Program-made: the position numbers and the translations under genes | Shown: positions 1 to 64,000 of the stretch, one piece after another | Layout of the letters: every line of letters begins with the position of its first letter | How positions within the stretch are numbered: the stretch's first letter is position 1 | Assembly (NCBI GenBank): GCA_036172245.1 | Contig: JAYWIR010000096.1 | Coordinates: forward strand, 62,001-126,000 | From: Raillietiella orientalis | Taxonomy: Eukaryota | Direction of reading: 5' to 3' | DNA: 64,000 nt | The notes under the pieces: generated by a model | Databases searched by the model: none | Told to the model about the DNA's origin: nothing | What the model saw: only the letters and a program-made list of their open reading frames with translations

Positions 1-447
1 AAGGATCATAGGACTTACCAACAAGTCCGCTATGGAGATCCTCGCCGGGATGTTTCATGGGTATGGTAATGTTCCCTGTTACAATTTCATGGTGAGGACG
101 ACCATAGCCCTCTTCATCACCGCCATACTTGTGCGGTGGTGGAAAATGAGGAAATCCAGGAGAGCCGCACCACCGATGGAGATCCTACAAGGGCCCTTGA
201 AGAGGGAAAACGGCATCAGGAACTGCGGGAATATCCACGCCTGGACGTATCGATTCATCCTGAAGAGGATCCAGGACGACGCCCGGGACCATCCAGCTGG
301 AATTCCCACCTGAAAAGCAGAACCCTAGTGCAACCAAAGGACCTACAAGTGCAAAATGTTTGTATTGAGTGAATGAGAGTGCGAATGTAAATATTGTATT
401 TTTATAGAAAAATAAACTTACCCCACCCCTTGTGGGACTTGGGGAAA
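1..447 (+). mobile_element. 3' end of a family-Y L1/Tx1-type LINE (ORF2 C-terminus to 313, 3' UTR, AATAAA, terminal hairpin)
   Basis: Near-identical to the reverse complement of 8850-9300; ends AATAAActtaccccaccccttgtgggacttggggaaa. Confidence 0.9.
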
Positions 448-1933
448 CTTAGCGATCGCGAGAGGCGCTGCCTCTTCCAGATCGGAGGGTTCGCGCGTTG
501 CCTTTGCGACCGTTGGGGGCACTGCTGTAGCGGTTGTGCTCGCCCTAGCAGTTTCTTCCTTGGCCGCAGTAGGCGCTGCGTCCGCGCGCGAGGACTGCGG
601 GTTTGCCGGCTGTTTCTTCGCGGCACTCGGTGCCTGGGGCACCTTGGCCGCGGTAGCTTCAGACGGCTCGGTGTTCTTTGCCCGCGGGAGCGTTTTTCCC
701 GTATCGGGCGAACGACCGCATTCCGCGCCGCTCGTCGAGGCCTTGGTACGAGGCTTCGCGGTCGTGATGCCGACAGTAGGAGGCTTTTTGACCTTCGGTA
801 CAATGTCTCCTGCATTCAACAATTGGCTGCGAGGTCTCGTAGAAAGGTCGCATACTTCGCAAGCTTTCTTCGAATCGATAGCCGGAGGCTTTGCCGCGAC
901 AACTTTTTTCGTTTTTCACCCCTATTTTGTCGGTGCAAGAAACAGTTTTCTGCACGTGAGTGGTCGCGGTTTTCGCAACGCTTTTCGAAGCTTTGATGTT
1001 TCTTTCTCTTGATTCGCGGCGATTATTCCGCGATGCGGAACGCGATTCGTTCCTGTGCTCTTCGTTTTTTAAAAGGAGCTCCGGGCACGTTCCTTTTCTG
1101 TGCCGGTGCACGTGGCAGTAACGGCAAGCGCCCAAGGGACACTTCGTAATACGGTGACCCTCCTGCCCGTATTCCGCGCGCACGCACGTTTGCCCGGCAA
1201 ACCACAGGTAGACGGTCATTCCATCCACCTGCAGTCGCGTGGGCATTGCACGGCAATCCGTCATCGTCACTCGCACTTGCGCGAGCCCGCTTTGGTGGTC
1301 TTCGATCCCTTCAGCAGGGTTTGGCAGCCTCGAAAGCGCGTGAACGGTAGGTAATTTTTCAAGGGCCTCCACGACCACGCGGCCCGAAATGCCCTTACAC
1401 ACTCCACTGAGCCGGACAACAAACGACTGGTCCGTTGTGACAGTGAGTATTGCCTGCCCACGAATAAGCGGTTGCGTGTGCAGCAAACGCTGCGTGAGAA
1501 GAGCGTCCTTACTGGACACCTCCCAGTAGCCGCACCCACTCATGGGCATGATGGACTCTAGTTGGCCTTTTTGAACTCCAATCCGTTGAGTTCCTGGCCA
1601 AACTCGCGCCCAACCCGCTCAGGCATAAGGACACTAACCTCATACCTGAGTGCAGGAGTGTAGCCATTTGCTACATACGCCTGAAGCTCAGGGATGTCGG
1701 GCGAAGGTCCCATTGTAGCCGGGAGGGCAGCGACCTAAGCGAATGTCCTCGCCGACGGCGAGTACAGAGGCTCCTTGCTTGCACCCAAAGCAGCCATCTC
1801 AGGAGCAGGTGGCGTTCCCTTCTTGCGGCTCATGTTCTTCTTTGCTCCCATTGCAGCACAGAAGCACAGCGGAACAAAAACACACAAGAGGCAATCTACC
1901 TCGGAGCGACGCAAAAACACGTCCGTACGCGAC
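448..1933 (-). mobile_element. 5' part of a family-T LINE: 5' UTR plus disrupted ORF1 (ATG about 1851), cut by the Y element at 448
   Basis: GGACGTG about 10 nt from the 5' end; ORF1 pieces (PELQAYVANGYTPALRY, YLWFAGQT, degenerate CCHC knuckles) are homologous to ORF1 at 7604; stops and frameshifts present. Confidence 0.8.
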
Positions 1934-3862
1934 CGTCGCTGATGCGTGTGACGGGAGGTGTTCCCGCTTATTTTCGCTCAGCAAAGGAGCGGCTCCTGCC
2001 GGAAGGCGGTGCTTTGCGCCACCTCAGCAACTGGCGTCCGATCACCCTAATAAATTGGGACGTCAAGTTGTTCTCCAAGCTATGGGTTACGCACCTGGGG
2101 AGAATCGCTAAGACCTTGGTACGTCCGGAGCAGACGTATGCTGTTCCGGGGCGGTCCATGGACGCGAATGTATTCTTCGCGCAAACATGGTCCGAGTTGC
2201 AGCAGAATGTGGCGCAACAGAGCCAGGCAGCCGAAATCGCCGCTGCCAAAGGTAAGCGGAGGTGTTCACGGCACGATGGAACGCTGAAAGCCTTAGCGGT
2301 CGCCGTCTATCTCTGAAAAGCGTTCGAAAGCGTAAACCAGGACCTCCTTCTTGAGCTTCTGAGACGCCTAGGCCTCCCGAAGAACCTCGTCGTCTACTTG
2401 CGCTCCTGCTGGTGCCACGCGTTATGCTGTAGCTCTTTCAGCGGGCGTCACGTGTACGGCATTCACATACGGCGGGGTATTAGGCAGAAAGACAGTTTAA
2501 GCCCCCTGCTCTTCAGCATCTTCTTTGAGATGGTGCTGAGGGCGTACAGGATGACGCTGGACAACCTGCCGAGCTCCTGCCCGGGAACACCAACCGTGGT
2601 TGCCTATGCTGACGACCTTCTCCTGCTGTTGCCCATGTCCACCCCGCAGTCCAGGCTCGAGGACTTCTTCGGTCTCATTCGTCGGGGAGCGTGCCTGAGC
2701 TTAACAGGACGAAATCAACCGTTGTACCGGTTGGCTCTACGTGGGAGGGGCAGTCCGACTGGATCCGCCAGAGGATACGCACGGGCAAGTGCTTAAAGCA
2801 CCTCGGCGTTGCCTTGGGCGCCTTCTGTTCAGCAGAAGCGTGGACGGACTGCCTTCACAAGGCCGAGACTGCTCTGGGCCCGTTCCATGGCAGCAGGTTT
2901 CTCCTGTCGGAACGGGCCTTCTTGTGGAACATTTTCGTTGCCCCCCTCCTCCGTCCCCTCTTTTTTGTTTGTCCTTCTCCCTACTCGGCTAAGCGCCGGG
3001 CGCAACGCCTGTTGCGGAACGCCCTGTGGGGACCGGCGAGGTCCAGGATACGCCTGAAGGACTTGGCGGCTCCTCGGCGGGATGCACGATTGGGCATCCT
3101 GACGCTGCAGCGGATCGGACTGCTTGTGCAGTTCCGCGTGCTGGCACTTTGTGCGCAGCTATGGACTACTCCCTGGTGTGCTCCAGCGCGTCTGCAGCTG
3201 CGTCGCTACACGGGCGGCGACGGACTACGTTCGTTGCATCTGCGCACGGAGCGCGCCCAGAGAGGATTCGGCTTCCCTTTAAAGCAGCTCGCCACGCTTC
3301 TGGGAAAGCATGAGTGGATCTCCTGCCGGCCGACGAAATTCAACGCCTGGAGGCAGGAAGCCTTATCGTCCTGGGCAGCGCAATTGTGTTGTGTCCCGTT
3401 TGGAACTCCGTTGCGTGAAACTTTCCCCATACTGTCCAGTGGGGAAGGTGCTGGAAGACCAGGACCAGTGGACACGCCTAGCCGCTACGCCACTCGCCGA
3501 AGCACTGTGTGCCCTGATGGTGCGAGATGACAGTGACCTGCAGGCGAGGTGGGAGATCACTTGCGAAATCGCAGGGGAAACTTGACTGCTGGGCGGATGG
3601 AGGACTTGCGAAGTGGCAGACGCTGCCACACCTCGCATTCGTGGCAAAAGACTTCTTTGGTGGAATGAGCTTTTAAGGGTGCCCACCGATAAAATTTTGA
3701 TTCCTTCTGAGTGTTTGGACGCGACTCTCTTCCCATTTCGGTGGAAGCAGGAAGCTTTCCTGCTGGCGCATTGAGGTTTGCACTGCAGCCAGCGGGCGAA
3801 CCTGGTTTCCGGGGAGTTGCGTATTCGAACTGTGCCAAATGCGGAGCGGTGGAATCGCTTCC
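1934..3862 (+). pseudogene. Degenerate LINE ORF2 fragment (RT through start of the C-terminal zinc finger)
   Basis: NWRPITLIN, PEQTYAVPGRSM, RRGIRQKDSLSPLLF, AYADD, CAKCGAVESLP; several stops and frameshifts. Confidence 0.88.
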
Positions 3863-6800
3863 GGGGCATTTTTTGTTTAATAAACATTTACAAAGACGTG
3901 CAGTGGCTGGACCATTGCTCCTGCCACTCACGAAGAAACACAGAGCCTGCCTGGTCACCGGTTCGCAGACCGGCACGGTCCACCACGGCAGCAGCAGGAA
4001 GGGAGAAAAAAACAAAAAACAAATTAAAAACAAAAGAAAAAACTGGGAGGGTACCGGAACGGATCAAAGTTGCTGGTGGGGTCGTTGCATCCTTTACAGA
4101 ATGCCTGCAAGCTCCTGCTGCATTCTTGGATCCAGGTGGGGCCATCGCGACGCTCTGTCCAGAAACTAAGAGGCTGGCTGGATGGCACCCTGGTCGCGTT
4201 GTCCTCCCGTAGCCTTGCTCCAGGCGGTGAGGATCCCGCGTAGGTAGCACATAGCTGCTAACGAGGCCGCAGGCCGAAGGGCGTCGGCAACGAAGAGGGC
4301 TTTCAGAGCGTCACTGGGGTTGCCGCAGGGGATTCCGATGGCAGCAGCAAAGCAAAATTAAAGAAGCCGAAGGGCAACACAATCCACTAGCAGGTGGGGG
4401 AGGGACTCCCGTTCCCCACACAGGACGCAATTGGGGTCCACCGTTCCCCAGGTCCAGTATTGTTGGCGAGCGTTGCAGGGTAGTCCCCAGTGCTGCAACA
4501 GGAGAGCCGACTCCCGCCATTTTAAGGGGAGGGTGGAGGTGTTGATTAGTACCGCGAGCCACTTCAAACGTTCGATGGGAGAGTCGAGCAGCGCGCCCCA
4601 GCGAAGAAGTCAATAGAAAGGAGTACTCGGGGTGGCAGCGTCAGTCAGCTGACCCGTCTTCCACTCTCCTATCTTCTCCTTTCCGGAGATTTTTACTGTA
4701 ATCATCCACTTTGCCGCAACATCGCTGTCCAGATCTTTCATCAGGGAGGGCAGCGCAGCAGAGATGGGGGTCTTCCTGCCCACGCTCTCTTCTTTGGATC
4801 CTCCAGGATCTAGCGGAGCGGGCAACTTCTGTAACCCCAAAACAGGAACCTTCGTTCCTGCTGGGAGCGTTCCATGCCGAACTGTTCTGACGTTCGAACG
4901 GTTTCCTACAACCAGGCACTACCGTTCAAAGGGCGACAGGTGACCAATCCTGGGTATTTCCGGTACAGCGCAGCAACCCTCCGTAGCTCCAGTCCGCATC
5001 GGTTGACGCGTCGACGGAGTGCAAGAAACGACGTCAGTCCCGTCTTGCCAATGGGTTGCTTGAGAAGGAGACGTGCAGTGACGCACCAACAGGTGCACCA
5101 CAGCTCTGGAACAACTGCCGACATTTTAAACTGGAGCTGGAGCTCCAGCCGTTCCAGCGTCAGAAGGTCCAGACCACCGTCCCGACGTGGAGCGCACAAG
5201 TCCTTTAAGCGGAAACGGGCCCTCCCGTTGCCAAACAGGGCGATATGGATGGGGTACTTTCTCCGCTTTTTAGTTCTCTCTGTGGGGAAACAAACAGAAA
5301 GCAGGGGGCGAAATGGAGGAGCCGCGAACGTGTTTTAAACCGCGACCCGTTCAGGCAGGAAAGACCTGCCGCCTCGGAACGGGCCGATTGCCGTCTGTAC
5401 TTTTTGGAGGCAGCAGAACCACGCATCCGCAGGGGAGTAGTCCCCCAACGGCACACCAAAGTACTTGAAGTACCTCACCGTGAGGATCCCCAAACGGACC
5501 CAGTCCTGCTGCTTTGCTTTCGCCGCACCATCTGGTATCACGGGCGACTTCGCCCTGTTCACCGTAAATCCGGCTCCCCGATGCAGCAGGTCGAAGAACT
5601 TCTCGACCGCCGAAGCCGGGGTGGACATAGGGAGCAGCAGCAGAAGGTCATCCACGTACGCTGAAACGACCGGAGTACCAGCACAGTCGTGCGGTAGGTG
5701 CGCCAGAGTTCCCCTGTACGTTCTCAGTACCAACTCAAAGTAGGAACTGAAGAGCAAGGGGCTCAGGCTGTCTCTCTGCTGGATCCCACGCTGAACCGGA
5801 ACGCCGTGCACAGTCTGCCCGCTGAAAGTAACTTTGATAAGCGCGTCGCGCCAGTAGGTTCTCAGATAGGTTACTAATAAGGCCAAGAATCCCAAGCGTT
5901 TCATAAGCTTCATAAGGAGATTCTGGTCGACGCAAACGAATGCTGTCCTCAAGTCGACTGCGACCGCAAAGGCTCTCTCCCCCACCCGATCATCCTACCC
6001 CTTACCGGCGCACGCATCGTAATTTCGGCTGCGCACCAAGCTCCTTTCTCGTTGGAGCTCTAGCCAGGTGAAAGCGTAGAATAGGTTCGCCATGCTTCGC
6101 CCGCGACCAGCATATGCCTGTTCTGGGCTGATGAAGATGTTGGCAGCCCTTCCTAACCTCTCTGCTCACATCTTGGCTAGCAACCTGGCGTCCGCATTCA
6201 CTATTGTGATGTGACGCCAGTAGTTCATGCTCTTCAGGTCTCCTTTCTTAGCGAGGAGCCGCACTTTTGCCGAACGAAACAAGGCGGAAAAGTCACCTGT
6301 GTCGTGTATTAGCAAGGTCAGTTGCTCTACCAGGGGGTTGAGCTCAGCCGCGAAGGTTTGGTGAAACTCCGCGGGCATGCCGTCCTCTTCTGGAGCTTTG
6401 CGCTTCTAGAGCTTTCCGATGGCCGAGAGGATCTCGTCCATCGTGAAAGGCTCGTCGAGGGTCTTTCTCTCCCACTCCCGGATCGCCGGAGCGCCTTTCG
6501 GAATAAGGTGCTGTGAGACGTTCCTCTCCGGAGGTGCCCTGGCATACAGGGAGGAGTAATATCTCCGCAGCAGTCCACGGATTTAAGCGGGTGCCGAGTG
6601 CTCCTGGCCCTGATCGTCCAAGAAGCCGGCTGATCCGGACTTCCAGGCTTGCCTCTCGGGTCCCGCTTTGTATTCCGTCAGCTTGCGTATGTCCGGGGTC
6701 CTGGCGTAACGAGGGGCCTGCAGTTAGACTCGCTCGTTACGGACACCGGTCCCAAATCCCGTAGGTATGCGGTGCAGAGGGAACTGGTTGCAGAACAGCT

Positions 6801-7488
6801 AGACCGCCCGCTTGAAGCGGTCCCAATCCTTGAGGATTTGCACCCTGAAGCTCCGTATGAGCGTGCGGAGAAGTTCTGCCGCGTCCAAGAGCTTCATCCA
6901 GTTCCCTGGGAGACGCCACGCTGACGAGGGGAAGCTCCTATCGCGCGGATGGATCTCGAGGACTAGAGGGCAATGGTCGGACAGCTCGCACGGTAACCAG
7001 CCGCGCCTGCCCACGCGAAGGCACAGGTGATCGTCAAGAAACACGTGGTCAATGCTGTCTCCCATTTCCGGTGCACTGACCAACAAATTGCGGGTGTGCA
7101 CCGCCATGCACACCTTGTTGACCAGGTCACGCTCGGGATTCTGCCCATGTGGTTTCAGGCAAACGTTGAAACTGCCTGCAACCAGATGGGCATTCCGTAC
7201 GCCTGCTTCGGTCAGCTAGTCGCGCCGTAGGGCAATTCAAAACTCTTTTCTCACCCTACTATTCATCAGGTCCGCGCCACTCGCTGCGTACACGTTCCTG
7301 ACGAACAGATCGATGGAGTCGGACCACCTGAGAGTCAGCTGGTCGACCCGACCATGATCGTCGAACAGCACGTCCAAAGCCACGGCCTCGACGGTTGAAG
7401 AAAGCAGGCAGGCGACACCGCAACTTTTAGGATTCCCACACCTATACCATAGGCGCCCTCCGGAGATCCGTTCGATCTCCTGCGCTCG
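3863..7488 (-). mobile_element. Degenerate LINE 'D': ORF2 pseudogene from within the EN to the 3' UTR; 5' part removed at the AQEI codons where X1 begins
   Basis: AQEIERISGGRLW, NVYA, IDHVFLD, SDH, RGIQQRDSLSPLLF, YVDD, CVLCGERESLPHLLVDC; U-rich 3' UTR about 4005-4045. Confidence 0.88.
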
Positions 7489-7496
7489 TACAGTGC

Positions 7497-7506
7497 AGAC
7501 GTGTTT
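7497..7506 (+). promoter_or_regulatory. Conserved 5' RGACGTG motif (candidate internal promoter element), representative copy
   Basis: Lies about 10 nt from the 5' end of X, T, W and Z elements whose UTRs are otherwise dissimilar. Confidence 0.5.
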
Positions 7507-7603
7507 CCGCGTCTTTCCGCGCCAACGATCGGGCAACTTTGTGCCTGCGTTTTTGCTCGCACTTGTGTGTTCCTGTGCAATCTGCCAAGTAGCATAGTGC
7601 AAC

Positions 7604-8849
7604 ATGGCCAGTACACAGGCTAGTGTGGAGGAGCAAGCCACTGGATGCACTTCAGCTGCACTTGAAGTGGCCGCATCCTCCGTAATGGTTTCCTCGCCCC
7701 CGGTGAGGAGTTACGCCGTCGTTACCTCCCAAAGACCAGGACCCTGCGATGCGGAGTTCCAGGCATATGTGTCATCAGGATACATGCCTGCACTCCGTTA
7801 TAAGGTCAGTGGGCCACTTAACGGGAGAATCGGTCGTGAGCTCAATGATGAGCTCGTCCGGATAGGCGTTCGCGAGGAGGAACTCCTTGCCATAATGCCT
7901 GCTGGCAGGATGGAATATACGAAGATTCGGTGCAAGAACGCAGCACTTGTGCAGCGCCTTCTCCGTACGCCGTTGACCATCAATGGCATGGAAGTCCTAC
8001 CTACCGCGATGGACGACTCTTTTGTCGTTCAATTGTGCGACATCGAACCGGAAATCTCCGACCGCGATGTCGTAAGTGTGCTGGCGAAGTTCGCCAACGT
8101 GCACGCTCTGTGGAGGAGGCCAAATCCTCTAAAGGATTTCCCCTCTGTCCACATTGGACAAGCCTCCGCGAGGATCACCGTCGCGAACAGGAGTGTTGTG
8201 CCTGAGCAGCTGCAGGTGAACGGCACGGTCGTTCACCTGTGGTTCATAGGCCAGACTCGCGCGTGCGAGCAGTGCGGCAAGGATGGGTACCGAATTAAAG
8301 AGTGCCCCTCTCCAAGATGCCGCTATTGCAAAGATTCCGGGCACGAAATCAAGAAGTGCCCGGTACTTGCAAGAAAAAGAGCCGCAGCGGAAATTCGTCG
8401 GGTTCAAGAGACCACTGCACGAAAAGCCGCAGCGGCAAATAAAAATCGTCGTCCGCAAAAACTCGAAAAAAACCACGAGCGATCCGCGGATAAAAAGAAA
8501 GCATCCCCGCCCGCAACGCCCCGAAAGGGGAAAGTCACGGCGGGGAAGCCAATTAAAAGGGGGCGCGAGGGTTTGACGCGTGCCGTGCCTTCCCTCTCTG
8601 CCGAACTCGCAGGCACCTTTCCGAACCTGGAACCAGGAAATCTCCGTAACACCCTGGAGGGAAAGGTAGGAAAACAGGAAGATCGCAACAGTGCGAAGAC
8701 TTCTTGCCCCGTTCCGTTGTCCCTTTCGAGTTCCGGACAGCCCCACTGCAGCGCAGGCCCCACTGCAAAGGCTACGAAAGCCGTAAAAGGCAGCGTCGCA
8801 ACGAGCAAAAGCACGCTGCATGCAGTCGCCCCATCGCCGACTCGGCAGG
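7604..8849 (+). CDS. X1 ORF1, N-terminal part (nucleic-acid-binding protein, two zinc knuckles), interrupted by Y
   Basis: SYAVV motif, CEQCGKDGYRIKEC and CRYCKDSGHEIKKC; rejoins 14472-15130 in frame (634 aa) once Y and one TSD copy are removed. Confidence 0.88.
8834..8849 (+). repeat. Target-site duplication of Y, left copy (right copy 14456-14471)
   Basis: tcgccgactcggcagg vs tcaccgactcggcagg (15/16); the empty site is present in X3 at about 26181-26196. Confidence 0.92.
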
Positions 8850-8983
8850 TTTCCCCAAGTCCCACAAGGGGTGGGGTAAGTTTATTTTTCTATAAAAATA
8901 CAAAATTTACATTCGCACTCTCATTCACTCAATACAATTATTTTGCACTTGGGGGTCCTTGGGTTGCACTAGAGTTCTGCTTT

Positions 8984-11900
8984 TCAGGGGGAAATTCCAG
9001 CTGGATGGTCCCGGGCGTCGTCCTGGATCCTTTTAAGGATGAATCGGTACGTCCAGGCGTGGATCTTCCCGCAGTTCCTGATGCCGATTTCCCTCTTCAA
9101 GAGCCCTTGTAGTATCTCCATCGGTGGTGCGGCTCTTCTGGCTTTCCTCATTTTCCACCACCGCACAAGTATGGCGGTGATGAAGAGGGCTATGGTCGTC
9201 CTCACCATGGGATTGTAACAGGGAACATTACCATCCCCATGAAACATCCCGGCGAGGATCTCCATAACGGACTTGTTGGTAAGTCCTATGATCCTTTTCA
9301 GGATCAGCCAGTCATGCAGGAGTGTGGGACACGTCAAGACGTGAAGTCTCGTGTCATCGTCTCCACATGCTGCGCAGTCTCGGTCTTCCCGTCTTCCTGT
9401 AAAGTGCTGCAATCGGGACCCACTCTGGATTCCTCCGTGATAAAACATCAGGAGGTCATCCTGGGTGCCCGGCGGAAGGTCACTCCTCCAGAGCGTCGTG
9501 CCGATCGCTAACAGGTTGAACCGTTCACTCCCGTAGCGTTCGGTGGCTTCCTGGAGGGCACTGGTGTGACGGTCGTTTTCTTGGATAAGCCTTTGGAGGT
9601 TTGTTCTGGTTACCCTCGACCAAGCGAAGTCGTTGTGGTTGAACCACACTTCGCGGGTCCTGTGGGTAAACCTTCCTAACATCATCTCTGTATACCGAAG
9701 TAAACGTGTTTGATGTAGGTAGCCTCCTCGCCTCCACTCCTGGATTTGGTGTAGGGTAACTCTGGACCGCTGGTAGATCCAGCTTCTCGTGTCCGGCGGG
9801 ACAGGAAGCAACCAAGGGATCACCAGGATGGACTCGTCCTGCCAGAGTTCCCTGCTTCGCGGCACGATCTTGATTTGGTGCTTCCGCACCAGCCGTTGCT
9901 TCCTCGTCCAGGTGGGGTCGATTTTGTTCCATTTGCCTGCTCGGCCTAGCAGCGCAGTCATCAGGCCTTTCGAGTTGTTAAGCAACAACGCGTAGGCCCT
10001 GTGCGCCGAACACGGCCAGTCATCCCAGTGAGTGGCAATGTCCAGGTTGTTTCGCGTATCCATGATTTCCATGGAATGTGCAAGCGACTTCATCCCGGAA
10101 CCGCCTTCTTCCCTGGGACGACACAGGGGTTTCAGTCTTACTCTTGGGCGATAGTGGCCCCAGAGTGTTTTTCTTTGCAGCTTGTCGAACTCCCTAGTAG
10201 TGTCCTTGTTCATCCTCGCGAAGGCCGCCCCGAAGAGCACTTTCGGAAGGAGTACTCCGTTCCATATGTTGGCCTTTCGCTTCATCCCAAGGTCCGCTCG
10301 GGTGTACTTGGCTGCTTCCTTGGCCGTTTTCCCCAGGATTTCTTTCGACAGCAGCTTCGACGCAGAGCCGTCGCCGATGTAGACTTCCAGGTACTTGGCC
10401 GTGTCCACCGTACGGAATCCACTACCCGTTAGAGTGGAGAGATCCAGGATTCCGACGGGCAAAAGCTGGCTCTTCTGGGAATTGATTTTTAAGCCCAAGC
10501 CCTGTTCCATCTGGTCCACCACATCCAGAAACGCACGCTGTTTTTTCTCTCCCTTGATGAAGAAGAGTAGATCATCGGCGTATGCCAGATGGGTAAGACG
10601 CTGGCTATCGATGGTAATCCCGCTTAGTCGTCCGCTCTTCTCGATAAAGGACGACAACGCCTCCATATAGATGACGAACAGCATCGGACTTAGCGAGTCG
10701 CCCTGTCGGACTCCTCGTTCCATCCTGATTGCTGCCGTCTCCTGGCCGTTGATCTTGATCCGGCAGTACTGGTTCTGGAGTACCGCCCTCACGAAGTTGC
10801 TGAAGTGTTCCGGAAGCCCTAGCTTCTCCAGAACTTTCAGCAGCATCCCATGGCCGATGGAGTCGAAGGCCTTCTCCATGTCAGTGAACACCAGCACCAG
10901 GTTCTCGCCGACGTATCGACTGAGTCCAACAGTGGCCTGGGCACACTTGACATTGTCCGACATGTGTCGTCCTGGGACTGAACATGTCTGGACCGGAGAG
11001 ATCAGCCTCGACATGACCTTGCCTAAGCGGTTGGACCAGATCTTCGCCAACCACTTGGCATCGGAGTTTAGAATCGAGATTGGCCTCCATTGGGCGATCT
11101 GGGTAGAGTCGCCTCCTTTCGGCAGCAATCTCATCCGACTCTCGTAGAAGGACTGAGGTAGTCTGCCTTCTTCCCGGATGCAGAGGGTCAACTGGTGGAA
11201 CAAGCGCAGGTAGGTGTGCAGGTACCGCTGATAGTGCGTGATGGGTACACTGTCAGGGCCCGCTGCCACGTCCTTGCGAAGTTGCCCAAACGCAGTCTTC
11301 ACCTCTTCTTCCGAGAACTCCTCCTCCAGTCTGTTCCGCTGGAGGTCGTCGGTCCTCTTCTCGAGATAGCTCAAGAAGGCCTGTTGACTAGAGCGACACA
11401 GCTGTTGTCGCCTGAAGTGTTTCGTGTAATGCCTGTGATAGGCATCCACGATGTCCTCAGACGACTGTCGCTTTTGGCCGTCGTACTGGATGCAGAAGAT
11501 ATCTGTTGCCAGATTTCTCTTCTCCAGCACGCCGACTTCCCCTTTACCGACTCTCGTACTGATCGAAGTACTTTGAGAGGGAGCGATCTTGGATGTTCAG
11601 CTCCCGGTACGCCTCTTGCCTCAAGCGCCTATCCCCGAACTGCATGTTCGCAAACAGGTGTATCCTGTGTTTCAGGCAGTCCCAGTCGGCGACTCTTCGG
11701 ATTGTTGTTGCCCTCAGAATCGCCTCCAGGACAGCCTGATGTCCGGGATGGGTTTCGAACCAGGCGGGCATGCTGATGAGCGCCGCCCTGGTGCCTTGCC
11801 TCCGTCGAGGATTCTCCGTTCTTAGGGAAAACCGCACCAGGGGGTGATCGGACACCGTTGTCATAGTGTCGCGAAACCCCTGGATGCGGTTCCCAAGTTC

Positions 11901-12485
11901 GGTGCTGTGCAGGACGTGATCGATTGGCTTGTGGCTTGCTGTTCGCCAGACCAATCCAAACTCGTCGGATAGCCGTCGATACGCCGTCCTTCCTCTGGCG
12001 TCTTCCGAATGAATGATCTCATCCAAGATGTTGAGATCGCCAGCAACTATCACGACGTCCTTAGGGGCGACCTTTTGCCGGAGTGTTGCATGCAGCGCCT
12101 CCGCACAACGATGTTTTAGCCTGTGCGGCCCGTACACGTTCACCAGGATAAAGTGAACAGTCGCGGACCAGGCCAGTCGCACGCCGATGATTCGTCCGGG
12201 TTGGGGACAGAACACTTCCAGAATAGTGGGGGCTAAGTTGTTCTTTATTAGCACCGCCACACCCTTCGTGTTCCGTTCTCCTTCGTTGACGAACATCTGC
12301 CCGTTGAATCGCCGTTCTATTCGCTGGCTTATCTCGAGACCCATCCTGTGGGTCTCCTGCAGGCACACGATGTCTTGTTGTGCGATGGTCCGCACAATCC
12401 TTCTTCTTTTTCCCCGGTCGACCACACCGTTTACGTTCCAGGAGGCGATGTTTATCCTCCTGGCGGTCGATAGGGAAGAGGCCAT
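8984..12485 (-). pseudogene. Y ORF2 (APE endonuclease-RT-CCHC) with one frameshift near 11545
   Basis: SWNVNG, LQETH, NVYGP, GDLN, IDH, SDH in 11544-12485; QWRPISILN, DMEKAFD, GVRQGDSLSPMLF, YADD, KYL, CAACGDDDTRLHVLTC in 8984-11530; the two ORFs lie in different frames. Confidence 0.9.
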
Positions 12486-12498
12486 AAAAGGGGAAGAC

Positions 12499-14286
12499 CT
12501 ATTTTTTGGCCTTCCTGAGCTTCTTCTGTCTGAGAGAGCGTGCTCTTCCAGACAATGAAGAAGCAGCGGGCTTCTCGCTGCCGGCGTCACTCTCCGTACC
12601 TGTGAGGTCGGTAATTTCCGCCTCCTCCGTAGAGTGTTCCGCCTGCGCGATCAATTTTCGAGATAGCGCCTCTATTTCGACCTTGGCGCAGAAGTTCGCC
12701 TTCACGTCGAGCAGCTGTTCCTCTAACTTCTCGCGTTCAGCGACCTCCACCACCTGGTTGATGTTCTCTTGTGCAGTGCAGATCTTCTGCAAGATTTTCT
12801 CTTGCTGAGAACCGCTCTGCACCTCCATGATCTCCTCCGCCAGTGTTGCCAACTCCTCCGTAGTCTGCAGAGCTTCCTGCGACACTTTAGTGGCTTCCTG
12901 TCTCTCTTCCTTCGCGCCTTCCTGCGCTACCTCCATCTTCTCGCCTTCCTGCTCTGGTGCTTCCAGGATTTGAAGAGATCCTTGCTCCTTGACGAGCATC
13001 CTCCTCTTTCCCTTCTTTCCCACTTCTATGAAGCCGTCCGCCGACACCGGGACGGCTTCTTTCACTTTTTTCTGCCTTCCTGCCTTCTGAGGCTGTTCGG
13101 CCTCCTTGATGTTTCTCTCTCTCACGGGAGAGAGACCTCGAATCCTTCTGCAGTTTTCAAACTCCGGACAGCTCCATTTCGCATGTCCGTGTTTCTTGCA
13201 GAAGGAGCACACCTCCGGCTGCGGGCAGTTTCGGACTTGATGTCCTACTTTGCCGCAGCGGAAACAACGACACGTTGGGCAAACCCCGGCCCTGTGGCCG
13301 AACTGCTTGCACCCGGTGCAGAATACCAGTTGTTGCCGGTAACGCACATTCACTCCCTGGGATTGTTCGTCAATAACGGCCAATCCAGGGATCACCGCTC
13401 CCTCCCTCAACTTCATCTTGGCGATCATGTCGCCATAAAATATGTTTCCAGAGAAGTTCTGGAAATCAAGGTCCAGAACTTCCCCAAACTGCTCCAAGTA
13501 ATTCCACACCGCTAGTTGCGGTGTGAGGATGGAGATGCCGTTTAAAAAGACGGTTGTGTATGGCATCTCGTCAATACCACAAACCATCCGTCCTTGTATA
13601 TTGATCCCCTTCTGGATCAATCGCTCTCTAATGTTTTTACAGTCTGTGAAGACTGTGAACCCGTTGTTTGATGAAATGATCGCCTGAATGCGATCAAAGT
13701 CTATGTCCGTCTTGTCGAGGGACAAATAGACCTCCCTGATGTTATTAAATTTTATTAGCCCCGTCTTGAAGATAATGGGCTTCACGTTAGGGCCTATTTC
13801 GACTATTGGTCGGTCCACTTTTAGTACTTTTCCGCTAAGCGGCTTACCGAATTTCCTAGGTGGGTGGACACTCGCCTGTCCAGCCGCCACCGACGCATAA
13901 GAAAAGGGCTGCGACGCCGCAGCCGAACAAGATGGCGTCGCTCCCTGCACCGCGTGGACGCCCGCGGGTCCCGCCTGGGACGCCACCGCCGCGGGCGCAA
14001 ACCTCGACGTTGCCGCCGTTACCGCTGCGGGCGGCACCCTCGGCATCGCCGCCGCAGGCGCGACCTTCCTCGCCGCGGGCACGATCCTCGGCGTCGCCGC
14101 CGCGGGCACGACCTCCGCCGTCGTCGCCGCGGGCACGACCCTTGGCATCGCCGCCGCCGGCGCAGCAAAGCCCGCCGCGGGCGCGATCCTCGGCATGCCT
14201 GCTACCGTCTCGCCGTTGCCGCACGTTACCTCCATGGCTTCCATGGGGGACGACGGTCTCTCCACTCCTCTTCTAGGTGCCTGCAT
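12499..14286 (-). CDS. Y ORF1: Ala/Pro-repeat N-terminus, three CCHC zinc knuckles, acidic coiled-coil-like tail
   Basis: Open frame; SYASVA; CTGCKQFGHRAGVC, CFRCGKVGHQVRNC, CSFCKKHGHAKWSC; first ATG at 14286. Confidence 0.9.
   Translation of the reverse strand: MQAPRRGVERPSSPMEAMEVTCGNGETVAGMPRIAPAAGFAAPAAAMPRVVPAATTAEVVPAAATPRIVPAARKVAPAAAMPRVPPAAVTAATSRFAPAAVASQAGPAGVHAVQGATPSCSAAASQPFSYASVAAGQASVHPPRKFGKPLSGKVLKVDRPIVEIGPNVKPIIFKTGLIKFNNIREVYLSLDKTDIDFDRIQAIISSNNGFTVFTDCKNIRERLIQKGINIQGRMVCGIDEMPYTTVFLNGISILTPQLAVWNYLEQFGEVLDLDFQNFSGNIFYGDMIAKMKLREGAVIPGLAVIDEQSQGVNVRYRQQLVFCTGCKQFGHRAGVCPTCRCFRCGKVGHQVRNCPQPEVCSFCKKHGHAKWSCPEFENCRRIRGLSPVRERNIKEAEQPQKAGRQKKVKEAVPVSADGFIEVGKKGKRRMLVKEQGSLQILEAPEQEGEKMEVAQEGAKEERQEATKVSQEALQTTEELATLAEEIMEVQSGSQQEKILQKICTAQENINQVVEVAEREKLEEQLLDVKANFCAKVEIEALSRKLIAQAEHSTEEAEITDLTGTESDAGSEKPAASSLSGRARSLRQKKLRKAKK
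13975..14200 (-). repeat. Imperfect coding tandem repeat (about 9-10 aa unit, AAAMPRVVPA-like) in Y ORF1
   Basis: Recurrent cgccgcgggcacgac / cggcatcgccgccg units; the copy at about 19895-20100 has a shorter array. Confidence 0.75.
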
Positions 14287-14471
14287 CCTGGCAGCTGGTC
14301 TTGCTGCACGGGACCACTGCAGGTCCTTTGCCGCGATCTCCTCGCCGCTTCTTTTTTTTTGTTTCTTCTGGAAAACTTCCCCTTTCCGGGCACACACGAG
14401 CACAATGAACTGATTAAGTTGTCAAGCGCACAATACTTCGAGCCGCGGAGCAAGTTCACCGACTCGGCAGG

Positions 14472-15130
14472 AGCGGAGCGATCTGCCGACTGTCAAGAAG
14501 TTGACTCCGTTGCCGCCTTTTAAAGGCGTAGCGAAATCAACGCCATCAGAGAACGCAGCGAAAATCCCGGAGGTTTCCGCAACTACTGTCGCGGAAGCCT
14601 CCGAAAATCGCGAAGGCAAATGGAAGGTTGTGGAGAGGAGGAAAGAAAAATCTCCAAAGAAAGCTCCGCAACCTCCATCCCTGAGCTCTTCCAAAGGAAA
14701 AAGCAGTCGCGCGAATACGAAAACACGCGCGGCTTGTGACTCTTCGAAGGAAAAAGCCAACGCCTTCAACGCAAGCAAGTCCGCTTCTGTGACCGCCGAG
14801 AAGACCATTCCGGTGCAATCGGACGGATGCAAGCGCACGTCGATCGTGCGAGCATCAGACTTCCCAAAGGAGTCCGATAACGCAGCTGAACGACGCGTAA
14901 CTCGCGCGGGAGCGAGCGCCCGCAGGGCTGAAGCCCTGAGGCGTGACACACTCGCCGCGGAACGGCGAGTGCTCACCCCGGAACCCACAGGTTCTGCACC
15001 CGGGGAGGAGGACCCGATTACGTGCAGCACAGTTGAGGCCGGTGCCAACCGCGCCCTCCAGCCCGTCGTGCTGCTTACTGCCCGCTCGCCGGGTGAGGCG
15101 AGCACCACGGCCTCGCTTTCCCAGCCGTGA
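14472..15130 (+). CDS. X1 ORF1, C-terminal part
   Basis: Continues the frame of 7604 (PSPTRQ|ERSDLPTVKK); its stop overlaps the ORF2 start (TGATG). Confidence 0.85.
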
Positions 15131-18100
15131 TGAGGGCAATCGCGTCTTCTCGTCGTGTTGCCGTAACGTCTTGGAACGTCAACGGGCTCCAACACGAGGA
15201 GAAGAGGCGACTAGGGGCTGACGCTCTGCGCGCCTTCGACTTGACGCTCCTGCAGGAGATTCACAGCATCTCCGGAGAGCAGGCTGCCGAAATCGAACGG
15301 CGCGCGGGCGGAACGCTACTTTATAGGTGCGGCGTTGCACGTACGTGCGGCGTCGCTTTCCTCGTGCGAGGAACTGTGGCGGGAGCGGTGCGCAGCGTTC
15401 GTTTCGACACGGAAGGCCGAGTGGGACAGCTTGTACTCAAGTGGTCCGACTCGATCGACCTTGTCGTAACCAACGTGTACGCGCCGAGCGGTGCTGGACG
15501 ATGGGCCGAAAGGATTGAGTTCTTCGGTACCCTTCAAGGCCAGTGGCTCACTCGATCTCACCCTACTGTGGCCCATCTCATTGCGGGGGACTTAAACGTC
15601 CACCTGCTTTCCGAGAATAGATCCCACAAAAGGGAAAAGTTGCTAGCGGAAGAGATGTGCGCGTCCGTGCACGCGTGCAACTTGTTCGCTAGCGACCCTG
15701 TTATGGCAGCAACGCCGGACCACGTATACCTTGATGAACACTTGCTCTGTCGAGTGGGTCGGAGAGGTCCCGTGCCGTCCGTGCTTTCAGACCACAACAG
15801 GCTCGAGTTCGAGTTGCTCCCGCCAGGCAAGGGGCCTCCAAACTGTTTTTTGAGGATGCCGGCAGACTGGCTAAGCCACCCGGAGGCGGCTGAGCATCTT
15901 CGCCAGTACCTCCTCGGCTTTGCCATAAGTGAGCTCGAGGACTGGGACGATCTGAAAAGATCGGTCCGCGAGTTCTGCTGTCGGTTTCCCTTGCACCAGC
16001 TTCCGCGCGGCTTCGGAGAGGGCGTAGCCAACAGCAGAGATTTTCTGAAGGCCCGCTCCTTTTCCAGGCGCGCGGACGTTGGTCGATTATCCGAGTACAA
16101 GGCCAAGGCCGAGCGCCAGGTCTGGGAGTCAGGGGCGACAGTTCTGCTCGACGACCAGGACCGGGAATGCTCGGCACCAGCCGACGTGCGACGGATAGTC
16201 AGGCGCTATTACTCTTCTCTGTATGCAGAGGCACCGACGGAACGCAGCCTCTCCCGGCTGCTTCTGCCGATTGATGCACCTGTTGTAGACAAGGAGGAAC
16301 GCGCGCGTCTTGATGAGCCCTTCACGGCAGAGGAAATTTCCTCGGCCATCTCGGGGCTCAAGAGACGAAAAGCGCCAGGCGAAGATGGGCTCCTCGCGGA
16401 ATTCTTTCAGTGTTTTGCGGCGGAGCTCATCCCTCTGGTGCTCCAGCTCTCGTCGCTGATGCGAGACTCGCGCGATGTCCCCGCCTCGTTTCGCTCAGCG
16501 AAGATGCGTCTACTGCCGAAAGGCGGAGATTTGCGCCAACTAAACAACTGGCGTCCGATCACATTAGTGAATTCGGACGTCAAGTTGTTCTCGAAACTTT
16601 GGGTGGCGCGGATAAGTAGGATCGCGGAATCTTTGGTAAGTCCGGAGCAGACGTACGCTGTTCCTGGGCGGTCCATGGACGCGAATCTCTTGTTCATCCG
16701 CACATGGCTGCAATTGCAGCATCGTGTGGCGGTGGATCGTCGTGCGGAAGCGAAGCCTTCGATCTCTCACCGACGGAGGCGCGGGACGCAAAGGGAGACA
16801 CCGGGAGCCTTGGCGGTTGCAGTCGATCTGCACAAAGCTTTCGATTGCGTGAACCAAAAGCTTCTTCTTGAGCTTTTGGAACGTCTGGGTCTTCCGGCAT
16901 CCCTGTTGGCGTACTTGCGCTCCTGCTGGCGCCACGCGATTACATCCATTGTTTTCAGTGGCTGGCGCGTGTACGGCGTGCCGGTACGACGAGGAATTAG
17001 GCAGGGTGACAGCTTAAGCCCACTGCTCTTCAGCATCTATTTTGAATTGGTGCTGAAGGCTTACAGGCTGACGCTAGCCAACCTGCCGAGCTCCTGTCCA
17101 GGTACGCCCGCCGTGGCAGCCTATGCCGACGACCTGCTTCTCCTGTTGCCCATGTCCACCCCGACAGCGTCGCTTGAAGATTTCGTTGAGTTGATCCGTC
17201 GTGGTGCGGGCGTGAGCGTTAACAGGAGTAAGTGTATGGTTGTTCCGGTTGGTGCGACGTGGGAGGGGCAGTCCGACTGGATCGACCTGGGGATCCCCAC
17301 GGGCAGGTACCTCAGGTACCTTGGCGTGCCGTTGGGCGACTTCTGCATCTCAGAAGCGTGGTCGGACTGCCTTCGGAAGGCAGAGCGTGCACTTAGCCCG
17401 TTTTCAGGAGGCGAGTTCGTCTTGCCGGAACGGGCCTGCATCTGCAACACCTTCGTTGCCCCCCTCCTCCGCCCCCTGTTTTTTGTTTGTCCACCCCCCC
17501 AGGAAGTCAAAGTCTGGGCGCAGCGCCTTCTACGCAAAGCGTTGTGGGGCGCTGCAAGATCCCGTGTTAGACTTAAAGACTTGGTGGCGCCGCGTCAGGA
17601 TGCAGGCTTGGGCATCCTCGACTTAAACAGCATCGAACTGCAGGTGCAGTTTCGCATGCTACGGCTCTGTGCCAAGCTGTGGTGTACGCCGTGGTGCTTA
17701 CCCGCACGCCTTATACTGAGGCGCTGCACGGGAAGCGAGGGACTGCTTTCGTTGCTACCCCACTTTCGGCACACCAGAATAGGGTTTGGCTTTCCGCTGA
17801 GGCAGCTGTCCTCACTGCTGGAAGCCCAAAGCTGGATCTCCTGCCGCCCCATGAACATTAATGCATGGCGGCAGGAATCTTTTTCATCGTGGGCAGCTTC
17901 CGAAGGAACGCGCCCGGAAGATCTTCGACGCCTGCGACTTCTCCTCAGTCATCAAATGGACGAAGTGATGCAGGACAAGAAGTTGTCGGAACGTCTGGCC
18001 GCCACACCACTCGCCGCAGCGCTGTCTGCCATCAAAGCAAGCAACGACGGTTGCCTAGCGGCGGAATGGGAGTTCTGCAAAATAGCAAGAGTCAGTAAGC

Positions 18101-18699
18101 TCCTCGGCAGCTGGACGACAAAGGAGCTGGTGCAAGCCGCCACACCTCGGAATCGGGCGAAGGGACTGCTTCGGTGGAGCGAACATTTGAGTGTGCCCCC
18201 CGGAGAGATAGTGGTTCCCCCCGTTTGTTTGGACAGCTCCGTGTTCCCCCTTAAGTGGAAACAAGATGTGCTGCTCTTTTTACATTGTGCATTTCACTGT
18301 AATAGGCAGCGAAGTAAAGTTTCCGGGGGAGCCGCTTTGCCAAACTGTTCAAGCTGCGGAGAGATCGAGTCTTTTCCGCACCTTTTGCTGGACTGCGGTG
18401 ACCTCCTGGAACTGTGGCGAAGGCTCACTTCGGCCATCATGCCACAAGGAGGCACTGCCATTGATGTGCTGCGGCGCTTCTTCAGCAGAAATGGACTTTC
18501 GGTTGGCGCGATTGTCGCAACCATGTGTTGCGTTCGCGCCATCGTGAAGGCCCACTATGCCCTGGAGTTGTCATCGCAGCGAAGGGAGGCTCACCTGCTT
18601 GCAGCTCAATTCATGGAGAAGGCTTCGAGGTGGTCTCATCTTCGTGACAAGGTGAATGAGGACATCACCGGCATACATCGCCGGTTTACACACCTTTGA
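15130..18699 (+). CDS. X1 ORF2: intact APE endonuclease-reverse transcriptase-CCHC protein (about 1189 aa)
   Basis: SWNVNGL, LQEIH, NVYAP, GDLN, DH, SDH; NWRPITLVN, DLHKAFD, GIRQGDSLSPLLF, YADD, RYLG; CSSCGEIESFPHLLLDC. Confidence 0.95.
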   Translation: MRAIASSRRVAVTSWNVNGLQHEEKRRLGADALRAFDLTLLQEIHSISGEQAAEIERRAGGTLLYRCGVARTCGVAFLVRGTVAGAVRSVRFDTEGRVGQLVLKWSDSIDLVVTNVYAPSGAGRWAERIEFFGTLQGQWLTRSHPTVAHLIAGDLNVHLLSENRSHKREKLLAEEMCASVHACNLFASDPVMAATPDHVYLDEHLLCRVGRRGPVPSVLSDHNRLEFELLPPGKGPPNCFLRMPADWLSHPEAAEHLRQYLLGFAISELEDWDDLKRSVREFCCRFPLHQLPRGFGEGVANSRDFLKARSFSRRADVGRLSEYKAKAERQVWESGATVLLDDQDRECSAPADVRRIVRRYYSSLYAEAPTERSLSRLLLPIDAPVVDKEERARLDEPFTAEEISSAISGLKRRKAPGEDGLLAEFFQCFAAELIPLVLQLSSLMRDSRDVPASFRSAKMRLLPKGGDLRQLNNWRPITLVNSDVKLFSKLWVARISRIAESLVSPEQTYAVPGRSMDANLLFIRTWLQLQHRVAVDRRAEAKPSISHRRRRGTQRETPGALAVAVDLHKAFDCVNQKLLLELLERLGLPASLLAYLRSCWRHAITSIVFSGWRVYGVPVRRGIRQGDSLSPLLFSIYFELVLKAYRLTLANLPSSCPGTPAVAAYADDLLLLLPMSTPTASLEDFVELIRRGAGVSVNRSKCMVVPVGATWEGQSDWIDLGIPTGRYLRYLGVPLGDFCISEAWSDCLRKAERALSPFSGGEFVLPERACICNTFVAPLLRPLFFVCPPPQEVKVWAQRLLRKALWGAARSRVRLKDLVAPRQDAGLGILDLNSIELQVQFRMLRLCAKLWCTPWCLPARLILRRCTGSEGLLSLLPHFRHTRIGFGFPLRQLSSLLEAQSWISCRPMNINAWRQESFSSWAASEGTRPEDLRRLRLLLSHQMDEVMQDKKLSERLAATPLAAALSAIKASNDGCLAAEWEFCKIARVSKLLGSWTTKELVQAATPRNRAKGLLRWSEHLSVPPGEIVVPPVCLDSSVFPLKWKQDVLLFLHCAFHCNRQRSKVSGGAALPNCSSCGEIESFPHLLLDCGDLLELWRRLTSAIMPQGGTAIDVLRRFFSRNGLSVGAIVATMCCVRAIVKAHYALELSSQRREAHLLAAQFMEKASRWSHLRDKVNEDITGIHRRFTHL

Positions 18700-19025
18700 G
18701 AACGGCGTAATGTGGTTACCCCTGCGACCTCTCGCCCACCCATACCCCGTCCCCGTTCGCTCGGTAAAATTTCCGGTGCCCATGCTTTTATCCCCGTGTC
18801 TTCCAGAGCGATCCCAAAGACCCTTATCCCGTCCTTCTTATTCATTGTTTTTATTTTATTTTGGTTTCTTTGTGTTTCCCGCCCGCCCACACCGTTCAAA
18901 AAACTGTTACTCTGGCCTGCGTGCCAGCAATATTCTCTTCATTCTTGTTCAGTCGTCGGTTAGAGTTTGGTTCCCAACTGGTTTATTTTGTATAATTGCT
19001 TTTTTTTTTTGGTTATGTTATATGG

Positions 19026-19055
19026 AATAAACGCCCCGGCGTGACCGGGTGAGAA
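19026..19055 (+). terminator. AATAAA signal plus terminal GC hairpin, representative copy
   Basis: AATAAAcgcCCCGGcgtgaCCGGGtgagaa; an equivalent occurs at every intact 3' end. Confidence 0.7.
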
Positions 19056-19069
19056 ATCTCTTGCGCTCG

Positions 19070-22000
19070 TACAGTGCAGACGTGTTTTCGAATCTATCCG
19101 CGCCAACGATCGGGCAACTTTGTGCCTGCGTTTTTGCTCGCACTTGTGTGTTCCTGTGCAATCTGCCAAGTAGCATAGTGCAACATGGCCAGTACACAGG
19201 ATAGTGTGGAGGAGCAAGCCACTGGATGCACTTCAGCTGCACTTGAAGTGGCCGCATCCTCCGTAATGGTTTCCTCGCCCCCGGTGAGAAGATACGCCGC
19301 CGTTACCTCTTAAAGACCAGGACCCTGCGATGCGGAGTTCCAGGCATATGTGTCATCAGGATACATGCCTGCACTCCGTTATAAGGTCTGTGGCCCCCTT
19401 AACGGGAGAATCGGTCGTGAGCTTAATGATGAGCTCGTCCGGATCGGCGTTCGCGAGGAGGAACTCCTTGCCATAATGCCTGCTGGCAGGATGGAATATA
19501 CGAAGATTCGGTGCAAGAACGCAGCACTTATGCAGCGCCTTCTCCGTACGCCGGTTTTACAGTCTGTAAAGACTGTGAACCCGTTGTTCGATGAAATGAT
19601 CGCCTGAATGCGATCGAGGTCTATGTCCGTCTTGTCGAGGGACAAATAGACGTCCCTGATGTTATTAAATTTTATTAGCCCCGTCTTGAAGATAATGGGC
19701 TTTACGTTGGTGCTTATTTCGACTATTGGTCGGTCCACTTTTAGAACTTTTCCGCTAAGCGGCTTACCGAATTTCCTAGGTGGGTGGACACTCGCCTGTC
19801 CAGCCGCCACCGACGCATAAGAAAAGGGCTGCGACGCCGCAGACGAACAAGATGGCGTCGCTCCCTGCACCGCGTGGACGCCCGCGGGTCCCGCCTGGGA
19901 CGCCACCGCCGCGGGCGCAAATCTCGACGTTGCCGCCGTTACCGCCGCGGGCGGCACCCTCGGAATCGCCGCCGCAGGCGCGACCTTCCCCGCCGCGGGC
20001 ACGATCGTCGGCGTCGCCGCCGCGAGCACGACCTCCGCCGTCGTCGCCGCGGGCACGAGCATTGGCATCGGCGCCGCCGGCGCGATCCTCGGCATGCCTG
20101 CCGCCACCTCGCCGTTGCCGCACGTTACCTCCATGGCTTCCATGGGGGACGACGGTCTCTCCACTCCTCCTCTATGTGCCTGCATTCTGGCAGCTGGTCT
20201 TGCTGCACGGGACCAGTGTAGGTCTTTTGCCGCGATCTCCTTGCCGCTTCTTTGTTTTTAGTTTCGTCTGGAAAACTTCCCCTCTCCGGGCACACACGAG
20301 CACAATTAACTGATTACTTTGTCAAGCGCACAATACTTTGAGCCGAGGAGCAAGTTCGCCGACTAGGCAGGAGAGGAGCAATCTCCCTACTGTCAAGAAG
20401 GTGACTCCGTTGCCGCCGTTTAAAGGCGTAGCGAAATCAACGCCATCAGAGAACGCAGCGAAAATCCCGGAGGTTTCCGCAACTACTGTCGCGGAAGCCT
20501 CCGAAAATCGCGAAGGCAAATGGAAGGTTGTGGAGAGAAGGAAAGAAAAATCTCCAAATAGAGCTCCGCAACCTTCATCCCTGAGCTCTTCCAAAGGAAA
20601 AAGAAGTCGCGGGAATACGAAAACACGCGCGGCTTGTCACTCTGCCAAGGAAAAAGCCAGAGCCTTCAACGCCTTCAAGTCCGCTTCTGTGACCGCCGAG
20701 AAGACCATTCCGGTGTAATCGGACGGATGCAAGCGCACGTCGATCGTGCGAGCATCAGACTCCGCAAAGGAGTCCGATAACGCAGCTGAACGACGCGTTA
20801 CTCGCGCTGGAGCGAGCGTCCGCAGGGCTGAAGCCCTGAAGCGTGGCACACTCGCCGCGGAACGGCCAGTGCTCACCCCGGAACCCACAGGTTCTGCACC
20901 CGGGGAGGAGAACCCGATTACGTGCAGCACAGTTGAGGCCGGTGGCGACCGCGCCCTCCAGCCCGTCGTGCTGCTTACTGCCCGCTCGCCGGGTGAAGCG
21001 AGCACCACGGCCTGGCTTTCCCAGCCGTGATGAGGGCAATCGCGTCTTCTCGTCGTGTTGCCGTAACGTCTTGGAACGTCAACGGGCTCCAACACGAGGA
21101 GAAGAGGCGACTAGTGGCTGACGCTCTGCGCGCCTTCGACTTGACGCTCTTGCAGGAGATTCACAGCATCTCCGGAGAGCAGGCTGCCGAAATCGAACGG
21201 CACGCGGGCGGAACGCTAATTTATAGGTGCGACGTTGCACGTACGTGCGGCGTCGCTTTCCTCGTGCGAGGAACTTTGGCGGGAGCGGTGCGCAGCGTTC
21301 GTTTCGACACGGAAGACCGAGTGGGAGAGCTTGTACTCAAGTGGTCCGACTCGATCGACCTTGTCGTAACCAACGTGTACGCGCCGACCGGTGCTGGACG
21401 ATGGGCCGAGAGGATAGAGTTCTTCGGTACCATACAAAGCCAGTGGCTCACTCGATCTCACCCTACTGTGGCCCATCTTATTGCGGGGGACTTTAAGGTC
21501 CACCTGCTTTCCGAGAATAGATCCCACAAAAGGGAATAGTTGCTAGCGGAAGAGATGTGCGCGTCCGTGCACGCGTGCAACTTGTTCGCTAGCGACCCTG
21601 TTATGGCAGCAACGCCGAACCACGTATACCTTGATGAACACTTGCTCTGTCGAGTGGGTCGGAGAGGTCCCGTGCCGTCCGTTCTTTCAGACCACAACAG
21701 GCTCGAGTTCGAGTTGCTGTCGCCAGGCAAGGGGCCTCCAAACTGTTTTTGGAGGATGACGGCAGACTGACTAAGCCACCCGGATGCGGCTGAGCATCTT
21801 AGCCAGTACCTCCTCGGCTTTGCCTCAAGTGAGCTCGAGGACTGGGACGATCTAAAAAGATCGGTCAGCGAGTTCTGCTGCCGTTTTCCCTCGCACCAGC
21901 TACCGCGCGACTTCGGAAAGAACGTAGCCAACAGCAGAGGTTTTCTGCAGGCGCGCGGACGTTGGTCGATTATTGGAGTACAAGTCCAAGTCCGAGCGCC

Positions 22001-24938
22001 AGGTCTGGCAGTCAAGGGCGACAGTTCCACTTGACGACTAGAACCGGGAATGCTCGTCTCCAGCCGACGTGCGACGGAGAGTCACGCGCTATTACTTTTC
22101 TCTGTGCGCAGAGGCACCGACGGAAAGCAGCCTCTCCCGGCTGCTTCTGCCGATTGATGCCCCTGTTGTAGACGAAGAGGAACGCGCGCGTCTTGATGAG
22201 CCCTTTACAACAGAGGAAATTTCCTCGGCCATCTCAGGGCTCAAGAGACGAAAAGCGCCAGGCGAAGATACGCTCCCCGCGGAATTCTTTCAGTGTTTTG
22301 CGACGGAGCTGATCCCCCTGGTGCTCCAACTCTCGTCGCTGATGCGAGACTCGGGCGATGTCCCCGCCTCGTTTCGCTCAGCGAAGATGCGTCTACTGCC
22401 GAAAGGCGGAGATTTGCGCCAACTGAACAACTGGCGTCCGATCACATTAGTGAATTCGGACGTCAAGTTGTTCTCCAAACTTTGGGTGGCGCGGATGGGT
22501 AGGATTGCGGAATCCTTGGTAAGTCCGGAGCAGACGTACGCTGTTCCTGGGCGGTCCATGGACGCGATTCTCTTGTTCATCCGCACATGGCTGCAATTGC
22601 ATCATCGTGTGGCGGTGGATCGTGGTGCGGAAGCGACGCCTCCGATCTCTCACCGACGAAGGCGCGGGACGCAAAGGGAGACACCGGGAGCCTTGGCAGT
22701 TGCAGTCGATCTGCACAAAGCTTTCGATAGCGTGAAGCAAAAGCTTCTTTTTGAGCTTTGGGAACGTCTGGGTCATCCAGTATCCCTTTAGGCGTACTTG
22801 CGCTCCTGCTGGCGCAACAAGATTACATCCATTGTTTTCAGTGGCTGTCACGTGTACGGCGTGCCGGTACGACGAGGAATTTTGCAGGGTGACAGCTTAA
22901 GCCCGCTGCTCTTCAGCATCTATTTTGAATTGGTGCTGGAGGCTTACAGGCTGACGCTAGCCAACCTGCCGAGCTCCTGTCCAGGTACGCCCGCCGTGGC
23001 AGCCTATGCCGACGACCTGCTTCTCCTGTTGCCCATGTCCACTCCGACAGCGTCGCTTGGAGATTTCTTTGAGTTGATCCGTCGTGGTGCGGGCGTGAGC
23101 GTTAACAGGAGTAAGTGTATGGTTGTTCCGGTTGGTGCGACGTGGGAGGGGCAGTCCGACTGGATCGACCTGGGGATCCCCACGGGCAGGTACCTCAGGT
23201 ACCTTGGCGTGCCGTTGGGCGACTTCTGCGTCTCAGAAGCGTGGTCGGACTGCCTTCGGAAGGCAGAGCGTGCACTTAGCCCGTTTTCAGGAGGCGAGTT
23301 CGTCTTGCCGGAACGGGCCTGCATCTGGAACACCTTCGTTGCCCCCCTCCTCCGCCCCCTGTTTTTTGTTTGTCCACCCCCCCAGGAAGTCAAAGTCTGG
23401 GCGCAGCGCCTTCTACGCAAAGCGTTGTGGGGCGCTGCAAGATCCCGTGTTAGACTTAAAGACTTGGTGGCGCCGCGTCAGGATGCAGGCTTGGGCATCC
23501 TCGACTTAAACAGCATCGAACTGCAGGTGCAGTTTCGCATGCTGCGGCTCTGTGCCAAGCTGTGGTGTACGCCGTCGTGCTTACCCTCACGCCTTATACT
23601 GAGGCGCTGCACGGGAAGCGAGGGACTGCTGTCGTTGCTACCTCACTTTCGGCACACCAGAATAGGATTTGGCTTCCCGCGGAGGCAGCTGTCCTCACTG
23701 CTCGAAGCCCAAAGCTGGATCTCCTGCCGCCCCATGAACATTAATGCATGGCGGCAGGAATCTTTTTCATCGTGGGCAGCTTTCGAAGGAACGCGCCCGG
23801 AAGATCTTCGACGCCTGCTACTTCTCCTCAGTCATCAAATGGACGAAGTCATGCAGGACAAGAAGTTGTCGGATCGTCTGGTCGCCACAATTCTCGCCGC
23901 AGCGCTGTCTGCCCTCAGGGCAAGCAACGACGGTTTCCTACCGGCGGAATGGGAGTTCTCCTGCAAAATAGCGGGAGTCAGTAAGCTCTTTGGCAGCTGG
24001 ACGACAAAGGAGCTGGTGCAAGCCGCCACACCTCGGAATCGGGCGAAGGGACTGCTTCGGTGGAGCGAACATTTAAGTGTGCCCCTCGGAGAGATTGTGG
24101 TTACCCCCGTTTGTTTAAACAGCTCCGCGTTATCTCTAAAGTGGAAACAAGATGTGCTGCTCTTTTTACATTGTGCATTTCACTGTAATAGGCAGCGAAG
24201 CATCGTTTCCGGGGGAGCTGCTTTGCCAAACTGTTTAAGGTGCGGAGAGATCGAGTCTTTTCCGCATTTTTTGCTGCACTGCGGTGACCTCCGGGAACTG
24301 TGGCGAAGGCTCACTTCGGCCATCATGCCACAAGGAGGCAGTGCTGTTGATGTGCTGCGAGGCTTCTTCAGCAGAAATGGACTTTCGGTTGGCGCGATTG
24401 TCGCGACCATGTGTTGCGTTCGCGCCATCGTGAAGGCCCGCTACGCCCTGGAGTTGTCAGCGCAGCGAAGGGAGGCTAACCTGCTTGCAGCTCAATTCAT
24501 GGTGAAGGCTTCAAGGTGATCTCATCTTCGTGACAAGGTGAATGAGGACATCACCGGCATACATCGCCGGTTTACACACCTTTGAGAACGGCGTAATCCG
24601 GTGACACCTGCAACCTCTCGCCCACCCATACCACGTCCCCGTTCGCTCGGTAAAATTTCCGGTGCCCATGCTTTTATCCCCGTGGCTTCCAGAGCGATCC
24701 CAAGGACCCTTATCTCGTCCTCCTTATTCATTGTTTTTATTTAATTTTGGTTTCTTTGTGTTTCCCGCCCCCCCACACCGTTCAAGAAACTATTACTCTG
24801 GCCTGCGTGCCAGCAATATTGTCTTCATTCTTGTTCAGTCGTCGGTTGGGAGTTTTGTTCCCAACTGTTTTATTTTGTACAATTGCTTTTTTTGTTTATG
24901 TTATATGGAATAAACGCCCCGGCGTGACCGGGTGAGAA
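19070..24938 (+). mobile_element. Second tandem X copy (X2), degenerate, with internal deletion and a Y remnant
   Basis: Colinear with X1; lacks the X1-equivalent interval about 7973-13633; ORF2 21030-24585 has multiple stops and a frameshift; AATAAA at 24909. Confidence 0.92.
19554..20355 (-). mobile_element. 5' remnant of a Y element at the same X-ORF1 site as in X1
   Basis: Matches 13634-14455 and is followed by tcgccgactaggcagg. Confidence 0.9.
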
Positions 24939-24952
24939 ATCTCTTGCGCTCG

Positions 24953-27226
24953 CACAGTGCAGACGTGCTTCCGCGTCCATCTGCGCCAACCATCGGGCAA
25001 CTTTGTGCCTGCGTTTTCCCTCGCACTTGTGTGTTTCTGTGCAATCTGCCATGTAGCATAGTGGAACATGGCCAGTACACAGGATAGTGTGGAGGAACAA
25101 GTCACTGGATGCACTTCAGCTGCACTCTAAGCGGCCGCATCCACCGTAATGGCTTCCTCGCCCCCAGTAAGGAGTTATGTCGCTGTTACCTTTCAAACAC
25201 CAGGACCCTGCGATGCGGAATTCTAGGCATATTTGTCATCAGAGTACATGGCTGCACTCCGTTCTAAGGTCAGTGGGATCCTTAACGGGAGAATCGGTCG
25301 TGAGCTCAATGATGAGCTCGTCCCGATCGGCGTTCGCGAGGAGGAACTGCTTGCCATAATGCCTGCTGGCAGGATGGAATATACGAAGATTCGGTGCAAG
25401 AACGCAGCACTTGTGCAGCGCCTTCTCCGTACACCGTTGACCATCAATGGCAAGGAAGTCCTATCTACCGCGATGGACGACTCTTTTGTCGTTCAATTTT
25501 GCGATCACCTGTCCGCGCGGATCACCGCCACGAACAGGCGTGTTCTGCGTGAGCAGCTGCAGGTGAACGGCTCGATCGTTCACCTGTGGTTCATATGCCA
25601 GACTCGCGCGTGCGACCAGTGCGGCAAAGATGGGCACCGAATTAAAGAGTGCTTCTCTCCAAGATGCCGCTATTGCAAAGATTCCGGGCACGACATTAAA
25701 AAGTGCCCGGTACTTGCAAGAAAAAGAGCCGCAGGGGAAATTCGTCGGGTTTAAAAGACCACTGCAAGAAAAGCCACAGCGGAAAATAAAAAACGTCGTC
25801 CGCAAAAACTCGGAAAAAACAACGAGCGATCCGCGGATGAAAAGAAAGCTTCCCCGCCCGCAACGCCCCGGAAGGGGAAAGTCACGGTGGGGAAGCCAAT
25901 TAAAAAGGGGCGCGAGGGTTTGACGCGTAACGTGCCCTCTCTCCCTTCCGAACTCGCAGGCATTTCTTCGAGCCAGGAACCAGGAAATCTCTCTAACACA
26001 TTGGAGGCAAAGGTAGGAAAACACGAAGATCGCAACAGTGCGAAGACTTCTTGCCGCGTTCCGTTGTCCCTTCCGAGTTCAGGACAGCCCAACTGCAGCG
26101 CGGGCCCCTCTGCAAAGGCTACGAAAGCCGTAAAAAGCAGCCTCGCGACAAGCAAAAGCACGCTACATGCAGTCGCCCCATCGCCGATACGGCAGTAGAG
26201 GAGCAATCTCCCGACTGCCAAGAAGGTGACTCGGTTGCCGCCTGTTAAAAGCTTAGCGAAAGCAACGCTTCCAGAGAAGGCAGCGAAAATCCGGGAGGTT
26301 TCCGGAAGTACTCTTCGGAAGCCTTTGAAAATCGCGAAGGCGTATGGAAGGTTGTGGAGAGGAGGAAAAAAAAATCTCCAAAAAAAGCTTCGTAACATTC
26401 ATCCCTGAGCTCTTTCAAAGGAAAAAGCCGTCGCGCGAATACGAAAGGACGCGCGGGTTGTGCCTCTTCCCAGGAAAAAGGGAGCGCCTTGAACACGTGC
26501 ATGTCCGCTACTGTGACCGCCGAGAAGACCATTGCTATGCTATCGGACGGATGCAAGCGCACGTCGTTCGTGCGAGCATCAGACTCCGTAAAGGAGTCCG
26601 ATAGCGCCGTTGAACGACGCGTTACTCGCGCGGGAGCGAGCGCCCGCAGGTCTGAAGATCTCAGGCGTGAAACACTCGCCGCGAAACGGCGAGTGCTCAC
26701 CCCGGAACCCACAGATTCTGCAGCCGGTTAGGATCAGTCGATTACGTGCGACACAGTTTTGGCCGGTGACGACCGCGCTTTTCAGCCCGTCATGCCGCTT
26801 ACTGCCCGCTCGCCGGGTGAGGCGAGTACCACGGCCTCGCTTTCCCAGCCCTAATGAGGGCAATCGCCTCTTCTTGTCGTGTTGTAGTGACGTCTTGGAA
26901 CGCCAAAGGCCTGCAACACTTGGACAAGAGGCGACTAGTGTCTCACGCTCTGCGCGCCTTCGACTTGACTCTCCAGCAGGAGATTCACAGCATCTCCGAA
27001 GAGCAGGCTGCCGAAATCGAACGATGCGCTAACGGAACGCTACTTCATAGGTGCGGCGTTGCACGTACGTGCAGCGTCGCTTTTCTCTTGCGAGGTACTT
27101 TGGCGGGAGCGCTGCGCAGCGTTCGTTTCGACACGAAAGGACGAGTGGGACAGCTTGTACTCAAGTGGTCCGACTCGATTCACCTTGTCGTAACCAACGT
27201 GTACGCGCCGAGCGGTGCTGGACGGC
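24953..27226 (+). mobile_element. Third tandem X copy (X3): no Y insertion, degenerate ORF1, truncated within the EN
   Basis: Colinear with the X1 5' UTR and ORF1; TAATG at 26852; stops after NVYAPSGAGR. Confidence 0.9.
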
Positions 27227-28134
27227 GATGTTGCTGGCATGTTTCTCGCCCTCCTCTTTCGTTTTAGCTCGGCGCTCTCCTTAATCGAGTGGCCCAGCAG
27301 CTTACAGTATCGGCAACTACGTGTTGGGCACTTTCGCGGACGGTGGCCTTCCTTCCCGCAGTTGCCGCAAGCGGGGGTTTGTCCGGCAAACCGGAGATAG
27401 ATGACGACGTCTCCGAGGAGGATCTGCGAAGAAATGAGACTCCGGTCGTCCATGGTGACGCGCGCCGTCGCGAGTCCGCAAGAGAGGCGCTCCACTTTAT
27501 CTATGGGATTCGCGCTCCTCCACATAGAGTGCAATGTGGTGAACGCCTATTGTGCAACAATGATGTCGCTTTCCGTTATTCTCGGCCGAATCCCCGAGAG
27601 CTGGACCACGAACGAGTAGTCCAGGGCCGAGGGAACGACCTCCTGATACCTGATTTTCAGGGGGGTTCGCAGCAGCCGCTGGACGAGGGCTGCATCCTTG
27701 CAGTGCACCTCCCAATGGCCTACCGCGCTCACTGGCATAAGCGCCAAGAGATCGTCTTCTCGGACCCCTACGCATTCCAGCTCGCTCCGGAACTGGTCGC
27801 CCGTCCCATTCCGGTACGCGGCAATGACCTTGTTGACCAGAGGGGGGTTGTAGCTTCTCGCGGCGTACGCCCGCAGTTCTGCCTCGTCGGATGGGGCTCC
27901 GTGAGCCGCCGCTGCCTTAGCAACGGCGGCAAAACTTCTCGCTGGAGGCGAGGGACGATCGCTGGAGGCTTTCGCTCCTCCCTAAGAAGGTCCTGCGACG
28001 CAGGGGGATTCCTCCACCTCCATTTCTGCAGGCACTGGCTTCATTTTCAAATGAAAAATCGCACCACACCCAACAGGAACAGATGCAAAGAAGCACCGAA
28101 GACAAAGCGCAAGAATACACGTCCGAACAATATA
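27227..28134 (-). mobile_element. 5' UTR plus partial degenerate ORF1 of a LINE (family W)
   Basis: GGACGTG at 28118-28124; YLRFAGQTPACGNCGKEGHRPRKC and CRYCKLLGHSIKE. Confidence 0.85.
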
Positions 28135-28149
28135 GGGGGGTCGGCTGTG

Positions 28150-29100
28150 TATCACCCGGGTGCGCCGGGGCGTTTATTACCAACTATCCAATAACAAAGT
28201 TCCCGGACAAAGGAATAAACAAGAGACGAAGATGGTGGGATCCCCGACACGCAGGTCGGTATGCCGAAAGTCCGGAACGGGAGGGAGGGAAACACAAATA
28301 CACCGTATAGAAAAAAATAAAAATGAATATATGTTGGGCAGGGGACAGGGGTCTTTGCTTTTGCCGTTCCTTCCTTTCACAACCGGCGATGGATGCCGGC
28401 GATCTCCTTCCTCAAGCTCTCTAGAAGATGCCGTTACTCGGCTGCCGATGAAATGCTGGCGCTGGCTAAGTTGGTGGGCAGACGAAGGATGGCCAACTTC
28501 TCCAGTTGTCGCTGGGCCTTGTCGATGGCGCGGATGCAACACACGGTTGAAACAACAGCACATAAGGACAGGCCGCCTGGCGTGAAGAAGCGGCGCATCA
28601 ACTCCCTCGCGGTGTCCCCCTGGTGCAGGAGAGCTAAGGCCAGCTTTTGTCACACTCCTAGGAATGCACTGCAGTACAGGAGCAGGTGCGGGAGCGCTTC
28701 CACTTCCCCGCACCGCTTGCAGTTTGAGGAGACAACTCCCCCGGAAACACGGTTCGTCAGCTGCTTGGAGTAAAAACCCCAATGCATCAGCATAATCACG
28801 TCCTGCTTCCACGAAAGGAGGAACACAGAAGTGTTCAAACACGAGGGAGGTACCACAAGTTCTTCGGGAAGCACACTCAAGTGTTCGCTCCACCGAAGGA
28901 GTCCCTTCGGAACCTGGCGAGGCGTGGCGGCATCTGCAAGCTCGCAAGACCTCCAGCCGCCAATAGGTCGGGTTGTTTCTGCGATAGTGCAGGCGACCTG
29001 TCATCTCGCCGGATCGCAGCTGTCATCTCTCCCCCTGAGGGCTGACAGCACATCGGCGAGGAGCGCTACGGCCAGGAGAGACCAATTCTCCTGCCTATTG
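28150..29100 (-). mobile_element. 3' fragment of a LINE (family W): ORF2 C-terminus, 3' UTR, terminal hairpin
   Basis: CKRCGEVEALPHLLLYC; AATAAAcgccccggcgcacccgggtga at the end. Confidence 0.85.
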
Positions 29101-30484
29101 CACACTTGCCGCCGCGCGAACGCCGACGCCGCGACAAAGTCGCGAGCCCAGCGTGAGCAGCGACGACCGGGACTTGAACAAGGCGGCGGAAGAGTTGGCA
29201 GCCATGCTCCAGCAGCCTTCCAAGGCCCAGAAGAAGGCCTTGAGGCGTCCGGCTGAGGTGGAAGGACCGGAGACTTCCGAGTCCGAAGCCGAAGCCGGCA
29301 ACGCTCCGGCAGTCGCTCTCCCGAAGCGCAAACCGGGCCGCAAGGTAGGCAAACCGCGGCGCTCCGCACCTCCACCGGCGGAGGAGGAAATGCGGTCGGA
29401 CCACGACGACGGGGAGGCGATGTCCGCGAGGTCTCGCGGCTCCTCGCCGGAGGCGACCCTTGCCAAGCAGGATCCTCCAACCACCACCACAACCACCGAC
29501 GGACCGCCTCCTTGCGAGCAACAGCCCGTCGCAATGGACACACAACTCCTGCCTGCTGAACAGCAGGCGGAGGACGGTAAGCAAACACCATAAACACACC
29601 AATGCGTGGACTCTCCTCTTGCCGGTGACTGCGCGTAATCGGTTGGAACGTCAACGGGTTGCGCGACGACGGCAAGACGAGTGAAGTGGCCGCCAGCCTG
29701 CGGGACTTCGACCTGGCGCTTCTGCAGGAGACGCACGTGCTCCACGCAGCGGAGACCCAAGAAATCGAACGGATCGCAGGCGGGCGGCTCATATACGAGA
29801 ACGGGAGAGACCACACCCGCGGTGTCGCTTTCATGCTTAAGCCAGCCGTCGTTCATGCGCTGCGCGACGTGCATTTCGACGGGGAAGGTCAAATCGGGCA
29901 GCTTGTTGCCAAGTGGTCCGACGCGATCGAACTCGTCGTGACCAACGTGTACCCGCCCGGCACGAATCACAGGCGCGGGGAACGCACTGCGTTCTTCGAA
30001 GGCCTGCGGCGAGATTGGATGGCCGAAGCAGACATGCGAAAGGCGCACCTCATTGCCGGGGACTTTAACGTCCGCCTGCTGGCAGGTGCGCCCGACATTC
30101 GCGCACAGCTGGTCAACGAGATGTGCGCTGCCATGCACGCGCGCAACTTGTTGGCCGGTGACGCCGGGACGGAGACGAGGATCGACCACATGTTCCTCGA
30201 CAACCACCTGTGTTTGCGGGTGGGAAATCGAGGGGCAGTGCCATCCGAACTCTCCGACCATACCCGGCTCGTGGTAGAAATACACCCGCGCGGTAGAGGT
30301 TTACCCTCCACAGCGTGGCGTTTGCCAGGGGACTGGTTGCGCAACGCAGGAGCAGCGCAACATCTTCGCTCGTTCCTGCAAGGCTTCCATCTGCAGTCGC
30401 TCGCGGACTGGGACGACTTGAAGAGCTCAGACCGCGAGTTCTGCGACCAGTTTCCCATGAACCGTCTCCCTCCAGGTTTCGGCA
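29101..30484 (+). mobile_element. LINE fragment 'J': ORF1 C-terminus (stop 29593) and EN pseudogene (ATG 29602), cut at PPGFG
   Basis: WNVNGL, LQETH, NVYPP, GDFN, IDH, SDH, WDDLK, LPPGFG; an in-frame TGA lies near the ORF2 start. Confidence 0.88.
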
Positions 30485-30485
30485 A

Positions 30486-33426
30486 TGCCACCCGGATACG
30501 CCAAAACGTTTATTAGAAACATTTCAACGGTCAATACAGAACGTGGTACAAGGCCCCACTGACGGCCACGGAATGCCGGAACTGCCAAGACATGGGACGC
30601 AGCCCGGTGTGGCTCTCCTCGGCAGTGGAGGGGGATAAGGAAAAAACAAAAATAAAATAAAATAGAAAAACAAACCACAAAAGAAAGTTTAAAGGGGCGG
30701 GAAGGGATCACAGAAAACTGCTGGGAGCGCCCATCCTTTGCAGGATGCCTTCTAGTTCCATTTTCAGCTTTCCTAGATGGGGCCATCGGAAAGCTCTCAG
30801 CAGGAAGCGCGAAGCATACTCGATAACGTCCCTCACGATGCAGTCTTCATCTCCGGCATCACTCCAGGCCGCCACGATACCACGAATGCAGCAAAGTGCT
30901 GCCAGGGCTGCGGCTGGACTGAGAGCGTCCCGCACGAAGACAAGACTGAAGATACATTCAACATTGCCACCATCCAGTATCCGGAGGGCCGTTTTCAGAC
31001 GATCCCAAAAAATCCGGACGGCAGGGCATTTAACTAAGAGGTGGGGGAGCGACTCCCGCACCCCACACCTGGCACACGCAGAATTTACTCTTCCCCGCGT
31101 CCAGTGGAAGCGGCGCGCGTTGCAGGGTAGACCACAATGCAGCCACAGAAGCGCAGATTCTTGCCACTCCAGGGGGAGAATCCTGGATCCAAGTAGAACC
31201 GGGGGCCACTTCAGGTCATCCAATCGAATTCCGAGCAGCTCGCTCCATCTTCTTAATCCACGCGGCTGGAGAGTAGGGGTCGTTGCATCTGTCAACTCTC
31301 CCATGATCCAGTCGCTCATCATATTCTCTCTGCCTGCGATACGGCAGCAGACTTGCCACCTTGGCTTCCGGCTTTCGTAAAGCGCCCTTTGGAGAAAGGG
31401 CATCGCCGTAACAAGGGGTGTGCCTTCCGCCCACGTGCAACTCGGTGGAAATTCAAGAATTTCACGGAGAGTGCGGCGGGCGTATAAGCCGACTCGCAGG
31501 CGGTTCATCCGGTCTTCGCACCTGTGGTTCTGCTCAGCCCAGGTGCCAGCAGTCTCTTCCAGCCAAGCGAAGGAGTTGGCAGGGCCACAAACCATCCAGT
31601 CGTTCTCCTTTGCCAGGGTTGCCATGCGGCCGAGCATTAGACCGCATCTTCGAATCTTCCGGCCAGGGCACAGAAGAAACGATGCGAGTCCTTCGCAGCG
31701 GGACACACGCCTGGCCAGGAGGCAGGCCGGAATGCACCAAGCGGTGCTCCACATCTTCGCTGCGATGGCGAGGGTCCGCCATCGCAGCTGGATTTCCACG
31801 CGCTCCAGCGTCAGGATGCTGAGACCGCCGTCCCGACGCGGAGCGCACAAGTCCTTCAAAGGGACTCGGGGCCTCCCCTTGCCCGAAAGAGCTATGCGGA
31901 GGAGGTCCTTAGTCCGCTTTTCTGATTCCACGGGGGCGGGGCAAACAAAAAGCAAAGGGCGGAGGATGGGGGCCGCGAAGGCGTTCCGAACCGCGGCCCG
32001 TTCCGGCAAGTGAAACCTGCCCTCCAGGAACGGGCCGATCGCCGTCTCGACTTTCTGGAGGCAGCTGGACCACGCTTCCGCAGGGGAGAAGTCCCCCAAC
32101 GGCACATTGAGGTACTTGATGCACCTCACCGTGGGGATACCCAGACGGACCCAGTCCTGCTGCCCAGCCCACGTCGCTCCAACTGGCAACACTGACGACT
32201 TCGCCCTGTTAACCTGTAATCCGGCCCCACGGCTAAGCAGGTCGAAGAAATCTCCGACCGCCTTAGCCGGAATGGACATAGGTAAGAGGAGCAGAAGATC
32301 GTCGGCATACGCCGCTACGGCTGCCGTGCCGGCGCACGAGCTCGGCAAGGGGGCCAAAGTCACCCTGTACGCTTTCAGCACCAACTCAGCGTAGGTGCTA
32401 AAAAGCAGGGGGCTGAGGCTATCGCCCTGCCTTATGCCCCGCCGCACCGGCACGCCATACACCTTCTGTCCACTGAAAGTAATTGAGATTATCGCGTTCC
32501 GCCAGCAAGAGCGCAGGTAGGTAATCAAGGAGGGTGGGAAGCCCATGCGACCCAGGAGCTCCAAGAGGAGTTCCTGGTCAACACAGTCGAATGCCTTATG
32601 GAGGTCGACTGCGATCGCTAAGGCCCCCTTTCCCGCATGAAGGTCCCTTCCCTGTTTCACTGGCGGCCCCAAAGTAGGGTTGCAAATTTTCCCTTTCCCT
32701 TCTTTATTACTCCGCTGCGCGTGCATCCATGTGCTCGCGAAGAAGAGGTTGTCCTCCATACTTCGCCCGGGAACAGCGTAAGTCTGCTCCGGGCTAATTA
32801 TGGAATTGGACACCTGCCCCAATCGCGAAGCCCACAGCCCGGCAATCAACTTGGCGTCCGTGTTCACAATCGTGATCGGACGCCAGTTGCAAAGTTTCCT
32901 GAGGTCTCCTCCCTTCGGGAGGAGCCTCACCCTGACTGACCGAAACAAGGCGGAAACATCGCCTTCGTCTTGGTATCCCGTTGTCAACTCGAGCACCAGG
33001 GGGGCCAGCTCTTCCGCGGAACTCTGAAAGAACCCTGCGGGCAAGCCGTCCTCCCCTATCGCCTTACGCCTCTTGAGCCTTTTGATACCGGCTAGAATTT
33101 CACCGGTCGTGAAAGGCTCATCGAGGCTTTCTCCCTCCTCCTCCTTTATCGCCACGGAACCACTCATGAGCAATCCCCGCGAGGCGTCTTGTTCGGGTGG
33201 TGTTTTGGCGTAAAGGGAGGAATAAAAACACCGCACGAGTTTCCGTACGGCAGACGGGGACGATCTTTCCCGGCCCATGTCATCCAGCATGCTGGCGGAC
33301 CCGGATTGCCAGGCTTGTCGCTCGGCTCCGGCGCGGTATTCGGCCAGGCGACGGACATTGGGGTTCCTCTCGTGACGACTAGCGTGCAAATACGCGCGTT
33401 CGTTGCGAGCCCCTTTGCCGAATCCC
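30486..33426 (-). mobile_element. Z-related LINE 'K': open ORF2 from GFG to the stop at 30708, plus 3' UTR
   Basis: About 900 open codons with DLHKAFD, GIRQGDSLSP, YADD, CARCGVRESLPHLLVKC; AATAAA plus hairpin at about 30486-30514. Confidence 0.92.
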
Positions 33427-36400
33427 TTGGCGAGTGGAGGTGTGTTTCCTTCGCTCCCGAGTGACTCGACAGGAAGCGGTTTTTTTTCTTGTGTTGTTTG
33501 GTGTAGAACATCGTTGGTGTCCGATGGCAGCAATGCCTGAGGACACCACGATGGAGGTAGGTGTGAGGGAGGCTTGCCCACCCCCACAGCCTACAGAATC
33601 AGGGGCGTCCGCCCCGGAATCGCCCTCGCCGCTAAAGGCGAGGAGCTGGAGCGCCATGGTGGCCGCGCCGAGCGCGGAAACCATGGCCGAGATGGCGCCC
33701 TACCGGGCAGCTGGGTACAAGCACAGCTTGGTTTACCAGGTGAGCAATCTCTTTGACGGGCGAACTGCACGCGCTTTTTCGAAAGCGCTGCAGAACGACA
33801 ACGTGTTGGAAAACGACCTTGACGGTCTATCCGTGCTCAGCGGGGGTCAGCGCGTCGAGGTTGTCTGCAAGGACATCACCTTGGCGCAAAGCTTGATTAC
33901 CACCCCCCTATACGTGGACGGACGCAAGATCCTACCAGTCACGATGGACCGCTCCGTAGTGGTCCATCTGACAGGGATCACCAGCCGCATGACGTGGTCT
34001 GCGGTTGGTGATCAGTTGAAAAAGTATGGGGATGTTCACGCGCTATGGCCAAAGGCCACAATCTTCGATGGCTACGATAGCCTTTTCGGAGGGCAGGCCG
34101 CCGCGCGCGTGACGCTGAAGAAGAGTGGTCTTCCCCACAAACAAGAGGTCAATGGCGGAGACGTAGACCTCTGGAAGGTACGGAAACCCCGCTTTTGTGG
34201 CTAATGCAATGCAGTAGGACACTTGCACAAGCGGTGCCCGAACATTGTGTTCCACTTATGCGGAGAGAAGGGCCACGTACGCCGCGTATGCCCTAAACGC
34301 CCCACTCCGGTGCCGCCTGCAGCAAAGAAAGCAAAGGCAAAACGCGGTAACCTGATCGAAAGACCAAAAAGAGATACTGGCCGGCAGCAGCCGCTAGCCC
34401 CTCTTCCTCCCACACAGGCGTCGAAAACAAAACCCTCCGAAGACGCGGGAGTCCAATACGGTTGGCAGCTGGTCAAGGCCAGAAAGGAGAAAAAAATGCC
34501 ATCCGCGGAACCCGCGAAAGCGGTAAAAAAGACAGACGGCAAGGCGAAAAAACCTGGGCCGCGCTCTAAGACCATGCGGGAGTGTACGGTAGCACTGGAG
34601 CGCATAGCCGTTCCCGAGATTGCCACCCGGGGCGACGAGCCTTCCCTCGCCGTTTCCGCCACGCCCGAGGTTCGCGACGGCGAATCCTCTGTTTACACAG
34701 AGGGTGAGCCGCGCGAAATAGCGACGGTCGAAGCCGAGGACGCCGCGTTCACTCAGGCAGCGGAGGAACTCGCGGCCACGCTGGCCGAGCGTGGGAACCC
34801 CTCGCGCAAGGCCGTGCGAAGGCCGGCAGCCGCGAAAAAGGCCCCCACTGTTTAGTCGGACCTGGGGGCCAAAAGTGCATCCTCCTCCTCGGAGGCACCC
34901 CCAAGGAAGTCGGGACGCAAGTCCCAGAAACCCAGGAGGCGCGACCCCTCCACCAGCGAGGAGGAGAAGCAGGAAGGTAGCGGTAGCATGGGAATCCCGG
35001 AGGGGGAACTCCCACGCTCGGAAGCCGTCGAGCCGGCCACCCCCATGGAGGAGGGTGAGCAGGGGGGGGGAAGTCCTCCCTGCAGTCGCCGAGCCTGAAC
35101 AGCCCGCCCCCATGGAGGAGGGCCAACAGGTAGGCGCGACCCCACCTGAGGGTGACCTGCTCGACGCGCCGTTACCGATGGAGGAGGGGGACCAGGTGCA
35201 CGCAGCGCCTGAATCTCCTCCTCCACCTAGCGTCCCGCCCCAATAGGTGGCGGACGCCGCATCGCCATCTTCCCAGGAGTAACACCTGGACTCGCCAGTC
35301 GCCGTCGGATTCGCGCCGCCTGTTGGAACGTCAACGGGCTGCGCGACGACGGTAACAGGCAAGATACGGCCGACAACCTGCGTGAGCTCGACCTGGCCCT
35401 GCTGCAGGAGATCCACTTGATCACCGCGGCAGACGCCCAGGAGAACGAGACGATCGCGGAGGTTCGGTTGTATTGGCGGTGCGGCCTCCGCAACACCTGC
35501 AGGGTTGCGTTCTTCGTGAAGCCGTCCGTCGACGCTGCCGTGAAGGGCATGCGCTTCGATGACGACGGTCGGGTCGGTCAGCTGATTCTCAGCTGGTCCG
35601 ACTCGATCGAACTGATCGTCACGAATGTGTACGCCGCCAAAGGTAAACAGGGATACAGCGACCGTACCAGGCTGCTGCAATCTTTGAAGCGCGACTGGCT
35701 GGCGGACACTAACGTGCGGAAGGCTCACCTGATAGCGGGAGATTTCAATCTCTGTCTGCTAACAGGTGAGCCAGAAACACAAGAGAACGCGATGAACGAG
35801 TTGTGCGCCGCCATGCGTGCGCGCAACCCGTTCGCGGGTGAGAGGGGAATGGTCCGCAGCATCGACCACGTCTTCCTCGACGCTGACCAGTGTTCACGGG
35901 TCGGCAAACGGGGGAGGGTTGCGTCGACGTTGTCGGACCATTCTCGGTTAATTTTCGAGATGCGGCCTCGCGACAAAGGACCGCCATCCAGAGACTGGCG
36001 TCTGCCGAGGGACTGGACGCGACTCTCAGGTGCGAAGGAACACCATCGCGAATACCTGAGAGGCGTCACGCTCCGAAATCTCCAGGACTGGGACCTTTTT
36101 AAGGAATCGGTCCGAGAGTTCGGTGAGCAGTTCCCCCTGGATCGCCTGCCCCCGGATTCGGCAAGAGTGCTTGCAACCATCATGCCTATTCACAGGCTCG
36201 TAGGTACGAGAGAACCCCTAATGTCCGTCGCCTGGCCGAGTACCACGCCGGGGCCGAACGCCAAGCATGGCAATCCGGGTCGGCCAGCTTGCTGGACGAC
36301 CAGGGCCGTGAATGTTCCTCCCCGGCGTCGGTACGGAATCTCGTGCGGAGTTTTTATTCCTCCCTTCACGGCAGGGAGCCCCCATATCGAAACGCTTCTC

Positions 36401-39124
36401 GGCGCTTGCTTCCGGATGACGCCCCGGCAATAGGGGAGGAGGAGATGGAAAGCCTCGACGAGCCTTTTACCACCGGCGAAATTCTCGCCGGTATCAAAAG
36501 GCTCAAGAGGCGTAAAGCTCCAGGGGAAGACGGCTTGCCCGCAAAGTTCTTTCAGAGCTTCGCGGAAGAGCTGGCACTCCTGCTGCTTAAGTTGATCAGG
36601 CTGATCCGAGACGAAGGCGATGTTCCCGCCTCGTTTCAATGAGCCAGAGTGAGGCTCCTTCCGAAAGGGGGAGACCTCAAGGATTTGAAGAACTGGCGTC
36701 CGATCACGATCGTGAATACGGACGCCAAGTTGATCGCAGGGCTATGGGCTTCGCGTCTGGGGTAGGTGGCAGAATCCGTAATTAGCCCAGAGCAGACTTA
36801 TGCTGTTCCCGGGCGAAGTATGGATGCCAACCTCTTCTTCGCAAGCACATGGGTGCACCTGCAGAGAAGAGAAAAGAAAGGGATAGGGAAAGTGGGCAAC
36901 CCCACATTAAGGCCGCTAGCCGGGCTGGGAAGGGACCCCCGGGCAAGGAAAGGGGCCCTAGCGCTCGCAGTCGATCTCCACAAGGCGTTCGATTGCGTAG
37001 ACCAGGAACTCCTCTTGGAGCTCCTGGGTCGCATGGGCTTTCCACCCTCTTTGATTTCCTACCTGCGCTCTTGCTGGCGGAATGCGATAATTACCGTCTC
37101 TTTCAGCGGTCACAAGGTGCATGGAGTGCCGGTGCAGCGGGGCATAAGGCAGGGAGATAGCCTAAGCCCCCTGGTCTTGAGCACCTATTTTGAGTTGGTG
37201 CTGAGAGCGTACAGGGTGAATCTGGTCCCATTGCCAAGCTCGTTCCCCGGCACGTCCGCCGTTGCAGCGTACGCCGACGATGTTCTACACTTGTTGCCAA
37301 TGTCCACCCCGGCAAAGGCGGTCGGAGACTTCTTCGATCTGCTCAGCCGCGGGACCGTACTGCAGGTTAACAGGGCGAATTCGTCGGTGGTGCCAATAGG
37401 TGCGGCGTGGGCAGGGCAGCAGGACTGGATCCGCTTGGGGATCCCCACGGGCAGGTGCTTCAAGCACCTTGGCGTTCCGTTGGGCGACTTCTGCGTTGCA
37501 GAAGCCTGGTAGGACCGTCTCCAAAAGGTGGAGTTGGCGATCGGCCCGTTCCGGAACCGCAAGTTTTACTTGCAGGAGCGGGCCGCGGTGTGGAACGCGT
37601 TCGCGGCCCCCCACCTTCGCCCCTTACTTTTTGTTTGCCCCGCCCCTCCCATCATACAGAGACGGACCAAAGCCCTCTAGAGGACTGCCCTTTGGGGCAC
37701 AGCGAGGTCGCGAGTCCGATTGAAATACTTGTGCGCTCCACGCAGGGATGGTGGCTTGGGCCTCCTTACGTTGGAGCGCATCCAAAATCAAACAACAATT
37801 CAAAATTTAGCCCTTGCGGCTTGCTTATGGATGACGCCATGGTGCGATCGGGCACGGCTCCTCGCGAGAAGAGCGACCGGCTGCAGAGGATTGTCCTCGA
37901 TCCTCGTGGCCTACCAGCGCAGCCTCTGCAACTGTGGCCCCGAGTTGCGCCAGATGGTCGCCCTGATGAGGGAGAATACCTGGATCTCCTGTCTCTCCGC
38001 TAACTGCACTGCCTGGCTTCAGGAGTCAGCTTACGCGTGGGCTAAGATCAACGACACGAGCGAGGCGGAATACAACTGCCTACGACGAGGACCGTACGCT
38101 CGACAGCCGCTGCAGGATATTATCAACACGCTTCGGAAATTTCTGTGGGCTTCTCTCAGCCCCCTTGCCCCCGTTCTGTCCTCCCTAAAAAACTTAAGGA
38201 GCAGAAACGAGCGGGCATCGTGGGAAGTGTCCTGCCTCAGCCGAGGCAGGAAATAACCTACAAATGCGTGGACGACTCGGGAGATCAAGGACGCTGCCAC
38301 CCCCAGCGTCCCGCCTCACGGACTTGCGCGCTAGGGAGTGCTGCGTGCAATACTCCCGGAGGAGTTGAAGTGGCCCTTAGCGTGTTGAAATTGCGGCACA
38401 CTTCCGTTGAAGTGGCAGGAGACGGCGTTGCTATTTCTGCACTGGGGACTGTTAAGCAGAGCACGCCTGTCTCACTGGACACTGGAGTATGTGGATGCCC
38501 GCTGTGGCGAGTGCGGAGAAAGAGATACCTTCCCGCATCTCATTCTCGAGTGTGTCGCCCTGAATGGTCTCTGGAGTCGAATCGCCCCAATCCTCCAGCT
38601 TCCAGTAGACGACCCTAAGGAAATTTACCGTCCCCTCTTTCTTTGCGACGGTCTGCGCCCCGCTGCGTCTCTAGCAGTCCTCTGCTGCGTGCGCGGCATT
38701 GTGCAAAGGTGGCACGCCAGAAGAAGAGGCTCAGGATGCAAAGACGCCATCCACTGGATGACGATCCCTTTAGAGATGGCGACAGGGTGGCGTCTACCTT
38801 TCACAATAAGAACCGAACTGGACTGCATCCTCAACATTATGCGGAGGACCGACTTAGGCGCCCAGTAATCCCTTCCCTGCCGCTTCCTTCTCCCCATACA
38901 ACGGTTTCCCTCCTTGTTATGTCTCTTTTTGTTTGATTTTGTTCTAGTTTTCCCTTCCCATGCGCCTCGGAAATGGACCTAACCGGTATATGCACCGGCA
39001 ACCGACAAGTCAACCAAGGTGGGAAAACCAAGTGTTTCCCACAATTAACTTTTGAAAGACTTTATTATCTAATTCTTGTAGAAAATTAGAATAATAAATG
39101 CCTCGGCATATCCTTGTGGCAAAC
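33427..39124 (+). mobile_element. Full-length but chimeric, degenerate LINE 'L' (Z-type 5' part, V-type 3' part)
   Basis: ORF1 33524-35282 and ORF2 35282-38868, both with stops; matches Z copies up to about 37425 and matches 57757-59462 after that. Confidence 0.88.
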
Positions 39125-40667
39125 TTTGGCCGCGCTTGAGCACTCCAGGCCCTGGTCGTCGAGCAGACAAGCTGCTCCTGACTGCCAGACCTGGCGCTCG
39201 GCCTTGGCCTTGTACTCCGCAAGGTACCAGACGTCCGGGCATCGGAAGAATTGGCGGGCCTGCAAAAACTTTCTGCTGTTGGCCACGCCTTCATCGAAGC
39301 CACGCGGAAACAAGCGCAAGGGGACTCGGCTGCAGAACTCGCGGACCGATCTTTTCAGATCGTCCCAGTTCACGAGCTCTCGAACGGCAAAGGTCCGGAG
39401 ATGCTGGCGGAGGTGCTTCGCAGCCACCGGCTATCTCAACCAGTCGGCCGGCAACCTTTAGACGTGCGTCGGAGGGCCCTTGCCAGGCGGGTGTATCTCA
39501 AACTTCAGCCTGTAGTGGTCGGAAACCTCGGACGGCACGGGACCTCTTCGACCCACCCGACAATGCAGGTGATCGTCGAGGAACACATGGTCCGGCAAAG
39601 CACGCATCCCGGGATCGTCGGCCAGCAAATTCGAGGCGTGCACCGACGGGCACACCTTGTTCACCAGCCGTTTCTCCCGGCGACGGTGAGACTCCTTCGA
39701 TAGCGCGTGGACGTTTAAGTCCCCGGCTACGAGGTGAGCCACGTCGGCGCCGGAGTTGCTGAGCCAGCGGTCGCGCAGTCTCTCGAAGAACTCCAGTTTC
39801 TCGGTGTGACGCGCGGAGCCGCTTGGCGCGTACACGTTCGTGACGACAAGGTTGATCGATTCGGACCACTTGAGAACAAGATGGCCCACACGACCTTCCT
39901 CGTCGAAACAAACACTCCGCACCGCTCCCGCCACCCTGCCCCAGAGAAGGAATGCGACTCCGCAGATATTCTGGGAGCCTGACCTCCAATGGAGCGTCCC
40001 GCCTGCGCGAACTTGCAGATTGGCCGCTTGCTGTTCGGAAAGTGCGTGAATCTCCTGCAGCAGGGCCAGATCGAAGTCGCGCAAGACGTTGGCAACCAAT
40101 TGGTTCTTCTCGTTGTCCTGCAGCCCGTTGACGTTTCAACAGGCCACTCGGACGCGACGTGAAGAAGCGAGACCGCGCATTGCTGCTACGGATATGGAGG
40201 TGCGTTCCTCGCCCCGTCCGGCGAGGCATCAGCCGGGAGCACGGCGGATGAGGTAGCGCAAGCGCTTCCTGTCCCCGCCGCGCCGCTCGCGGCCGGCTCG
40301 GTGGAGTCGAGGACCATTGCCTCGGGCTCCGAGGAGCATCGGGAACCGTTCCCGGCATCAGGCTCTTGCCTGGCAAGTTTTGGTTTGCGCGCAGCCCTTG
40401 CCTTGACCGGGGCCTGGCGAGCCTTAGCGCTGCCCTCGGACTCCACCTCGGAGTCCGAATTGCGCGCGCGCGGCGGCGGGCGTTTCGCCTGCCTCTTTGT
40501 TTGCTGGCAGCCCGGAGCTGGTCCAGCACTCTTAGAGGGTGCCTTCGTCGCCGATCCCCCTTTCGGGGTCACGGCTTCGGCAGCTCTCATCTCGCTGCGG
40601 GTGTTTGCGGCAGCGCGCGCGGCGGCAGCAGAGGCTTTTCCTTGCGCCTTCTTGAGTGCGCGGGGTT
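39125..40667 (-). mobile_element. LINE fragment 'M': ORF1 C-terminus (stop 40186) and EN/linker pseudogene (ATG 40180)
   Basis: LQEIH, NVYAP, GDLN, PDH, SDH, WDDLK, LLDDQGLECSSAAK. Confidence 0.87.
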
Positions 40668-43600
40668 GCCTACACCTCAGGCGGGAAAGGGGGATACAGC
40701 TACCGTACCACGTTGCTGGAAACCCTGAAGCCGGATTGGCTGGCCGACACGAATGTGCGGAAGACACACCTGATAGCTGGGGACTTTAATCTCCGTCTGC
40801 TGTCAGGTGAGCCCGAAGCACAAGAATGCACAGTCAACGAGTTGTGCGCTGTCATGCGCACGCGCAACTTGTTAGGGGACGCGGAGGAAATGGACCGCAG
40901 CATCGACTACTTCTTACTGGATGTCGTCCTGTGCTCGCGGGTCGGCGAACGGGGAAAAGTTGCGGCGACGCTGTCGGATCATTCCAGGTTAATCGCCGAG
41001 GTCTGCCCGCGCGAGAAAGGACCCCTGTTTAGGGCGTGGCGGCTGCCTGCGGACTGCACGCGGCTCTCAGGTGCGAAAGAACACCTTCGCGAATTCCTGA
41101 GAGGCGTGACCCTCCGCAGTCTCAAAGATTGGACCTCTTCAAGGCCTCGGTCCGCGAGTTCTGTGAGGTGTTCCTCATGCACAGCGTGCCCCTCGGATTT
41201 GGGGAGGATGCTTGGAAGCATACGGCCTATTTACAGGCCCGCCGGTACGACAGGACCCCCAATGTCCGTCGCCTGGCCGAATATAAAGCCGGGGCCGAGC
41301 GCCAATCCTGGCAATCCGGGTCATCCAGCTTGTTGGAAGGCCAGGGCCGAAAGCAAACGGCCCCACCCGCGATCAGGCACCTCGTGCGGCATTACTATTC
41401 CTCTCTCTACGCTACAGCACCCCCAAAGCGGGACGCATCGCGGCTTCTGCTTCCGGACGGAACCCCGGCGACAGGGGAGGAGGAGAGGATCAGCTTCGAC
41501 GAGCCTTTTTCTACCGGTGAAATTCTCACCGGTAGAAAAATGCTTTCAATGCTTCGCGGCAGAGCTGGCCCCCCTGGTGCTGCAGTTGACCCGGCTGATC
41601 CGAGACGAAGGCGACATTCCCGCCTTGTTTCGGTCAACCCGTGTGAGGCTCCTCCCGAAGGGAGGACACCTGAGATCCTTAGGCAACTGGCGTCCGATCA
41701 CAATTGTGAATACGTACCCCAAGCTGGTCGCTGGACTGTGGGCTTTGCGTCTAGGACAGGTGGCAGACTGCATAATTAGCCCGGAGCAGACATACGCTGT
41801 TCCCGAGCGAAGTATGGATGCCAACCTGATCTTCGCGAGCACATGGTTCCATGTGCAGCGCTGCCTAAACGACACTGGCTCGAAGATTGGCAACCCTACT
41901 TTGGGGCCGCTAGCTGGGCTGGGAATGGACACCCGGGCTGGGAATGGGGCCCTAGCGAGCGCGGTCGATCTCCATAAGGCGTTCGACTGCGTTGACCAGA
42001 AGCTACTGTTTGAGCTCCTGGGTCGCATGGGCTTCCCACCCTCCCTTCTCTCCTTCCTGCGCTCCTTCTGGCGCAACGCCATAATTATCTTCACTTTCTC
42101 CAGCGAACAGGTGTACGATGTGCCGGTGCGGCGGGGCATACGGCAGGGCGATAGCCTCAGTTCCCTGCTCTTTAGCACCTACCTTGAGTTCGTGCTGAGA
42201 GCGTACAGTGTGACCTTGGCTGCCCTGCCCAGCTCGTGCCCCGATACGACCGCCGTAGCAGCATGCGCCGACGATCTTCTGCTCATGTTGCCCATATGCG
42301 TCCCGGCAGCCGCAGTCGAGGACTTCTGCGACCTGCTAAATCGTGGGAGTGGACTTCAGGTAAACAAGGCGAAGTCGTCGGTCGTACCGGTGGGTGCGAC
42401 GTGGGTCGGACGGCCTGACTGGATCCGCTTGGGGATCCCCGCGGCCAGGTACCTGAAGCACTTGGGTGTCCTGTTGGGGGAATTCTGCCTCGCAGAAGCC
42501 TGTTCAGGAAATCTTAAAAAGGTAGAGGTGGCAATCGTACCGTTTCTGGAATGCTGGTTTCTTCTGCATGAACAGGCCGCGGTGTGAAACACGTTCGCGG
42601 CTTCAATACTCCGCCCCCTGCTCTTTGTTTGCCCCGTTCCCCGTGACATCAAAAAGAGGACCAAGGACCTATTCCGCATCGCCCTCTGTGGCAGCGGGAG
42701 GCCACGTGTGCCTCTAGATTAATTATGCGCTCCTCGTCGGGACGGCGGTCTTGGCCTCCTGACGCTGGAGCGCCTGGACATACAGCTGCGATGGCGCACC
42801 CTCACCATCGCAGCAAAGTCATGGAGCACCCCTTGGTGCGTTCCGGCCCGCATCCTTGCCAGCCGTGTGTCCAGGACTCAAGGACTCGCGTCGTACCTTC
42901 TGTGCTCTGGCAGGAAGGTCAGAAGATTCGGCCTTCTTTTTAAGCGCATGGAAGCCCTGGTGAGAGACAACGGTTGGACGGTATGCAGCTTCGCCAACTC
43001 CTCCGCCTGGCTGAAGGAATCCGTTGCGACGTGGGCCAAGCTGAACCTCCAGACTTCCCCTGACTGCAACCGCCTGCGATTCGGCCCCAACGCCTGCTGC
43101 ACATTGCGGACTACCCTGGAGTCTCCCGCTAGGAGCACGTGGGCTGAGACTACCCCTCTAGCCTCGACCCTGCCCTTCCCACGAAGGGCTTTAACCAGCG
43201 GCCGCAAGCCAAAGTGGCAAGTCTCCTGCCGAATCGCAGGCAAGGAAAAGAAGATGAGCGGCTGGACCATGGAAGAACTCGGAGATGCCACGACCCCGAG
43301 TGCCCTCCCGCGTGGACTTCGTCGATGGGGCGAGCTGCTCGACATCCCGACGGATGACCTGAAGTGGCCCCCAATATTAATCTGATCTAGGCTTCTTCCC
43401 CTGAAGTGGTAAGTGTCGGCGCTGCTGATGTTGCACTGGGGTCTACCCTGCAACGCGCGATGCTTCCAATGGACGCGGGGGAGTGTAAGGCCTGAGTGTG
43501 GCAGGTGTGGAGAGCGGGAATCGCTCCCCCACCTACTAGTTGACTGTGCTGCCCTCCGACCCCTGTGGAAACGGTTCGGGACGACCCTCGGGCTCCCTAC

Positions 43601-44082
43601 GGGCAGCACCCCCAGAGACGTTCTTCGGCCCCTCTTCGTGAAGGACGCACTGCAGCCAGCCGCAGCCATCGCAGCCTTGTGCTGCGTCCGTGGCATCGTG
43701 GCGGCATGGAGCGACGCCAACAACGAAGGAGTGGGTCCACAGGCGAGGGATGTCATCTTGTATGCCCAACGCTTCTTGCCAAGAGCTGCCGGATGTCCCC
43801 AACAGGGAAATATGCAGACATACCTCGAGTAGTTCGTTCGACGGATGGGCCCTCCCCACAGCGACCAGTGATGCCTTCCCTGCCCTCCAACTTCGTTTTG
43901 TTTGTTTCTTTTTTATATTTTTATTTTTGTTTTATCCCCATTCGCCTTCGCTGCTGAGGAACGCTACGCTGGGCTGGGTCCCGGCGTTTCGGCAGGTCCA
44001 GTGCGTATGACCGTGAGCGGAGCCTTGTACCGCGGATGTAGAGTTTTAACAATAAGCGCCCTGTGCGTACTTGGGTGTAAAC
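40668..44082 (+). mobile_element. 5'-truncated degenerate LINE (family U): partial EN, RT, CCHC, 3' UTR
   Basis: GDFN, SDH, DLHKAFD, GIRQGDSLS, CADD, CGRCGERESLPHLLVDC; ends aataagcgccctgtgcgtacttgggtgtaaac. Confidence 0.88.
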
Positions 44083-44393
44083 CCCCAAGGCTGGCAAGAA
44101 GGCCGTCAGACGTCCGGCTTCTTCTCAGGACTCAACCACTTGCGACCACGAGGTGGAGGCCGGAAACATAGCGCCTCAGGAGGCGGCGAACGGCGGACGC
44201 AATTGTTGTGCGCTCCGTGGATAAGGAGTTTTTCTTTCCTGGTGTTTCGTGTATGTTTCGCGGCCGTTGACAGGCAGAAATGCCTGTGAACGCCGCAGTT
44301 TAAGGTAAGGGAGGCGGGAAGACCGCGTCTCCCAAGCCAAAGGAAATGGGATCACGCCCCACCACTTCTTCTGAACCCGCCATCACGGCGAGG
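44083..44393 (+). other. Short ORF1 fragment (KAGKKAVRRPA) followed by a probable LINE 5'-UTR/ORF1-start fragment
   Basis: 44083-44167 matches 59495-59580; next come GGACGC, a T-rich leader and an ATG at about 44280. Confidence 0.55.
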
Positions 44394-45030
44394 GCCGTTA
44401 ATGCGCTGCGCGACGTGCACTTCGACGGGGAAGGTCAAATCGGACAGCTTGTTGCCAAGTGGTCCGACGCGATCGACCTCGTCGTGACCAACGTGTACGC
44501 GAGCGGCACGAGCCACAGGCGCGGGGAACGCACTGCGTTCTTCGAAGGCCTGCGGCGAGATTGGATGGCCGAAGCAGACATGCGAAAGGCGCACCTCATT
44601 GCCGGGGACTTTAACGTCCGCCTGCTGGCAGGTGCGCCCGACATTCGCGCACAGCTGGTCAACGAGATGTGCGCTGCCATGCACGCGCGCAACTTGTTGG
44701 CCGGTGACGCCGGGACGGAGACGAGGATCGACCACATGTTCCTCGACAACCACCTGTGTTCGCGGGTGGGAAATCGAGGGGCAGTGCCATCCGAAATTTC
44801 CGACCATCCCCGACTCGTGCTAGAAATACACCCGCGCGGTGGAGGTCCACCCTCCACAGCGTGGCGTTTGCCAGGGGACTGGTTGCTCCTCGCAGGAGCA
44901 GCGCAACTTCTTCGCTGCTTCCTGCAAGGCTTTCATCTGCAGTCGCTCGCCGACTGGGACGACTTGAAGAGCTCAGTCCGCGAGTTCTGCGACCAGCTTC
45001 CCCTGAACCGTCTTCCTCCAGGTTTCGGCG
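44394..45030 (+). pseudogene. EN fragment of the J family, cut at PPGFG
   Basis: Near-identical to about 29845-30484. Confidence 0.88.
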
Positions 45031-48000
45031 TTATCACCCGGGTACGCCCGGGGCGTTCATTTGGGAACTCTACATGCGTGGTACGAGAAACCACTACGGC
45101 CGCAAACAAAGGATCTGTAGGGACACCAGGACGCATCCCAGCGTGGCACTTACCGACAGCGAAGGGTGATAGGGATGAGACCAAAAACAAAAAAAAAAAA
45201 AGGAAACAAACAAAAAGAAGTTGGAGGACAGGGAATGGATCACTGGTCGCTGTGAGGAGGGCCCATCCGTCAAACCAAGCCCTCGAGGTCTGTCTGTATA
45301 TTCCCCAGTTGGGGCCATCCGGCAGCTTTCGGCAAGAAGCGTTGGACATACGGGATGACATCCCTCGCGTGTTGACCCACTCCTTCCTTGTTGGTGTCGC
45401 TCCATGCCGCCACGATGCCTCGGACGCAGCACAAGGCTGCAAGGGCTGCGGCTGGTTGCAGGGCGTCCTTCACGAAGAGGGGCCGAAGAACGTCTCTAGG
45501 GGAACTGCCCGTTGGGAGACCGAGGATCGTCCCAAACCGTTCCCAAAGAGGTCGGAGGGCAGCACAATCCGCAATAAGGTGGGGGCGCAAATCTCGCTCC
45601 CCTGAGCTGGCACACGCAGGATCCACAGCTCCCCTCGTCCACTGGAAGCGGCGTGCGATGCTGGGTAGACCCCAGTGCAACAGCACCAACGCGGACTCTT
45701 CCCACTTGAGGGGCAGGATCCTGGATTCTTTTATAACCGGGACCACTTCAGCTCATCCATGGGGATGGCGAGCAGCTCGCCCCATCTTAATAATCCTCGA
45801 GGCTGGACGCTCGTAGTCGTGGCGTCGGCCAGTTCTCCTGTTGTCCAGCCGCTCATCAACTTCTCGCGTCCCTCGATGCAGCAGGAGACTTGCCAACTCG
45901 GCGTCCGGCTGCTGTGAAGTGCCCTCCTCAGGAAGGGCAACGCCGTAGCTCGGCAGGTCGTCTCTGCCCACGTGAATCTTGCTGGACCCTCCAGGAGATT
46001 CCGCAGCATGCAGCGGGCGTAGGGGCTGCATCGGTGACGATTCCACGTTTCGTGGCTTTTCTGATTCACCACTGCCCACGTTCCGATGTTCTCCTCCAGC
46101 CAGGCGGGGGAGTTGGCGTGCAGCAAACCATCCAGCTGTTCTGCTTAGCCAATATTGCCATGCGCCCGAGCAGTAGGCCGCATCTTCGCATCTTCCGGCC
46201 ACGGCTCAGAAGAAAAGACGCGAGTGCATAGCACCGGGACAGACGAAGGGCCAGGAGGAGGGCCGGAATGCACCAAGGGGTGCTCCACATCTTCGCTGCG
46301 ATGACGAGGGTTCGCCACCGCAGTTGCTTATCCACGCGCTCAAGCGTCAGGAGGCAAAGACCGCCGTCCCGACGCGGAGCGCATAAGTCCTTCAGAGGGA
46401 CTCGGGGCCTCCCCTTGTCCCAAAGGGCGATACGGAGGAGGTGCTTTGTTTTCTTCTTTGATTCCACGGTGTGGAGGCAAACAAAAAGCAAGGGGCTGAG
46501 AATGGGGGCTCGAAGGCGTTTTAAACCGCGGCCCGTTTTGGCAAGTAAAACTTGCCTTTCAGGAACGGACCGATCGCCGTCTCGACTTTTTGGAGGCTGC
46601 TGGAGCACGCTTCCGCAGAAGAGTAGTCCCCCAATGGCACACCAAGGTACTTGAAGAACCTCGCCGTGGGGATACCTAGACAGACACAGTCCTGCAGCCC
46701 TGCTCACGCCGCACCTATTGGCACCACCGGCGACTTTGCCCTGTTGACCTGCAGTCCGGTCCCGCGGCTTAACAGATCGAAGAAGTCTCCGACCGCCTTT
46801 GCCGAGGTGGACATTGGCAACAAGAGCAGAACATCGTCGGCGTACGCTGCTACGGCGGGCGTGCCAGGGCACGAGCTCGGCAAGGGGGCCAAAGTCACCC
46901 TGTACGCTCTCAGCACCAACTCAAAGTAGGTGCTGAAGAGCAGGGGGCTGAGGCTATCCCCCTCCCTCATGTTCCGCCGCACCGGCACGCCATACACATT
47001 GTGACCGCTGAAAGAGACGGTAATCATCGCATTCCGCCAGCAAGAGCGCAGGTAGGACATTAGGGAGGGTGTCAAGCCCATGCGACCCAGGAGTTCCAAG
47101 AGCAGTTCCTGGTCTACACAGTCGAATGCCTTGTGAAGATCGACTGGGAGCGCTAAAGTCCTCTTCCCTACCCGGGGTTCCCTTCTTAACCCGGCTGGCG
47201 GCCCCAATGTGGGATTGGCGACTTTCCCTATCCCTTTCTTCTTTTTTCTCTTCAGGTGCACCCATGTGCTTGCGAAGAAGAGGTTGGCATCCATGCTTCG
47301 CACGGGAACAGCATAAGTCTGCTCCGGGCTAATTATGGATTGTGCCACCTGCCTTAGACGCGAAGCCCATAGCTCGGCAACTAACTTGGCGTCCGTATTC
47401 ACAATCTTGCTCGGACGCCAGTTGTTTAAATTCCTAAGGTCTCCCCCTTTTCGAAGGAGCCTCGCTCTGGCTGACCGAAACGAGGCGGGAACATTGCCTT
47501 CGTCACGGTTCAGCCTGATCAACTTAGTTAGCAGGGGTGCCAGCTCCTCCGCGAAAATCTGAAAGAACTTCGCGGGCAAACCGTTTTCCCCTGGAGCTTT
47601 ACGCCTCTTGAGCTTGTTGCTACCGGCGAGAATTTTGACAGTGGTAAAAGACTCGTCAAGGCTTTCCATGTCTTCCTCCCCTAATGCCGAGGCACCATCC
47701 GGAAGCAAGCTCCAAAAGGCGTCTGAATCCGTGGGCTCCTTGGCGTACAGGGAGGAATAAAAACTCTGCACGAGATGCCGTACGGACGCCAAGGACGAAC
47801 ATTACCGGCCCTGGTCGTCCAGCAAGCTGGCCGACCCGGGTTGCTAGGTTTAACGTTCGGCCCCGGCGCGGTACACGGCCAGGCTACGGAAATTAGGGGT
47901 TCTCTCAGACCTACGAGCCTGTAAATAGGCCCGATGGTTGCGAGGATCCTCGCCGAATCCGGGATGCAGGCGGTCCAGGGGGAACTGCTCGTAACACTCC

Positions 48001-50685
48001 CGGACCGAGGCCTTAACAAGGTGCCAGTCCGTAAGATTCTGGAGCGTGATGCCTATCAGGAATTCGGCAAGGTGTTCCTTCGCACCTAAGAGTAGCGTCC
48101 AGTACCCCGGCAGACGCCAATTCCTAGATGGCGGTCCGTTGTCGCGAGGATGCATCTCGAAAATAATTCGGGAATGGTCCGACAACGTCGACGCAACCCT
48201 TCCCCGTTTGCCGTCCCGTGAACACAGGTCAGCATCCAGGAAGACGTGGTCTTTGCTGCGGTCCATTCCCTCCTCGTCCGCCAACAAGTTGCACGTGCGT
48301 ATTGCAGCGCAGAACTCGTTCATCGCGTTCTCTTGTGTGTCTGGCTCACCTGTTAGTAGACGGAGCTTGAAATCTTCCGCTATCAGGTGAGCCTTCCGCA
48401 AGTTCGTGTTTGCCAGCCAGTCGCGCTTCAGGGATTCCAGCAACCTGGTGCGGTCGCTGTATCCCTGTTTACCGCTCGGGGCGTACACATTCGTGACGAT
48501 CAGGTCGATCGAGTCGGACCAGCTGAGAATCAGCTGACCGACCCGACCGTCGTCATCGAAGCTCACGCCCTTCACGGCAGCGTCGATGGCCGGCTTCACG
48601 AAGAACGCTACCCCGCAGGCTTTGCGAAGGCCGCATCGTCTATACAACCCACCTTCCGCGATCGTCTCGATCTCCTGGGCGTCTCCCGCGGTCATTACGT
48701 GGATCCCTTGCAGCAGGGCCAGCTCGAGCTCACGCAGGGTGTCGGCCGTATCTCGCCTGTTACCGTCGTCGCGCAGACCGTTGACGTTCCAACAGGCGGC
48801 GCGGATCCGACTGCGACTGGCGAGCCCAGGTGTTACTCTTGGGAAGATGGCGATGCGGCGTCCACCACCTGTCGGGGCGGGACGCTAGGTGGAGGAAAAG
48901 GGTCAGGCGCTGCGTGCACCTGGTCTCCCTCCTCCATGGGTAACGGCGCGTCGAGCGGGTCACCCTCAGGTGTGGTCGCGCCTACCTGTTGGCCCTCCTC
49001 CATGGGGGCGGGCTGTTCAGGCTCGGCGACTGCAGGGAGAACTTCGCCCCCCTGCTCAGTCTCCTCCATGGGGGTGGCCGGCTCGACGGCCTCGGAGCGT
49101 GGGAGTTCCCCCTCCGGGATTCGCACGCTACCGCTAACTTCCTGCTTCTACTGCTCGCTGGTGGGGGGGAAACGCCTACTGGGTTTCTGGGACTTGCGTC
49201 CCGACTTCCGGGGGGGTGCCTCCGAGGAGGAGGATCTGCTTTCGGCCCCCAGGTCCAACTCACCTGTGGGGGCCTTTTCCGCGGGAGCTGGCCTCCGCAC
49301 GTCCTTGCGTGAGGGGTTCTCACGCTCCGCCAGCGTGGCCGCGATCTCCTCCGCCGCCAGATCGAACACGGCGTCCTCGGCTCCGACCGTCGCTATTTCG
49401 CGCGGCTCAGCCTCTGTTTAAACAGAGGGTTCGCCGTCGTCAACTTCGGACGCGTCGGAAACGGTGAGGGAAGGCTCGTCGCCCAGCGTGGCAGTCTTGG
49501 GAACGGCTATGCGCTCTAGTGCCACCGTACATTCTCGCATGGTCTTGGAGCGCGGCCCAGGTTTTCTCGCCTTGGCGGCTGTCTTTTTACCGCTTTCGCG
49601 GGTTCCGCGGGGGACACCTTTTTCTCCTTTCTGGCCTTAACCAGCTGCCAGCCGTCTTGGACTCCCGCGTGTTCGGAAGGTTTTTCCTCCGACGCCTGTG
49701 TGGGAGCAACGGGGGCTTGCGGCTGCTAGCGGCCCGTGTCTTTTTTTGGTCTTTCGATCAATTTTCCGCGTTTTGCCTGCGCTTTCTTTGCGGCAGGCGG
49801 CGCCGGAGTGGGGCGTTTAGGGCATACGCGGCGCACGTGACCCTTCTCCCCGCATAAGTGGCACACAATGTTCGGGCACCGCTTGCGCTAGTGTCCTACT
49901 GCATCGCAGTAGCCACAAAAGCGGGGTTTCCCACGTAACAGAGGTCTACGACTTCGTCATTCACCTCTAGTTTATGGGGAAGCCCACTTTCCTTCTTTAC
50001 CGTAACACGCGCGGCATCATGCCCTCCGAAAAGGCTATCGTAGCCATCGAAGATGGTATCCTTTGGCCATAGCGCGTGAACGTCTCCGTATTTTCGCAGT
50101 TGATCACCAACCGCAGACCGCGTCATGCGGCTGGTGATTTCAGTCAGATAGACAACTACGGAGCGGTCCATCGTGACTGGTAGGGTTTTGCGTCCGTCCA
50201 CGTTCAGCGGGGTAGTAATCAAGCTTTGCGCCAAGGTGATGTCCTTGCAGACAACCTCGACGCGCTGACCTCCGCTGAGCACGGATAGACCGTGAAGATC
50301 CTTCTCTAATACGTTGGTGTTCTGCAACGCCTTTGAAAAAGCGCGTGCAGTTCGCCCGTCGAAGAGATTGCCTACCTGGTATACCAGACCGTGCTTGTAC
50401 ATAGCTCCCGGTAGGCCGCCATCTCGGCCATCGTTTCCGCGCTCGGCGCGGCCACCATGGCGCTCCAGCTCCTCGCGTTGAGCAGCGAGGGCGATTCCGG
50501 GGCGGAAGCCCCTGATTCTGTAGGCTGTGGGGATGGCCAAGGCTCCCCCACTCCAACCTCCTTCGTGGTGTACTCAGGCATCGCTGGCATCGCACACCAA
50601 CGATGTTCCACACCAAACAAAACAAGAAAAAACCGCTTTCTGTCGACTCACTCGAGAGCGAAGGAAAAACACGTCCACTCGCCAA
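45031..50685 (-). mobile_element. Full-length degenerate family-Z LINE ('Q')
   Basis: GGACGTG at 50670-50676; ORF1 to the stop at 48833; frameshifted ORF2 with YADD; terminal hairpin at 45031-45062. Confidence 0.92.
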
Positions 50686-50696
50686 GGGATTCGGCA

Positions 50697-53600
50697 TTAT
50701 CACCCGGGTACGCCCGGGGCGTTTATTAATAAACTTTACATACGTGGTACAAGGCCCCACCACGGCCGTAAACACAGGACCTGTCGGGACACAGGGACGC
50801 AGCCCGGCGTGGCACTCCCCGACAGCGAAGGGGGATGGGGATAAGACAAAAAGTAAAATAAAAAGAAACAAACAAAAAGAAGTTAAAGGGCAGGGAAGGG
50901 ATCACTGTTCGCTGTGAAGAGGGCCCATCCGTCGAACGAAGCCCTCGAGGTCAGTCCTCATATTCCCCAGCTGGAGCCATCCGGCAGCTCTTCGCAAGAA
51001 GCGTTGGGCATATGGGATGACATCCCTCGCGTGTTGACCCACTCCTTCCTTGTTGGTGTCGCTCCATGCCGCCACGATGCCTCGGACGCAGCACAAGGCT
51101 GCAAGGGCTGCGGCTGGTTGCAGGGCGTCCTTCACGAAGAGGGGCCGAAGAACGTCTCTAGGGGAACTGCCCGTTGGGAGACCGAGGATCGTCCCAAACC
51201 GTTCCCAAAGGGGACGAAGGGCAGCACAGTCCACAATAAGGTGGGAGAGCGATTCCCGCTCTCCGCACCTGACACACTCAGGATCCACAACTCCTCTTGT
51301 CCAGTGAGAGCGGCGTGCGTTGCAGGGTAAACCCCAATGCAACAACAGCAGCGCGGACTCTTTCCACTTAAGAAGCGGGATCCTGGATTCCTGAAGAAGC
51401 GGGGGCCACTTCAGCACATCCATAGCGATGGCCAGCAGCTCGCCCCATCTTCTTACTCCTCGCGGCTGGACGCTCGGGGTCGTGGCGTCTGCCAGTTCTC
51501 CTGTTGTTAAGCCGCTGATCAACTTTTCGCGTCCCTCGATGCAGCAGGAGACTTGCCACATAGGCGTCCGGCTGCTGTGAAGTGCCCTCTTCAGGAAAAG
51601 CAGCGCCGTAGCGAGACAGGTCGTCTCTGCCCACGTGCATCTTGCTGGACTCTCCAGGAGATTCCGCAGCGTGCATTGGGCGTAGGGGCTGCATCGGAGA
51701 CGATTCCACGTCTCGTGGCTTGTCTGGTTAACCACTGCCCACGTTCCAATATTTTCCTCCAGCCAGGCGGGGAGTTGGCGGGGCAGCAAACCATCCAGCT
51801 GTTCTCCTTGGCCAATGTTGCCATGCGCCCGAGCAGTAGGCCGCATCTTCGCATCTTCCGGCCACGGCTGTGAAGAAAAGACGCGAGTCCATCGCACCGG
51901 GACACACGGCTGGCCAGGAGGCGGGCTGAAGTGCACCAAGGGGTGCACCACATCTTCGCTGCGATGGCGAGGATTCGCCACCGCAGCTGCTTCTCCACGC
52001 GCTCCAGCGTCAGGAGGCCAAGACCGCCGTCCCGACGCGGAGCGCACATGTCCTTCAGTGGGACACGGGGCCTCCCCTTGCCCCAAAGGGCGATACGGAG
52101 GAGGTCCTTCGTCCTCTTCTTGGATTTCACGGTGGGAGGGCAAACAAAAACCAAAGGGCGGAGGATGGGGGCCGCGAAGGAGTTCCAAACCGCGGCCCGT
52201 TCCGGCAAGTGAAACTTGCCTTCCAGGAACGGGCCGATCGCCGTCTCGACTTTTTGGAGGCAGCTGGACCACGCTTCCGCAGGGGAGTAGTCCATCAACG
52301 GCACACCAAGGTACTTGAAGCACCTCGCCGTGGGGATCCCCAGACGGACCTAGTCCTGCTGCCCTGCCCACGCCGCACCTATTGGCACAACCGACGACTT
52401 CGCCCTGTTAACCTGCAGTCCGGTCCCGCTGCTGAGCAGATCGAAGAAGTCTCCGACCGCCTTCGCCGGGGTGGACATTGGCAACAAGAGCAGAAGATCG
52501 TCGTCGTACGCTGCTACGGCGGGCGTGCCGAGGCACGAGCTCGGCAAGGGGGCCAAAGTCACCCTGTACGCTCTCAGCACCAACTCAAAGTAGGTGCTAA
52601 AGAGCAGGGGGCTGAGGCTATCGCCCTGCATTATGCCCCTCCGCACCGGAACGCCATACACCTTCTGTCTACTGAAACAGACGGTAGTCATCGCATTCCG
52701 CCAGCAAGAGCGCAGGTAGGAAATCAGGGAGGGTGGGAAGCCCATGCGACCCAGGAGCTCCAAGAGGAGTTCCTGGTCTACACAGTCGAACGCCTTGTGG
52801 AGATCGACTGCGAGCGCTAGGGCCCCCTTCCCTGCTCGGGGGTCCCTTCCCAGCCCGGCTGGTGGCCCCAATGTGGGGTTGCCGACTTTCCCTATCCCTT
52901 TCTTCTCTCTTTTCTGCAGGTGCACCCATGTGCTTGCGAAGAAGAGGTTGGCATCCATACTTCGCCCGGGAACAGCATAAGTCTGCTCCGGGCTAATTTC
53001 GGATTCTGCCACCTGCCCCAGACGCGAAGCCCATAGCTTTGCTATCAACTTGGCGTCCGTATTCACGATGGTTATCGGACGCCAGTTCTTTAAATTCCTG
53101 AGGTCTCCCCCTTTCGGAAGGAGCCTCACTCTGGCTGACCGAAACGAGGCGGGAACATCGCCTTCGTCTCGGATCAGCCTGATCAACTTAAGCAGCAGGG
53201 GTGCCAGCTCTTCCGCGAAGCTCTGAAACAACTCCGCAGGCAAGCCGTCTTCCCCTGGAGCTTTACGCCTCTTGAGCCTTTTGATACCGGCGAGAATTTC
53301 GCCGGTGGTAAAATGCTCGTCGAGGCTTTCCATCTCCTCCTCCCCTATTGCCGGGGTGCCATCCGGAAGCAAGCGTCGAGAGGCGTTTCGATCCGGGGGC
53401 TCCCTGGCGTGAAGGAAGGAATAAGAACTCCGCACGAGATACCGTACCGACGCCGGGGACGAAGATTCCCGGCCCTGGTCGTCCAGCAAGCTGGCCGACC
53501 CGGATTGCCAGGCTTGGCGTTCGGCCCCGGCGCGGTTCTCGGACAGGCGACGGACATTAGGGGTTCTCTCGTACCTACGAGCCTGTAAATAGGCCCGGTG

Positions 53601-56470
53601 GTTGCGAGCACCCTCGCCGAATCCGGGGGGCAGGCGATCCAGGGGGAACTGCTCACAGAACTCGCGGACCGATTCCTTAAAAAGGTCCCAGTCCTGGAGA
53701 TTCCGGAGCGTGACGCCTCCCAGGTATTCGCGAAGGTGTTCCTTCGCACCTGAGAGTCGCGTCCATTCCTTCGCTAGCTGCCAATCCCTGGATGGCGGTC
53801 CTTTGTCGCAAGGCCGTATCTCGAAAATTAGCCGGGAATGGTCCGACAACGTCGACACAACCCTCCCCCGTTTGCCGACGCGTGAACACAGGTCAGCGTC
53901 CAGGAAGACGTGGTCGATGCTGCGGACCATTCCTTTCTCACCCGCGAACAAGTTGCGCGCACGCATGGCGGCGCACATTTCGTTCATCGCTTTCACTTGT
54001 GTTTCCGGCTCACCTGTTAGCAGGCGGAGATTCAAATCTCGCGCTATCAGGTGAGCCTTTCGCACATTGGTAACCGCCAGCCAGTCGCGCTTCAGGGTTT
54101 CCAGCAGCCTGGTGCGGTCGCGGTAACCCTGTTTGCCGCTGGGGCCATACACGTTTGTGAGGATTAGGTCGATCGAGTCGGACCAGCTGGGAATCAGCTG
54201 ACCGATCCGACCGTCGTCATCAAACCTCACGCCCTTTACGGCAGCGTCAATGGCCGGCTTCACGAAGAACGCGACCCCGCAGGTGTTGCGGAGGCCGCAT
54301 CGCCAATACAGCCGACCCCCCGCGATCGTCTCGATTTCCTGGGCGTCCGCCGCGGTGATCACGTGGATCTCCTGCAGCAGCGCCAGGTCGAGCTCACGCA
54401 GGTTGTCGGCTGTATGTCGCCTGTTGCCGTCGTCACGCAGCCCGTTGACGTTCCAACAGGCCGCGCGAATCCGACTGCGACTGGCGAGCCCAGGTGTTAG
54501 TCCAGGGAAAACGGCGATGCGGCGTCCGCCACCTGCTGGGACGGGACGCTAGGTGGAGGGGTAGGAGGGACAGGTACTGAAGGCACCTTTTCTTCCTCCT
54601 CCAACGGTGCCGGCGCGTCGGCCGGATCACCCGCACGTGGAGTCGCGCCTACCTGTTCGCCTTCCTCCATTTGTTCGGGCTGCTCAGGTTTCGCGACTGC
54701 AGGGAGGACTTCTCCCTCCTGCTCTCCCTCCTCCATGGGGGTGGCCGACTCGACGGCTTCCGGGCGTGGCTATTCCCCCTCCGGGATTCCCACGCTGCCG
54801 CTTCCTTCCGGTTTCTCCTCCTCGCTGGTGGAGGGGAGGCGCCTCCTGGGTTTCTGGGACTTGCGTGCCGACTTCCTGGGGGGTGCCTCCGAGGAGGAGG
54901 ATCCGCTTCCGGCCTTCAGGTCGCACTCACCTGCGGGGGCCTTCTCCGTCGGAGCCGACCTGCGTACGCCCTTGCGCGACGGGGTTTCGCGCTCGGCGAA
55001 CGTTGCTGCGAGCTCCCCCGCCGCTTTCTGGAAGGCCGCCTCTTCGCCAGCGGCGACCGTTGCCGCGGGCTGCTCCGCGACCTTATCGAGCGCGGCGTCA
55101 TCGTTGACGGCAAACGTTGCCGCGGGCTCCTCCGCGACTTTATCGAGCGCGGCGTCCTGGCTGTCGGCGCGCGAGTCTCGCGTCTCACCCTCTACACGTA
55201 GATTGGGCTCGTCCACGCGAGTATTCATCGCGTCCGCATCAGCTGTTCCGCGAACATTGCCGCGGGCGGACTCGGCAGGAACGGCTAAGCGTTCCAGTGC
55301 CACCGAGCATTCGCGGAGTTTTTTTTTTGAAAGCGGCGCGGCTTTTTTCTTGTTGCCAGCAGTTTTCTTCTCCGAATTTTCTTCTATCATCACTTTCTTT
55401 TTTTTCTCTTTTCTGGCCTGAACCAGCTGCCAACCCTCCTCCATTCCCGCGTCCACGGGAGCTATTTCCTCCGACGTCTGTACGGGAGGAAGGGAGGCTG
55501 GCAGTTGGGAACGGCCATTTTCGCGAGCTGGTCTTTCTACCAGCTTTCCACGTTTTCCCTGCGCCTTTTTGGCGGCAGGGGGCACCGGGGTGGGGCGCTT
55601 TTGGCACACGCGCCGAACGTGACCCTTTTCGCCGCATAGGTGGCACACAATGTTCGGGCACCTTTTTCGTAGATGCCCTACTGCATTGCAGTAGCCACAA
55701 AATTGGCGTTTTCCCACGTACCAGAGGTCCACCGCTTCTTGGCAGACCTCCAGCTTATGGGGAAGCGCACCACCCTCTTTTACCGTGATACGCGCCGCAG
55801 CTTGACCTCCGAAAAGGCTATTGTAGCCTTGGAAAATCGTGGACTTCGGCCACAACGCGTGCACTTCTCCGTGCTTTTCAAGCTGTTCTCGAAACGCTGA
55901 CCTCGTCATGCGACTGGAGATCCCAGTGAGATGGACCACCACCGAGCGGTCCATCGTTATAGGCAAGATCTTCCGACCATCAACGATCAGCGGTTCGGTG
56001 ATCAGGTGTCGGGCCAAGGTGATATCCTTGCATACCACCTCGACCCGCTGCCCGCCGCTGAAGACGCAGAGGCCGTCGAGATCTTTTTCAAAAATATTGG
56101 CGTCCTGCAGCGCCTTCGTAAAGGCGCGTGCAGTTCGCCCATCGAAAAGGTAGCCTACCTTGTAGACTAGCGAGGGTTCATACCCCGCTTTCTTGGAGGC
56201 TTCCATCTCGGCCATGGCTTCCACGCTAGGCGCGGCCACCATGGCGCTCTAGGATCTCGGCGTCGCCGGGGACGATTCCGGGGCGGATGCCCCTGATCCA
56301 GTAGGCTGTGTGGACGAACAAGCCTCCATCACGCCTACTTCCATCGCAGTGTCCTCTGGCAACGCTGCCATCCGACACCGACGATGTGCACGCACAAATC
56401 ACTTAAGAAGAAAAAACACTCGCTTTGCCACGCAGGCGGAGCGCAGGAAAAGCACGTCCGCTCTCCACAG
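50697..56470 (-). mobile_element. Full-length family-Z LINE ('R'), mildly degenerate, head-to-tail with Q
   Basis: GGACGTG at 56453-56459; ORF1 56371-54497 (CGYCNAVGHLRKRC, CHLCGEKGHVRRVC); ORF2 from 54497 with a stop at 52350 and a frameshift near 51770. Confidence 0.92.
54995..55165 (-). repeat. Three-fold 19-aa (57-nt) coding repeat in R ORF1
   Basis: DAALDKVAEEPAATFA / DAALDKVAEQPAATVA / EAAFQKAAGELAATFA; single copy in L and Q. Confidence 0.8.
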
Positions 56471-59462
56471 CGGGGATTCGGCAAAGGGCTGAGAAACGAA
56501 CGGGCATACCATCACGCCCGTCTTTATTATAGGACTCTCGGCGTTCGACGCCTAGCAAAGTATAAAGGTGGGGTTGAGCGACAGACCTCGCAATCCGTGT
56601 CGGCCAGCTTCCTGGACGCCCGAAGCCAAGAATGCTTGCTCCGTCAAAAATAAACCGCATCCTGCGGGAATATTACTTCTCCTTCTACGCGCGTAGAACA
56701 ACAGAGCGCGCCGTGGCGCAGCGCTTGCTGCCTGAAAGCGCCCTTGCGCAACAGGAGGGGCAGACACATCAAATCGAGGAGCCTTTCTCGATGGCGGAGA
56801 TCATCTCCGCCATCGGAAAGCTCAGAAAGAGGAAAGCCCCAGGGAAAGACGCTCTGCCCGCGGAGTTCTACCAAGGCTTCGTGGCGGTGCTGGCCAGCCA
56901 AGTGCATTGGCTTTGCATGCTGATCCGAGAACAAGGGGACGTCTCCAAAACGTTCCATTGAGCTAGTGTACGTCGCCTGCCGAAAGGAGGAGAAAATCGC
57001 AACGTAGGCAACTCGCCTCTCATCACAGTAGAGAATGCGGATGCGAAGTTGCTTGCCAAGCTTCGGGCTGAGCGACTGGGACAAGTGGCGGAATCCGTGG
57101 TGAGTCCGGAGCAGACATACGCTGTTCCCGGACGAAGCATGGAGGCCAACATGTTCCTTGCCAGTACATGGTGGCAGTTGCAACAAACCGAAAACCAGAA
57201 AGGTCAAGGGAATCCTGGATTCTCCTCTGAACAGTCAGAGGACGCCCTTCATGGAAGAGCCGCGCCCGGTGCCCCAGCGGTTGCAGTCGATCTGCGTAAA
57301 GGGTTCGATTGCGTCGATCAGGAACTCCTTCTGGAGTTCGTGGAACGGTTGGGATTCCCGGCTGTCTTTCGGGCTTACCTGCGCTCCTGTTGGCGCTTCG
57401 ATGTAATAAACATCTCTTTTAGCGGCCGTCACGTATACGGCATGCCTGTTCGGCGTGGCATAATCCAGAATGACAGTCTGAGCCCCTTGCTCATAAGCAT
57501 CTACTTCGAGCTGGTGCTGATGGCATACAAAGAGACTCTGGCAACCCTGCCAAGCTCGTGTCTCGGCACCCTTGCCCTTTCGGCTTACGCCGACGACCTT
57601 CTTCTCCCTCATTCCGGGTCCATGCCGACGTCGGCGCTTCAAGATTTCTTTGAGTTGCTACGCGGCGGGGCGGGCCTCTAGGTGAACGGGTAGAAATCTT
57701 CCATCGCTCCAACATGATTACTACTTTTAAACAAGATGGTGTGGGCCGGACGGCCGGACTGGATCCGCTTGGGGATCCCCACGGGCAGGTGCTTCAAGTA
57801 CCTTGGCGTTCCGTTTGGGGACTTCTGCGTTGCAGAAGGCTGGTCCGACCATCTCAAAAAGGTGGAGTTGGCGATTGGCCCATTCCAGAACGGCAAGTTT
57901 CACTTGCAGGAGCGGGACGCGGTGTGGAACGCGTTCGTGGCCCCCCTTCTTTGTTCCTTACTTTTGGTTTGCCACGCCCCTCCCATCATACAGAGACGGA
58001 CAAAACCCCTCTTGAGGACTGTTCTTTGGGGCACAGCGAGGTGGACAGTCCGATTGAAAGACTTGTGCGCTCCAGCGCGGGATGGTGACTTAGGCCTCCT
58101 TACGTTGGAGCGCATCAACTACAGACAACACTTCGGAAGTTAGCGCTTTCGGCTAGCTTATAAATGACGCCATGGTGCGAACCGGCACGGCTTGTCGCCA
58201 GAAGAGCGACTGGCTGCGAAGGATTGTCCTCGATCCTCGTGACCTACCAGCGTAGCCTCTCCAACTGTGGCCCCCATTTGCGCAAGATGGTAGCACTGAT
58301 GAGATAGAATACCTGGATTTCCTGCCTTCCCGCGCACTGCACTGCCTGGCTTCAGGTGTCAGACTCCTCGTGGGCTAAGATGGAGGGCACGAGCAAGGCG
58401 GAAAAGTACTGCCTACGACGAGGAACGTACGCTCGAAAGCCGCTGCAGGAGTTTATCAACACGCCTCGGAAGTTTCTGTGGGCTTCCTTTAGCTCCGTTG
58501 CCGCCGTTTTGTCCTTCCTGAAGAACACTAGGAGCAGCAACGAGCGGGCATCTTGGGATGTGTTCTGCCTCATCCGAGGCAGGAAAAAACCTTTAAAGGC
58601 GAGGACAACTTGGGAGCTAACGGACGCTGCCACTACGAGCGGCTCGCCTCACAGACTTGCGCGCTAGGGGGAGCTGCTCGCAATACCTCCGGAGGAGGTG
58701 AAGTGGCCCCTAACTTGTGGGGTTTGCGGCACACTTCCGTTGGAGTGGCAGGAGACGGCGTTGCTATTTCTGCACTGAAGACTGTTAAGAAGAGCACGCC
58801 TTTCTCACTGGACACTGGGGAATGTGGATGCCCGCTGTGTCAAGGGCGGAGAAAGAGAAACCTTCCCGCATCTCACTCTCAAGTGTGTCGCCCTGGATAG
58901 AATCTAGAGTCGAATCGCCCCAATCGTCCATCTTCCAGTAGGCGACCCTAAGGAAATTAACCGGCGCCTCTTTCTGCGTGACGGCCTGCGCCCTGCCGCG
59001 TCTCCAGCAGTCCGCTGCTACGTGCGCGGCATTGTGGAAAGGTGGCACGCCACAAGAAAAGGCCCAAGATGCAGGGACGCCATCCACTGAACGACGATCT
59101 CTTTAGAGAGGGCGACAAGGTGGCGTCTTCCTCCAACAGTAAAACCAGAAATTGACTGCACCGTAAACTGGATGCTGGGGACCAACCCAGGCGCACAGTG
59201 TTTTCCTACCTGCCCCCCTCCCACTCCCCCATATAACTGTTTTCCTCCCCGTTATTTTTTTTGTAGTTTCTTCTTGTTCTAGTTTTCCCTTCCCATGCGC
59301 CTCGGGAATGGACCTAACCGGTCTATTCACCGGCAACCGACACGTCAACCAAGGTAAGAAAACCCAGTGTTCCCCCACAGAAAACATTTTTTAAAGACTT
59401 AATTATCTAAATTTTTTTAAAAATTGGAATAATAAATGCCCCGCTATATCCGGGTGACAAAC
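56471..59462 (+). mobile_element. Degenerate family-V LINE ('S'): ORF2 from GFG onward plus 3' UTR
   Basis: GFGKGLRNERAY, PEQTYAVPGRSM, YADD, KYLG; ends aataaatgccccgctatatccgggtgacaaac. Confidence 0.88.
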
Positions 59463-59494
59463 AATAAAAGCCTTAGGCGTACCCGGGTGTAAAC
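59463..59494 (+). mobile_element. Isolated 32-bp U-type 3' terminus
   Basis: aataaaagccttaggcgtacccgggtgtaaac resembles 44051-44082 and has the same downstream flank. Confidence 0.75.
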
Positions 59495-60039
59495 CTTTAA
59501 GGCTGGCAAGAAGGCCGTAAGGCGTCCGGCCTCCCCTCAGGAGTCCCCCACTTCCGACCCCAAGGTGGAGGCCGGAAGCGCAGCCTCCGTTTCCACGGCA
59601 CCACGCAAGAAGGCTGGACGTAATTCCACAAAGCCAAGGAAGCTCGTCTCCCTCATCGAAGAGTCAGATATGGCTTCCGCAAGCGAGGATGCCATGAGCG
59701 TGGGAAACTCTCGGGACCCGTCGCCCGAGGGACTCCCACACACGGACACGGAGGGGATGGAGGGGGTGGAATCCGTACAGGTGCCTCAGGTTCCTAAGAA
59801 GGCCGAAACCCCCATGGACATCCCGCCCGCCTCGCAAAAGGAGGGCTCCCCCACACCTTATTCTTCCCAGCAGTAATGCCGGGAATCTCCTCCCGCCGTC
59901 GTCTGCGCATCGCCGTTTGGAACGCCAACGCCATGACAGACGCCGGCAAACGACGAGACATGGCCGCCTTTCTGGAGTCCTACGACCTTGCGCTGCTGCA
60001 GGAGATCCATGTAATTTGTGCAGAACAAGCGCAAGAGAT
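59495..60039 (+). mobile_element. LINE fragment: ORF1 C-terminus, TAATG junction (59874) and EN start, cut at AQEI
   Basis: MPGISSRRRLRIAVWNAN...LLQEIHVICAEQAQEI. Confidence 0.85.
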
Positions 60040-63000
60040 TTCTCACCCGGTCATGCCGGGGCGTTTATTCCATAGAACATAACCAAAAAAAGCCATTATA
60101 CAAAACAAACCATTTGGGAACCAAACTCGCAACCGACGACTGAACAAGAATGAAGAGAATATTGATGGCACGCAGGCCAGAGTAACAGTTTTGCGAATGG
60201 TGAGGGCAGGGCTAGGAACACAAAGTAACCAAAATACAATAAAAACAATGAATAAGGAGGACGGGATAAGGCTCTTTGGGATCGCTCTGGAATACACGGG
60301 GATAGAAGCATGGGCACCGGAAATTTTACCGAGCGAACAGAGACAGGGTATGGGTGGGAGAGAGGTCGCAGGGGTCACCGGATTACGCCGTTCTGAAAGG
60401 TGTGTAAACCGGCGCTCTATGCCGGTGATGTCCCCATTCACCTTGTCACGAAGATGAGACCATCTTGAAACCTTCTCCATAAATTGAGCTGCAAGCAGGT
60501 GGGCCTCTTTTTGCTGCGCTGACAACTGCAGCGCGTAGCGGGCCTTCACGATGGCGCGAACGCAACACATGGTTGCGACAATCGCGCCAACCGAAAGTCC
60601 ATTTCTGCTGAAGAAGCGCCGCAGCACATCAATGGCAGTGCCTCCTTGTGGCATGATGGCCGAAGTGAGCCTTCGCCACAGTTCCCGGAGGTCACCGCAG
60701 TCCAGCAAAAGGTGCGGAAAAGACTCGATCTCTCCGCACCTTAAACAGCTTGGCAAAGCAGCTCCCCCGGAAACGATATTTCGCTGCCTATTACAGTGTA
60801 ATGCACAATGTAAAAAGAGCAGCACATCTTGTTTCCACTTAAGGGGGAACACGGAGCTGTCCAAACAAACGGGGGGAACCACTATCTTTCCGGGGGGCAC
60901 ACTTAAATGTTCGGTCCACAAAGCAGGCCCTTCGACCGATTCCGAAGTGTGGCGGCTTGCACCAGCTCCTTTGTCGTCCAGCTGCCGAGGAGCTTACTGA
61001 CTCCCGCTATTTTGCAGGAGAACTCCCATTCCGCCTGTAGGCAACCGTCGTTGCTTGCCCTGAGGGCAGACAGCTCGGCGACAAGTGGTGTGGCGGCCAG
61101 ACGATCCGACAACTCCTTGTCCTGCATGACTTCGTCCATTTGATGACTGAGGAGAAGTCGTAGGCGTCGAAGATCTTCGGATCGCGTTCCTTCGGAAGCT
61201 ACCCACGATAAAAAAGATTCCTGTCGCCATGCAGTATTGTTCATTAAGGTGGCAGGAGATCCAGCTTTGGGCTTCCAGCAGTGAGGACAGCTGCCTCAGC
61301 GGGTAGCCAAACCCTATTCCGGTGTGCCGAAAGTGGGGTAGCAACGAAAGCAGTCCCTCGCTTCCCGTGCAGCGCCTCATTATGAGGCATGCGGGTAAGC
61401 ACCACGGCGTAAACCACAGCTTGGAACAGAGCCGCAGCATGCGAAACTGCACCTGCAGTTCGATGCTGTTTAAGTCGAGGATGCCCAAGCCTGCATCCTG
61501 ACGCGGCGCCACCAAGTCTTTAAGTCTAACACGGGATCTTGCAGCGCCCCACAACGCTTAGCGATGAAGGCGCTGCGCCCAGACTTTGACTTCTTGGGGG
61601 GATGGACAAACAAACAACGGGGGGCGGAGGAGGGGGACAACGAAGGTGTTTTAGATGCAAGCCCGTTCCAGGAAGACGAACTCGCCTCCTGAAAACGGGC
61701 CAAGTGCACGCTCTGCCTTCCGAAGGCAGTCCGACCACGCTTCTGAGATGCAGAAGTCGCTTAACGGCACGCCAAGGTACCTAAGGTACCTGCCCGTGGG
61801 GATCCCCAGATCGATCCAGTCGGACTGCGCCTCCCACGTCACATTCACCGAAACAACCATTCACTTACTACTGTTAACGCTTACCCCCGCACCGCGACGA
61901 ATCAACTCAAAGAAATCTTCAAGCGATGTCGCCGGGGTAAACATGGGCAACAGAAGTAGGAGGTCGTCGGCATAGGCTGCCACGAACGGCGTACCTGGAC
62001 AGGAGCTCGGGAGGTAAGATAGCAACTGCCTGTAAGCCTCCAGCACCAATTCAAAATAGATGCTGAAGAGCAACGGGCTTAAGCTATCACCCAGCCTAAA
62101 TCCTTGAAGTAACGGCACGCCATACACGCGACAGCCACTGAAAACAATGGATGTAATCGCGTTGCGCCAGCAGGAGCGTAAGTACGCCTAAAGGGATACC
62201 GTAAGACCCAGACGTTCCAAAAGCTCAAGAAGAAGCTTTTGGTTCACGCTATCGAAAGCTTTGTGCAGATCGACTGCAACCGCCAAGGCTCCCGGTGTCT
62301 CCCTTTGCGTCCCGCGCCTCCGTCGGTGAGAGATCGAAGGCGTCGCTTCCGCACGACGATCCACCGTCACACGATGCTGCAATTGCAGCCATGTGCGGAT
62401 GAACAAGAGATTCGCGTCCATGGACCGCCCAGGAACAGCGTACGTCTGCTCCGGACTTACCAAGGATTCCGCGATCCTACCCATCCGCGCCACCCAAAGT
62501 TTCGAGAACAACTTGACGTCCGAATCCACTAATGTGATCGGACGCCAGTTGTGCAATTGGCGCAAATCACCGCCTTTCGGCAGTAGACGCACCGCCGCTG
62601 AGCGAAACGAGGCGGGGATATCGCCCCAGTCTCGCATCAGCGACGAGAGTTGAAGCACCAGGGGGATGAGTTCCGCCGGAAAACACTGAAAGAATTCTGC
62701 GGGGAGCGTATCTTCGCCTGGCGCTTTTCGTCTCTTGAGCCCCGAGATGGCCGAGGAAATTTCCTCTGCCGTGAAGGGCTCACCAAGACGCGCGCGTTCC
62801 TCCTCGTCTACAACAGGTGCATCAATCGGCACAAGAAGCCGGGAGAGGCTGCTTTCCGTCAGTGCCTCTGCATACAGACAAGAGTAATAGCACGTGACTC
62901 TCCGTCGCACGTCGGCTGGAGACGAGCATTCCCGGTTCTGGTCGTCAAGTGGAACTGTCGCCCTTGACTGCCAGACCTGGCGCTTGGACTTGGACTTGTA

Positions 63001-64000
63001 CTCCAATAATCGACCAACGTCCGCGCGCCTGCAGAAAATCTCTGCTGTTCGCTACGCTCTTTCCGAAGTCACGCGGTAGCTGGTGCGAGGGGAACCGGCA
63101 GCAGAACTCGCGGACCGATCTTTTTAGATCGTCCCAGTCCTCGAGCTCACTTGAGGCAAAGCCGAGGAGGTACTGGCTAAGATACTCAGCCGCCTCCGGG
63201 TGGCTTAGCCAGTCTGCCGTCATCCTCCAAAAACAGTTTGGAGGCCCCTTGCCTGGCGGGAGCAACTCGAACTCGAGCCTGTTGTGGTCTGAAAGCACGG
63301 ACAGCACGGGACCTCACCGACCCACTCGAGAGAGCAAGTGTTCGTCAAGGTACATTTGGTCCGGCGTTGCTGCCATAACAGGTAATCGAGAGAACAAGTT
63401 ACACGCGTGCACGGACTCGCACATCTCTTCCGCTAGCAACTTTTTCCTTCTGTGGGATCTATTCTTGGAAAGCAGCAGAACGTTAAAGTCTCCCGCAATG
63501 AGATGGGCCACAGTAGGGTAAAAAAGAGTGAGCCTCTGGCTTTGAAAGGTACCGTAGAACTCAATTCTTTCGGCCCATCGTCCAGCACCGCTCGGCGCGT
63601 ACACGTTGGTTACGACAAGGTCGATTGAGTCGGACCACTTAAGTACAAGCTGTCCCACTTGGCCTTCCGTGTCGATACGGACGCTGCGCACCGCTTTCAC
63701 CAAAGTTCCTCGCACGAGGAAAGCAACGCCGCACGTACGTGCAGCGCCACACCTATAAAGTAGCGTTCCGCCCGCGCGCCGTTCGATTTCGGCAGCCTGC
63801 TCTCCGGAGATCCTGTGAATCTCCTGCAGGAGCGTCAAGTCGAAGGCGTGCAGAGTGTCAGCCACTAGTCGCCTCTTCTCCTCGTGTTGGAGCCTGTTGA
63901 CGTTCCAAGACGTTACGGCAACACGACGAGAAGACGCGATTGCCCTCATCACGGCTAGGAAAGCGAGGCCTTGGTGCTCGCCTCACCCGGCGAGCTGGCA
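60040..64000 (-). mobile_element. Family-X copy X4 (degenerate ORF2 from 63949, 3' UTR); continues beyond the window
   Basis: Reverse complement of the X1/X2 ORF2 and 3' UTR; AATAAA at 60064-60069. Confidence 0.92.

Follow-up and report, generated by a model that had tools for sequence, protein, structure and literature searches.

The 64-kb window (the whole stretch of DNA that was analyzed, 64,000 nucleotides) is filled almost entirely by L1-like LINE sequence, and it is quite probable that it forms part of a cluster to which a single local radiation of L1-like non-LTR retrotransposons has contributed almost everything, its families using sequence-specific target-primed reverse transcription to enter short coding sequences of fellow members of the radiation. 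The elements encode an APE endonuclease, a reverse transcriptase (RT), and an ORF1 with apparent CCHC knuckles. Domain profiles run on 12 long ORFs detected RVT_1 in six, Exo_endo_phos in three, and zf-CCHC in two, and in ORF2 of element X1 Exo_endo_phos (aa 25-233) is followed by RVT_1 (aa 474-744), an order repeated in element Z2. Among solved structures, human LINE-1 ORF2p was the best relative of the RT (1e-44), and R2 reached only 6.5e-15. This relationship and the domain order bear out the identification of the elements as L1-like LINEs in an earlier note on this DNA. A tblastn search of the window with X ORF2 returned 36 HSPs tiling both strands. In the RT tree, all 12 RT rows from the window formed a single clade (support 100/98) against 12 database outgroup proteins, which are unnamed or loosely named and were chosen by BLAST rank among those 31 protein-search matches (of 42) that aligned over more than 250 residues. 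The closest match in the protein database search shared 31% identity, a protein-based metagenome scan confirmed no relatives, and a metagenome scan for the common 3'-end motif gave no matches.

At least eight diverged families are present within the window. X1, X2, Z1, Z2, and Y retain both ends, and X3, C, T, and W a complete 5' end; where ends are complete, 5' or 3', the alignment of one copy with another runs up to the junction nucleotide. The elements have in common a GGACGTGTTT box near the 5' end and a 3' end of the form AATAAA-GCCCCGG..CCGGGTGA followed by 3-6 family-specific bases, which includes a short GC hairpin motif. The 5' box may mark an internal promoter, which the elements would require given that most inserts are antisense to their hosts. 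Folding of 12 3' ends gave a short stem in most, with z-scores (+0.95 to -1.94) no better than those of shuffled sequences; the hairpin was therefore rejected as a supported structure and is kept as a conserved sequence motif only. Rfam returned no family match, and no known ribozyme was found at the conserved 5' ends. A 3' poly(A), usual in mammalian and most plant L1 elements but not universal, was found at none of the 14 listed 3' ends. CxxC..H..C motifs are visible in ORF1 of X, T, Z, and Y; the zf-CCHC profile scored 21.3 bits for Y ORF1 (cut-off, 20.8) and, just below the cut-off, 20.6 bits for Z2 ORF1. In plant L1 and Tx1, ORF1 has an RNA-binding module and CCHC knuckles. Several frames are still open (X1 ORF2, 1200 aa; Y ORF1, 640 aa; Z2 ORF1, 492 aa; and ~900 codons of the beheaded element B), which would point to recent activity.

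The X family is the first to show a fixed position. All six X-family ends seen flank a 12-nt site in AQEI codons of a host endonuclease, at the same nucleotide and in the same orientation. The target is GCGCARGAGATY^, X lies antisense to the host, and a 12-bp spacer results; the 12-mer occurs at 7474-7485(-), 19055-19066(-), 24938-24949(-), and 60029-60040(+), and X ends adjoin 4/4 of these. At the left, the array host is F2 (3897-7473, minus strand), a LINE running from its AQEI site to a 3' end at 3897 or 3957. Its host copy of the 12-mer, GCGCAGGAGATC (7474-7485, minus), adjoins the 5' end of X1, which comprises a 5' part with 5' UTR and ORF1 (7486-8848, plus), broken by Y, and a 3' part (14456-19054, plus) with the intact ORF2 (15097-18699) and the 3' hairpin-motif end. 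Two further plus-strand copies follow: X2 (19067-24937), in which a deletion fuses X ORF1 to internal Y sequence and a Y 5' remnant persists at 19554-20355(-), and X3 (24950-27224), which ends at a rearrangement break at ORF2 aa 135. The X1-X2 and X2-X3 spacers (19055-19066 and 24938-24949, both minus, 12 nt of AQEI codons) are identical, GCGCAAGAGATT, and differ from the F2 host copy at 2/12 positions. At the right of the window, the 3' end of X4 (60041-64000, minus, running past the window edge) adjoins the AQEI codons (60029-60040) of H4 (59494-60040, plus), a host fragment extending from ORF1 KAGKK to that point in the endonuclease. The X4/H4 and X1/F2 junctions are separated by 52 kb, are on opposite strands, and do not have the same 12-mer. 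A degenerate form of the site, GCSCARGARATY, was found six times in the window compared with 0.31 expected from shuffles; four of these matches are occupied, and the other two are intact sites in Z1 and Z2. X's own codons at this position, GCTGCCGAAATC, have 5/12 mismatches to the X target, with near-matches in Z1 and Z2.

A second position was found for the Z-type elements (Z1, Z2, B, and the 5' part of C). Their target is GGWTTCGGC^, the GFG codons with which the endonuclease ends, and they enter it antisense with a 9-bp spacer; 6/6 Z-type ends seen lie at this 9-mer at the same nucleotide and orientation, with junctions at 30475, 33417(-), 45021, 50687, and 56474. Host A (29091-30483, plus) extends from an ORF1 tail with an intact KAQKK site to the endonuclease GFG, where it is cut by B (30484-33425, minus). 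B, a Z-related LINE running from its own GFG (33417-33425) to a 3' end at 30484, is thus inserted in A and is itself host to C, the 5' end of which adjoins this GFG. C (33426-39124, plus) is a chimera, being Z-type to ~37400 (92-97% identical to Z2), with a V-type remainder (85-90% to H3) that takes in the 3' end. Further right, H5 (44396-45029, plus), an endonuclease fragment of the A family, is cut at GFG by Z1 (45030-50686, minus; full-length, 5657 bp). A GFG 9-mer, GGATTCGGC (50687-50695, plus), separates Z1 from Z2 (50696-56473, minus; full-length, 5778 bp, ORF1 intact), and Z2 is hosted by H3 (56474-59462, plus), a V-type LINE running from its own GFG to its 3' end.

The GFG hits are independent of one another. 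Across 634 nt, hosts A and H5 share 95.3% identity, whereas their inserts, B and Z1, are only 75.4% identical over 2914 nt (65.5% in the 3' UTR), yet the same nucleotide was hit. Because near-identical hosts carry diverged inserts at one nucleotide, duplication of one old insertion cannot explain this class. Hosts B and H3 (dS 1.49, dN/dS 0.29) have diverged under purifying selection, and ORF1 of Z1 and Z2 gave dS 0.77 and dN/dS 0.29. Two other dN/dS comparisons, Z2 versus F16 part a and the part b rows based on ORF 50902-52407, were left out because their slices were in the wrong frame. GGWTTCGGC occurs 11 times in the window compared with 1.79 expected: five are the junctions, three are empty homologous endonuclease sites (in C, Z1, and Z2), and three lie elsewhere, also empty. 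Because 6/11 copies are empty, the 9-mer by itself does not define the target. An additional candidate junction at 36154-36162 was rejected as an intact site with a neighboring frameshift. We also rejected as a certainty that H5 and H3 are one host; their 9-mers differ by one base, which is not decisive. Among public sequencing runs, one DNA run contains the region, and no RNA run is listed. From that run, 388 contigs, mostly of 300-600 nt, were placed on the H5-Z1-Z2-H3 region (43900-60100); 315 were less than 95% alike, and the joints were ambiguous.

Y elements adjoin a palindromic stretch in the ORF1 tail of their hosts, antisense and with a 15-bp target site duplication (TSD). Y itself (8849-14455, minus) is a full-length divergent LINE of 5607 bp lying in the ORF1 tail of X1 (junctions 8848|8849 and 14455|14456); the duplicated 15 bp occupy 8834-8848 and 14456-14470, with flanks tcgccgactcggcag and tcaccgactcggcag. 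The remaining junctions are at 20355|20356 in X2 and at 448|449 in T, and the sister copy X3, which lacks Y, keeps the empty site at 26181-26195. At the window edge, a cut Y-family 3' end fragment, Y' (1-448, plus; 95.1% identical to Y 9296-8849), adjoins at 448 the ORF1 tail of T. The earlier note had listed Y at an ORF1 palindrome at three sites. All three are present, but the palindrome in T, GCGATCGC, differs from that in X, GCCGACTCGGC; both lie in the poorly alignable ORF1 tail, and only about half of the bases of the two host sites are common. Moreover, X1+Y and X2 with its Y remnant differ uniformly (X part 94.3-96.7% identical, Y part 95.1%), which fits a DNA-level tandem duplication; such an event may account for one Y site out of the three as well as for one of the tandem X junctions, and retrotransposition need not lie behind every tandem junction. 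The dN/dS among X1, X2, and X4 (0.58-0.62; 0.59 cited for X1+Y versus X2+Y) does not choose between these readings.

Other ends were sampled less often. T (449-1935, minus), a LINE 5' part with 5' UTR and CCHC-containing ORF1, has its 5' end at 1935 against SLMR codons at 1936 of F1 (1936-3896, plus), an X-related LINE spanning ORF2 aa 453 to ~1100 with 66% aa identity to X by tblastn; F1 probably also hosts F2, at its C-terminal zinc-knuckle codons. The GGRL 12-mer GGGGGTCGGCTG (28136-28147, plus) separates the 5' end (28135) of W (27225-28135, minus; a LINE 5' part with ORF1) from the 3' end (28148) of Q (28148-29090, minus; a LINE 3' part with ORF2 aa ~967-1197 and the 3' hairpin motif). 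It is identical to Z2's own GGRL codons, and the Q/W target is GGGGGTCGGCTG^, antisense to the host with a 12-bp spacer. U-type elements have their target in ORF1 KAGKK codons, in sense to the host and with no TSD or spacer seen: 2/2 U 3' ends adjoin these codons, at 44087 and 59499. The first is that of F16/U1 (40671-44081, plus), a Z-related LINE that begins at ORF2 aa 128 and extends through its 3' end, which adjoins H5' (44082-44205, plus), an ORF1-tail fragment (..KAGKKAVRRPAS..) that is its host. The second is a U-type 3' tail fragment (59463-59493, plus, ~31-36 nt) between the 3' end of H3 and the KAGKK codons of H4. The two V-type 3' ends do not share a location: that of C at 39124 adjoins ECSSAAK codons of F15 (39125-40670, minus; X-related, ORF2 aa 10-364 plus upstream sequence), and that of H3 at 59462 meets the 36-nt U-type tail instead of ECSSAAK. 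For T, V, and F2, each site was seen only once. Finally, at least six boundaries carry no element end (27224/5, ~29090, ~37400, ~40670, 44205, and 44395) and look like rearrangements, by deletion or recombination, rather than insertions.

All 17 junctions named in the earlier note lie where it had placed them. Its picture of families that partition their sites as a system is, at the scale of 64 kb, a hypothesis. That end sites are family-specific and recurrent stands for X, Z-type, Q/W, and U elements; T and V are represented by single sites, and the two V-type 3' ends disagree. Its argument that one duplicated insertion cannot account for the pattern is sound for the GFG class and may not extend to X1+Y and X2+Y, which are uniformly 94-97% identical.

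The latter pair speaks for a different origin of the nesting, in which a few ancestral nested insertions at arbitrary places gained further copies through segmental duplication, unequal crossing-over, or gene conversion. Identity there is uniform across host and insert, both inter-X spacers are identical, and clear products of recombination or deletion exist in chimera C, the X2 deletion, and the six breakpoints without element ends. However, this origin is already refuted for the GFG class by the disparity between hosts and inserts, and the same site was hit in host families as distant as B and H3. Tandem Z1 and Z2 are themselves widely diverged in ORF1, and the opposed X4/H4 and X1/F2 junctions have unlike 12-mers. 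As a general account we therefore regard multiplication of old insertions as unlikely.

Slightly less probable again is insertion aimed at a region, for example centromeric chromatin, with a weak nick preference and microhomology between 3' tail and host giving the common positions. The wall-to-wall LINE content of the window, as in Zepp/ZeppL clusters (PMC8226300, PMC3446292), the empty 6/11 copies of GGWTTCGGC, and the dissimilarity of the two Y host sites would all agree with such regional insertion. On the other hand, nucleotide position and orientation are identical in 6/6 X ends and 6/6 Z-type ends, the spacers are of exact TSD length, and, by our arithmetic, the probability that one position is hit independently twice more is ~1e-8 under uniform insertion into a ~5.7-kb host in two orientations. 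An assembly artifact from a collapsed repeat region is very improbable: although the region is highly repetitive and the only public run containing it gave short contigs unable to bridge elements, the flanks of the recurring junctions are diverged, TSDs are found together with complete ends, and collapse would not make copies that differ by 5-25%.

Site-specific mutual insertion, the reading that we prefer, would proceed as follows. Several families each aim at their own short site within the ORFs of other members, and each insertion would regenerate the target as a TSD. A later insertion at a flanking target copy would then give a head-to-tail array with the TSD as spacer, as proposed for X1-X2-X3, Z1-Z2, and Q-W; regeneration of the target in this way would lead to tandem arrays with TSD-length spacers, and the spacers observed (12, 9, and 12 nt for X, Z, and Q/W) are exactly of target length. 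Every hit would sever the ORF of the host copy. Unequal crossing-over, deletion, and homologous recombination between copies in the same orientation may subsequently have reshuffled the pile, yielding the X1/X2 duplication and chimera C. From the sequence we infer that the endonucleases themselves confer specificity, and the nick positions and order of events are likewise putative.

Mutual LINE-in-LINE targeting is an unusual variant of known site-specific retrotransposons. R1 and TRAS/SART are rDNA- and telomere-specific APE LINEs with a sequence-specific first-strand nick, precise full-length junctions, and defined TSDs. The window families resemble them in their precise junctions, defined TSDs, and repeated insertion at a regenerated site to form tandem arrays (nicking here would be by analogy), but R1 and TRAS/SART use multicopy host genes or repeats and belong to other LINE clades, whereas the window families target retrotransposon genes. 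Tandem dimers from double insertion are also reported (PMC5932611). The closest precedents are crocodilian TE-targeting Tx1 elements and Zepp nesting. According to Kojima 2015 (PMC4494074), crocodilian Tx1 families target fixed positions of Mariner, LTR retrotransposons, and Harbinger transposons, differ in preferred position and orientation (240 opposite, 830 same direction), and form tandem copies that sandwich the TSD, explained by sequential insertion; Tx1L in Tx1D of Xenopus is cited there and in PMC6719617. Like crocodilian Tx1 (Tx1-Mar and relatives), the window elements are of the L1 superfamily, have an APE endonuclease, and occupy fixed positions in other TEs, and as in the Tx1 group, sequence-specific insertion into repeats is accompanied by TSDs and tandem copies sandwiching the TSD (seen here in X, Z-type, and Y). 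In crocodilians, however, the Tx1 targets are unrelated, mostly dead DNA transposons and LTR retrotransposons, whereas here they are ORF1 and ORF2 codons of sister LINEs, and one element can be both insert and host (B, H3); the likeness is one of insertion behavior.

Zepp (Chlorella/Coccomyxa) and ZeppL (Chlamydomonas) are L1 LINEs that target existing copies and form nested clusters with little other DNA, proposed to be centromeric (PMC8226300, PMC3446292, PMC9940879). Such clusters occur once per chromosome, at the putative centromere. The L1-type LINEs of the window similarly insert into existing copies to form a nested cluster. Zepp clusters, by contrast, are described as one family (two at most) inserting into itself, in arrays mostly of 5'-truncated 3' ends (PMC8226300), whereas the window has its at least eight diverged families, many full-length copies (X1, X2, Z1, Z2, and Y), and, for each well-sampled family, its own exact codon-level site. 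The earlier note knew of no described case; a network of LINEs in LINE ORFs was indeed not found in the literature searched, but the TE-targeting Tx1 elements are published (PMC4494074).

A bolder reading, which we put forward tentatively and consider doubtful, is a closed intragenomic "food web" in which the families' sole insertion niche is each other's coding sequence and each element acts as parasite and host alike. Under such conditions, endonuclease specificities would co-evolve with target codons. The mismatches of X at the AQEI position would look as if X had escaped self-targeting, and Z as if it had kept its own target and could hit relatives. The close RT relatives B (GFG antisense) and F16 (KAGKK sense) would illustrate rapid retargeting of the APE endonuclease, and the self-renewing pile might offer a safe haven of a centromere-like kind.

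Programmable, RNA-templated insertion at defined DNA sequences has natural examples in the site-specific LINEs. Within one 64-kb window, a single RT clade seems to have given rise to at least four or five distinct specificities of 9-15 bp, and such a radiation would provide a compact series in which to compare how APE-type endonucleases acquire new targets. Mutual inactivation, together with possible self-immunity at target codons, bears on competition between TEs. The window would further help to explain the construction and renewal of LINE-only clusters such as the Zepp/ZeppL arrays, which have been proposed as centromeres in algae.

The earlier note had claimed that LINE families insert at their own fixed sites inside the ORFs of other LINEs, and all of the junctions that it named were found in the window. 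Three copies of family X (X1, X2, and X3) form a head-to-tail array on the plus strand; a fourth, X4, is on the minus strand. The 5' end of X1 adjoins GCGCAGGAGATC, where the minus-strand host F2 encodes AQEI and then reads on in frame (ERISGGRL...), and the 3' end of X4 adjoins GCGCAAGAGATT, completing LLQEIHVICAEQAQEI of the plus-strand host H4. Exactly one AQEI 12-mer separates X1 from X2 and X2 from X3; these two spacers are identical to each other, with 2 of 12 bases unlike the F2 copy. All six X ends border the 12-mer, and in each case X runs antisense to the host. In its degenerate form, the 12-mer is present six times in the window compared with 0.31 expected, and the two unoccupied 12-mers are the intact sites of the Z-type copies Z1 and Z2. 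At this position, the codons of X itself mismatch the target in 5 of the 12 bases.

The Z-type site is GGWTTCGGC, whose GFG codons lie where the host endonuclease ends. B, Z1, and Z2 adjoin it with their 3' ends, and C, Z1, and Z2 with their 5' ends. These inserts are all antisense to the host, Z1 and Z2 are parted by a single 9-mer, and Z carries its own target. Of 11 copies of the 9-mer, 5 are at junctions; the others comprise 3 homologous sites that are intact and 3 copies at other places. Overall, the results argue strongly for own-site targeting by X and the Z-type elements.

The case is moderate for Y, Q/W, and U. Y interrupts the ORF1 tail of X1 in antisense orientation and is flanked by a 15-bp duplication (14/15 bases identical), and X3 keeps the uninterrupted site; another Y 3' end adjoins the ORF1 tail of T, at a palindrome unlike that in X1. 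Between the Q 3' end and the W 5' end stands GGGGGTCGGCTG, identical to the GGRL codons of Z2 itself. Two U-type 3' ends adjoin the KAGKK codons of ORF1 in sense orientation, and the intact version of this site is KAQKK in A. Own-site targeting is unsupported for three single cases, in which the T 5' end adjoins SLMR codons, a V-type 3' end adjoins ECSSAAK codons, and the F2 3' end probably adjoins the C-terminal zinc-knuckle codons of F1. Two stretches have no element assigned, 44206-44395 (190 nt) and 3897-3956 (60 nt); on the second depends whether the F2 3' end is 3897 or 3957.

The same junctions could arise if one ancestral insertion had been amplified by duplication, an origin that the earlier note held to be excluded. 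For the GFG site, this exclusion stands, and the hits are independent. The hosts A and H5 share 95.3% identity across the 634 nt that lead up to the junction itself, whereas the inserts that follow, B and Z1, share only 75.4% across 2914 nt (3'UTR, 65.5%) and differ in their terminal bases, so neither a duplicated composite nor gene conversion of the insert accounts for them. Hosts from different families, too, carry inserts at this site (B versus H3, dS 1.49, dN/dS 0.29). Further, because ORF1 of the tandem Z1 and Z2 gives a dS of 0.77 and a dN/dS of 0.29, these copies diverged as active lineages and not as dead tandem duplicates. For X, the evidence for independence is weaker. The two X host junctions are on opposite strands, 52 kb apart, with differing 12-mers. 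However, X1 and X2 are 94-97% identical throughout (dN/dS 0.59), and the Y remnant of X2 matches the Y of X1 at the same level (95.1%). At 19553/19554 in X2, a deletion of ∼5.5 kb fuses X ORF1 to internal Y (equivalent Y position 13634/5), leaving only the 5' 800 nt of Y. The X1+Y/X2+Y pair is best interpreted as a duplication at the DNA level, after which X2 underwent the 5.5-kb deletion.

Other rearrangements were also found. C (33426-39124) is 92-97% identical to Z2 until ∼37400 and then 85-90% identical to H3/V-type, switching near 37372-37450 inside the conserved RT region; its 5' end is at a GFG site of B, whereas a different host, F15, holds its 3' end. Such a chimera is compatible with homologous recombination, or with a deletion, involving two elements in the same orientation. 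Past the end of H3 at 59462 come a 36-nt U-type tail and then the KAGKK site, so that 59423-59498 holds two 3'-end motifs in tandem, the V-type of H3 (..GACAAAC) and the U-type tail. A template switch or jump during reverse transcription could explain this, as could a nested hit in which V struck an extremely 5'-truncated U copy. Element ends are absent at the boundaries 27224/5, ∼29090, ∼40670, 44205, and 44395. The interruptions look recent, because B (30708-33590, minus strand) retains ∼900 open codons although C severs its endonuclease, and the X1 ORF2 is intact although Y splits the X1 ORF1. Tandem repeats of 27, 36, or 48 nt (AAMPRVVPAA-like units) occur in the N-terminal Pro/Ala-rich part of Y ORF1 (13985-14196 and 19990-20104), and ∼120 nt of ORF1 in X1 (8041-8164) is missing from X3 (25505-25511).

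None of the 14 definable 3' ends carries a poly(A) tail in element sense. Most read AATAAA-(C/T)GCCCCGG(G)-loop-CCGGGTG plus 3-6 family-specific bases, which after GGGTG are AGA in X, ATAAC or ATAAT in Z, GCATT in B, ATACA in Q, and TAAA in U; V and Y have their own motif with an AAAC terminus (V, ..GACAAAC or ..GGCAAAC). The AATAAA-plus-stem 3' end (including 19015-19054, 45030-45069, 50696-50735, 28148-28187, 30484-30523, and 59454-59493) is common to families down to ∼50% amino acid identity in ORF2. Its GC stem is CCCGG..CCGGG, and B has T-for-C changes that would retain G-U pairs. The predicted 3' hairpin stems were no more stable than shuffled sequence, and Rfam gave no family match. At 5' ends of X, Z, C, T, and W, a GGACGTGTTT box, preceded by variable bases, lies 10-16 nt from the first base (7486-7510, 19067-19090, 24950-24975, 50660-50686, 56445-56473, 33426-33450, 1910-1935, and 28110-28135) and is a possible internal promoter or start-site element.

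The window, with a GC content of 52-62% throughout, is tiled on both strands by 36 tblastn HSPs of the X1 ORF2, and most gaps between them are occupied by ORF1-like pieces; self-BLAST gave 104 non-trivial pairs of 64%-97% identity. Among the 12 longest stop-to-stop ORFs, RVT_1 was found in six, APE-type Exo_endo_phos in three, and a CCHC knuckle in two, and three had no domain match. The best-preserved ORF2, that of X1 (15097-18699, 1200 aa, endonuclease and RT), is nearest among solved structures to human LINE-1 ORF2p (1e-44; R2, 6.5e-15), and its 42 protein database matches reach only 31% identity, with no close relative. In a tree of the RT core, the 12 copies from the window formed a single clade (support 100/98) against 12 outgroup proteins, chosen by BLAST order among the 31 of 42 database proteins aligning over >250 residues. 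Y, a full-length, very divergent LINE (28% amino acid identity to X), branched first, followed by the V-type lineage (H3), an X/F1 group, and a Z/B/C/F16/F2 group.

A full-text literature search gave no account of several sister LINE families with their own codon-level sites in each other's ORFs, and to this extent the view that no such case is described holds; it does not extend to TE-into-TE targeting (reviewed in PMC6719617) or LINE-in-copy targeting, which are described in PMC4494074 and PMC8226300. Zepp and ZeppL insert into copies already present and build clusters made only of LINEs, portrayed as mostly 5'-truncated arrays of one family (PMC8226300, PMC3446292, PMC9940879). Crocodilian Tx1 families have fixed target positions in a Mariner, LTR retrotransposons, or Harbinger elements, with family-specific position and orientation (PMC4494074).

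Most likely, each family carries a sequence-specific APE endonuclease, which would nick the strand ending with the target (e.g. host-sense GGWTTCGGC^). Reverse transcription would then be primed from the structured, A-less 3' end of the element, and a second-strand cut 9-15 nt away would yield the target-site duplication (TSD). Further insertion at a flanking TSD copy would lengthen the array, with the TSD as spacer, the same sequential-insertion account that PMC4494074 gives for tandem SINEU and Tx1 copies. With most inserts oriented against their host, they would presumably depend on a promoter of their own, for which the conserved 5' box would be a candidate.

Follow-up and report, generated by a model that had tools for sequence, protein, structure and literature searches.

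Introduction

Why do the ends of one retrotransposon family lie, in place after place, against the same short stretch of coding sequence in the genes of other retrotransposons? The sites known to be targeted by sequence-specific LINEs lie mostly in rRNA, snRNA and tRNA genes, in microsatellites or in telomeres; the target of Tx1L is a DNA transposon. Nature offers few models for the programmable insertion of long DNA under the guidance of an endonuclease; sequence-specific LINEs are such models, and a target inside the coding sequence of fellow LINEs would be of interest for the biology of the elements as well as for the endonucleases that choose the site. A sequence-only reading of the 64-kb stretch of DNA analysed here, referred to throughout as the window, had proposed that a family termed X is aimed at the A-Q-E-I codons of other elements' endonuclease genes, in antisense orientation, and that X itself does not carry the site, perhaps in order to avoid itself. 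Here, we ask which of these proposals the junctions bear out, what kind of insertion would produce them, and whether neighbouring families behave in the same way.

Results

A mosaic of LINEs nested in LINEs

The window (GC about 0.53-0.62) is a mosaic of non-LTR retrotransposons that lie on both strands and are nested in one another. The ORF1 proteins encoded in its long reading frames contain CCHC knuckles, and the ORF2 proteins combine an APE-type endonuclease (EN) with a reverse transcriptase (RT). Tandem units are formed by three families, X, Z and F/E, and all families have in common a 3' motif, AATAAACGCCCCGG..CCGGGTG, followed by a tail of 3-5 nt. Drawn as a short hairpin, this motif folds with an energy no better than that of shuffled sequences in four of four folds (z -1.5 to +0.35). 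Rearranged LINE pieces are found throughout the window; the 5' and 3' flanks of element I, for example, come from different hosts. Twelve EN copies cover the position of the AQEI codons. The coordinates of the features discussed below are collected in Table 1.

Table 1. Positions of the X, Y, Z and F/E features in the window, their hosts, and the letters at the X junctions
Feature	Position	Strand	Description
Host LINE D	4000..7486	-	ORF2 residues about 62-1193 and 3' UTR; truncated by X1 at the AQEI codons; left end approximate; from tblastn with X ORF2 and translation
Word, A-Q-E-I codons of D	7475..7486	-	AGCGCAGGAGAT; presumed left copy of a 12-bp target-site duplication
X1, 5' part	7487..8848	+	precise 5' end CGTACAGTGC, 5' UTR, most of ORF1
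LINE Y, unrelated, in ORF1 of X1	8849..14458	-	12-bp duplication CCGACTCGGCAG at 8837-8848 and 14459-14470; site empty in X3
X1, 3' part	14459..19055	+	3' end ..CGGGTGAGAA, without poly(A)
X's own codons at the homologous site	15283..15294 (X1)	+	GCT GCC GAA ATC (AAEI); 6/12 letters differ from the word, by eye
One-mismatch word in the X endonuclease gene	15645..15656	+	AGCGGAAGAGAT; unoccupied; also at 21545, and at 63423 on the minus strand
Word between X1 and X2	19056..19067	-	AGCGCAAGAGAT
X2	19068..24938	+	first ~820 nt of Y (19555-20355) present, fused to X via a 5.66-kb deletion
Word between X2 and X3	24939..24950	-	AGCGCAAGAGAT
X3	24951..27225	+	without Y; ends at ORF2 residue 135
F/E tandem junction word	28135..28148	+	F/E on the minus strand; GGGGGGTCGGCTGT, a 14-mer that exactly matches the sense GGRLY codons in the Z2 endonuclease (54308-54321, minus strand)
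Z-like element H'	30475..33425	-	H' body 30485-33425; 3' end adjoins the GFG word of host G (30475-30484)
Z host pieces	M 44403-45030, O 56474-~59461		one LINE, split
Two tandem Z in one host LINE	45021..56483	-	Z 45031-50686 and 50697-56473; antisense, at the PPGFG codons
Host LINE H	59494..60039	+	ORF1 tail and endonuclease residues 1-66; ends in the word AGCGCAAGAGAT at 60028-60039
X4	60040..64000	-	from the 3' end to ORF2 residue 1; continues past the window end; 92% identical to X1
D / X1 junction, X orientation			..CCGTTCG / ATCTCCTGCGCT / CGTACAG..
X1 / X2 and X2 / X3 junctions, X orientation			..GGGTGAGAA / ATCTCTTGCGCT / CG(T/C)ACAG..
X4 / H junction, X orientation			..GGGTGAGAA / ATCTCTTGCGCT / TGTTCTGCAC..

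Family X and its tandem array

X is a family of 5.9-kb L1-like LINEs with a unit of 5883 bp that begins with CGTACAGTGC and ends, without poly(A), in ..AATAAACGCCCCGGCGTGACCGGGTGAGAA. The first copy extends overall from 7487 to 19055, its ORF1 (CCHC-type) split by Y, and its ORF2 frame is open from 15097 to 18699, encoding 1200 aa. This protein contains an APE-like endonuclease and a reverse transcriptase, as do target-specific non-LTR elements (Pfam: RVT_1, 4.1e-21; Exo_endo_phos, 3.8e-08). Its best relative among solved structures is human L1 (LINE-1) ORF2p (1e-44). A large protein collection returned 33 matches to X ORF2 at E <= 1e-10, with unnamed or generic relatives and a best identity of 31%, close copies of X being absent from that collection; an Atlas look-up likewise gave generic RT/EN clusters.

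Where the ends of X are visible, they are precise to the letter: three of three 5' ends, each belonging to a full-length 5' terminus, and three of three 3' ends. X1, X2 and the truncated X3 stand head to tail, and the right end of this array is absent together with the upstream half of D. The history of the array can be read in part from Y. The same Y 5' junction occurs in X1 and X2, and because both copies carry this one junction, X1 and X2 are DNA-level duplicates that postdate the arrival of Y, not two retrotranspositions. Together with the empty Y site of X3 and the deletion in X2, which joins X position 7972 to Y position 13635, this shows that the number of units was later altered by DNA-level events. 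We also considered H and X4 as an inversion of the missing part of X3; this was rejected, as X4 and X3 overlap in ORF2 residues 1-135.

One word at the X junctions of the window

The 11-letter word GCGCARGAGAT has four matches on the two strands of the window against 0.05 expected, a number reached by none of 100 shuffles, and all four adjoin X ends. The junctions themselves are as the sequence-only reading had described them. The 5' end of X1 stands next to the antisense of GCG CAG GAG AT in D, the plus strand reading ATCTCCTGCGCT immediately before the first letter of X at 7487. The same word, ATCTCTTGCGCT in X orientation, separates X1 from X2 and X2 from X3, preceded in each case by the X 3' end (..CGGGTGAGAA) and followed by the next X 5' end. 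At the far side of the window, AGCGCAAGAGAT lies in frame in H and adjoins the reverse-complemented 3' end of X4. Accordingly, D has the word on the left side of X, H has it on the right side, and each tandem junction has one copy; the four junction flanks have nothing in common beyond it.

By its position, the word behaves as a target-site duplication of 12 bp, presumably fixed in both length and sequence. A copy of the target-site duplication is held by every tandem junction, both of X and of Z (50687-50696), and 12 bp is also the length of the duplication made by the unrelated Y insertion in X1. The window holds no single X insertion with both flanks: D shows the 5' side of X only and H the 3' side only. 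The D-side word has CAG where both inner words and the H word have CAA.

Both hosts carry the word as native, in-frame sequence from a motif conserved among the endonucleases and are antisense to X. From 7486 downwards, the minus strand of D runs ..AQEIERISGGRLWY.., which reads A-Q-E-I-E-R-I-S-G-G-R-L-W-Y in the frame opposite to X, and the alignment of D to X ORF2 starts exactly there, at residue 62. The plus strand of H up to 60039 runs ..LLQEIHVICAEQAQEI and reads ..L-L-Q-E-I-H-V-I-C-A-E-Q-A-Q-E-I, stopping at residue 66. H belongs to a separate family, with <=58% aa identity to the other 8 EN N-termini. The neighbouring sequence of the H site had been said to differ from that of D; this needs correcting, as what D retains lies downstream of the word and what H retains lies upstream of it, leaving no stretch over which the two could be compared directly. 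Both host junctions in the window (2/2) thus lie at the same word and in antisense, their independence being unproven. Among the 12 EN copies that cover the site, the two that bear the word are both occupied and the ten without the 11-letter word are all unoccupied, a comparison that is partly circular, the word having been defined from occupied sites.

Further X flanks

What do X ends look like elsewhere? Searches of metagenome contigs gave 0 loci with the exact X 3' end pattern and 0 loci with the exact 3' motif common to the families, and the peptide that reads through the D/X1 junction, searched against proteins, gave no candidate. One Logan read-derived contig, from the only one of three runs that contains the stretch, followed the X 3' end up to 24940 and then continued with 17 letters that differ from the word; it was the one loose end at an X end among the 10 listed of 166, Logan contigs being short and breaking at repeat ends. 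The reverse complement of this 17-nt flank has six matches in the window at <=3 mismatches, against 0.30 expected, and each of the six is antisense to an EN gene, at the 'DFNLRLL' codons of Z-like elements about 100 codons from AQEI. A third host with 'QAEI' codons, as which the flank was considered, is thereby ruled out: the flank is the sense strand of the 'DFNLRLL' codons and counts against strict specificity. At least one X or X-like 3' end, then, has another flank and in the other orientation, that of the EN sense strand. Either X inserts at other sites on occasion, or the neighbour of this X copy is a second LINE that lost its 5' part.

Family Z inserts repeatedly at one site

Family Z offers a parallel case in which both flanks of the insertion can be seen. 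Its two tandem units split one host LINE into pieces M, which ends at 45030 (..L-P-P-G-F-G), and O, which starts at 56474 (G-F-G-K-G-L-R-N..), and a 10-nt word, GGWTTCGGCR, stands on both flanks and between the units (45021-45030, 50687-50696 and 56474-56483). The Z-like element H' lies at the same word in a further host, G, and the GFG word of H' itself (33416-33425) is in turn cut by element I, whose 5' end lies there (33426 onwards). The two hosts, G and M, have 95.3% identity over 634 nt, and H' and Z1, the guests they carry, 76.1% over 2848 nt. Because hosts so similar carry guests so different, duplication of the composite is excluded, and the Z elements represent independent insertions at one site. 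The Ka/Ks of the Z guests is 0.30-0.38, versus 0.59-0.74 for neutrally decayed pairs. Targeting of the own family, a feature of Zepp elements, is found for Z and not for X.

Other families in the window

The word at the F/E tandem junction, GGGGGGTCGGCTGT, occurs only twice in the window, is antisense to F/E, and in the endonuclease gene marks a site about 8 codons downstream of AQEI. Judged from this junction word, F/E would target the GGRLY codons. The 3' tail of a further family, V (GGGTGTAAA), twice adjoins ORF1-tail sequence in sense orientation (44082 and 59494) amid rearranged surroundings, and V is possibly a fourth target-specific family, directed at the ORF1 tail. The flanks of the W-type 3' ends (39123 and 59461) are unrelated. 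Y was also considered as a site-specific element and rejected, its two copies having unrelated 3' flanks.

X's own site

All four X copies read GCT GCC GAA ATC (AAEI) at the codons homologous to the target, as had been stated, and none of the four is interrupted there. The claim that X lacks the site holds for this homologous position and has to be qualified elsewhere, where the X endonuclease gene contains a copy of the word with a single mismatch, AGCGGAAGAGAT. This copy is unoccupied in three of three X copies, which fits high specificity and equally fits no specificity at all.

Would AAEI then be an adaptation that protects X from itself? The uninterrupted AAEI in every copy is what such an adaptation would leave behind. 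However, the related element J reads AANL at the site and likewise has no Q, and X may therefore simply have inherited an ancestral state. Z, moreover, keeps its own exact target word in three of three full Z-type copies (36154, 47951 and 53615), and the Z-like H' was hit by the Z-like I, so that self-targeting is tolerated in the group. Four copies, two of which are duplicates of each other, cannot show avoidance. Adaptive self-avoidance by X is possible, but it finds no support here and we consider it improbable.

Discussion

The reading that accounts best for these junctions, to which we assign a probability of roughly 0.6, is that X is a sequence-specific LINE whose duplicated target is regenerated with each insertion, which leads to head-to-tail arrays that grow further by unequal exchange. 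The geometry of the junctions suggests how this might proceed. The X endonuclease would nick the sense strand of the endonuclease gene of another LINE right after 5'-AGCGCARGAGAT-3', the A-Q-E-I codons. Reverse transcription, primed at the nick and starting at the X 3' end, would then place X antisense to its host, the orientation that is in fact seen. A cut in the second strand 12 bp away would duplicate the word on both sides of X, and as the duplicated word carries the target, every insertion would create two fresh targets. A second insertion would produce a head-to-tail pair with one word between the units, whose number would afterwards be altered by unequal exchange, a step for which X1 and X2, with their common Y junction, give direct evidence. 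The word would be read by the endonuclease itself rather than through pairing with a read-through RNA tail.

How far do the data carry this reading? They consist of two host junctions, the two tandem junctions being non-independent observations. Ka/Ks between X1 and X4 is 0.62, compared to 0.59 for the known DNA duplicates X1 and X2, and because it is no lower than that of the duplicates, independence of the D/X1 and H/X4 junctions cannot be shown. The difference between CAG in D and CAA in the other words also has to be accommodated: if X had simply re-inserted into the duplication in D, the words should be identical, and their difference calls for a substitution. On the other hand, the prior for a site choice by X is raised because other families do likewise. 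Antisense targeting of the AQEI codons, as first proposed, therefore stands as the best reading, resting on two host junctions of unproven independence and set against one Logan 3' flank without the word.

An alternative that we take seriously, while thinking it unlikely, is that X has no target preference at all. In this view, X inserted just once, in an ancestor, into one LINE, making a 12-bp duplication of the usual non-specific sort, and all later changes took place at the level of DNA. The array would have grown by unequal exchange, at first between the duplications on either side of X and later between units, and a segmental duplication with inversion would have taken its right end, X together with the upstream half of the host, to 59.5-64 kb, making H a copy of the missing upstream half of D. 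Much in the window is compatible with such a history: X1 and X2 are demonstrably DNA duplicates, the divergence of the X copies looks neutral (Ka/Ks 0.58-0.62), D and H hold complementary halves of an EN gene that never overlap, and rearranged LINE pieces such as the flanks of element I abound. The first tandem pair, however, would have to arise from only 12 bp of homology, and the short LINE-coding words at tandem or host junctions of three further families are left unexplained. For Z, segmental duplication is excluded outright, with 95% identical hosts carrying 76% identical guests.

Two further accounts grant X some choice of site and differ in its nature. X might have no more than a loose preference, be it for LINE-rich chromatin or for a nick motif of a few letters (GARAT^C, for example), and the finding of two canonical junctions in a LINE island would then be a coincidence of a small sample. 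The Logan flank, which lies again in a LINE EN gene and shows another motif in sense orientation, would suit this idea, as would the two unrelated 3' flanks of Y, a member of the same superfamily. Yet the 11-mer is found in the 64 kb at X ends and nowhere else (four of four), and were D/X1 and H/X4 separate events, chance would bring both to one nucleotide and one strand of a ~6-kb element in about 1 in 10^4 cases, on a rough estimate; we regard a merely loose preference as very improbable. R1- and R2-type elements use downstream target sequence, and homing of X might similarly be RNA-guided, with transcripts reading through into the downstream word and the resulting 12-nt tail pairing with the nicked strand to define where reverse transcription begins. 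The word follows the X 3' end in three of three cases in the window, so that a read-through RNA would carry it, and the identity of the inner words and the H word (..CAA..), from which D's differs, is in keeping with this. Against it, the read-derived contigs come from DNA-type runs only and lend the idea no transcript support; with priming from the primer strand, the word at the 3' junction would still be host-derived, and the CAG/CAA pattern is explained no better. We give RNA guidance little credence.

If X is indeed a sequence-specific LINE, it may not be the only one here. X and its neighbouring families inserting at set spots in other LINEs would explain why elements pile up in one place. 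We tentatively suggest, at less than even odds, that the island houses a guild of related L1-like lineages, each with a conserved codon block of its own to home to in fellow LINEs: AQEI for X, GGRLY for F/E, PPGFG for Z and possibly the ORF1 tail for V. Hits would regenerate their own targets, the LINEs would serve one another as a mutual safe harbour, and the cluster would renew itself, as has been proposed for Zepp-type, possibly centromeric, clusters. The lineages would then represent a series of specificity shifts of the APE endonuclease, and the loss of AQEI by X would be part of an arms race.

Several closely related APE-type lineages appear to have distinct targets of 10-14 nt in each other's coding sequences. 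If this is true, they form a compact comparative set in which to find the endonuclease residues that set target choice, and they offer a sequence-level mechanism by which LINE-only islands of the Zepp-like kind could nucleate and grow without damage to host genes. It would also be a case of transposons parasitising transposons, with target motifs maintained by the victims' own purifying selection.

Finally, we would like to compare X with known systems, to which we liken it by behaviour and not by clade. R1 elements are, like X, APE-type non-LTR elements with one specific site, and between their tandem units lies a short stretch of duplicated target (PMC5932611, PMC1950540). For the R1 arrays of Drosophila, PMC5932611 describes this target piece between units and attributes the arrays to double insertion and unequal exchange. 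The differences lie in the target, which is 28S rDNA for R1 and a transposon gene for X, and in the spacer, which is 33 nt in R1 and 12 nt in X. In PMC1950540, R1Bm in 28S rDNA and Tx1L in the transposon Tx1D are both given as specific APE-type LINEs, and transposons are among the targets of specific non-LTR elements in PMC4640811. Tx1L of Xenopus resembles X as an APE-type element of the L1 group with an endonuclease directed specifically at a site within a different transposable element (PMC1950540, PMC4640811). Its host, however, is the DNA transposon Tx1D, whereas that of X is the coding sequence of a fellow LINE, and sister families that each have a LINE target of their own are not described in these partial sources.

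Closest in their outcome are Zepp and ZeppL of green algae, L1-type LINEs that insert into LINE copies and thereby form localised nested and tandem clusters (PMC8226300, PMC9940879, PMC11005252, 10.1101/2025.03.28.645958). As described in PMC8226300, they target existing copies, and their tandem arrays consist mostly of 3' ends. Zepp thus targets its own copies, whereas X hits other families and leaves its own copies unhit in four of four cases; and Zepp copies are mostly 5'-truncated 3' ends (PMC8226300), whereas X has full-length 5' ends in three of three cases. Nor do the consulted parts of these sources state for Zepp what is seen for X, namely a target word at the codon level, a duplication that is fixed and an antisense orientation that is fixed as well, and the available portions of PMC9940879, PMC11005252 and 10.1101/2025.03.28.645958 yielded no sequence-level target for Zepp or ZeppL. 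The Cnl1 arrays of Cryptococcus are subtelomeric and are presented, in the available part of 10.1101/2021.08.11.455996, without a defined site. In the literature searched, we found no description of LINE families aimed at codons of other LINEs' EN genes, which is not proof of their absence. Target-specific APE-type LINEs, transposons as targets and clusters of LINEs in LINEs are all established through R1, Tx1L and Zepp; what would be new here are codon-level targets in the genes of fellow LINEs, hit in fixed antisense orientation by full-length units, and sister lineages that differ in their targets.

Probable site-specific insertion into LINE coding sequence

The codons for 'PPGFG', which lie between the endonuclease (EN) and the RT of other LINEs, are the insertion site of family Z, in antisense orientation, and the interrupted LINEs include Z-like ones. 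A 10-nt word, GGWTTCGGCR, is present at both Z flanks and between the tandem Z units. The hosts are 95% identical and their guests only 76% identical, which shows that the Z hits at PPGFG were independent events.

A further targeting family is suggested by the tandem minus-strand LINE pair F/E, because its junction word, antisense to the pair, is identical over 14 nt, GGGGGGTCGGCTGT, to the sense strand of the 'GGRLY' codons in the endonuclease of Z2, the second tandem Z copy. The word occurs only twice in the window, at these two places, and the putative target would lie ~8 codons away from that of family X. Family V, recognized by its 3' tail GGGTGTAAA, may likewise be site-specific, with ORF1 as its target, judging from two 3' ends, the second a 32-nt remnant only, that adjoin similar ORF1-tail sequence (..AAGGCTGGCAAGAAGGCCGT..CGTCCGGC..); the homologous site in element G, another LINE, is empty. 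X itself carries AGCGGAAGAGAT, a one-mismatch copy of its presumed target, in its own endonuclease gene, and no insertion was found there in any of the three X copies covering the site.

Shared element ends

All LINE families in the window share a 3' end, AATAAACGCCCCGG(5-6 nt)CCGGGTG followed by a family-specific tail of 3-5 nt, from which poly(A) is absent. A short hairpin can be drawn from this motif, yet its folding energy does not improve on shuffles. At their 5' ends, X, Z and the LINEs I and E have in common a motif centred on GACGTG/GAGGTG (..G(C/T)(A/G)GACGTGT(T/A)TT(C/T)C..), ~11-14 nt from the first base of the element. This motif may serve as a promoter or initiator.

Coordinates of features in the window
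Feature	Position	Strand or orientation
Z at PPGFG codons	45021-56483; 30475-33435	antisense
F/E junction word	28135-28148	antisense to F/E
GGRLY codons, Z2	54308-54321	sense
V 3' ends	44078-44165; 59490-59577	sense relative to ORF1 tail
Empty V site, G	~29225	
AGCGGAAGAGAT in X	15645-15656; 21545-21556; 63423-63434	X sense
Shared 3' motif	19016-19055; 24900-24938; 28149-28190; 30485-30530; 45031-45075; 50697-50740; 60040-60080	
5' motif	7487-7515; 33426-33455	
5' motif	50660-50686; 56440-56473; 28110-28134	minus
Y in X1	8837-14470	
Y junction, X2	19531-20355	
Empty Y site, X3	26150-26230	
Other Y 3' end	1-448	
X3/E junction	27225-27247	
Element I	33416-39132	

Rearranged and nested elements

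The order of events inside the tandem X array can be read from the states of Y, an unrelated LINE: in X1 it lies within ORF1, bounded by an exact 12-bp duplication; X2 has the same Y 5' junction with a 5.66-kb deletion added; and in X3 the site is empty. Another Y 3' end has an unrelated flank. X3 ends at ORF2 residue 135 and within ~20 nt adjoins the truncated ORF1 of E (minus strand); a deletion may have taken away the upstream half of the host LINE D together with the right-hand word and the remainder of X3.

The 5' end of element I sits in the Z-like element H' at a canonical Z-type junction, while its 3' end, with the W-type tail GTGGCAAA, adjoins another host, namely J, near ORF2 residue 364. 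Its 5' two-thirds are similar to Z (87%) and its 3' third resembles element O (78%); recombination or a rearrangement of the locus is the probable origin.

Follow-up and report, generated by a model that had tools for sequence, protein, structure and literature searches.

A group of related LINEs in this 64-kb window (the whole stretch of DNA that was analysed) carries in its 3'UTRs a short hairpin, five base pairs capped by a six-nucleotide loop that most often reads CUGCGU, and comparison of its copies indicates that it is probably a selected sense-strand RNA element of L1-like, site-specific, poly(A)-less LINEs. By analogy with LINEs of the stringent type, we give about even odds (roughly 0.5) to template selection by an element-encoded protein that docks on the hairpin. 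An element of this kind was to be expected in a newly seen LINE group, and no new mechanism is involved.

The window is a nest made almost wholly of related non-LTR retrotransposons (G+C content 53-62%), the long frames of which encode an APE endonuclease domain and an RT domain, as autonomous LINEs do. A tblastn search of the window with the ORF2 of the X1 element located at least 17 copies, complete or partial, spread over the two strands, and 11 copies retain the 3' end of one group: X1, X2, X3, W, K, R, E13, E11, D, V1, and V2 (E13 and E11 are elements Q and U of the first-pass annotation). The last 700 nt of ORF2 place these copies in the clades (X1,X2,X3,W), (D,(E13,R),(E11,K)), and (V1,V2), between which the DNA encoding the ORF2 C-terminus is about 43-60% identical. 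A twelfth element, Z, is distant, with 28-30% amino acid identity to the X ORF2 and three CCHC knuckles in its ORF1, and carries no CUGCGU hairpin. The coding reference and the Z element lie as follows:

15127..18699, plus strand: X1 ORF2, an intact frame of 1190 aa with APE and RT domains, in the element that hosts the X1 hairpin
8842-14520, minus strand, and 1-455, plus strand: Z element, inserted in X ORF1

The best solved-structure match of X1 ORF2 is human L1 ORF2p (E 9.9e-45), with R2 proteins at about 1e-14. Protein database searches found nearest proteins at most 31% identical to X1 ORF2, and a protein search of the Atlas found generic RT/APE clusters only. The ORF1 of the X, R, and Z families contains two to three CCHC zinc knuckles. 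With an APE and RT ORF2 nearest L1, a CCHC ORF1, and a specific target with a target-site duplication, the host elements are candidate Tx1-like site-specific LINEs of the L1 superfamily, where L1-like refers to the best solved-structure match. The 5.9-kb tandem X units (13635-19055 and 19053-24938, and also 24936-27224) have in common a Z piece in minus orientation, which marks them as DNA-level duplicates, with deletion, of one Z-interrupted X copy and not as separate retrotranspositions.

The hairpins were found at the following positions, the minus strand being the sense strand of the elements for D, W, K, R, X3, and E13:

18912..18927, plus strand: X1 hairpin, CUGGC-CUGCGU-GCCAG, starting 212 nt past the ORF2 stop codon (18697-18699)
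24798..24813, plus strand: X2 hairpin, identical in sequence to X1
60165..60180, minus strand: X3 hairpin, as X1 but with GCCAT, so that the outer pair is a broken C.U and four of five pairs stand
28244..28259, minus strand: W hairpin, CCGAC-CUGCGU-GUCGG, differing from X in two pairs on both sides
30582..30625, minus strand: K extended stem-loop, apical 16 nt at 30592-30607, three of the five universal pairs retained
50781..50825, minus strand: R extended stem-loop, apical 16 nt at 50792-50807, four of the five universal pairs retained
45115..45159, minus strand: E13 extended stem-loop with loop AUGCGU, apical hairpin CTGGG-atgcgt-CCTGG at 45126-45141, five apical pairs of which two are G.U
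43951..43995, plus strand: E11 extended stem-loop with loop CUGGGU, apical hairpin CTGGG-ctgggt-CCCGG at 43969-43984, five apical pairs of which one is G.U
3947..3991, minus strand: D extended stem-loop, apex CCGGU-CUGCGA-ACCGG at 3958-3973
38983..38998, plus strand: V1 hairpin, CCGGU-AUAUGC-ACCGG, stem retained and loop not CUGCGU
59318..59333, plus strand: V2 hairpin, CCGGU-CUAUUC-ACCGG, stem retained and loop not CUGCGU
18836..18889, plus strand: pyrimidine tract, T-rich then C-rich, immediately upstream of the X1 hairpin

All eleven hairpins follow the end of ORF2 homology by approximately 110-215 nt and precede an AATAAA by 64-98 nt, and the layout of a T-rich and then a C-rich tract followed by the hairpin also occurs in the other ten tails. 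An nhmmer profile of the tails, run on the 64-kb window, returned exactly these 11 tails and one 31-nt tail fragment (59461-59491), so that the count of 11 of 11 is complete and not a selection. Contigs of three sequencing runs were compared with positions 24400-31000; those of one DNA run contain an extra X-family tail with 15 differences over 24590-24950 and none in the hairpin, and those of the other two matched an A-rich stretch only. The first-pass annotation had quoted hairpins in X, W, D, K, R, Q, U, and V, all of which exist, with GGG-ctgcgt-CCC at the apex of K and R. Its conserved CUGCGU hexaloop holds in part: the loop is exact in six of the 11 tails, is one letter off in three, and departs by three to four letters in V1 and V2.

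MAFFT, run on the 11 tails (each of 190-224 nt) without any hint of the hairpin, placed all eleven 16-mers in columns 88-103. RNAalifold predicted two helices only on this alignment, the hairpin and a terminal helix, and also predicted the hairpin within each of the three clades. Paired combinations fill 51 of 54 cells of the helix (94.4%), compared with 24-48% after a shift of the 3' partner by 1-3 columns, and all five pairs are intact in eight tails, with four in X3 and R and three in K. In a covariation check on this alignment, three of the five pairs were found changed on both sides: the closing pair is C-G in four tails, G-C in four, and U-A in three; pair 2 is C-G in four, U-A in three, and U.G in two; and pair 4 is G-C in ten and A-U in one (W). 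The covariation score is 0.538, compared with 0.212 +/- 0.049 for shuffled alignments, and was reached by none of 500 shuffles.

Because family members are related, a template scan and a drift simulation were added as controls. A template of a 5-bp stem with loops of 3-9 nt, moved across the whole 11-tail alignment, ranked the hairpin helix as the single best of 1673, with sub-registers of the same helix at ranks 2-3 and the terminal helix next. Neutral drift was simulated along the ORF2 tree from a perfect ancestral stem, and the observed level (at least 51 of 55 paired cells and at least three covarying pairs) appeared in none of 20,000 runs with branch lengths as estimated and in one of 20,000 with these lengths halved. 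The earlier proposal that a stem replaced with its pairing kept marks a selected RNA structure is supported by covariation, template scan, and drift simulations, and by the excess of G.U cells described below. The sample comprises approximately eight distinct stems in three clades of one 64-kb window, so that a formal R-scape-type test would have little power. The CTGCGT hexamer alone is scarcely enriched in the window (53 matches vs 40.4 expected), and the seven of these 53 sites that have at least three flanking Watson-Crick pairs are the six UTR hairpins and a chance site at 37740, which lies within an ORF2 and has a 3-bp stem. What carries the signal is the covarying helix at its aligned position and not the CTGCGT word.

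The Rfam comparison called for in the first-pass annotation matched the hairpin to no family: release 15 at gathering score gave no matches across the whole window, a search at E up to 10 gave none in 18700-19070, and 50680-50920 gave one sub-threshold chance match (14.2 bits, the gathering score being 33). When metagenomes were scanned for the terminal motif described below, two loci of ordinary GC-rich sequence without a LINE tail came up, which are chance matches. Stop-free frames cross the X1 UTR, and a coding origin was rejected in view of indels of 1, 2, and 4 nt between tails.

Mean identity in the loop columns is 0.83, compared with 0.53-0.61 in the flanks; loop letter 2 is U in all 11 tails, position 3 is G in nine, and position 5 is G in ten. 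CUGCGU or a one-letter variant of it is retained in two of the three clades, the V clade being without it. In the clade comprising K, R, E13, E11, and D (the B/D clade), RNAalifold extends the hairpin into a 16-bp two-helix stem-loop, in which the hexaloop caps an inner helix of 8 bp and a 7-nt loop, confined to the 5' side, separates this from an outer helix of 8 bp. This extended structure is paired in 91.1% of cells, compared with 35-47% when slid, and two more of its pairs change on both sides. No pairing past the apical 5 bp was seen in X, W, or V, either in the alignment by eye or by RNAalifold on those clades. In B-clade tails, e.g. at 50739-50755 (minus strand), a small second hairpin, GUGG-N9-CCAC, stands between the covarying stem-loop and AATAAA, and in E11 it shows one compensatory change from U-A to C-G.

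Cells of G.U outnumber cells of A.C by 3 to 1 in the universal helix and by 10 to 1 in the extended B/D structure, an excess that favours a structure in sense RNA over one in the antisense strand or in duplex DNA. When single sequences were folded, the hairpin reached a pair probability above 0.5 in three of the 11 UTRs taken whole and in four of the 11 taken as 80-nt contexts, and it is likewise contained inconsistently in the minimum free energy folds of the 11 tails; the isolated hairpin has a folding energy of -3.1 to -6.3 kcal/mol. The match list raised the idea that the loop might pair with complementary ACGCAG sites in other parts of the element, an idea that is unsupported.

A second hairpin block, more conserved in sequence and overlooked by the first-pass annotation, forms the end of the tails:

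19026..19055, plus strand: X1 terminal block, consisting of AATAAACG, CCCGG-CGTGA-CCGGG, and TGAGAA, at the element end without poly(A)
24909-24938, 44051-44077, 39093-39119, and 59431-59457, plus strand: further copies of the terminal block
60040-60069, 28153-28178, 30488-30514, 45035-45061, and 50701-50727, minus strand: further copies of the terminal block

In general the tails end in AATAAACG, CCCGG, 4-5 nt, CCGGG, and TGA, a pattern with six exact matches against 0.09 expected, and this block is the most conserved part of the alignment (mean column identity 0.83). Its helix is paired in 89-91% of cells and shows one-sided C-to-U changes that give G.U pairs; covariation is unsupported in either register, since its scores were attained by 110-132 of 500 shuffles. 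In K, the terminal hairpin (30488-30514, minus strand) has TTTT in its 5' arm where other tails have CCCC, four adjacent C-to-T changes that leave G.U pairing in the sense RNA. Where junctions were read, the elements stop 6-7 nt past the terminal hairpin and approximately 30 nt past the start of AATAAA, and no A-run, terminal short repeat, or microsatellite was present at any of these 3' junctions. The stringent-LINE setting suggested earlier is upheld in that the hosts are APE and RT LINEs and their copies end without poly(A). The 3' end of Z is analogous, with AATAAAC followed by a CCCCA...TGGGG hairpin and GAAACC. The terminal block is a likelier start site of reverse transcription than the internal hairpin, which would then be a second determinant. 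The V2 tail (59431-59491, plus strand) abuts the AATAAA of a second, E11-type tail fragment, which then continues into the same flank as E11 has from 44078 on; V2 thus replaced everything upstream of that AATAAA.

Junctions could be read for six tails, and each of the six stands at the target motif of its own family. For K, E13, and R the motif is antisense to ORF2 codons ~294-297 (sense GG(A/T)TTCGGC); for X1, X2, and X3 it is ATCTCYTGCGCT, which reads antisense to codons ~52-56 of ORF2:

30475-30486, 33417-33428, 45021-45032, 50687-50698, and 56470-56484: B-clade target junctions, antisense inside the ORF2 of sibling LINEs
7475-7486, 19056-19067, 24939-24950, and 60028-60039: the 12-nt ATCTCYTGCGCT sites of the X family

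The 9-10-nt B-clade motif is repeated at both junctions and also stands between the head-to-tail pair R and E13, which points to site-specific homing into the ORF2 of relatives with a target-site duplication that recreates the target. In the X family, ATCTCYTGCGCT flanks the 5' start of X (7475) and the 3' end of X3 (60028) and also stands between the tandem X units.

The docking reading was adopted because a covarying helix with a conserved loop is present and because the ORF2-bound stem-loops of stringent LINEs offer an analogy. The exposed loop on a generic stem would dock an element-encoded protein, with ORF2p the likeliest partner by that analogy, and the bound hairpin would mark the RNA as a template for target-primed reverse transcription. 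The near-invariant terminal block (AAUAAACG, hairpin, and UGA), 6-7 nt from the 3' end, may then set the exact start of the cDNA. ORF1p (through its CCHC knuckles) and host factors are equally candidate partners of the hairpin. Counting against docking, the hairpin is not terminal, standing 64-98 nt before AATAAA, and the terminal block is the more conserved in sequence; the V clade has not retained the loop; one or two pairs are broken in K, R, and X3; and the helix forms unreliably when sequences are folded singly. Should the hairpin serve as a protein-binding signal, it would offer a compact cis-element, with natural compensatory variants, for template choice by a poly(A)-less L1-like LINE, and would let one test whether loop identity sets cross-family compatibility.

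Two alternatives keep the selected helix and change its partner. We consider it unlikely, if a serious alternative, that the hairpin serves RNA metabolism through host factors (3'-end formation before AAUAAA, stability, or export) and not the choice of RT template, acting jointly with the conserved U-rich/C-rich tract just before it. The order of pyrimidine tract, hairpin, AATAAA, and terminus is common to all 11 tails, AATAAA stands at a normal cleavage-signal distance of approximately 30 nt from the element end, and a V clade with the stem but without the loop fits a structural role better than a sequence-specific one; retention of the loop across two clades with ORF2 C-terminal DNA ~45-50% identical nevertheless suggests a sequence-specific reader. 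A packaging signal for ORF1p, in which two CCHC knuckles grip the unpaired G residues of the loop, is similarly unlikely. Zinc knuckles of retroviral nucleocapsid grip unpaired G residues in this way, and such a signal would suit the two to three knuckles in the ORF1 of X, R, and Z, the prevalence of G at loop positions 3 and 5 (9 and 10 of 11 tails, respectively), and a hairpin that is internal and away from the priming end. Against it, 3'UTR recognition in the L2 clade, R2, and SART1 is assigned to the RT-bearing protein in the account given by PMC4176376.

Other alternatives take away the hairpin's own specific role. That the terminal AAUAAACG-hairpin-UGA block alone serves RT recognition and priming, with the internal hairpin an accessory or a folding-insulator without a specific partner, is distinctly improbable; it draws on the block being the most conserved part of the tail (0.83, and six exact matches vs 0.09 expected), on a block end 6-7 nt from the junction, and on the analogous AATAAAC and hairpin at the end of the distant Z, but it leaves the sequence conservation of the internal loop unexplained, and the terminal helix has no covariation support, so that the block may act as sequence only. 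Very improbable is a hairpin without function, be it a palindrome passed on by descent, a site acting in DNA, or a pattern that arose by chance and caught the eye. Family members are not independent of one another, CTGCGT is barely enriched (53 vs 40.4), and chance did supply the 3-bp stem at 37740 inside an ORF2; yet neutral drift simulations fail to reproduce the pattern, pairing stands at 94.4% vs 24-48% when slid and is the unique best of 1673 templates, the half-sites change in a way that a DNA-binding dimer would not tolerate, and G.U cells are in excess over A.C cells. The reading we prefer for the hairpin is still the docking of a protein that the element encodes.

A wider proposal is that CUGCGU on a stem free to vary, together with the invariant terminal block, forms a shared code of diverged, co-resident LINE clades with cross-acting proteins, and we hold this to be doubtful. 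The clades of the UTR alignment are those of the ORF2 C-terminal tree, the loop is not retained in the V clade, and the nhmmer profile of the tails found no tail-only or SINE-like copy in the 64-kb window. Cross-family mobilisation has no positive evidence in the window, and tails at their own sites argue against frequent events. The element at 33428-39122 is a chimera, 92-95% R-like to ~37468 and then 84-89% V2-like to its 3' end; it breaks at the end of the RT domain, so that its V-type part comprises the C-terminal third of ORF2 and the 3'UTR. It could have arisen by template switching between co-packaged RNAs or, equally, by DNA recombination within the nest. The chimera is a hint towards the shared code in that it fits co-packaging with template switching, and is also a hint of a C-terminal domain that travels with its cognate tail. 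Precise family-specific targets make trans-mobilisation readable, as a tail at another family's site would show it. If the shared code holds, a bipartite 3' signal in an L1-like lineage without poly(A) would recall the stringent ancestor from which, as PMC4176376 sets out, relaxed L1 is proposed to descend.

The well-described 3' stem-loops of stringent-type LINEs are the class to which this hairpin belongs. As described in PMC4176376, the ORF2 protein of stringent LINEs binds a 3' stem-loop, of which it recognises the stem in a general way and the loop in a specific one, and the 3'UTR is required in UnaL2, ZfL2, R2, and SART1, with retrotransposition of R2Bm, R2Dm, and SART1 depending on a structured 3'UTR. 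UnaL2 of eel and ZfL2-1 and ZfL2-2 of zebrafish likewise place a short 3'UTR stem-loop in an APE and RT LINE without reliance on poly(A), and the general reading of stem and specific reading of loop reported for them (PMC4176376) matches the covarying stem and conserved loop found here. UnaL2 and ZfL2 belong to the L2 clade, whereas the RT here is L1-like by best solved-structure match. Their stem-loop lies in the terminal tail beside short repeats, whereas the present hairpin lies 64-98 nt upstream of AATAAA in tails without terminal repeats. The elements of the window also differ in having a second, terminal hairpin block, and a partner SINE was not seen in the 64 kb.

R2 and SART1 share with the elements described here specific insertion sites and precise 3' junctions. 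R2 has a restriction-like endonuclease and a larger, multi-helix 3'UTR. Unlike R2, the present elements have an APE and target the ORF2 coding sequence of sibling LINEs. The nest is alike in logic to the clusters that Zepp and ZeppL, L1-type elements of green algae, form by inserting into their own kind, and the Zepp arrays, in the description of PMC8226300, are mostly 3' ends that result from nested insertion with 5' truncation. The LINEs of this window differ in targeting two specific ORF2 codon motifs in antisense orientation.

In structure, there is a likeness to experimentally recognised LINE stem-loops of the kind described in PMC5135761, in which an asymmetric internal loop is set 4-6 bp below the apical one; those of human L1, SART1 (R1 clade), and others have a 5-7-nt loop and a bulge 4-6 bp from it (PMC5135761; Grechishnikova and Poptsova, 2016). 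X, W, and V depart from this type in that a helix extending past the five apical pairs is not evident in them. Positional conservation is reported in PMC5135761 within the L1 and Alu of one species, whereas here compensatory change is seen between deeply diverged families. The B/D stem-loop resembles the L1 and SART1 type: a 6-nt loop tops an inner helix with a universal part of 5 bp, and a one-sided internal loop of 7 nt separates the inner helix from the outer one of 8 bp.

Follow-up and report, generated by a model that had tools for sequence, protein, structure and literature searches.

Related L1-like elements probably insert at short coding words in the ORF2 of other LINE copies within a nested array

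Composition of the array

The window, i.e. the whole 64-kb stretch of DNA that was analysed, is an array of non-LTR (L1-like) elements with an APE endonuclease (EN) and a reverse transcriptase (RT), and forms a nested cluster made up of LINEs only. In these elements, EN is located at the N-terminus of ORF2 (Pfam PF03372, Exo_endo_phos, in D, J, L and O; E 3.8e-08 to 3.7e-15) and RT lies downstream of it (PF00078 in D, K, C and O). The best PDB match of the RT is human L1 ORF2p (E 1e-44, versus 6.5e-15 for R2), which the EN also matches (E 3e-4). ORF1 is situated upstream of ORF2; a CX2CX4HX4C zinc knuckle is seen in the ORF1 translation of L, and the Pfam zf-CCHC model scores 21.3 bits in the ORF1 of C (cut-off 20.8) and 20.6 bits, just below the cut-off, in that of O. 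Taken from the sequence, these features are consistent with APE-type non-LTR retrotransposons of the L1/Tx1 superfamily. A close relative was not found by protein searches, in which the best match shares 31% identity and the best named matches, from fish, Closterium and Microbotryum, share 26–27%.

None of the copies examined carries a 3' poly(A) or A-rich tail; their termini are ...CCCGGGTGATAA or ...GGGTGAGAAA, reached about 25 nt past AATAAA and joined directly to the target. RNA folding of the 3' termini predicted a CCCGGG-N4-CCCGGG hairpin in O and K', with z-scores that are not significant. A metagenome scan with this unspecific 3'-terminal hairpin pattern gave at least 121 matching stretches, and none of the 80 loci compared showed DNA or protein similarity to the window. 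In one sequencing run of a relative (X1), 20% of words were common; its contigs over 29501–49500 were short and mostly <95% alike, and 6 of 269 loose ends are listed. The window itself contains a composite 5.9-kb unit in tandem duplicate (13635–19553 versus 19555–25436, 94% alike). The features that bear on the insertion junctions are collected in Table 1.

Table 1. Elements, element fragments and isolated words at the junctions discussed, in window positions
Feature	Position	Strand	Description
B	4100..7485	-	Decayed ORF2, aa 62-1193, 13 stops
R'	7486..9112	+	D-type 5' UTR and ORF1; antisense to B
D, E, F	13635..27225	+	D-type copies, head to tail
GGGGTCGGCTGTG	28137..28149	+	Flanked on the left by the S 5' UTR and on the right by the G 3' end, both minus
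J	29602..30484	+	L1-like ORF2 EN fragment, reference aa 12-308 (Pfam Exo_endo_phos E 3.7e-15, tblastn, motif)
K	30485..33425	-	Z1 RT-to-3'-end part; tblastn aa 302-1197 of reference ORF2
L	33426..39124	+	Full length: 5' UTR, ORF1 with CCHC knuckle, EN, RT, 3' end
N	39125..40186	-	Fragment of a D-related family spanning EN to linker (aa 10-364); cut at ~aa 359 by the L 3' end
J'	44396..45030	+	Second J-type EN fragment, aa 97-307; ends in GGTTTCGGCG (45021-45030)
K'	45031..50686	-	Full-length Z1; 3' end (...CCCGGGTGATAA) adjoins J'
Single GGATTCGGCA copy	50687..50696	+	Marks the head-to-tail tandem, separating the K' 5' end from the O 3' end
O	50697..56473	-	Full-length Z1; ORF2 with 1 stop and 1 frameshift
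P	56474..59462	+	Divergent (Z2) RT-to-3'-end part; starts with GGATTCGGCA (56474-56483) right after the O 5' end
Q	59494..60038	+	5'-truncated: ORF1 end to EN ~aa 64
'last'	60039..64000	-	D-type element, continues past the window edge

Junctions at the GFG word

The EN fragment J ends in the target word GGTTTCGGCA (30475–30484), to which the reverse-complemented LINE 3' end of K (...CCGGGTGGCAT) is directly joined. The original prediction, that J is cut at the GFG word by the 3' end of the minus-strand K, thus holds. This word is a 10-mer, GGWTTCGGCR, encoding Gly-Phe-Gly (GFG) between EN and RT, so that the cut indeed separates the two domains as had been proposed. A motif scan found eight matches in the window against 0.97 expected, a number reached in 0 of 100 shuffles. 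All eight are located at ORF2 GFG codons or element junctions: five at junctions and three uninterrupted, in L (36154–36163), K' (47951–47960, minus) and O (53615–53624, minus). The three uninterrupted copies confirm that Z-type elements carry their own target.

The Z1 lineage comprises K, K', O and the 5' part of L, and Z2 is a divergent element type (P). Three of the five Z1-lineage 3' ends are found at the GFG word, at the same nucleotide: K into J, K' into J' and O beside K'. At the other side of the elements, each of the three full-length Z1 5' UTRs (L, K' and O) begins directly after GCCGAATCC, with a different sequence further upstream, namely antisense K RT for L, the O 3' end for K' and antisense P RT for O. 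At the non-tandem GFG junctions, the insert is antisense to the target in four out of four cases. Three instances of the word at junctions go beyond the original prediction, i.e. the junction of J' and K' at 45030/45031, the word that separates the 5' end of K' from the 3' end of O (50687–50696), and the junction of the O 5' end with the P RT at 56473/56474. Among the 13 ORF2 copies that span the GFG site, seven carry the 10-mer, four of them occupied; the other six differ from it at two to three bases, and none is occupied. As judged from these sequences, independent Z1 copies within this one window appear to lie at one nucleotide of one target sequence in a fixed orientation. The claim that GFG is a recurrent junction point is upheld by these three of five 3' ends and three of three full-length 5' ends, but it does not cover the 3' ends of M, of a 31-nt mini-copy, and of L and P (the Z2 3' module), which are all away from the word. 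M and the mini-copy end at one common ORF1-C-terminal position in sense orientation, the latter adjoining the P 3' end, and the junctions of M with Q' and of the mini-copy with Q are 82%–85% alike on both sides. Q and Q' had been considered as antisense RT fragments, a reading rejected because tblastn gave nothing better than E 0.1; they are sense-orientation ORF1 C-termini.

Could the recurrence reflect inheritance rather than repeated targeting? Ancestral junctions copied by segmental duplication and blurred by gene conversion would also recur, and the tandem 5.9-kb unit, the similarity of J and J' (~95%) and the likeness of the two mini-copy and M junctions all speak for such copying. Comparison of the adjoining sequences points the other way: the K and K' 3' regions are only ~70%–79% alike, a divergence too unequal for one block, and therefore the J–K and J'–K' junctions are not one duplicated segment. 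Moreover, K is truncated at GFG and K' is not, each of the three 5' junctions has a left flank unrelated to the other two, and the D-type site described below repeats the pattern in unrelated sequence. We thus consider duplication quite improbable as the source of the junctions. An in-place inversion of the 3' part of J and a 3' transduction of J by K were both discarded, as K' beside J' is full length and J and J' are far closer to each other than K and K' are.

It had been proposed that K is in turn cut at its own word by the 5' end of L. The word of K, GGATTCGGCA at 33416–33425 (minus), does adjoin the L 5' UTR (CTTGGCGAGTGG), which has the same start as that of K'; however, the missing EN half of K was not found past the L 3' end. 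K has no stop in 901 codons and L has seven in-frame stops and one frameshift, and K is therefore probably a later arrival than L. The intact three-deep nest of J, K and L does not stand: the L 3' end joins N away from any GFG site, and L itself is chimeric, resembling O to ~37,400 and P beyond. The GFG-position word of N, GGCTTCGATG, is intact and has no match to the target.

The boundary of K and L is best understood as a young K whose own GFG word has been joined to the flank word of an older L. This reading favors an explanation without any endonuclease specificity, in which cDNAs or broken ends anneal at the 9-nt word and ectopic recombination among dense inverted copies puts junctions at that word. 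The underlying homology is real, since GCCGAATCC, the leader at the Z1 5' end, and the internal GGATTCGGC are reverse complements, giving a 9-nt inverted identity; in addition, L is itself recombinant and the array is rich in rearrangements. Nevertheless, three element 3' termini without homology to the GFG word are joined there at the same nucleotide, and the D-type 3' ends at GCGCAAGAGA are likewise left unexplained. Nine bases are also few for recurrent recombination at one point. Homology-driven joining is thus unlikely to account for the junctions as a whole.

On the right-hand side of the array, P is decayed (10 stops and 2 frameshifts), and J' and P could be one split target, although their flank words differ at two of ten bases (GGTTTCGGCG versus GGATTCGGCA). 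No insertion in the window shows both target halves unambiguously; the EN of K and the RT of J are absent. Relative decay fits an insert younger than its target when O (1 stop) is set against P (10 stops), and likewise when K (0 stops) is set against J. Private-substitution counts were abandoned for dating, as they are confounded by module swapping in the O 5' region. The arrangement of an antisense RT part, a word and a full-length element, seen for K with L and for P with O, is exactly the topology predicted by fold-back self-priming, in which a full-length cDNA ending in GGATTCGGC-3' pairs with the internal GCCGAATCC and copies back, yielding both partners in one event. The two arms should then copy one RNA, yet over the first 1.2 kb of RT, K is ~80% identical to L and P is ~60%–70% identical to O, while L and O share 85%–94% there. 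Given that the junctions of J with K and of J' with K' and the tandem are left unexplained as well, fold-back seems highly improbable.

A second word in D-type elements

The phenomenon is wider than GFG, as a second family uses a different word within EN. This D-type word, GCGCARGAGA, covers Ala-Gln-Glu (AQE) codons, and all four of its occurrences in the window are at D-type junctions, two antisense and two tandem. At the first antisense junction, Q is cut after GCGCAAGAGA (60029–60038), where the D-type element at the window edge (minus strand) has its 3' end (...ACCGGGTGAGAAA) joined antisense to the Q EN. At the second, B is cut in its EN at the same codon site as Q (GCGCAGGAGA, 7476–7485) by the plus-strand D-type 5' end of R'; the stretch 7475–7972 is 96.6% identical to the E 5' end at 19056–19553. 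The two tandem junctions have the same layout, in which TCTCTTGCGC (19057–19066 and 24940–24949) comes right after the 3' end of D (19056) and of E (24939) and is followed by the next 5' UTR. D, of which ORF2 (15097–18696) is intact, and E lie within the 5.9-kb repeat unit; a single event may therefore underlie both the D–E and the E–F junction. Taking both words together, six of six non-tandem junctions are antisense, and the D-type site offers an independent parallel to the probable GFG targeting.

The D-type ORF2 keeps Gly-Phe-Gly yet lacks the Z1 word (D-type form GGCTTCGGAG), and at the AQE position it has a word other than the one at which D-type elements insert. Further words are hinted at once each in the window, for the G/S type and for T. 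In the former case, GGGGTCGGCTGTG matches the EN coding sequence of O at ~54319 in 12 of 13 bases; the O EN holds GGGGTCGGCTGT there, the same word that precedes the S 5' UTR, making GGRLY a possible third target word for the G/S type. An LMR word (CTGATGCG) is possibly the target of the T family.

Proposed insertion mechanism

The junctions enable us to propose, with a probability of roughly 0.7, that members of related L1-like families insert at specific sequences within the coding region of ORF2 in other LINE copies. Among the points against targeting, four of the 11 recognisable 3' ends in the window either adjoin no word of an ORF2 or adjoin one that does not recur, and K looks younger than L, the reverse of the order expected for L inserting into K. 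The domain make-up and the nearest solved relative, human L1 ORF2p, fit target-primed reverse transcription. Initially, a sequence-specific Z1 EN would nick the sense strand of the target right after GGWTTCGGCR, a step that, like the specificity itself, we infer. The freed 3' OH would then prime reverse transcription exactly at the element 3' terminus (...CCCGGGTGATAA, with no poly(A) kept), as recorded by the junctions. Priming in this manner from a sense-strand nick means that the insert would always be antisense to its target. A second copy of the word, which the junctions place between the insert 5' UTR and the remaining target, would be either a 10-bp target-site duplication or an RNA 5' leader that guides 5' joining by homology.

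As the word is present inside the ORF2 of the insert and at each flank, every insertion would offer new sites. Use of the internal site would give a strand-flipped nest, and use of a flank copy a head-to-tail tandem. It had been claimed that each insertion supplies a new site and flips strand; the new site and the antisense rule at non-tandem junctions agree with this claim, whereas the K'–O tandem involves no flip. The 5'-flank copy was reused there, and strand flipping is therefore only one of two outcomes. D-type elements would act likewise at GCGCARGAGA, and later recombination and replacement among the many homologous copies would have scrambled the nests.

A more far-reaching version, which we put forward tentatively and rate at somewhat below even odds, is that sister L1-like families live wholly inside each other, each with an endonuclease that recognises its own 10–13-bp ORF2 word, and always antisense. 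Targets would then be regenerated and array growth would be autocatalytic, host genes would be spared, and families might escape one another by a synonymous change of the target codons.

Together, a defined coding word, an orientation that is always antisense and copies of the target at both flanks would provide a testable molecular rule. If true, this rule would explain dense, self-contained and self-limiting clusters that spare genes, and why inverted nests and head-to-tail runs are found side by side. It would also explain how sister families are able to compete through synonymous positions of the target codons, and the natural APE-type endonucleases would gain members that recognise long words.

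Comparison with known systems

Human LINE-1, the ORF2p of which is the nearest solved structure by sequence, shares with the window elements the domain order and an upstream ORF1. Its preference for nicking at TTTT/A is only loose, its copies retain a poly(A) tail and it inserts throughout the genome; the window elements differ in having a defined 3' terminus that lacks poly(A) and in being found repeatedly at 10-bp words. Site specificity is known from other LINEs, for instance Tx1L, which inserts in the Tx1D transposon, and R1, which inserts in 28S rDNA. APE-type site-specific LINEs are found in the Tx1 and R1 clades, including TRAS/SART at telomeric repeats; as far as the accessible text of the source describes them, they share with the present elements an APE EN plus RT and insertion at one nucleotide of a multicopy target in a fixed orientation, their targets including transposons (PMC4640811). 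In contrast to these examples, the target here is LINE ORF2 coding sequence of the own or a sister family, entered in antisense; each insert brings a new target, and related families in one array use different words.

LINE-only nested clusters are already known, from Zepp/ZeppL at algal centromeres and Cnl1 in Cryptococcus. By the descriptions in the accessible parts of the sources, the green-algal Zepp/ZeppL elements are L1-type LINEs that occur almost only in clusters of nested copies, which are GC-richer than the genome and lie at putative centromeres (PMC3446292, PMC8226300, PMC9940879, PMC11005252, bioRxiv 10.1101/2025.03.28.645958); the window resembles them as a LINE-only nested cluster. 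The accessible portions of the Zepp/ZeppL literature cited here give no target word, orientation rule or nesting mechanism. Such clusters are explained, in those portions of the literature covered, only as preferential self-insertion or centromere-specific insertion. If true, the mutual nesting of sister families would supply a concrete sequence-level mechanism for LINE-only clusters, e.g. those at green-algal centromeres. The non-LTR element Cnl1, according to the accessible text, prefers to insert within itself and forms nested arrays that are tandem-oriented and subtelomeric (PMC9942834), whereas in the present array inserts that are not part of a tandem lie antisense at a coding word, with tandems arising as a second outcome.

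Probable target words within ORF2

Copies of non-LTR retrotransposons on both strands fill nearly the whole 64-kb window (55%–62% G+C). In their long frames, Pfam identified an APE domain (Exo_endo_phos) at the N-terminus as well as an RVT_1 domain, and a CCHC knuckle lies in ORF1, upstream of ORF2. Among solved proteins, human L1 ORF2p is the nearest (E 1e-44); a search of the protein collection revealed no close relative, the best match being 31% identical. Given the intact ORF2 of copy D (1200 aa, 15097–18696) as a ruler for tblastn, about 20 ORF2 copies or fragments were located. The window resolves into 23 segments with 22 junctions between them, about half of which show no recurrent word. 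An inverted repeat (1–448 and 8849–9296, 95% complementary, ~8.4 kb apart) encloses the copies T, A, B, and R'.

The word GGWTTCGGCR (GFG word) covers the Gly-Phe-Gly codons at aa 303–305 of the D ruler, in the EN–RT linker. A motif scan of the window gave eight occurrences against 0.97 expected, a number reached in 0 of 100 shuffles, and all eight are located at GFG codons or junctions. Three more sites match nine bases without the tenth purine (3264, 59810 minus, and 27593 minus), none of them at a junction. The original prediction that the EN fragment J is cut at this word by the 3' end of K proved exact to the base (30484/30485), and the uninterrupted copies noted near 36150, 47950, and 53615 are indeed present (Table). 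Beyond these instances, the J'/K', K'/O, and O/P junctions also lie at the GFG word. The same nucleotide of the word is joined by three 3' termini (K, K', and O). All three full-length 5' UTRs of the Z1 lineage (L, K', and O) directly follow the complement of the word, with the sequence further upstream differing each time. The four non-tandem inserts all lie antisense to the element that contains the word. Homology-driven joining alone, with no targeting, cannot explain the 3' junctions.

Junctions, target words and 3' termini mapped in the window
Feature	Position and junction	Strand	Basis or remark
J, EN fragment	terminal GGTTTCGGCA 30475–30484	+	direct reading, motif scan
K	from 30485, plus strand reads as a LINE 3' end in reverse complement; aa 302–1197; own GGATTCGGCA 33416–33425	−	tblastn, motif scan
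L, full-length	5' UTR start 33426	+	
Uninterrupted GFG words	36154 (L), 47951 (K'), 53615 (O)		
J'	44396–45030, terminal GGTTTCGGCG; then 3' end of K'	+	~95% identical to J
K', full-length	5' UTR end 50686; then single GGATTCGGCA 50687–50696; then O 3' end	−	
O, full-length	5' UTR end 56473; then GGATTCGGCA and RT part of P	− (P +)	
3' junction of copy 'last'	antisense of Q EN, cut after GCGCAAGAGA, 60029–60038		codons Ala-Gln-Glu, ~aa 62–64
B	cut at Ala-Gln-Glu codon position, GCGCAGGAGA 7476–7485, by 5' UTR of plus-strand D-type copy R'	−	
3' termini of the common form	19026–19056, 24909–24939		
3' termini of the common form	28150–28178, 30485–30514, 45031–45060, 50697–50727, 60039–60069	−	

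The GFG position is spanned by 13 ORF2 copies. The 10-mer is present in seven of them (J, J', K, P, L, K', and O), four of which are occupied; the other six differ by 2–3 bases (D, E, 'last', N, B, and M) and none is occupied. These counts favour matching-word copies as the occupied sites and point the right way, with p ~0.07 by our own Fisher estimate on small numbers. Element C (8984–14421, minus strand), of a much more divergent family with 27%–30% aa identity to D, has open frames of 870 aa (RT) and 640 aa (ORF1, CCHC knuckle above the Pfam cut-off), and a recognisable GFG word is absent from its homologous position.

The junctions might instead be copies of a single one spread by duplication, but flanks and inserts have diverged to unequal degrees, which contradicts this reading. 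J and J' are ~95% identical up to the word, whereas the 3' regions of K and K' past it are ~70%–79% identical; moreover, K is truncated at GFG and K' is full length. Since neither feature fits one duplicated block, we counted J/K and J'/K' as separate events. Fold-back self-priming of the cDNA would predict near-identical arms, but K and L are ~80% alike, and P and O ~60%–70% within the initial 1.2 kb of RT.

A second family uses another word. The D-type copies D, E, F, and 'last' (minus strand) have the 3' terminus ...ACCGGGTGAGAAA, always followed by TCTCTTGCGC. All four occurrences of GCGCARGAGA (AQE word, in EN) in the window are at D-type junctions, antisense in both non-tandem cases; at D/E and E/F, the space between one copy's 3' end and the 5' UTR of the copy that follows is exactly this 10-mer. 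The D-type's own sequence at the AQE position is GCTGCCGAAA; thus, the D-type targets other families rather than itself. Motif scans exclude chance recurrence of the GFG and AQE words. The array does contain a segmental duplication (13635–19553 vs 19555–25436, 94% identity), so that D/E and E/F are possibly one event. In this tandemly repeated 5.9-kb composite unit, a D-type body is combined with 500 nt from the 5' end of the copy that follows and with ~800 nt of other sequence, which takes the place of the ORF1 middle; the ORF2 of D is intact and that of E has 5 stops.

A putative insertion model

Taken together, an ORF2-derived word is joined at one nucleotide by element 3' termini with inserts antisense, and a word copy is present on both the 3' and 5' sides of inserts. 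Following the established TPRT model for APE-type LINEs, the endonuclease would nick the target sense strand after GGWTTCGGCR (codons GGA TTC GGC A/AG, nick at the slash). The freed 3' OH would then prime cDNA synthesis at the defined RNA 3' terminus, and finally the 5' end would be joined at a second word copy, either a 10-bp target-site duplication or an RNA-borne leader. The 5'-side copies are GGATTCGGCA in three of three cases, and J', possibly P's partner, has GGTTTCGGCG at its native site. This mismatch favours an RNA-borne leader, or means that J' and P are not halves of one element. Whichever its origin, every insertion would leave usable words, one internal and one per flank. The predicted new site with strand flip at each insertion would hold for the internal word, while use of a flank word would yield the unflipped head-to-tail tandems K'-O, D-E-F, and G-S. 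We consider site-specific antisense targeting of LINE ORF2 probable (roughly 70%); the original interpretation has partial support, and the D-type family and the tandem outcome widen it.

K was also thought to be cut at its own GFG by the 5' end of L. The word GGATTCGGCA does adjoin the L 5' UTR, but L does not form a clean nest within K. The L 3' end (39124) adjoins N (minus strand) at ~aa 359 of N, whose GFG-position word is intact and non-matching, and neither K EN nor J RT was found downstream in the window. Along the initial ~1.2 kb of RT, L is 85%–94% identical to O and 60%–79% to P; from about column 1400 on, it is 74%–89% identical to P and 46%–73% to O. By this comparison L is a chimera, in which the two 3' modules Z1 and Z2, deeply diverged from each other, have recombined at either the RNA or the DNA level. 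Along 36154–39124 (against O 50697–53632 and P 56474–59462), L is O-like up to ~37,400 and P-like past ~37,550, where identity to O is only 46%–59%.

K has no stops or frameshifts in 901 codons, against 7 stops and a frameshift in L, at whose rate ~5 would be expected in K (own estimate); K is very probably younger than L. We infer that K might be a later cDNA primed at the still-intact J word, whose 5' end would have been resolved at K's own GFG word via homology with the word flanking L, replacing the older target copy. The EN-less K RT fragment (30732–33434, minus strand) lies between decayed copies in an open frame of 960 aa (30708–33590), which may be very young or may have stayed open for some other cause. 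O (1 stop) in P (10 stops) and R' (504-aa open frame) in the decayed B (13 stops) fit the simple order of a younger insert. Seven of the 11 recognisable 3' ends are at ORF2-derived words (K, K', O; D, E, 'last'; G). Elsewhere, M and a 31-nt mini-copy end in sense at one ORF1-C-terminal position of Q' and Q, and L and P at unrelated places. The earlier picture is accordingly corrected on the K/L order, the chimerism of L, and exceptions to the word rule.

Further junctions and shared termini

The 13 bases between the G 3' end and S 5' UTR (28137–28149) match the O EN coding sequence at ~54319 in 12 positions. The T 5' UTR (minus; 1925–1945 (−) / 1936–1946 (+)) adjoins A RT (plus), cut at CTGATGCG (Leu-Met-Arg, aa ~453; n = 1), an 8-mer that D, E, and 'last' carry intact at the corresponding place in RT. 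Both are single hints of further target words. The M-type 3' end (...GGGTGTAAA) occurs at 44048–44165 and 59460–59577, in the latter as 31 nt only (59463–59493); in both places the ORF1-C-terminal start CCYYYAAGGCTGGCAAG... (peptide KAGKKAVRRP) comes next, in sense. The M/Q' and mini-copy/Q junctions, at a common ORF1-C-terminal position and with flanks 82%–85% alike, could represent either a third site of recurrent insertion or a single junction duplicated long ago.

All families have in common the 3' terminus AATAAA-CGCCCCGG(N4-6)CCGGGTG-A(N)AA and the 5' UTR core GGACGTG(T/C)TTT, 10–14 nt past the leader word; the leader of 10–13 nt is their sole difference at these terminal signals. Fold z-scores of the 3'-terminal hairpin were not significant. 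Poly(A) is not retained in the copies, despite AATAAA ~25 nt before the terminus.

Comparison with known systems

Tx1L is known to insert in Tx1D. The array resembles self-nesting LINE clusters, described for Zepp in Coccomyxa/Chlorella (PMC3446292) for ZeppL at Chlamydomonas centromeres (PMC8226300, PMC9940879, bioRxiv 10.1101/2025.03.28.645958, PMC11005252), and for Cnl1 in Cryptococcus, reported to prefer itself as insertion site (PMC9942834). The Tx1 and R1 clades include APE-type site-specific LINEs, some of whose targets are other transposons (PMC4640811). In the excerpts of the literature on self-nesting and site-specific LINEs that we consulted, we found no coding-sequence target word, antisense rule, or single array whose sister families differ in their words, and literature searches likewise gave no such case; the primary Zepp papers may bear on this point. 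The present array differs from Zepp and ZeppL, as excerpted, in its defined word in coding sequence and its antisense rule.

Follow-up and report, generated by a model that had tools for sequence, protein, structure and literature searches.

Two Z-family LINEs in tandem within a J-family LINE of Raillietiella orientalis: recurrent insertion after a Gly-Phe-Gly codon word

In the genome of Raillietiella orientalis, two full-length LINEs of one family, here called Z, lie head to tail within the ORF2 of a LINE of another family (J), at a short word of Gly-Phe-Gly codons into which elements of Z and of its sister subfamily K have inserted recurrently and independently. The explanation that best accounts for the data as a whole, to which a probability of about three in four is assigned, combines a preference of Z and K for this word, a copy of the word carried by the element RNA, a target renewed by the element at its own 5' end and, at the present locus, a history of an older insertion, a younger one and an exchanged flank.

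The window is the whole stretch of 64,000 nucleotides that was analysed, namely positions 62001-126000 of contig JAYWIR010000096.1 in an assembly of 210 Mb and 491 contigs (GCA_036172245.1), and it is composed of nested LINE fragments. An 18S gene of this assembly is arthropod-like in appearance. Direct reading of the sequence places the two elements, Q and R, both on the minus strand between three words, at the positions that an earlier note on this DNA had given for words and elements alike. The features are the following.

44396..45030, plus strand: left host flank, the 3' two-thirds of the endonuclease region of a J-family LINE ORF2, ending with Pro-Pro-Gly-Phe-Gly codons
45021..45030, plus strand: left target word GGTTTCGGCG, the native J word
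Between 45030 and 45031: putative position of the first-strand nick
45031..50686, minus strand: element Q, a full-length Z-family LINE with a Q-type 5' end
45035..45062, minus strand: 3' terminal motif of Q, a degenerate AATAAA, then a 6-bp hairpin and four more bases, with no poly(A)
47951..47960, minus strand: Gly-Phe-Gly word of Q's own ORF2, an empty target
50670..50676, minus strand: GGACGTG box in the leader of Q, DPE-like by sequence
50686..50696, plus strand: middle word GGGATTCGGCA, the 5' junction of Q and later the target of R
50697..56472, minus strand: element R, a full-length Z-family LINE with an R-type 5' end
54770-56248, minus strand: open stretch with ORF1 of R (CCHC knuckles)
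52350-54548, then in another frame 50902-52407, minus strand: ORF2 of R, endonuclease (EN) and reverse transcriptase (RT)
53615..53624, minus strand: Gly-Phe-Gly word of R's own ORF2, an empty target
56453..56459, minus strand: GGACGTG box in the leader of R, DPE-like by sequence
56472..56483, plus strand: right word GGGGATTCGGCA, the 5' junction of R
56484..59460, plus strand: right host flank, the linker, RT and 3' end of a J-family LINE, resuming the frame broken at 45030
29850..30484, plus strand: second J endonuclease copy, for comparison, cut at the same base and with 2.7% private differences
30485..33416, minus strand: element K, the 3' half of an element of the sister subfamily, inside the second J copy

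The word corresponds to Gly-Phe-Gly codons located behind the ORF2 endonuclease domain of sibling LINEs and is also present in the elements' own ORF2; in the window GGNTTYGGC occurs 19 times against 8.05 +/- 2.99 in shuffles, a count reached by 0 of 100 shuffles. K in turn carries an insertion in its own Gly-Phe-Gly word, an oppositely oriented Q-type element (from 33416). The final A of the middle word is a CG-to-CA change that is also found in the right word. ORF1 and ORF2 of Q are interrupted by several stops, as is the right J flank, and the 3' hairpin, missing in K, barely beats shuffled sequences (z of -1.5 and -2.0, the latter in Q).

Q, R, K, J and their neighbours encode an APE endonuclease plus an RT, with Pfam matches to Exo_endo_phos, RVT_1 and, weakly, zf-CCHC (E 5e-4, just under the cut-off). 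ORF2, which is open over 1215-1221 aa in young copies, has an N-terminal APE endonuclease and an RT closest to L1, the nearest solved sequence being human L1 ORF2p (E 9e-46; R2 3e-14), and has a C-terminal CCHC motif, CxxC-x8-H-x4-C; a separate ORF1 carries CCHC knuckles. Judged by these sequences, Q and R are classified as L1-superfamily (APE-RT) LINEs. Two L1 traits, 5' truncation and target-site duplication, are present, with 12-14 nt duplicated around truncated copies, while the 3' poly(A) tail typical of L1 proper was found at none of the junctions examined. Q and R are not near-identical, sharing 88.7% in the 3' half, 85.4% in EN and 77.0% in the ORF1 part. Outside the genome, protein searches gave two matches at 69-70% and all others below 40%; the nearest other relatives, 30-39% identical, bear no clade labels. 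A metagenome scan returned 7 loci at 26-36% identity and an Atlas search generic EN/RT clusters, and the other genomes searched contained no look-alikes.

Both flanks of the tandem belong to family J, and in empty J copies the sequence of 44800-45030 joins directly that from 56484 onward. Among the J left flanks sampled (the best 30 of 40 scored, with the window's own copy included), 21 of 30 are filled by a Z/K 3' end at exactly the base of 45030, 8 are empty, three of which stop at a contig end, and 1 is of another kind; the DNA-search samples, being the best-scoring 30 of 40, are biased toward young copies. A census by an exact pattern over the site, sorted by hand, gave 32 matches, all in J or a closely related subfamily: 9 are empty and 23 filled, with a 5' end of Q type in 11, of R type in 4, of K type in 7 and of a variant kind in 1. 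At least five host lineages, among them Z, have been cut at this base: Z elements are inserted in the word of Z's own ORF2 (L116, L117, L102) and in K (33416).

The earlier note had observed that two distinguishable elements, K and Q, interrupt near-identical J endonuclease copies (ending at 30484 and 45030) at one and the same position, and had derived from this independent, site-specific events. The two copies share 95.1% over 635 nt and are broken at an identical base, and K and Q share 76.8% over 2897 nt and 72.5% in the 3' UTR; the check proposed there, host against insert identity, thus gives hosts far more alike than inserts, as independent insertion predicts. The same holds across the 22 filled J copies, in which host identity averages 95-97% in every pair class and insert identity 74-75% for K versus Z types and 88-92% between Z types. 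On the host tree, built from 31 left flanks and poorly resolved (3 starred branches), the insert types are scattered, none being more clustered than shuffled labels. In particular, the sister J copies L080 and L178, which are 97.5% identical on the left and 99.2% on the right, are respectively empty and filled, and eight Q-type copies that are about 98% alike, two of them with an open ORF2 of 1215 and 1221 aa, occupy different hosts (J, K-type, others and tandems). L070 and L075 share one junction and are probably the result of one event.

A history without recurrent targeting, in which one or a few ancient insertions were multiplied by segmental duplication and recombination in repeat islands to give all the filled sites, is very improbable. 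Arrays are found in repeat-rich contigs and at contig ends, recombinant elements and duplicated junctions occur at C119, C129 and C130, and the present locus itself looks recombined; this explanation is at odds with the cutting of at least five host lineages at the homologous base, with inserts of 74-98% identity in hosts of 95-97%, with the unclustered labels and with the empty/filled sister pair. The recurrent, independent targeting is real, and this part of the earlier claim stands both on the host and insert identities and on the genome-wide data; the site specificity claimed with it is reduced to a strong preference.

In a search with a flank-free query, 30 of the 30 best R-like 3' ends, a sample that favours young copies, abut the word within two mismatches of GGNTTYGGNG. 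A less biased census relied on the 3' motif by itself and gave 136 places, the first 100 of which, as listed, were counted by hand: 40 are exact, 16 have one mismatch, 4 have two and 40, more than two mismatches from the word, are others. Its pattern omits Q-type tandems and includes sister subfamilies, to which part of the off-word ends belong, so that the rate is not that of Z proper. The 56 of 100 listed ends within one mismatch lie above the >20% criterion of target preference of PMC4494074, and an exact match is expected, by an estimate from base composition, at about 4 in 100,000 positions. Genome-wide, a slightly shorter pattern gave 83 exact places among the matches listed. The off-word sites are mostly G-rich, 25 of the 40 off-word 3' ends still ending in GGNG. 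Among 20 off-target places, 12 align to the 3' end of R over at least 100 nt at 76-95% and 8 consist of the last 19-27 nt, with the 5' motif present within 6.5 kb in 0 of the 20. Absolute specificity was rejected once the less biased patterns showed off-word 3' ends, and the targeting is a strong preference that leaks into G-rich sites where the copies are truncated or broken. In the biased sample of loci, 29 of 108 distinct 3' ends were not scored as GFG-flanked, and most of them belong to sister families that share the 3' motif and recur at sites of their own, in codons of EN, the linker, RT or ORF1. The hypervariable J bases +2 to +6 were considered as an escape from targeting (10/160 versus 107/3968, p 0.024), and this was rejected, 10 of 115 background windows being equally variable.

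The preference may reside in the endonuclease of Z and of its sister K, which would favour a nick after GGNTTYGGNG, the Gly-Phe-Gly codons of at least five LINE lineages, their own included. A different source of specificity, quite unlikely, is the pairing of RNA with DNA, in which the word is chosen through the complementarity of a read-through 3' tail to the strand that is nicked, and the endonuclease is only G-rich-specific. Such a tail would be provided by tandem copies and would fit the lack of poly(A) at every examined junction, and nicking by the L1 endonuclease in vitro is described as looser than integration (PMC1950540); against it, off-target junctions are as precise and have no left-over word, and at position -2 the off-target sites mostly have G where the tail favours C (L205, L217).

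The length of the duplication is given by off-target truncated copies, which show 13 nt at L199 and 12 nt at L206 and, as judged by eye, 14 nt at L200, 13 at L204 and 14 at L213; at L217 it is 16 nt with microhomology, and the variant 5' ends of L026 and C76 retain 12 nt of J. In full-length copies at the word, the match to the target usually extends over just 7-10 nt. At some junctions the word has the letters of the target: at C53 the older element is bordered on either side by a host variant changed at -8 and -2, and in the window a rare A at -1, present in 3 of the 68 distinct 5' ends listed, all in this window, stands on both sides of R. At others it has those of a donor. J has T at -8, yet A stands there in 7 of the 11 junctions of Q type and in all 4 of R type, and C129, C90 and C74 show the reverse, with A on the left and T on the right; a young copy at C53 (98% identical to its peers, with the left copy at 94.7%) ends in the canonical word in a target differing at -8 and -2, at C114 the canonical word is likewise restored over target mismatches at -3/-6, and at L152 the element's word and the duplication lie side by side. 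Donor carriage would thus be indicated by about six loci, each of which could be a point mutation or a later gene conversion.

These junctions also bear on a plain target-site duplication as in R1 tandem arrays of the ancestral type, with a fixed GGGA end, about 7 nt duplicated, the duplicate reused and no word carried by the RNA, which is improbable, less so than pairing by a read-through tail. The last 7 nt do match on both sides in most junctions, target variants were copied at C53 and in the window (the shared A at -1), and tandem R1 copies formed in the duplicate were described by Stage and Eickbush (PMC2718515). A fixed 7-nt duplication was nevertheless dropped, the off-target duplications measuring 12-14 nt, and it does not account for the left A and right T at three loci, for the doubled word at L152 or for the canonical word restored over mismatches at -2 (C53) or -3/-6 (C114).

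In the simplest reading, the word is part of the RNA leader and the cDNA end anneals to a 12-14-nt overhang, after which either strand may win. According to this mechanism, the element would enter in antisense by target-primed reverse transcription, a second nick would be made 12-14 nt away, and in full-length copies the cDNA end, copied from a leader with the target word, would pair with the overhang in a mixed duplex resolved to the letters of the target or of the donor. Each full-length insertion would leave a good target at its 5' end, because the full-length leader would carry a copy of the word; later copies could land there and generate head-to-tail arrays.

A wider form of this model, rated somewhat below even odds, adds to the self-renewing target a mutual community of elements, in which an RNA started in the flank carries the donor word and overwrites or repairs targets, and sister families hit the codon motifs of others. 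A DPE in the element and an initiator in the target would direct transcription, the RNA would take up the word and a few flank bases, and the word would be written over the recipient site, so that even mutated targets would be repaired; the families would form a closed community of mutually disabling LINEs, with site preferences evolved separately in near-identical APE scaffolds. The GGACGTG box, which fits the DPE consensus of Drosophila LINEs as given in PMC1636488, begins inside the nick at a distance of 21 nt in the Q and K types and of 25 nt in the R type. In J, the box of the Q and K types is 28 from the A of a flank TCAG, a spacing that the R type does not have.

The left and right target words differ, GGT against GGA, and the earlier note had taken this as a sign that the flanks come from different host copies. 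The argument was rejected, since single insertions into J also give GGT on the left and GGA on the right; the difference would arise because the 5' end of a full-length copy brings a word of its own, able to replace that of the target. The conclusion itself is probably correct for another reason, the private divergence of the flanks. Private differences, counted against the majority of the nearest relatives compared, amount to 15/635 (2.4%) in the left J flank, 429/5250 (8.2%) in Q, 123/5500 (2.2%) in R and 145/1500 (9.7%; 56501-58000) in the right J flank, the two flanks being distinct at a Fisher p of 3.5e-9 (11/500 versus 145/1500); this divergence is read as age from the relatives compared, and a local mutation rate or conversion could bias it. 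Q is about 90% identical to eight young relatives that are themselves about 98% alike, empty J copies, taken one by one and with L077 misaligned on the left, share 93-97% with the left flank and 86-88% with the right one, and stops are many in Q and in the right flank and few in R and in the left flank.

Because flanks and elements differ in private divergence, Q is considered old, R a later arrival and the left flank probably recombined. Q, tied to J because the right flank is J, would have entered an old J copy, and the younger R landed later in the 5' word of Q. The J sequence at 44396-45030 is probably not the original host of Q: the left flank would derive from a younger J copy, joined between about 44750 and 45057, near the 3' junction of Q, by recombination or conversion between arrays. 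Within this flank, 4 differences fall in 355 nt and 11 in the last 280 nt, a gradient with no sharp breakpoint. Two host copies, as had been guessed, are therefore likely, on the ages and not on the words.

Sequence-specific LINEs described so far find their safe havens in rDNA, small RNA genes, simple repeats or transposons of other classes. For Z this role falls to a protein-coding motif, hard for rival LINEs to alter, and every insertion disables a rival or a sibling and provides a further site, which would explain the growth of the nests. The families offer a natural series for how the specificity of APE endonucleases evolves, and copies with open ORF1 and ORF2 exist, so that the model is open to in vitro work; intact copies lie at about 21765-27426 of contig C4 and about 290818-296482 of C53. 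If the word is carried by the RNA, this would be a clear case of homology-guided 5' joining in an element of the L1 group, relevant to tools for site-directed LINE integration.

Each ingredient has a precedent, the transposon target in Tx1, self-nesting in Zepp and tandems with a carried target in R1, while the combination was not found in the literature searched. In particular, the search gave no LINE targeting the LINE coding sequence of other families; the supplements of PMC4494074, Repbase and subscription papers may list such Tx1 families. The Tx1 clade, which is found in animals, resembles Z in consisting of APE-RT LINEs of the L1 group with one preferred site inside another transposable element: Xenopus Tx1 is inserted in the piggyBac element Tx1D, crocodilian Tx1-Mar in Mariner-N4_AMi, and Tx1-8_Crp and Tx1-4_AMi in LTR elements; Keno, Kibi and Koshi are also target-specific, and tandem copies around a duplication are described for SINEU-3 (PMC4494074). 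The part of that study drawn on here names no LINE coding target; in contrast, the target of Z is a codon motif of sibling LINEs and of Z itself.

Zepp of Coccomyxa C-169 and ZeppL of Chlamydomonas are, as Z, L1-type elements that insert into themselves and form nested clusters (PMC3446292, PMC8226300). According to the same sources they belong to green algae, form one cluster per chromosome, at the centromere, and consist mostly of 5'-truncated 3' ends, whereas the arrays of Z are mostly full-length, as fetched in a sampling made partly by 5' ends, hit other families at the homologous codon and alternate in orientation. Moreover, the host of Z, unlike those of Zepp, has TTAGG telomeric repeats, an array ending contig C13; telomere-replacing arrays had been considered and were rejected on these repeats at the contig end and on the mixed orientations of the arrays.

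With regard to the promoter, Doc, F, G, I and jockey of Drosophila have internal DPE promoters, and the GGACGTG(T/C) box near the 5' end fits them (PMC1636488); unlike in the Drosophila elements, a start 28 back from the box is predicted 7 nt (Q/K) or 3 nt (R) outside the word. R1, an element of the Drosophila 28S rDNA, builds tandem arrays when new copies enter the 14-bp duplication that borders the 5' end of a resident element and, as Z, leaks into non-target sites (PMC2718515). As proposed by Stage and Eickbush in the same paper, transcripts of the melanogaster type carry upstream target sequence and anneal, giving precise 5' junctions. R1 differs in its rDNA target, in its clade and in the association of the carried sequence with a target deletion (PMC2718515), whereas in Z the carried word would overlap the duplication and renew the site, and the flanks of Z and K are LINE ORF2 sequences, not the 28S rDNA site of R1. 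Tandems of the R1 kind, with the older element on the left and the younger at its 5' word, are seen in this window and at C53, and the likeness is one of mechanism, not of membership.

The first base of the right flank was counted in copies of J, the host LINE family cut at the GFG word (GGNTTYGGNG, the Gly-Phe-Gly codons behind the endonuclease of ORF2), at loci L061-L090 and L178-L190; a G immediately right of the word was found in 9 of the 12 J copies filled by Z elements with a Q-type 5' end versus 4 of the 22 other J copies (Fisher p 0.002). This excess may be due either to a preference of Q-type copies for G-variant targets or to the overwriting of the first flank base by donor sequence. 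The J copies carrying this G do not cluster on the host tree; the first base differs between the empty (L080) and the filled (L178) member of one sister pair, is G in both members of another pair with different inserts, and is G in none of the tandem copies. At the last position of the word itself, A replaces G in five of the eight GFG words of this part of the window (30484, 33417, 36163, 50696, and 56483), two of which represent a single event copied by duplication; this A is rare elsewhere.

Insertions also occur away from the word. Micro-insertions of 19-27 nt, which end at the 3' hairpin or just past it (L198, L200, L202, L204, L210, L211, L213, and L215), lie in G-rich non-LINE DNA and in several cases are flanked by full duplications. 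Two Z-related copies, L207 (C5:2582223) and L212 (C13:2579632), share a secondary position inside another LINE family, corresponding to window 7289.

Recombinant elements include element L (window 33416-39124), in which Z-type sequence gives way to J-type at 37779, as well as Q-type 5' halves joined to 3' halves of the sister subfamily K and internal deletions around the GFG site. Sister LINE families with a common 3' motif are each found repeatedly at their own site within sibling coding sequence, including EN AQEI (antisense), EN DFNLRL (sense), RT HKAF (antisense), and J ORF1 (sense), among others, and several of them also build tandems.

Recombinant elements and recurrent insertions of LINE families
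Recombinant elements: window 33416-39124; arrays on contigs C119, C129, C74, C99
Family B, recurrent insertions: window 19051, 24934, 60044
Family J, recurrent insertions: window 39118, 59456
Family M, recurrent insertions: window 44077, 59489
Sister families, first group of loci: L126, L127, L102, L141
Second group: L149, L155, L160, L069
Third group: L042, L050, L052, L056, L059, L077, L132
Fourth group: L098

Window 59430-59493 holds two consecutive 3' motifs, in which a 30-nt M-type 3' end directly abuts a J 3' end; after it comes the ORF1-type host sequence that also occurs at 44081. The stretch 13635-25436 consists of a unit of approximately 5.9 kb present twice in tandem, the two copies being 94% identical and each closed by a family-B element, with an open ORF2 of 1200 aa at 15097-18699.

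LINE nests are concentrated at the ends of large contigs of the assembly (C4, C9, C26, C29, C32, C35, and C49) and fill many small contigs (C72-C151), a placement that would be expected of unassembled heterochromatic blocks.
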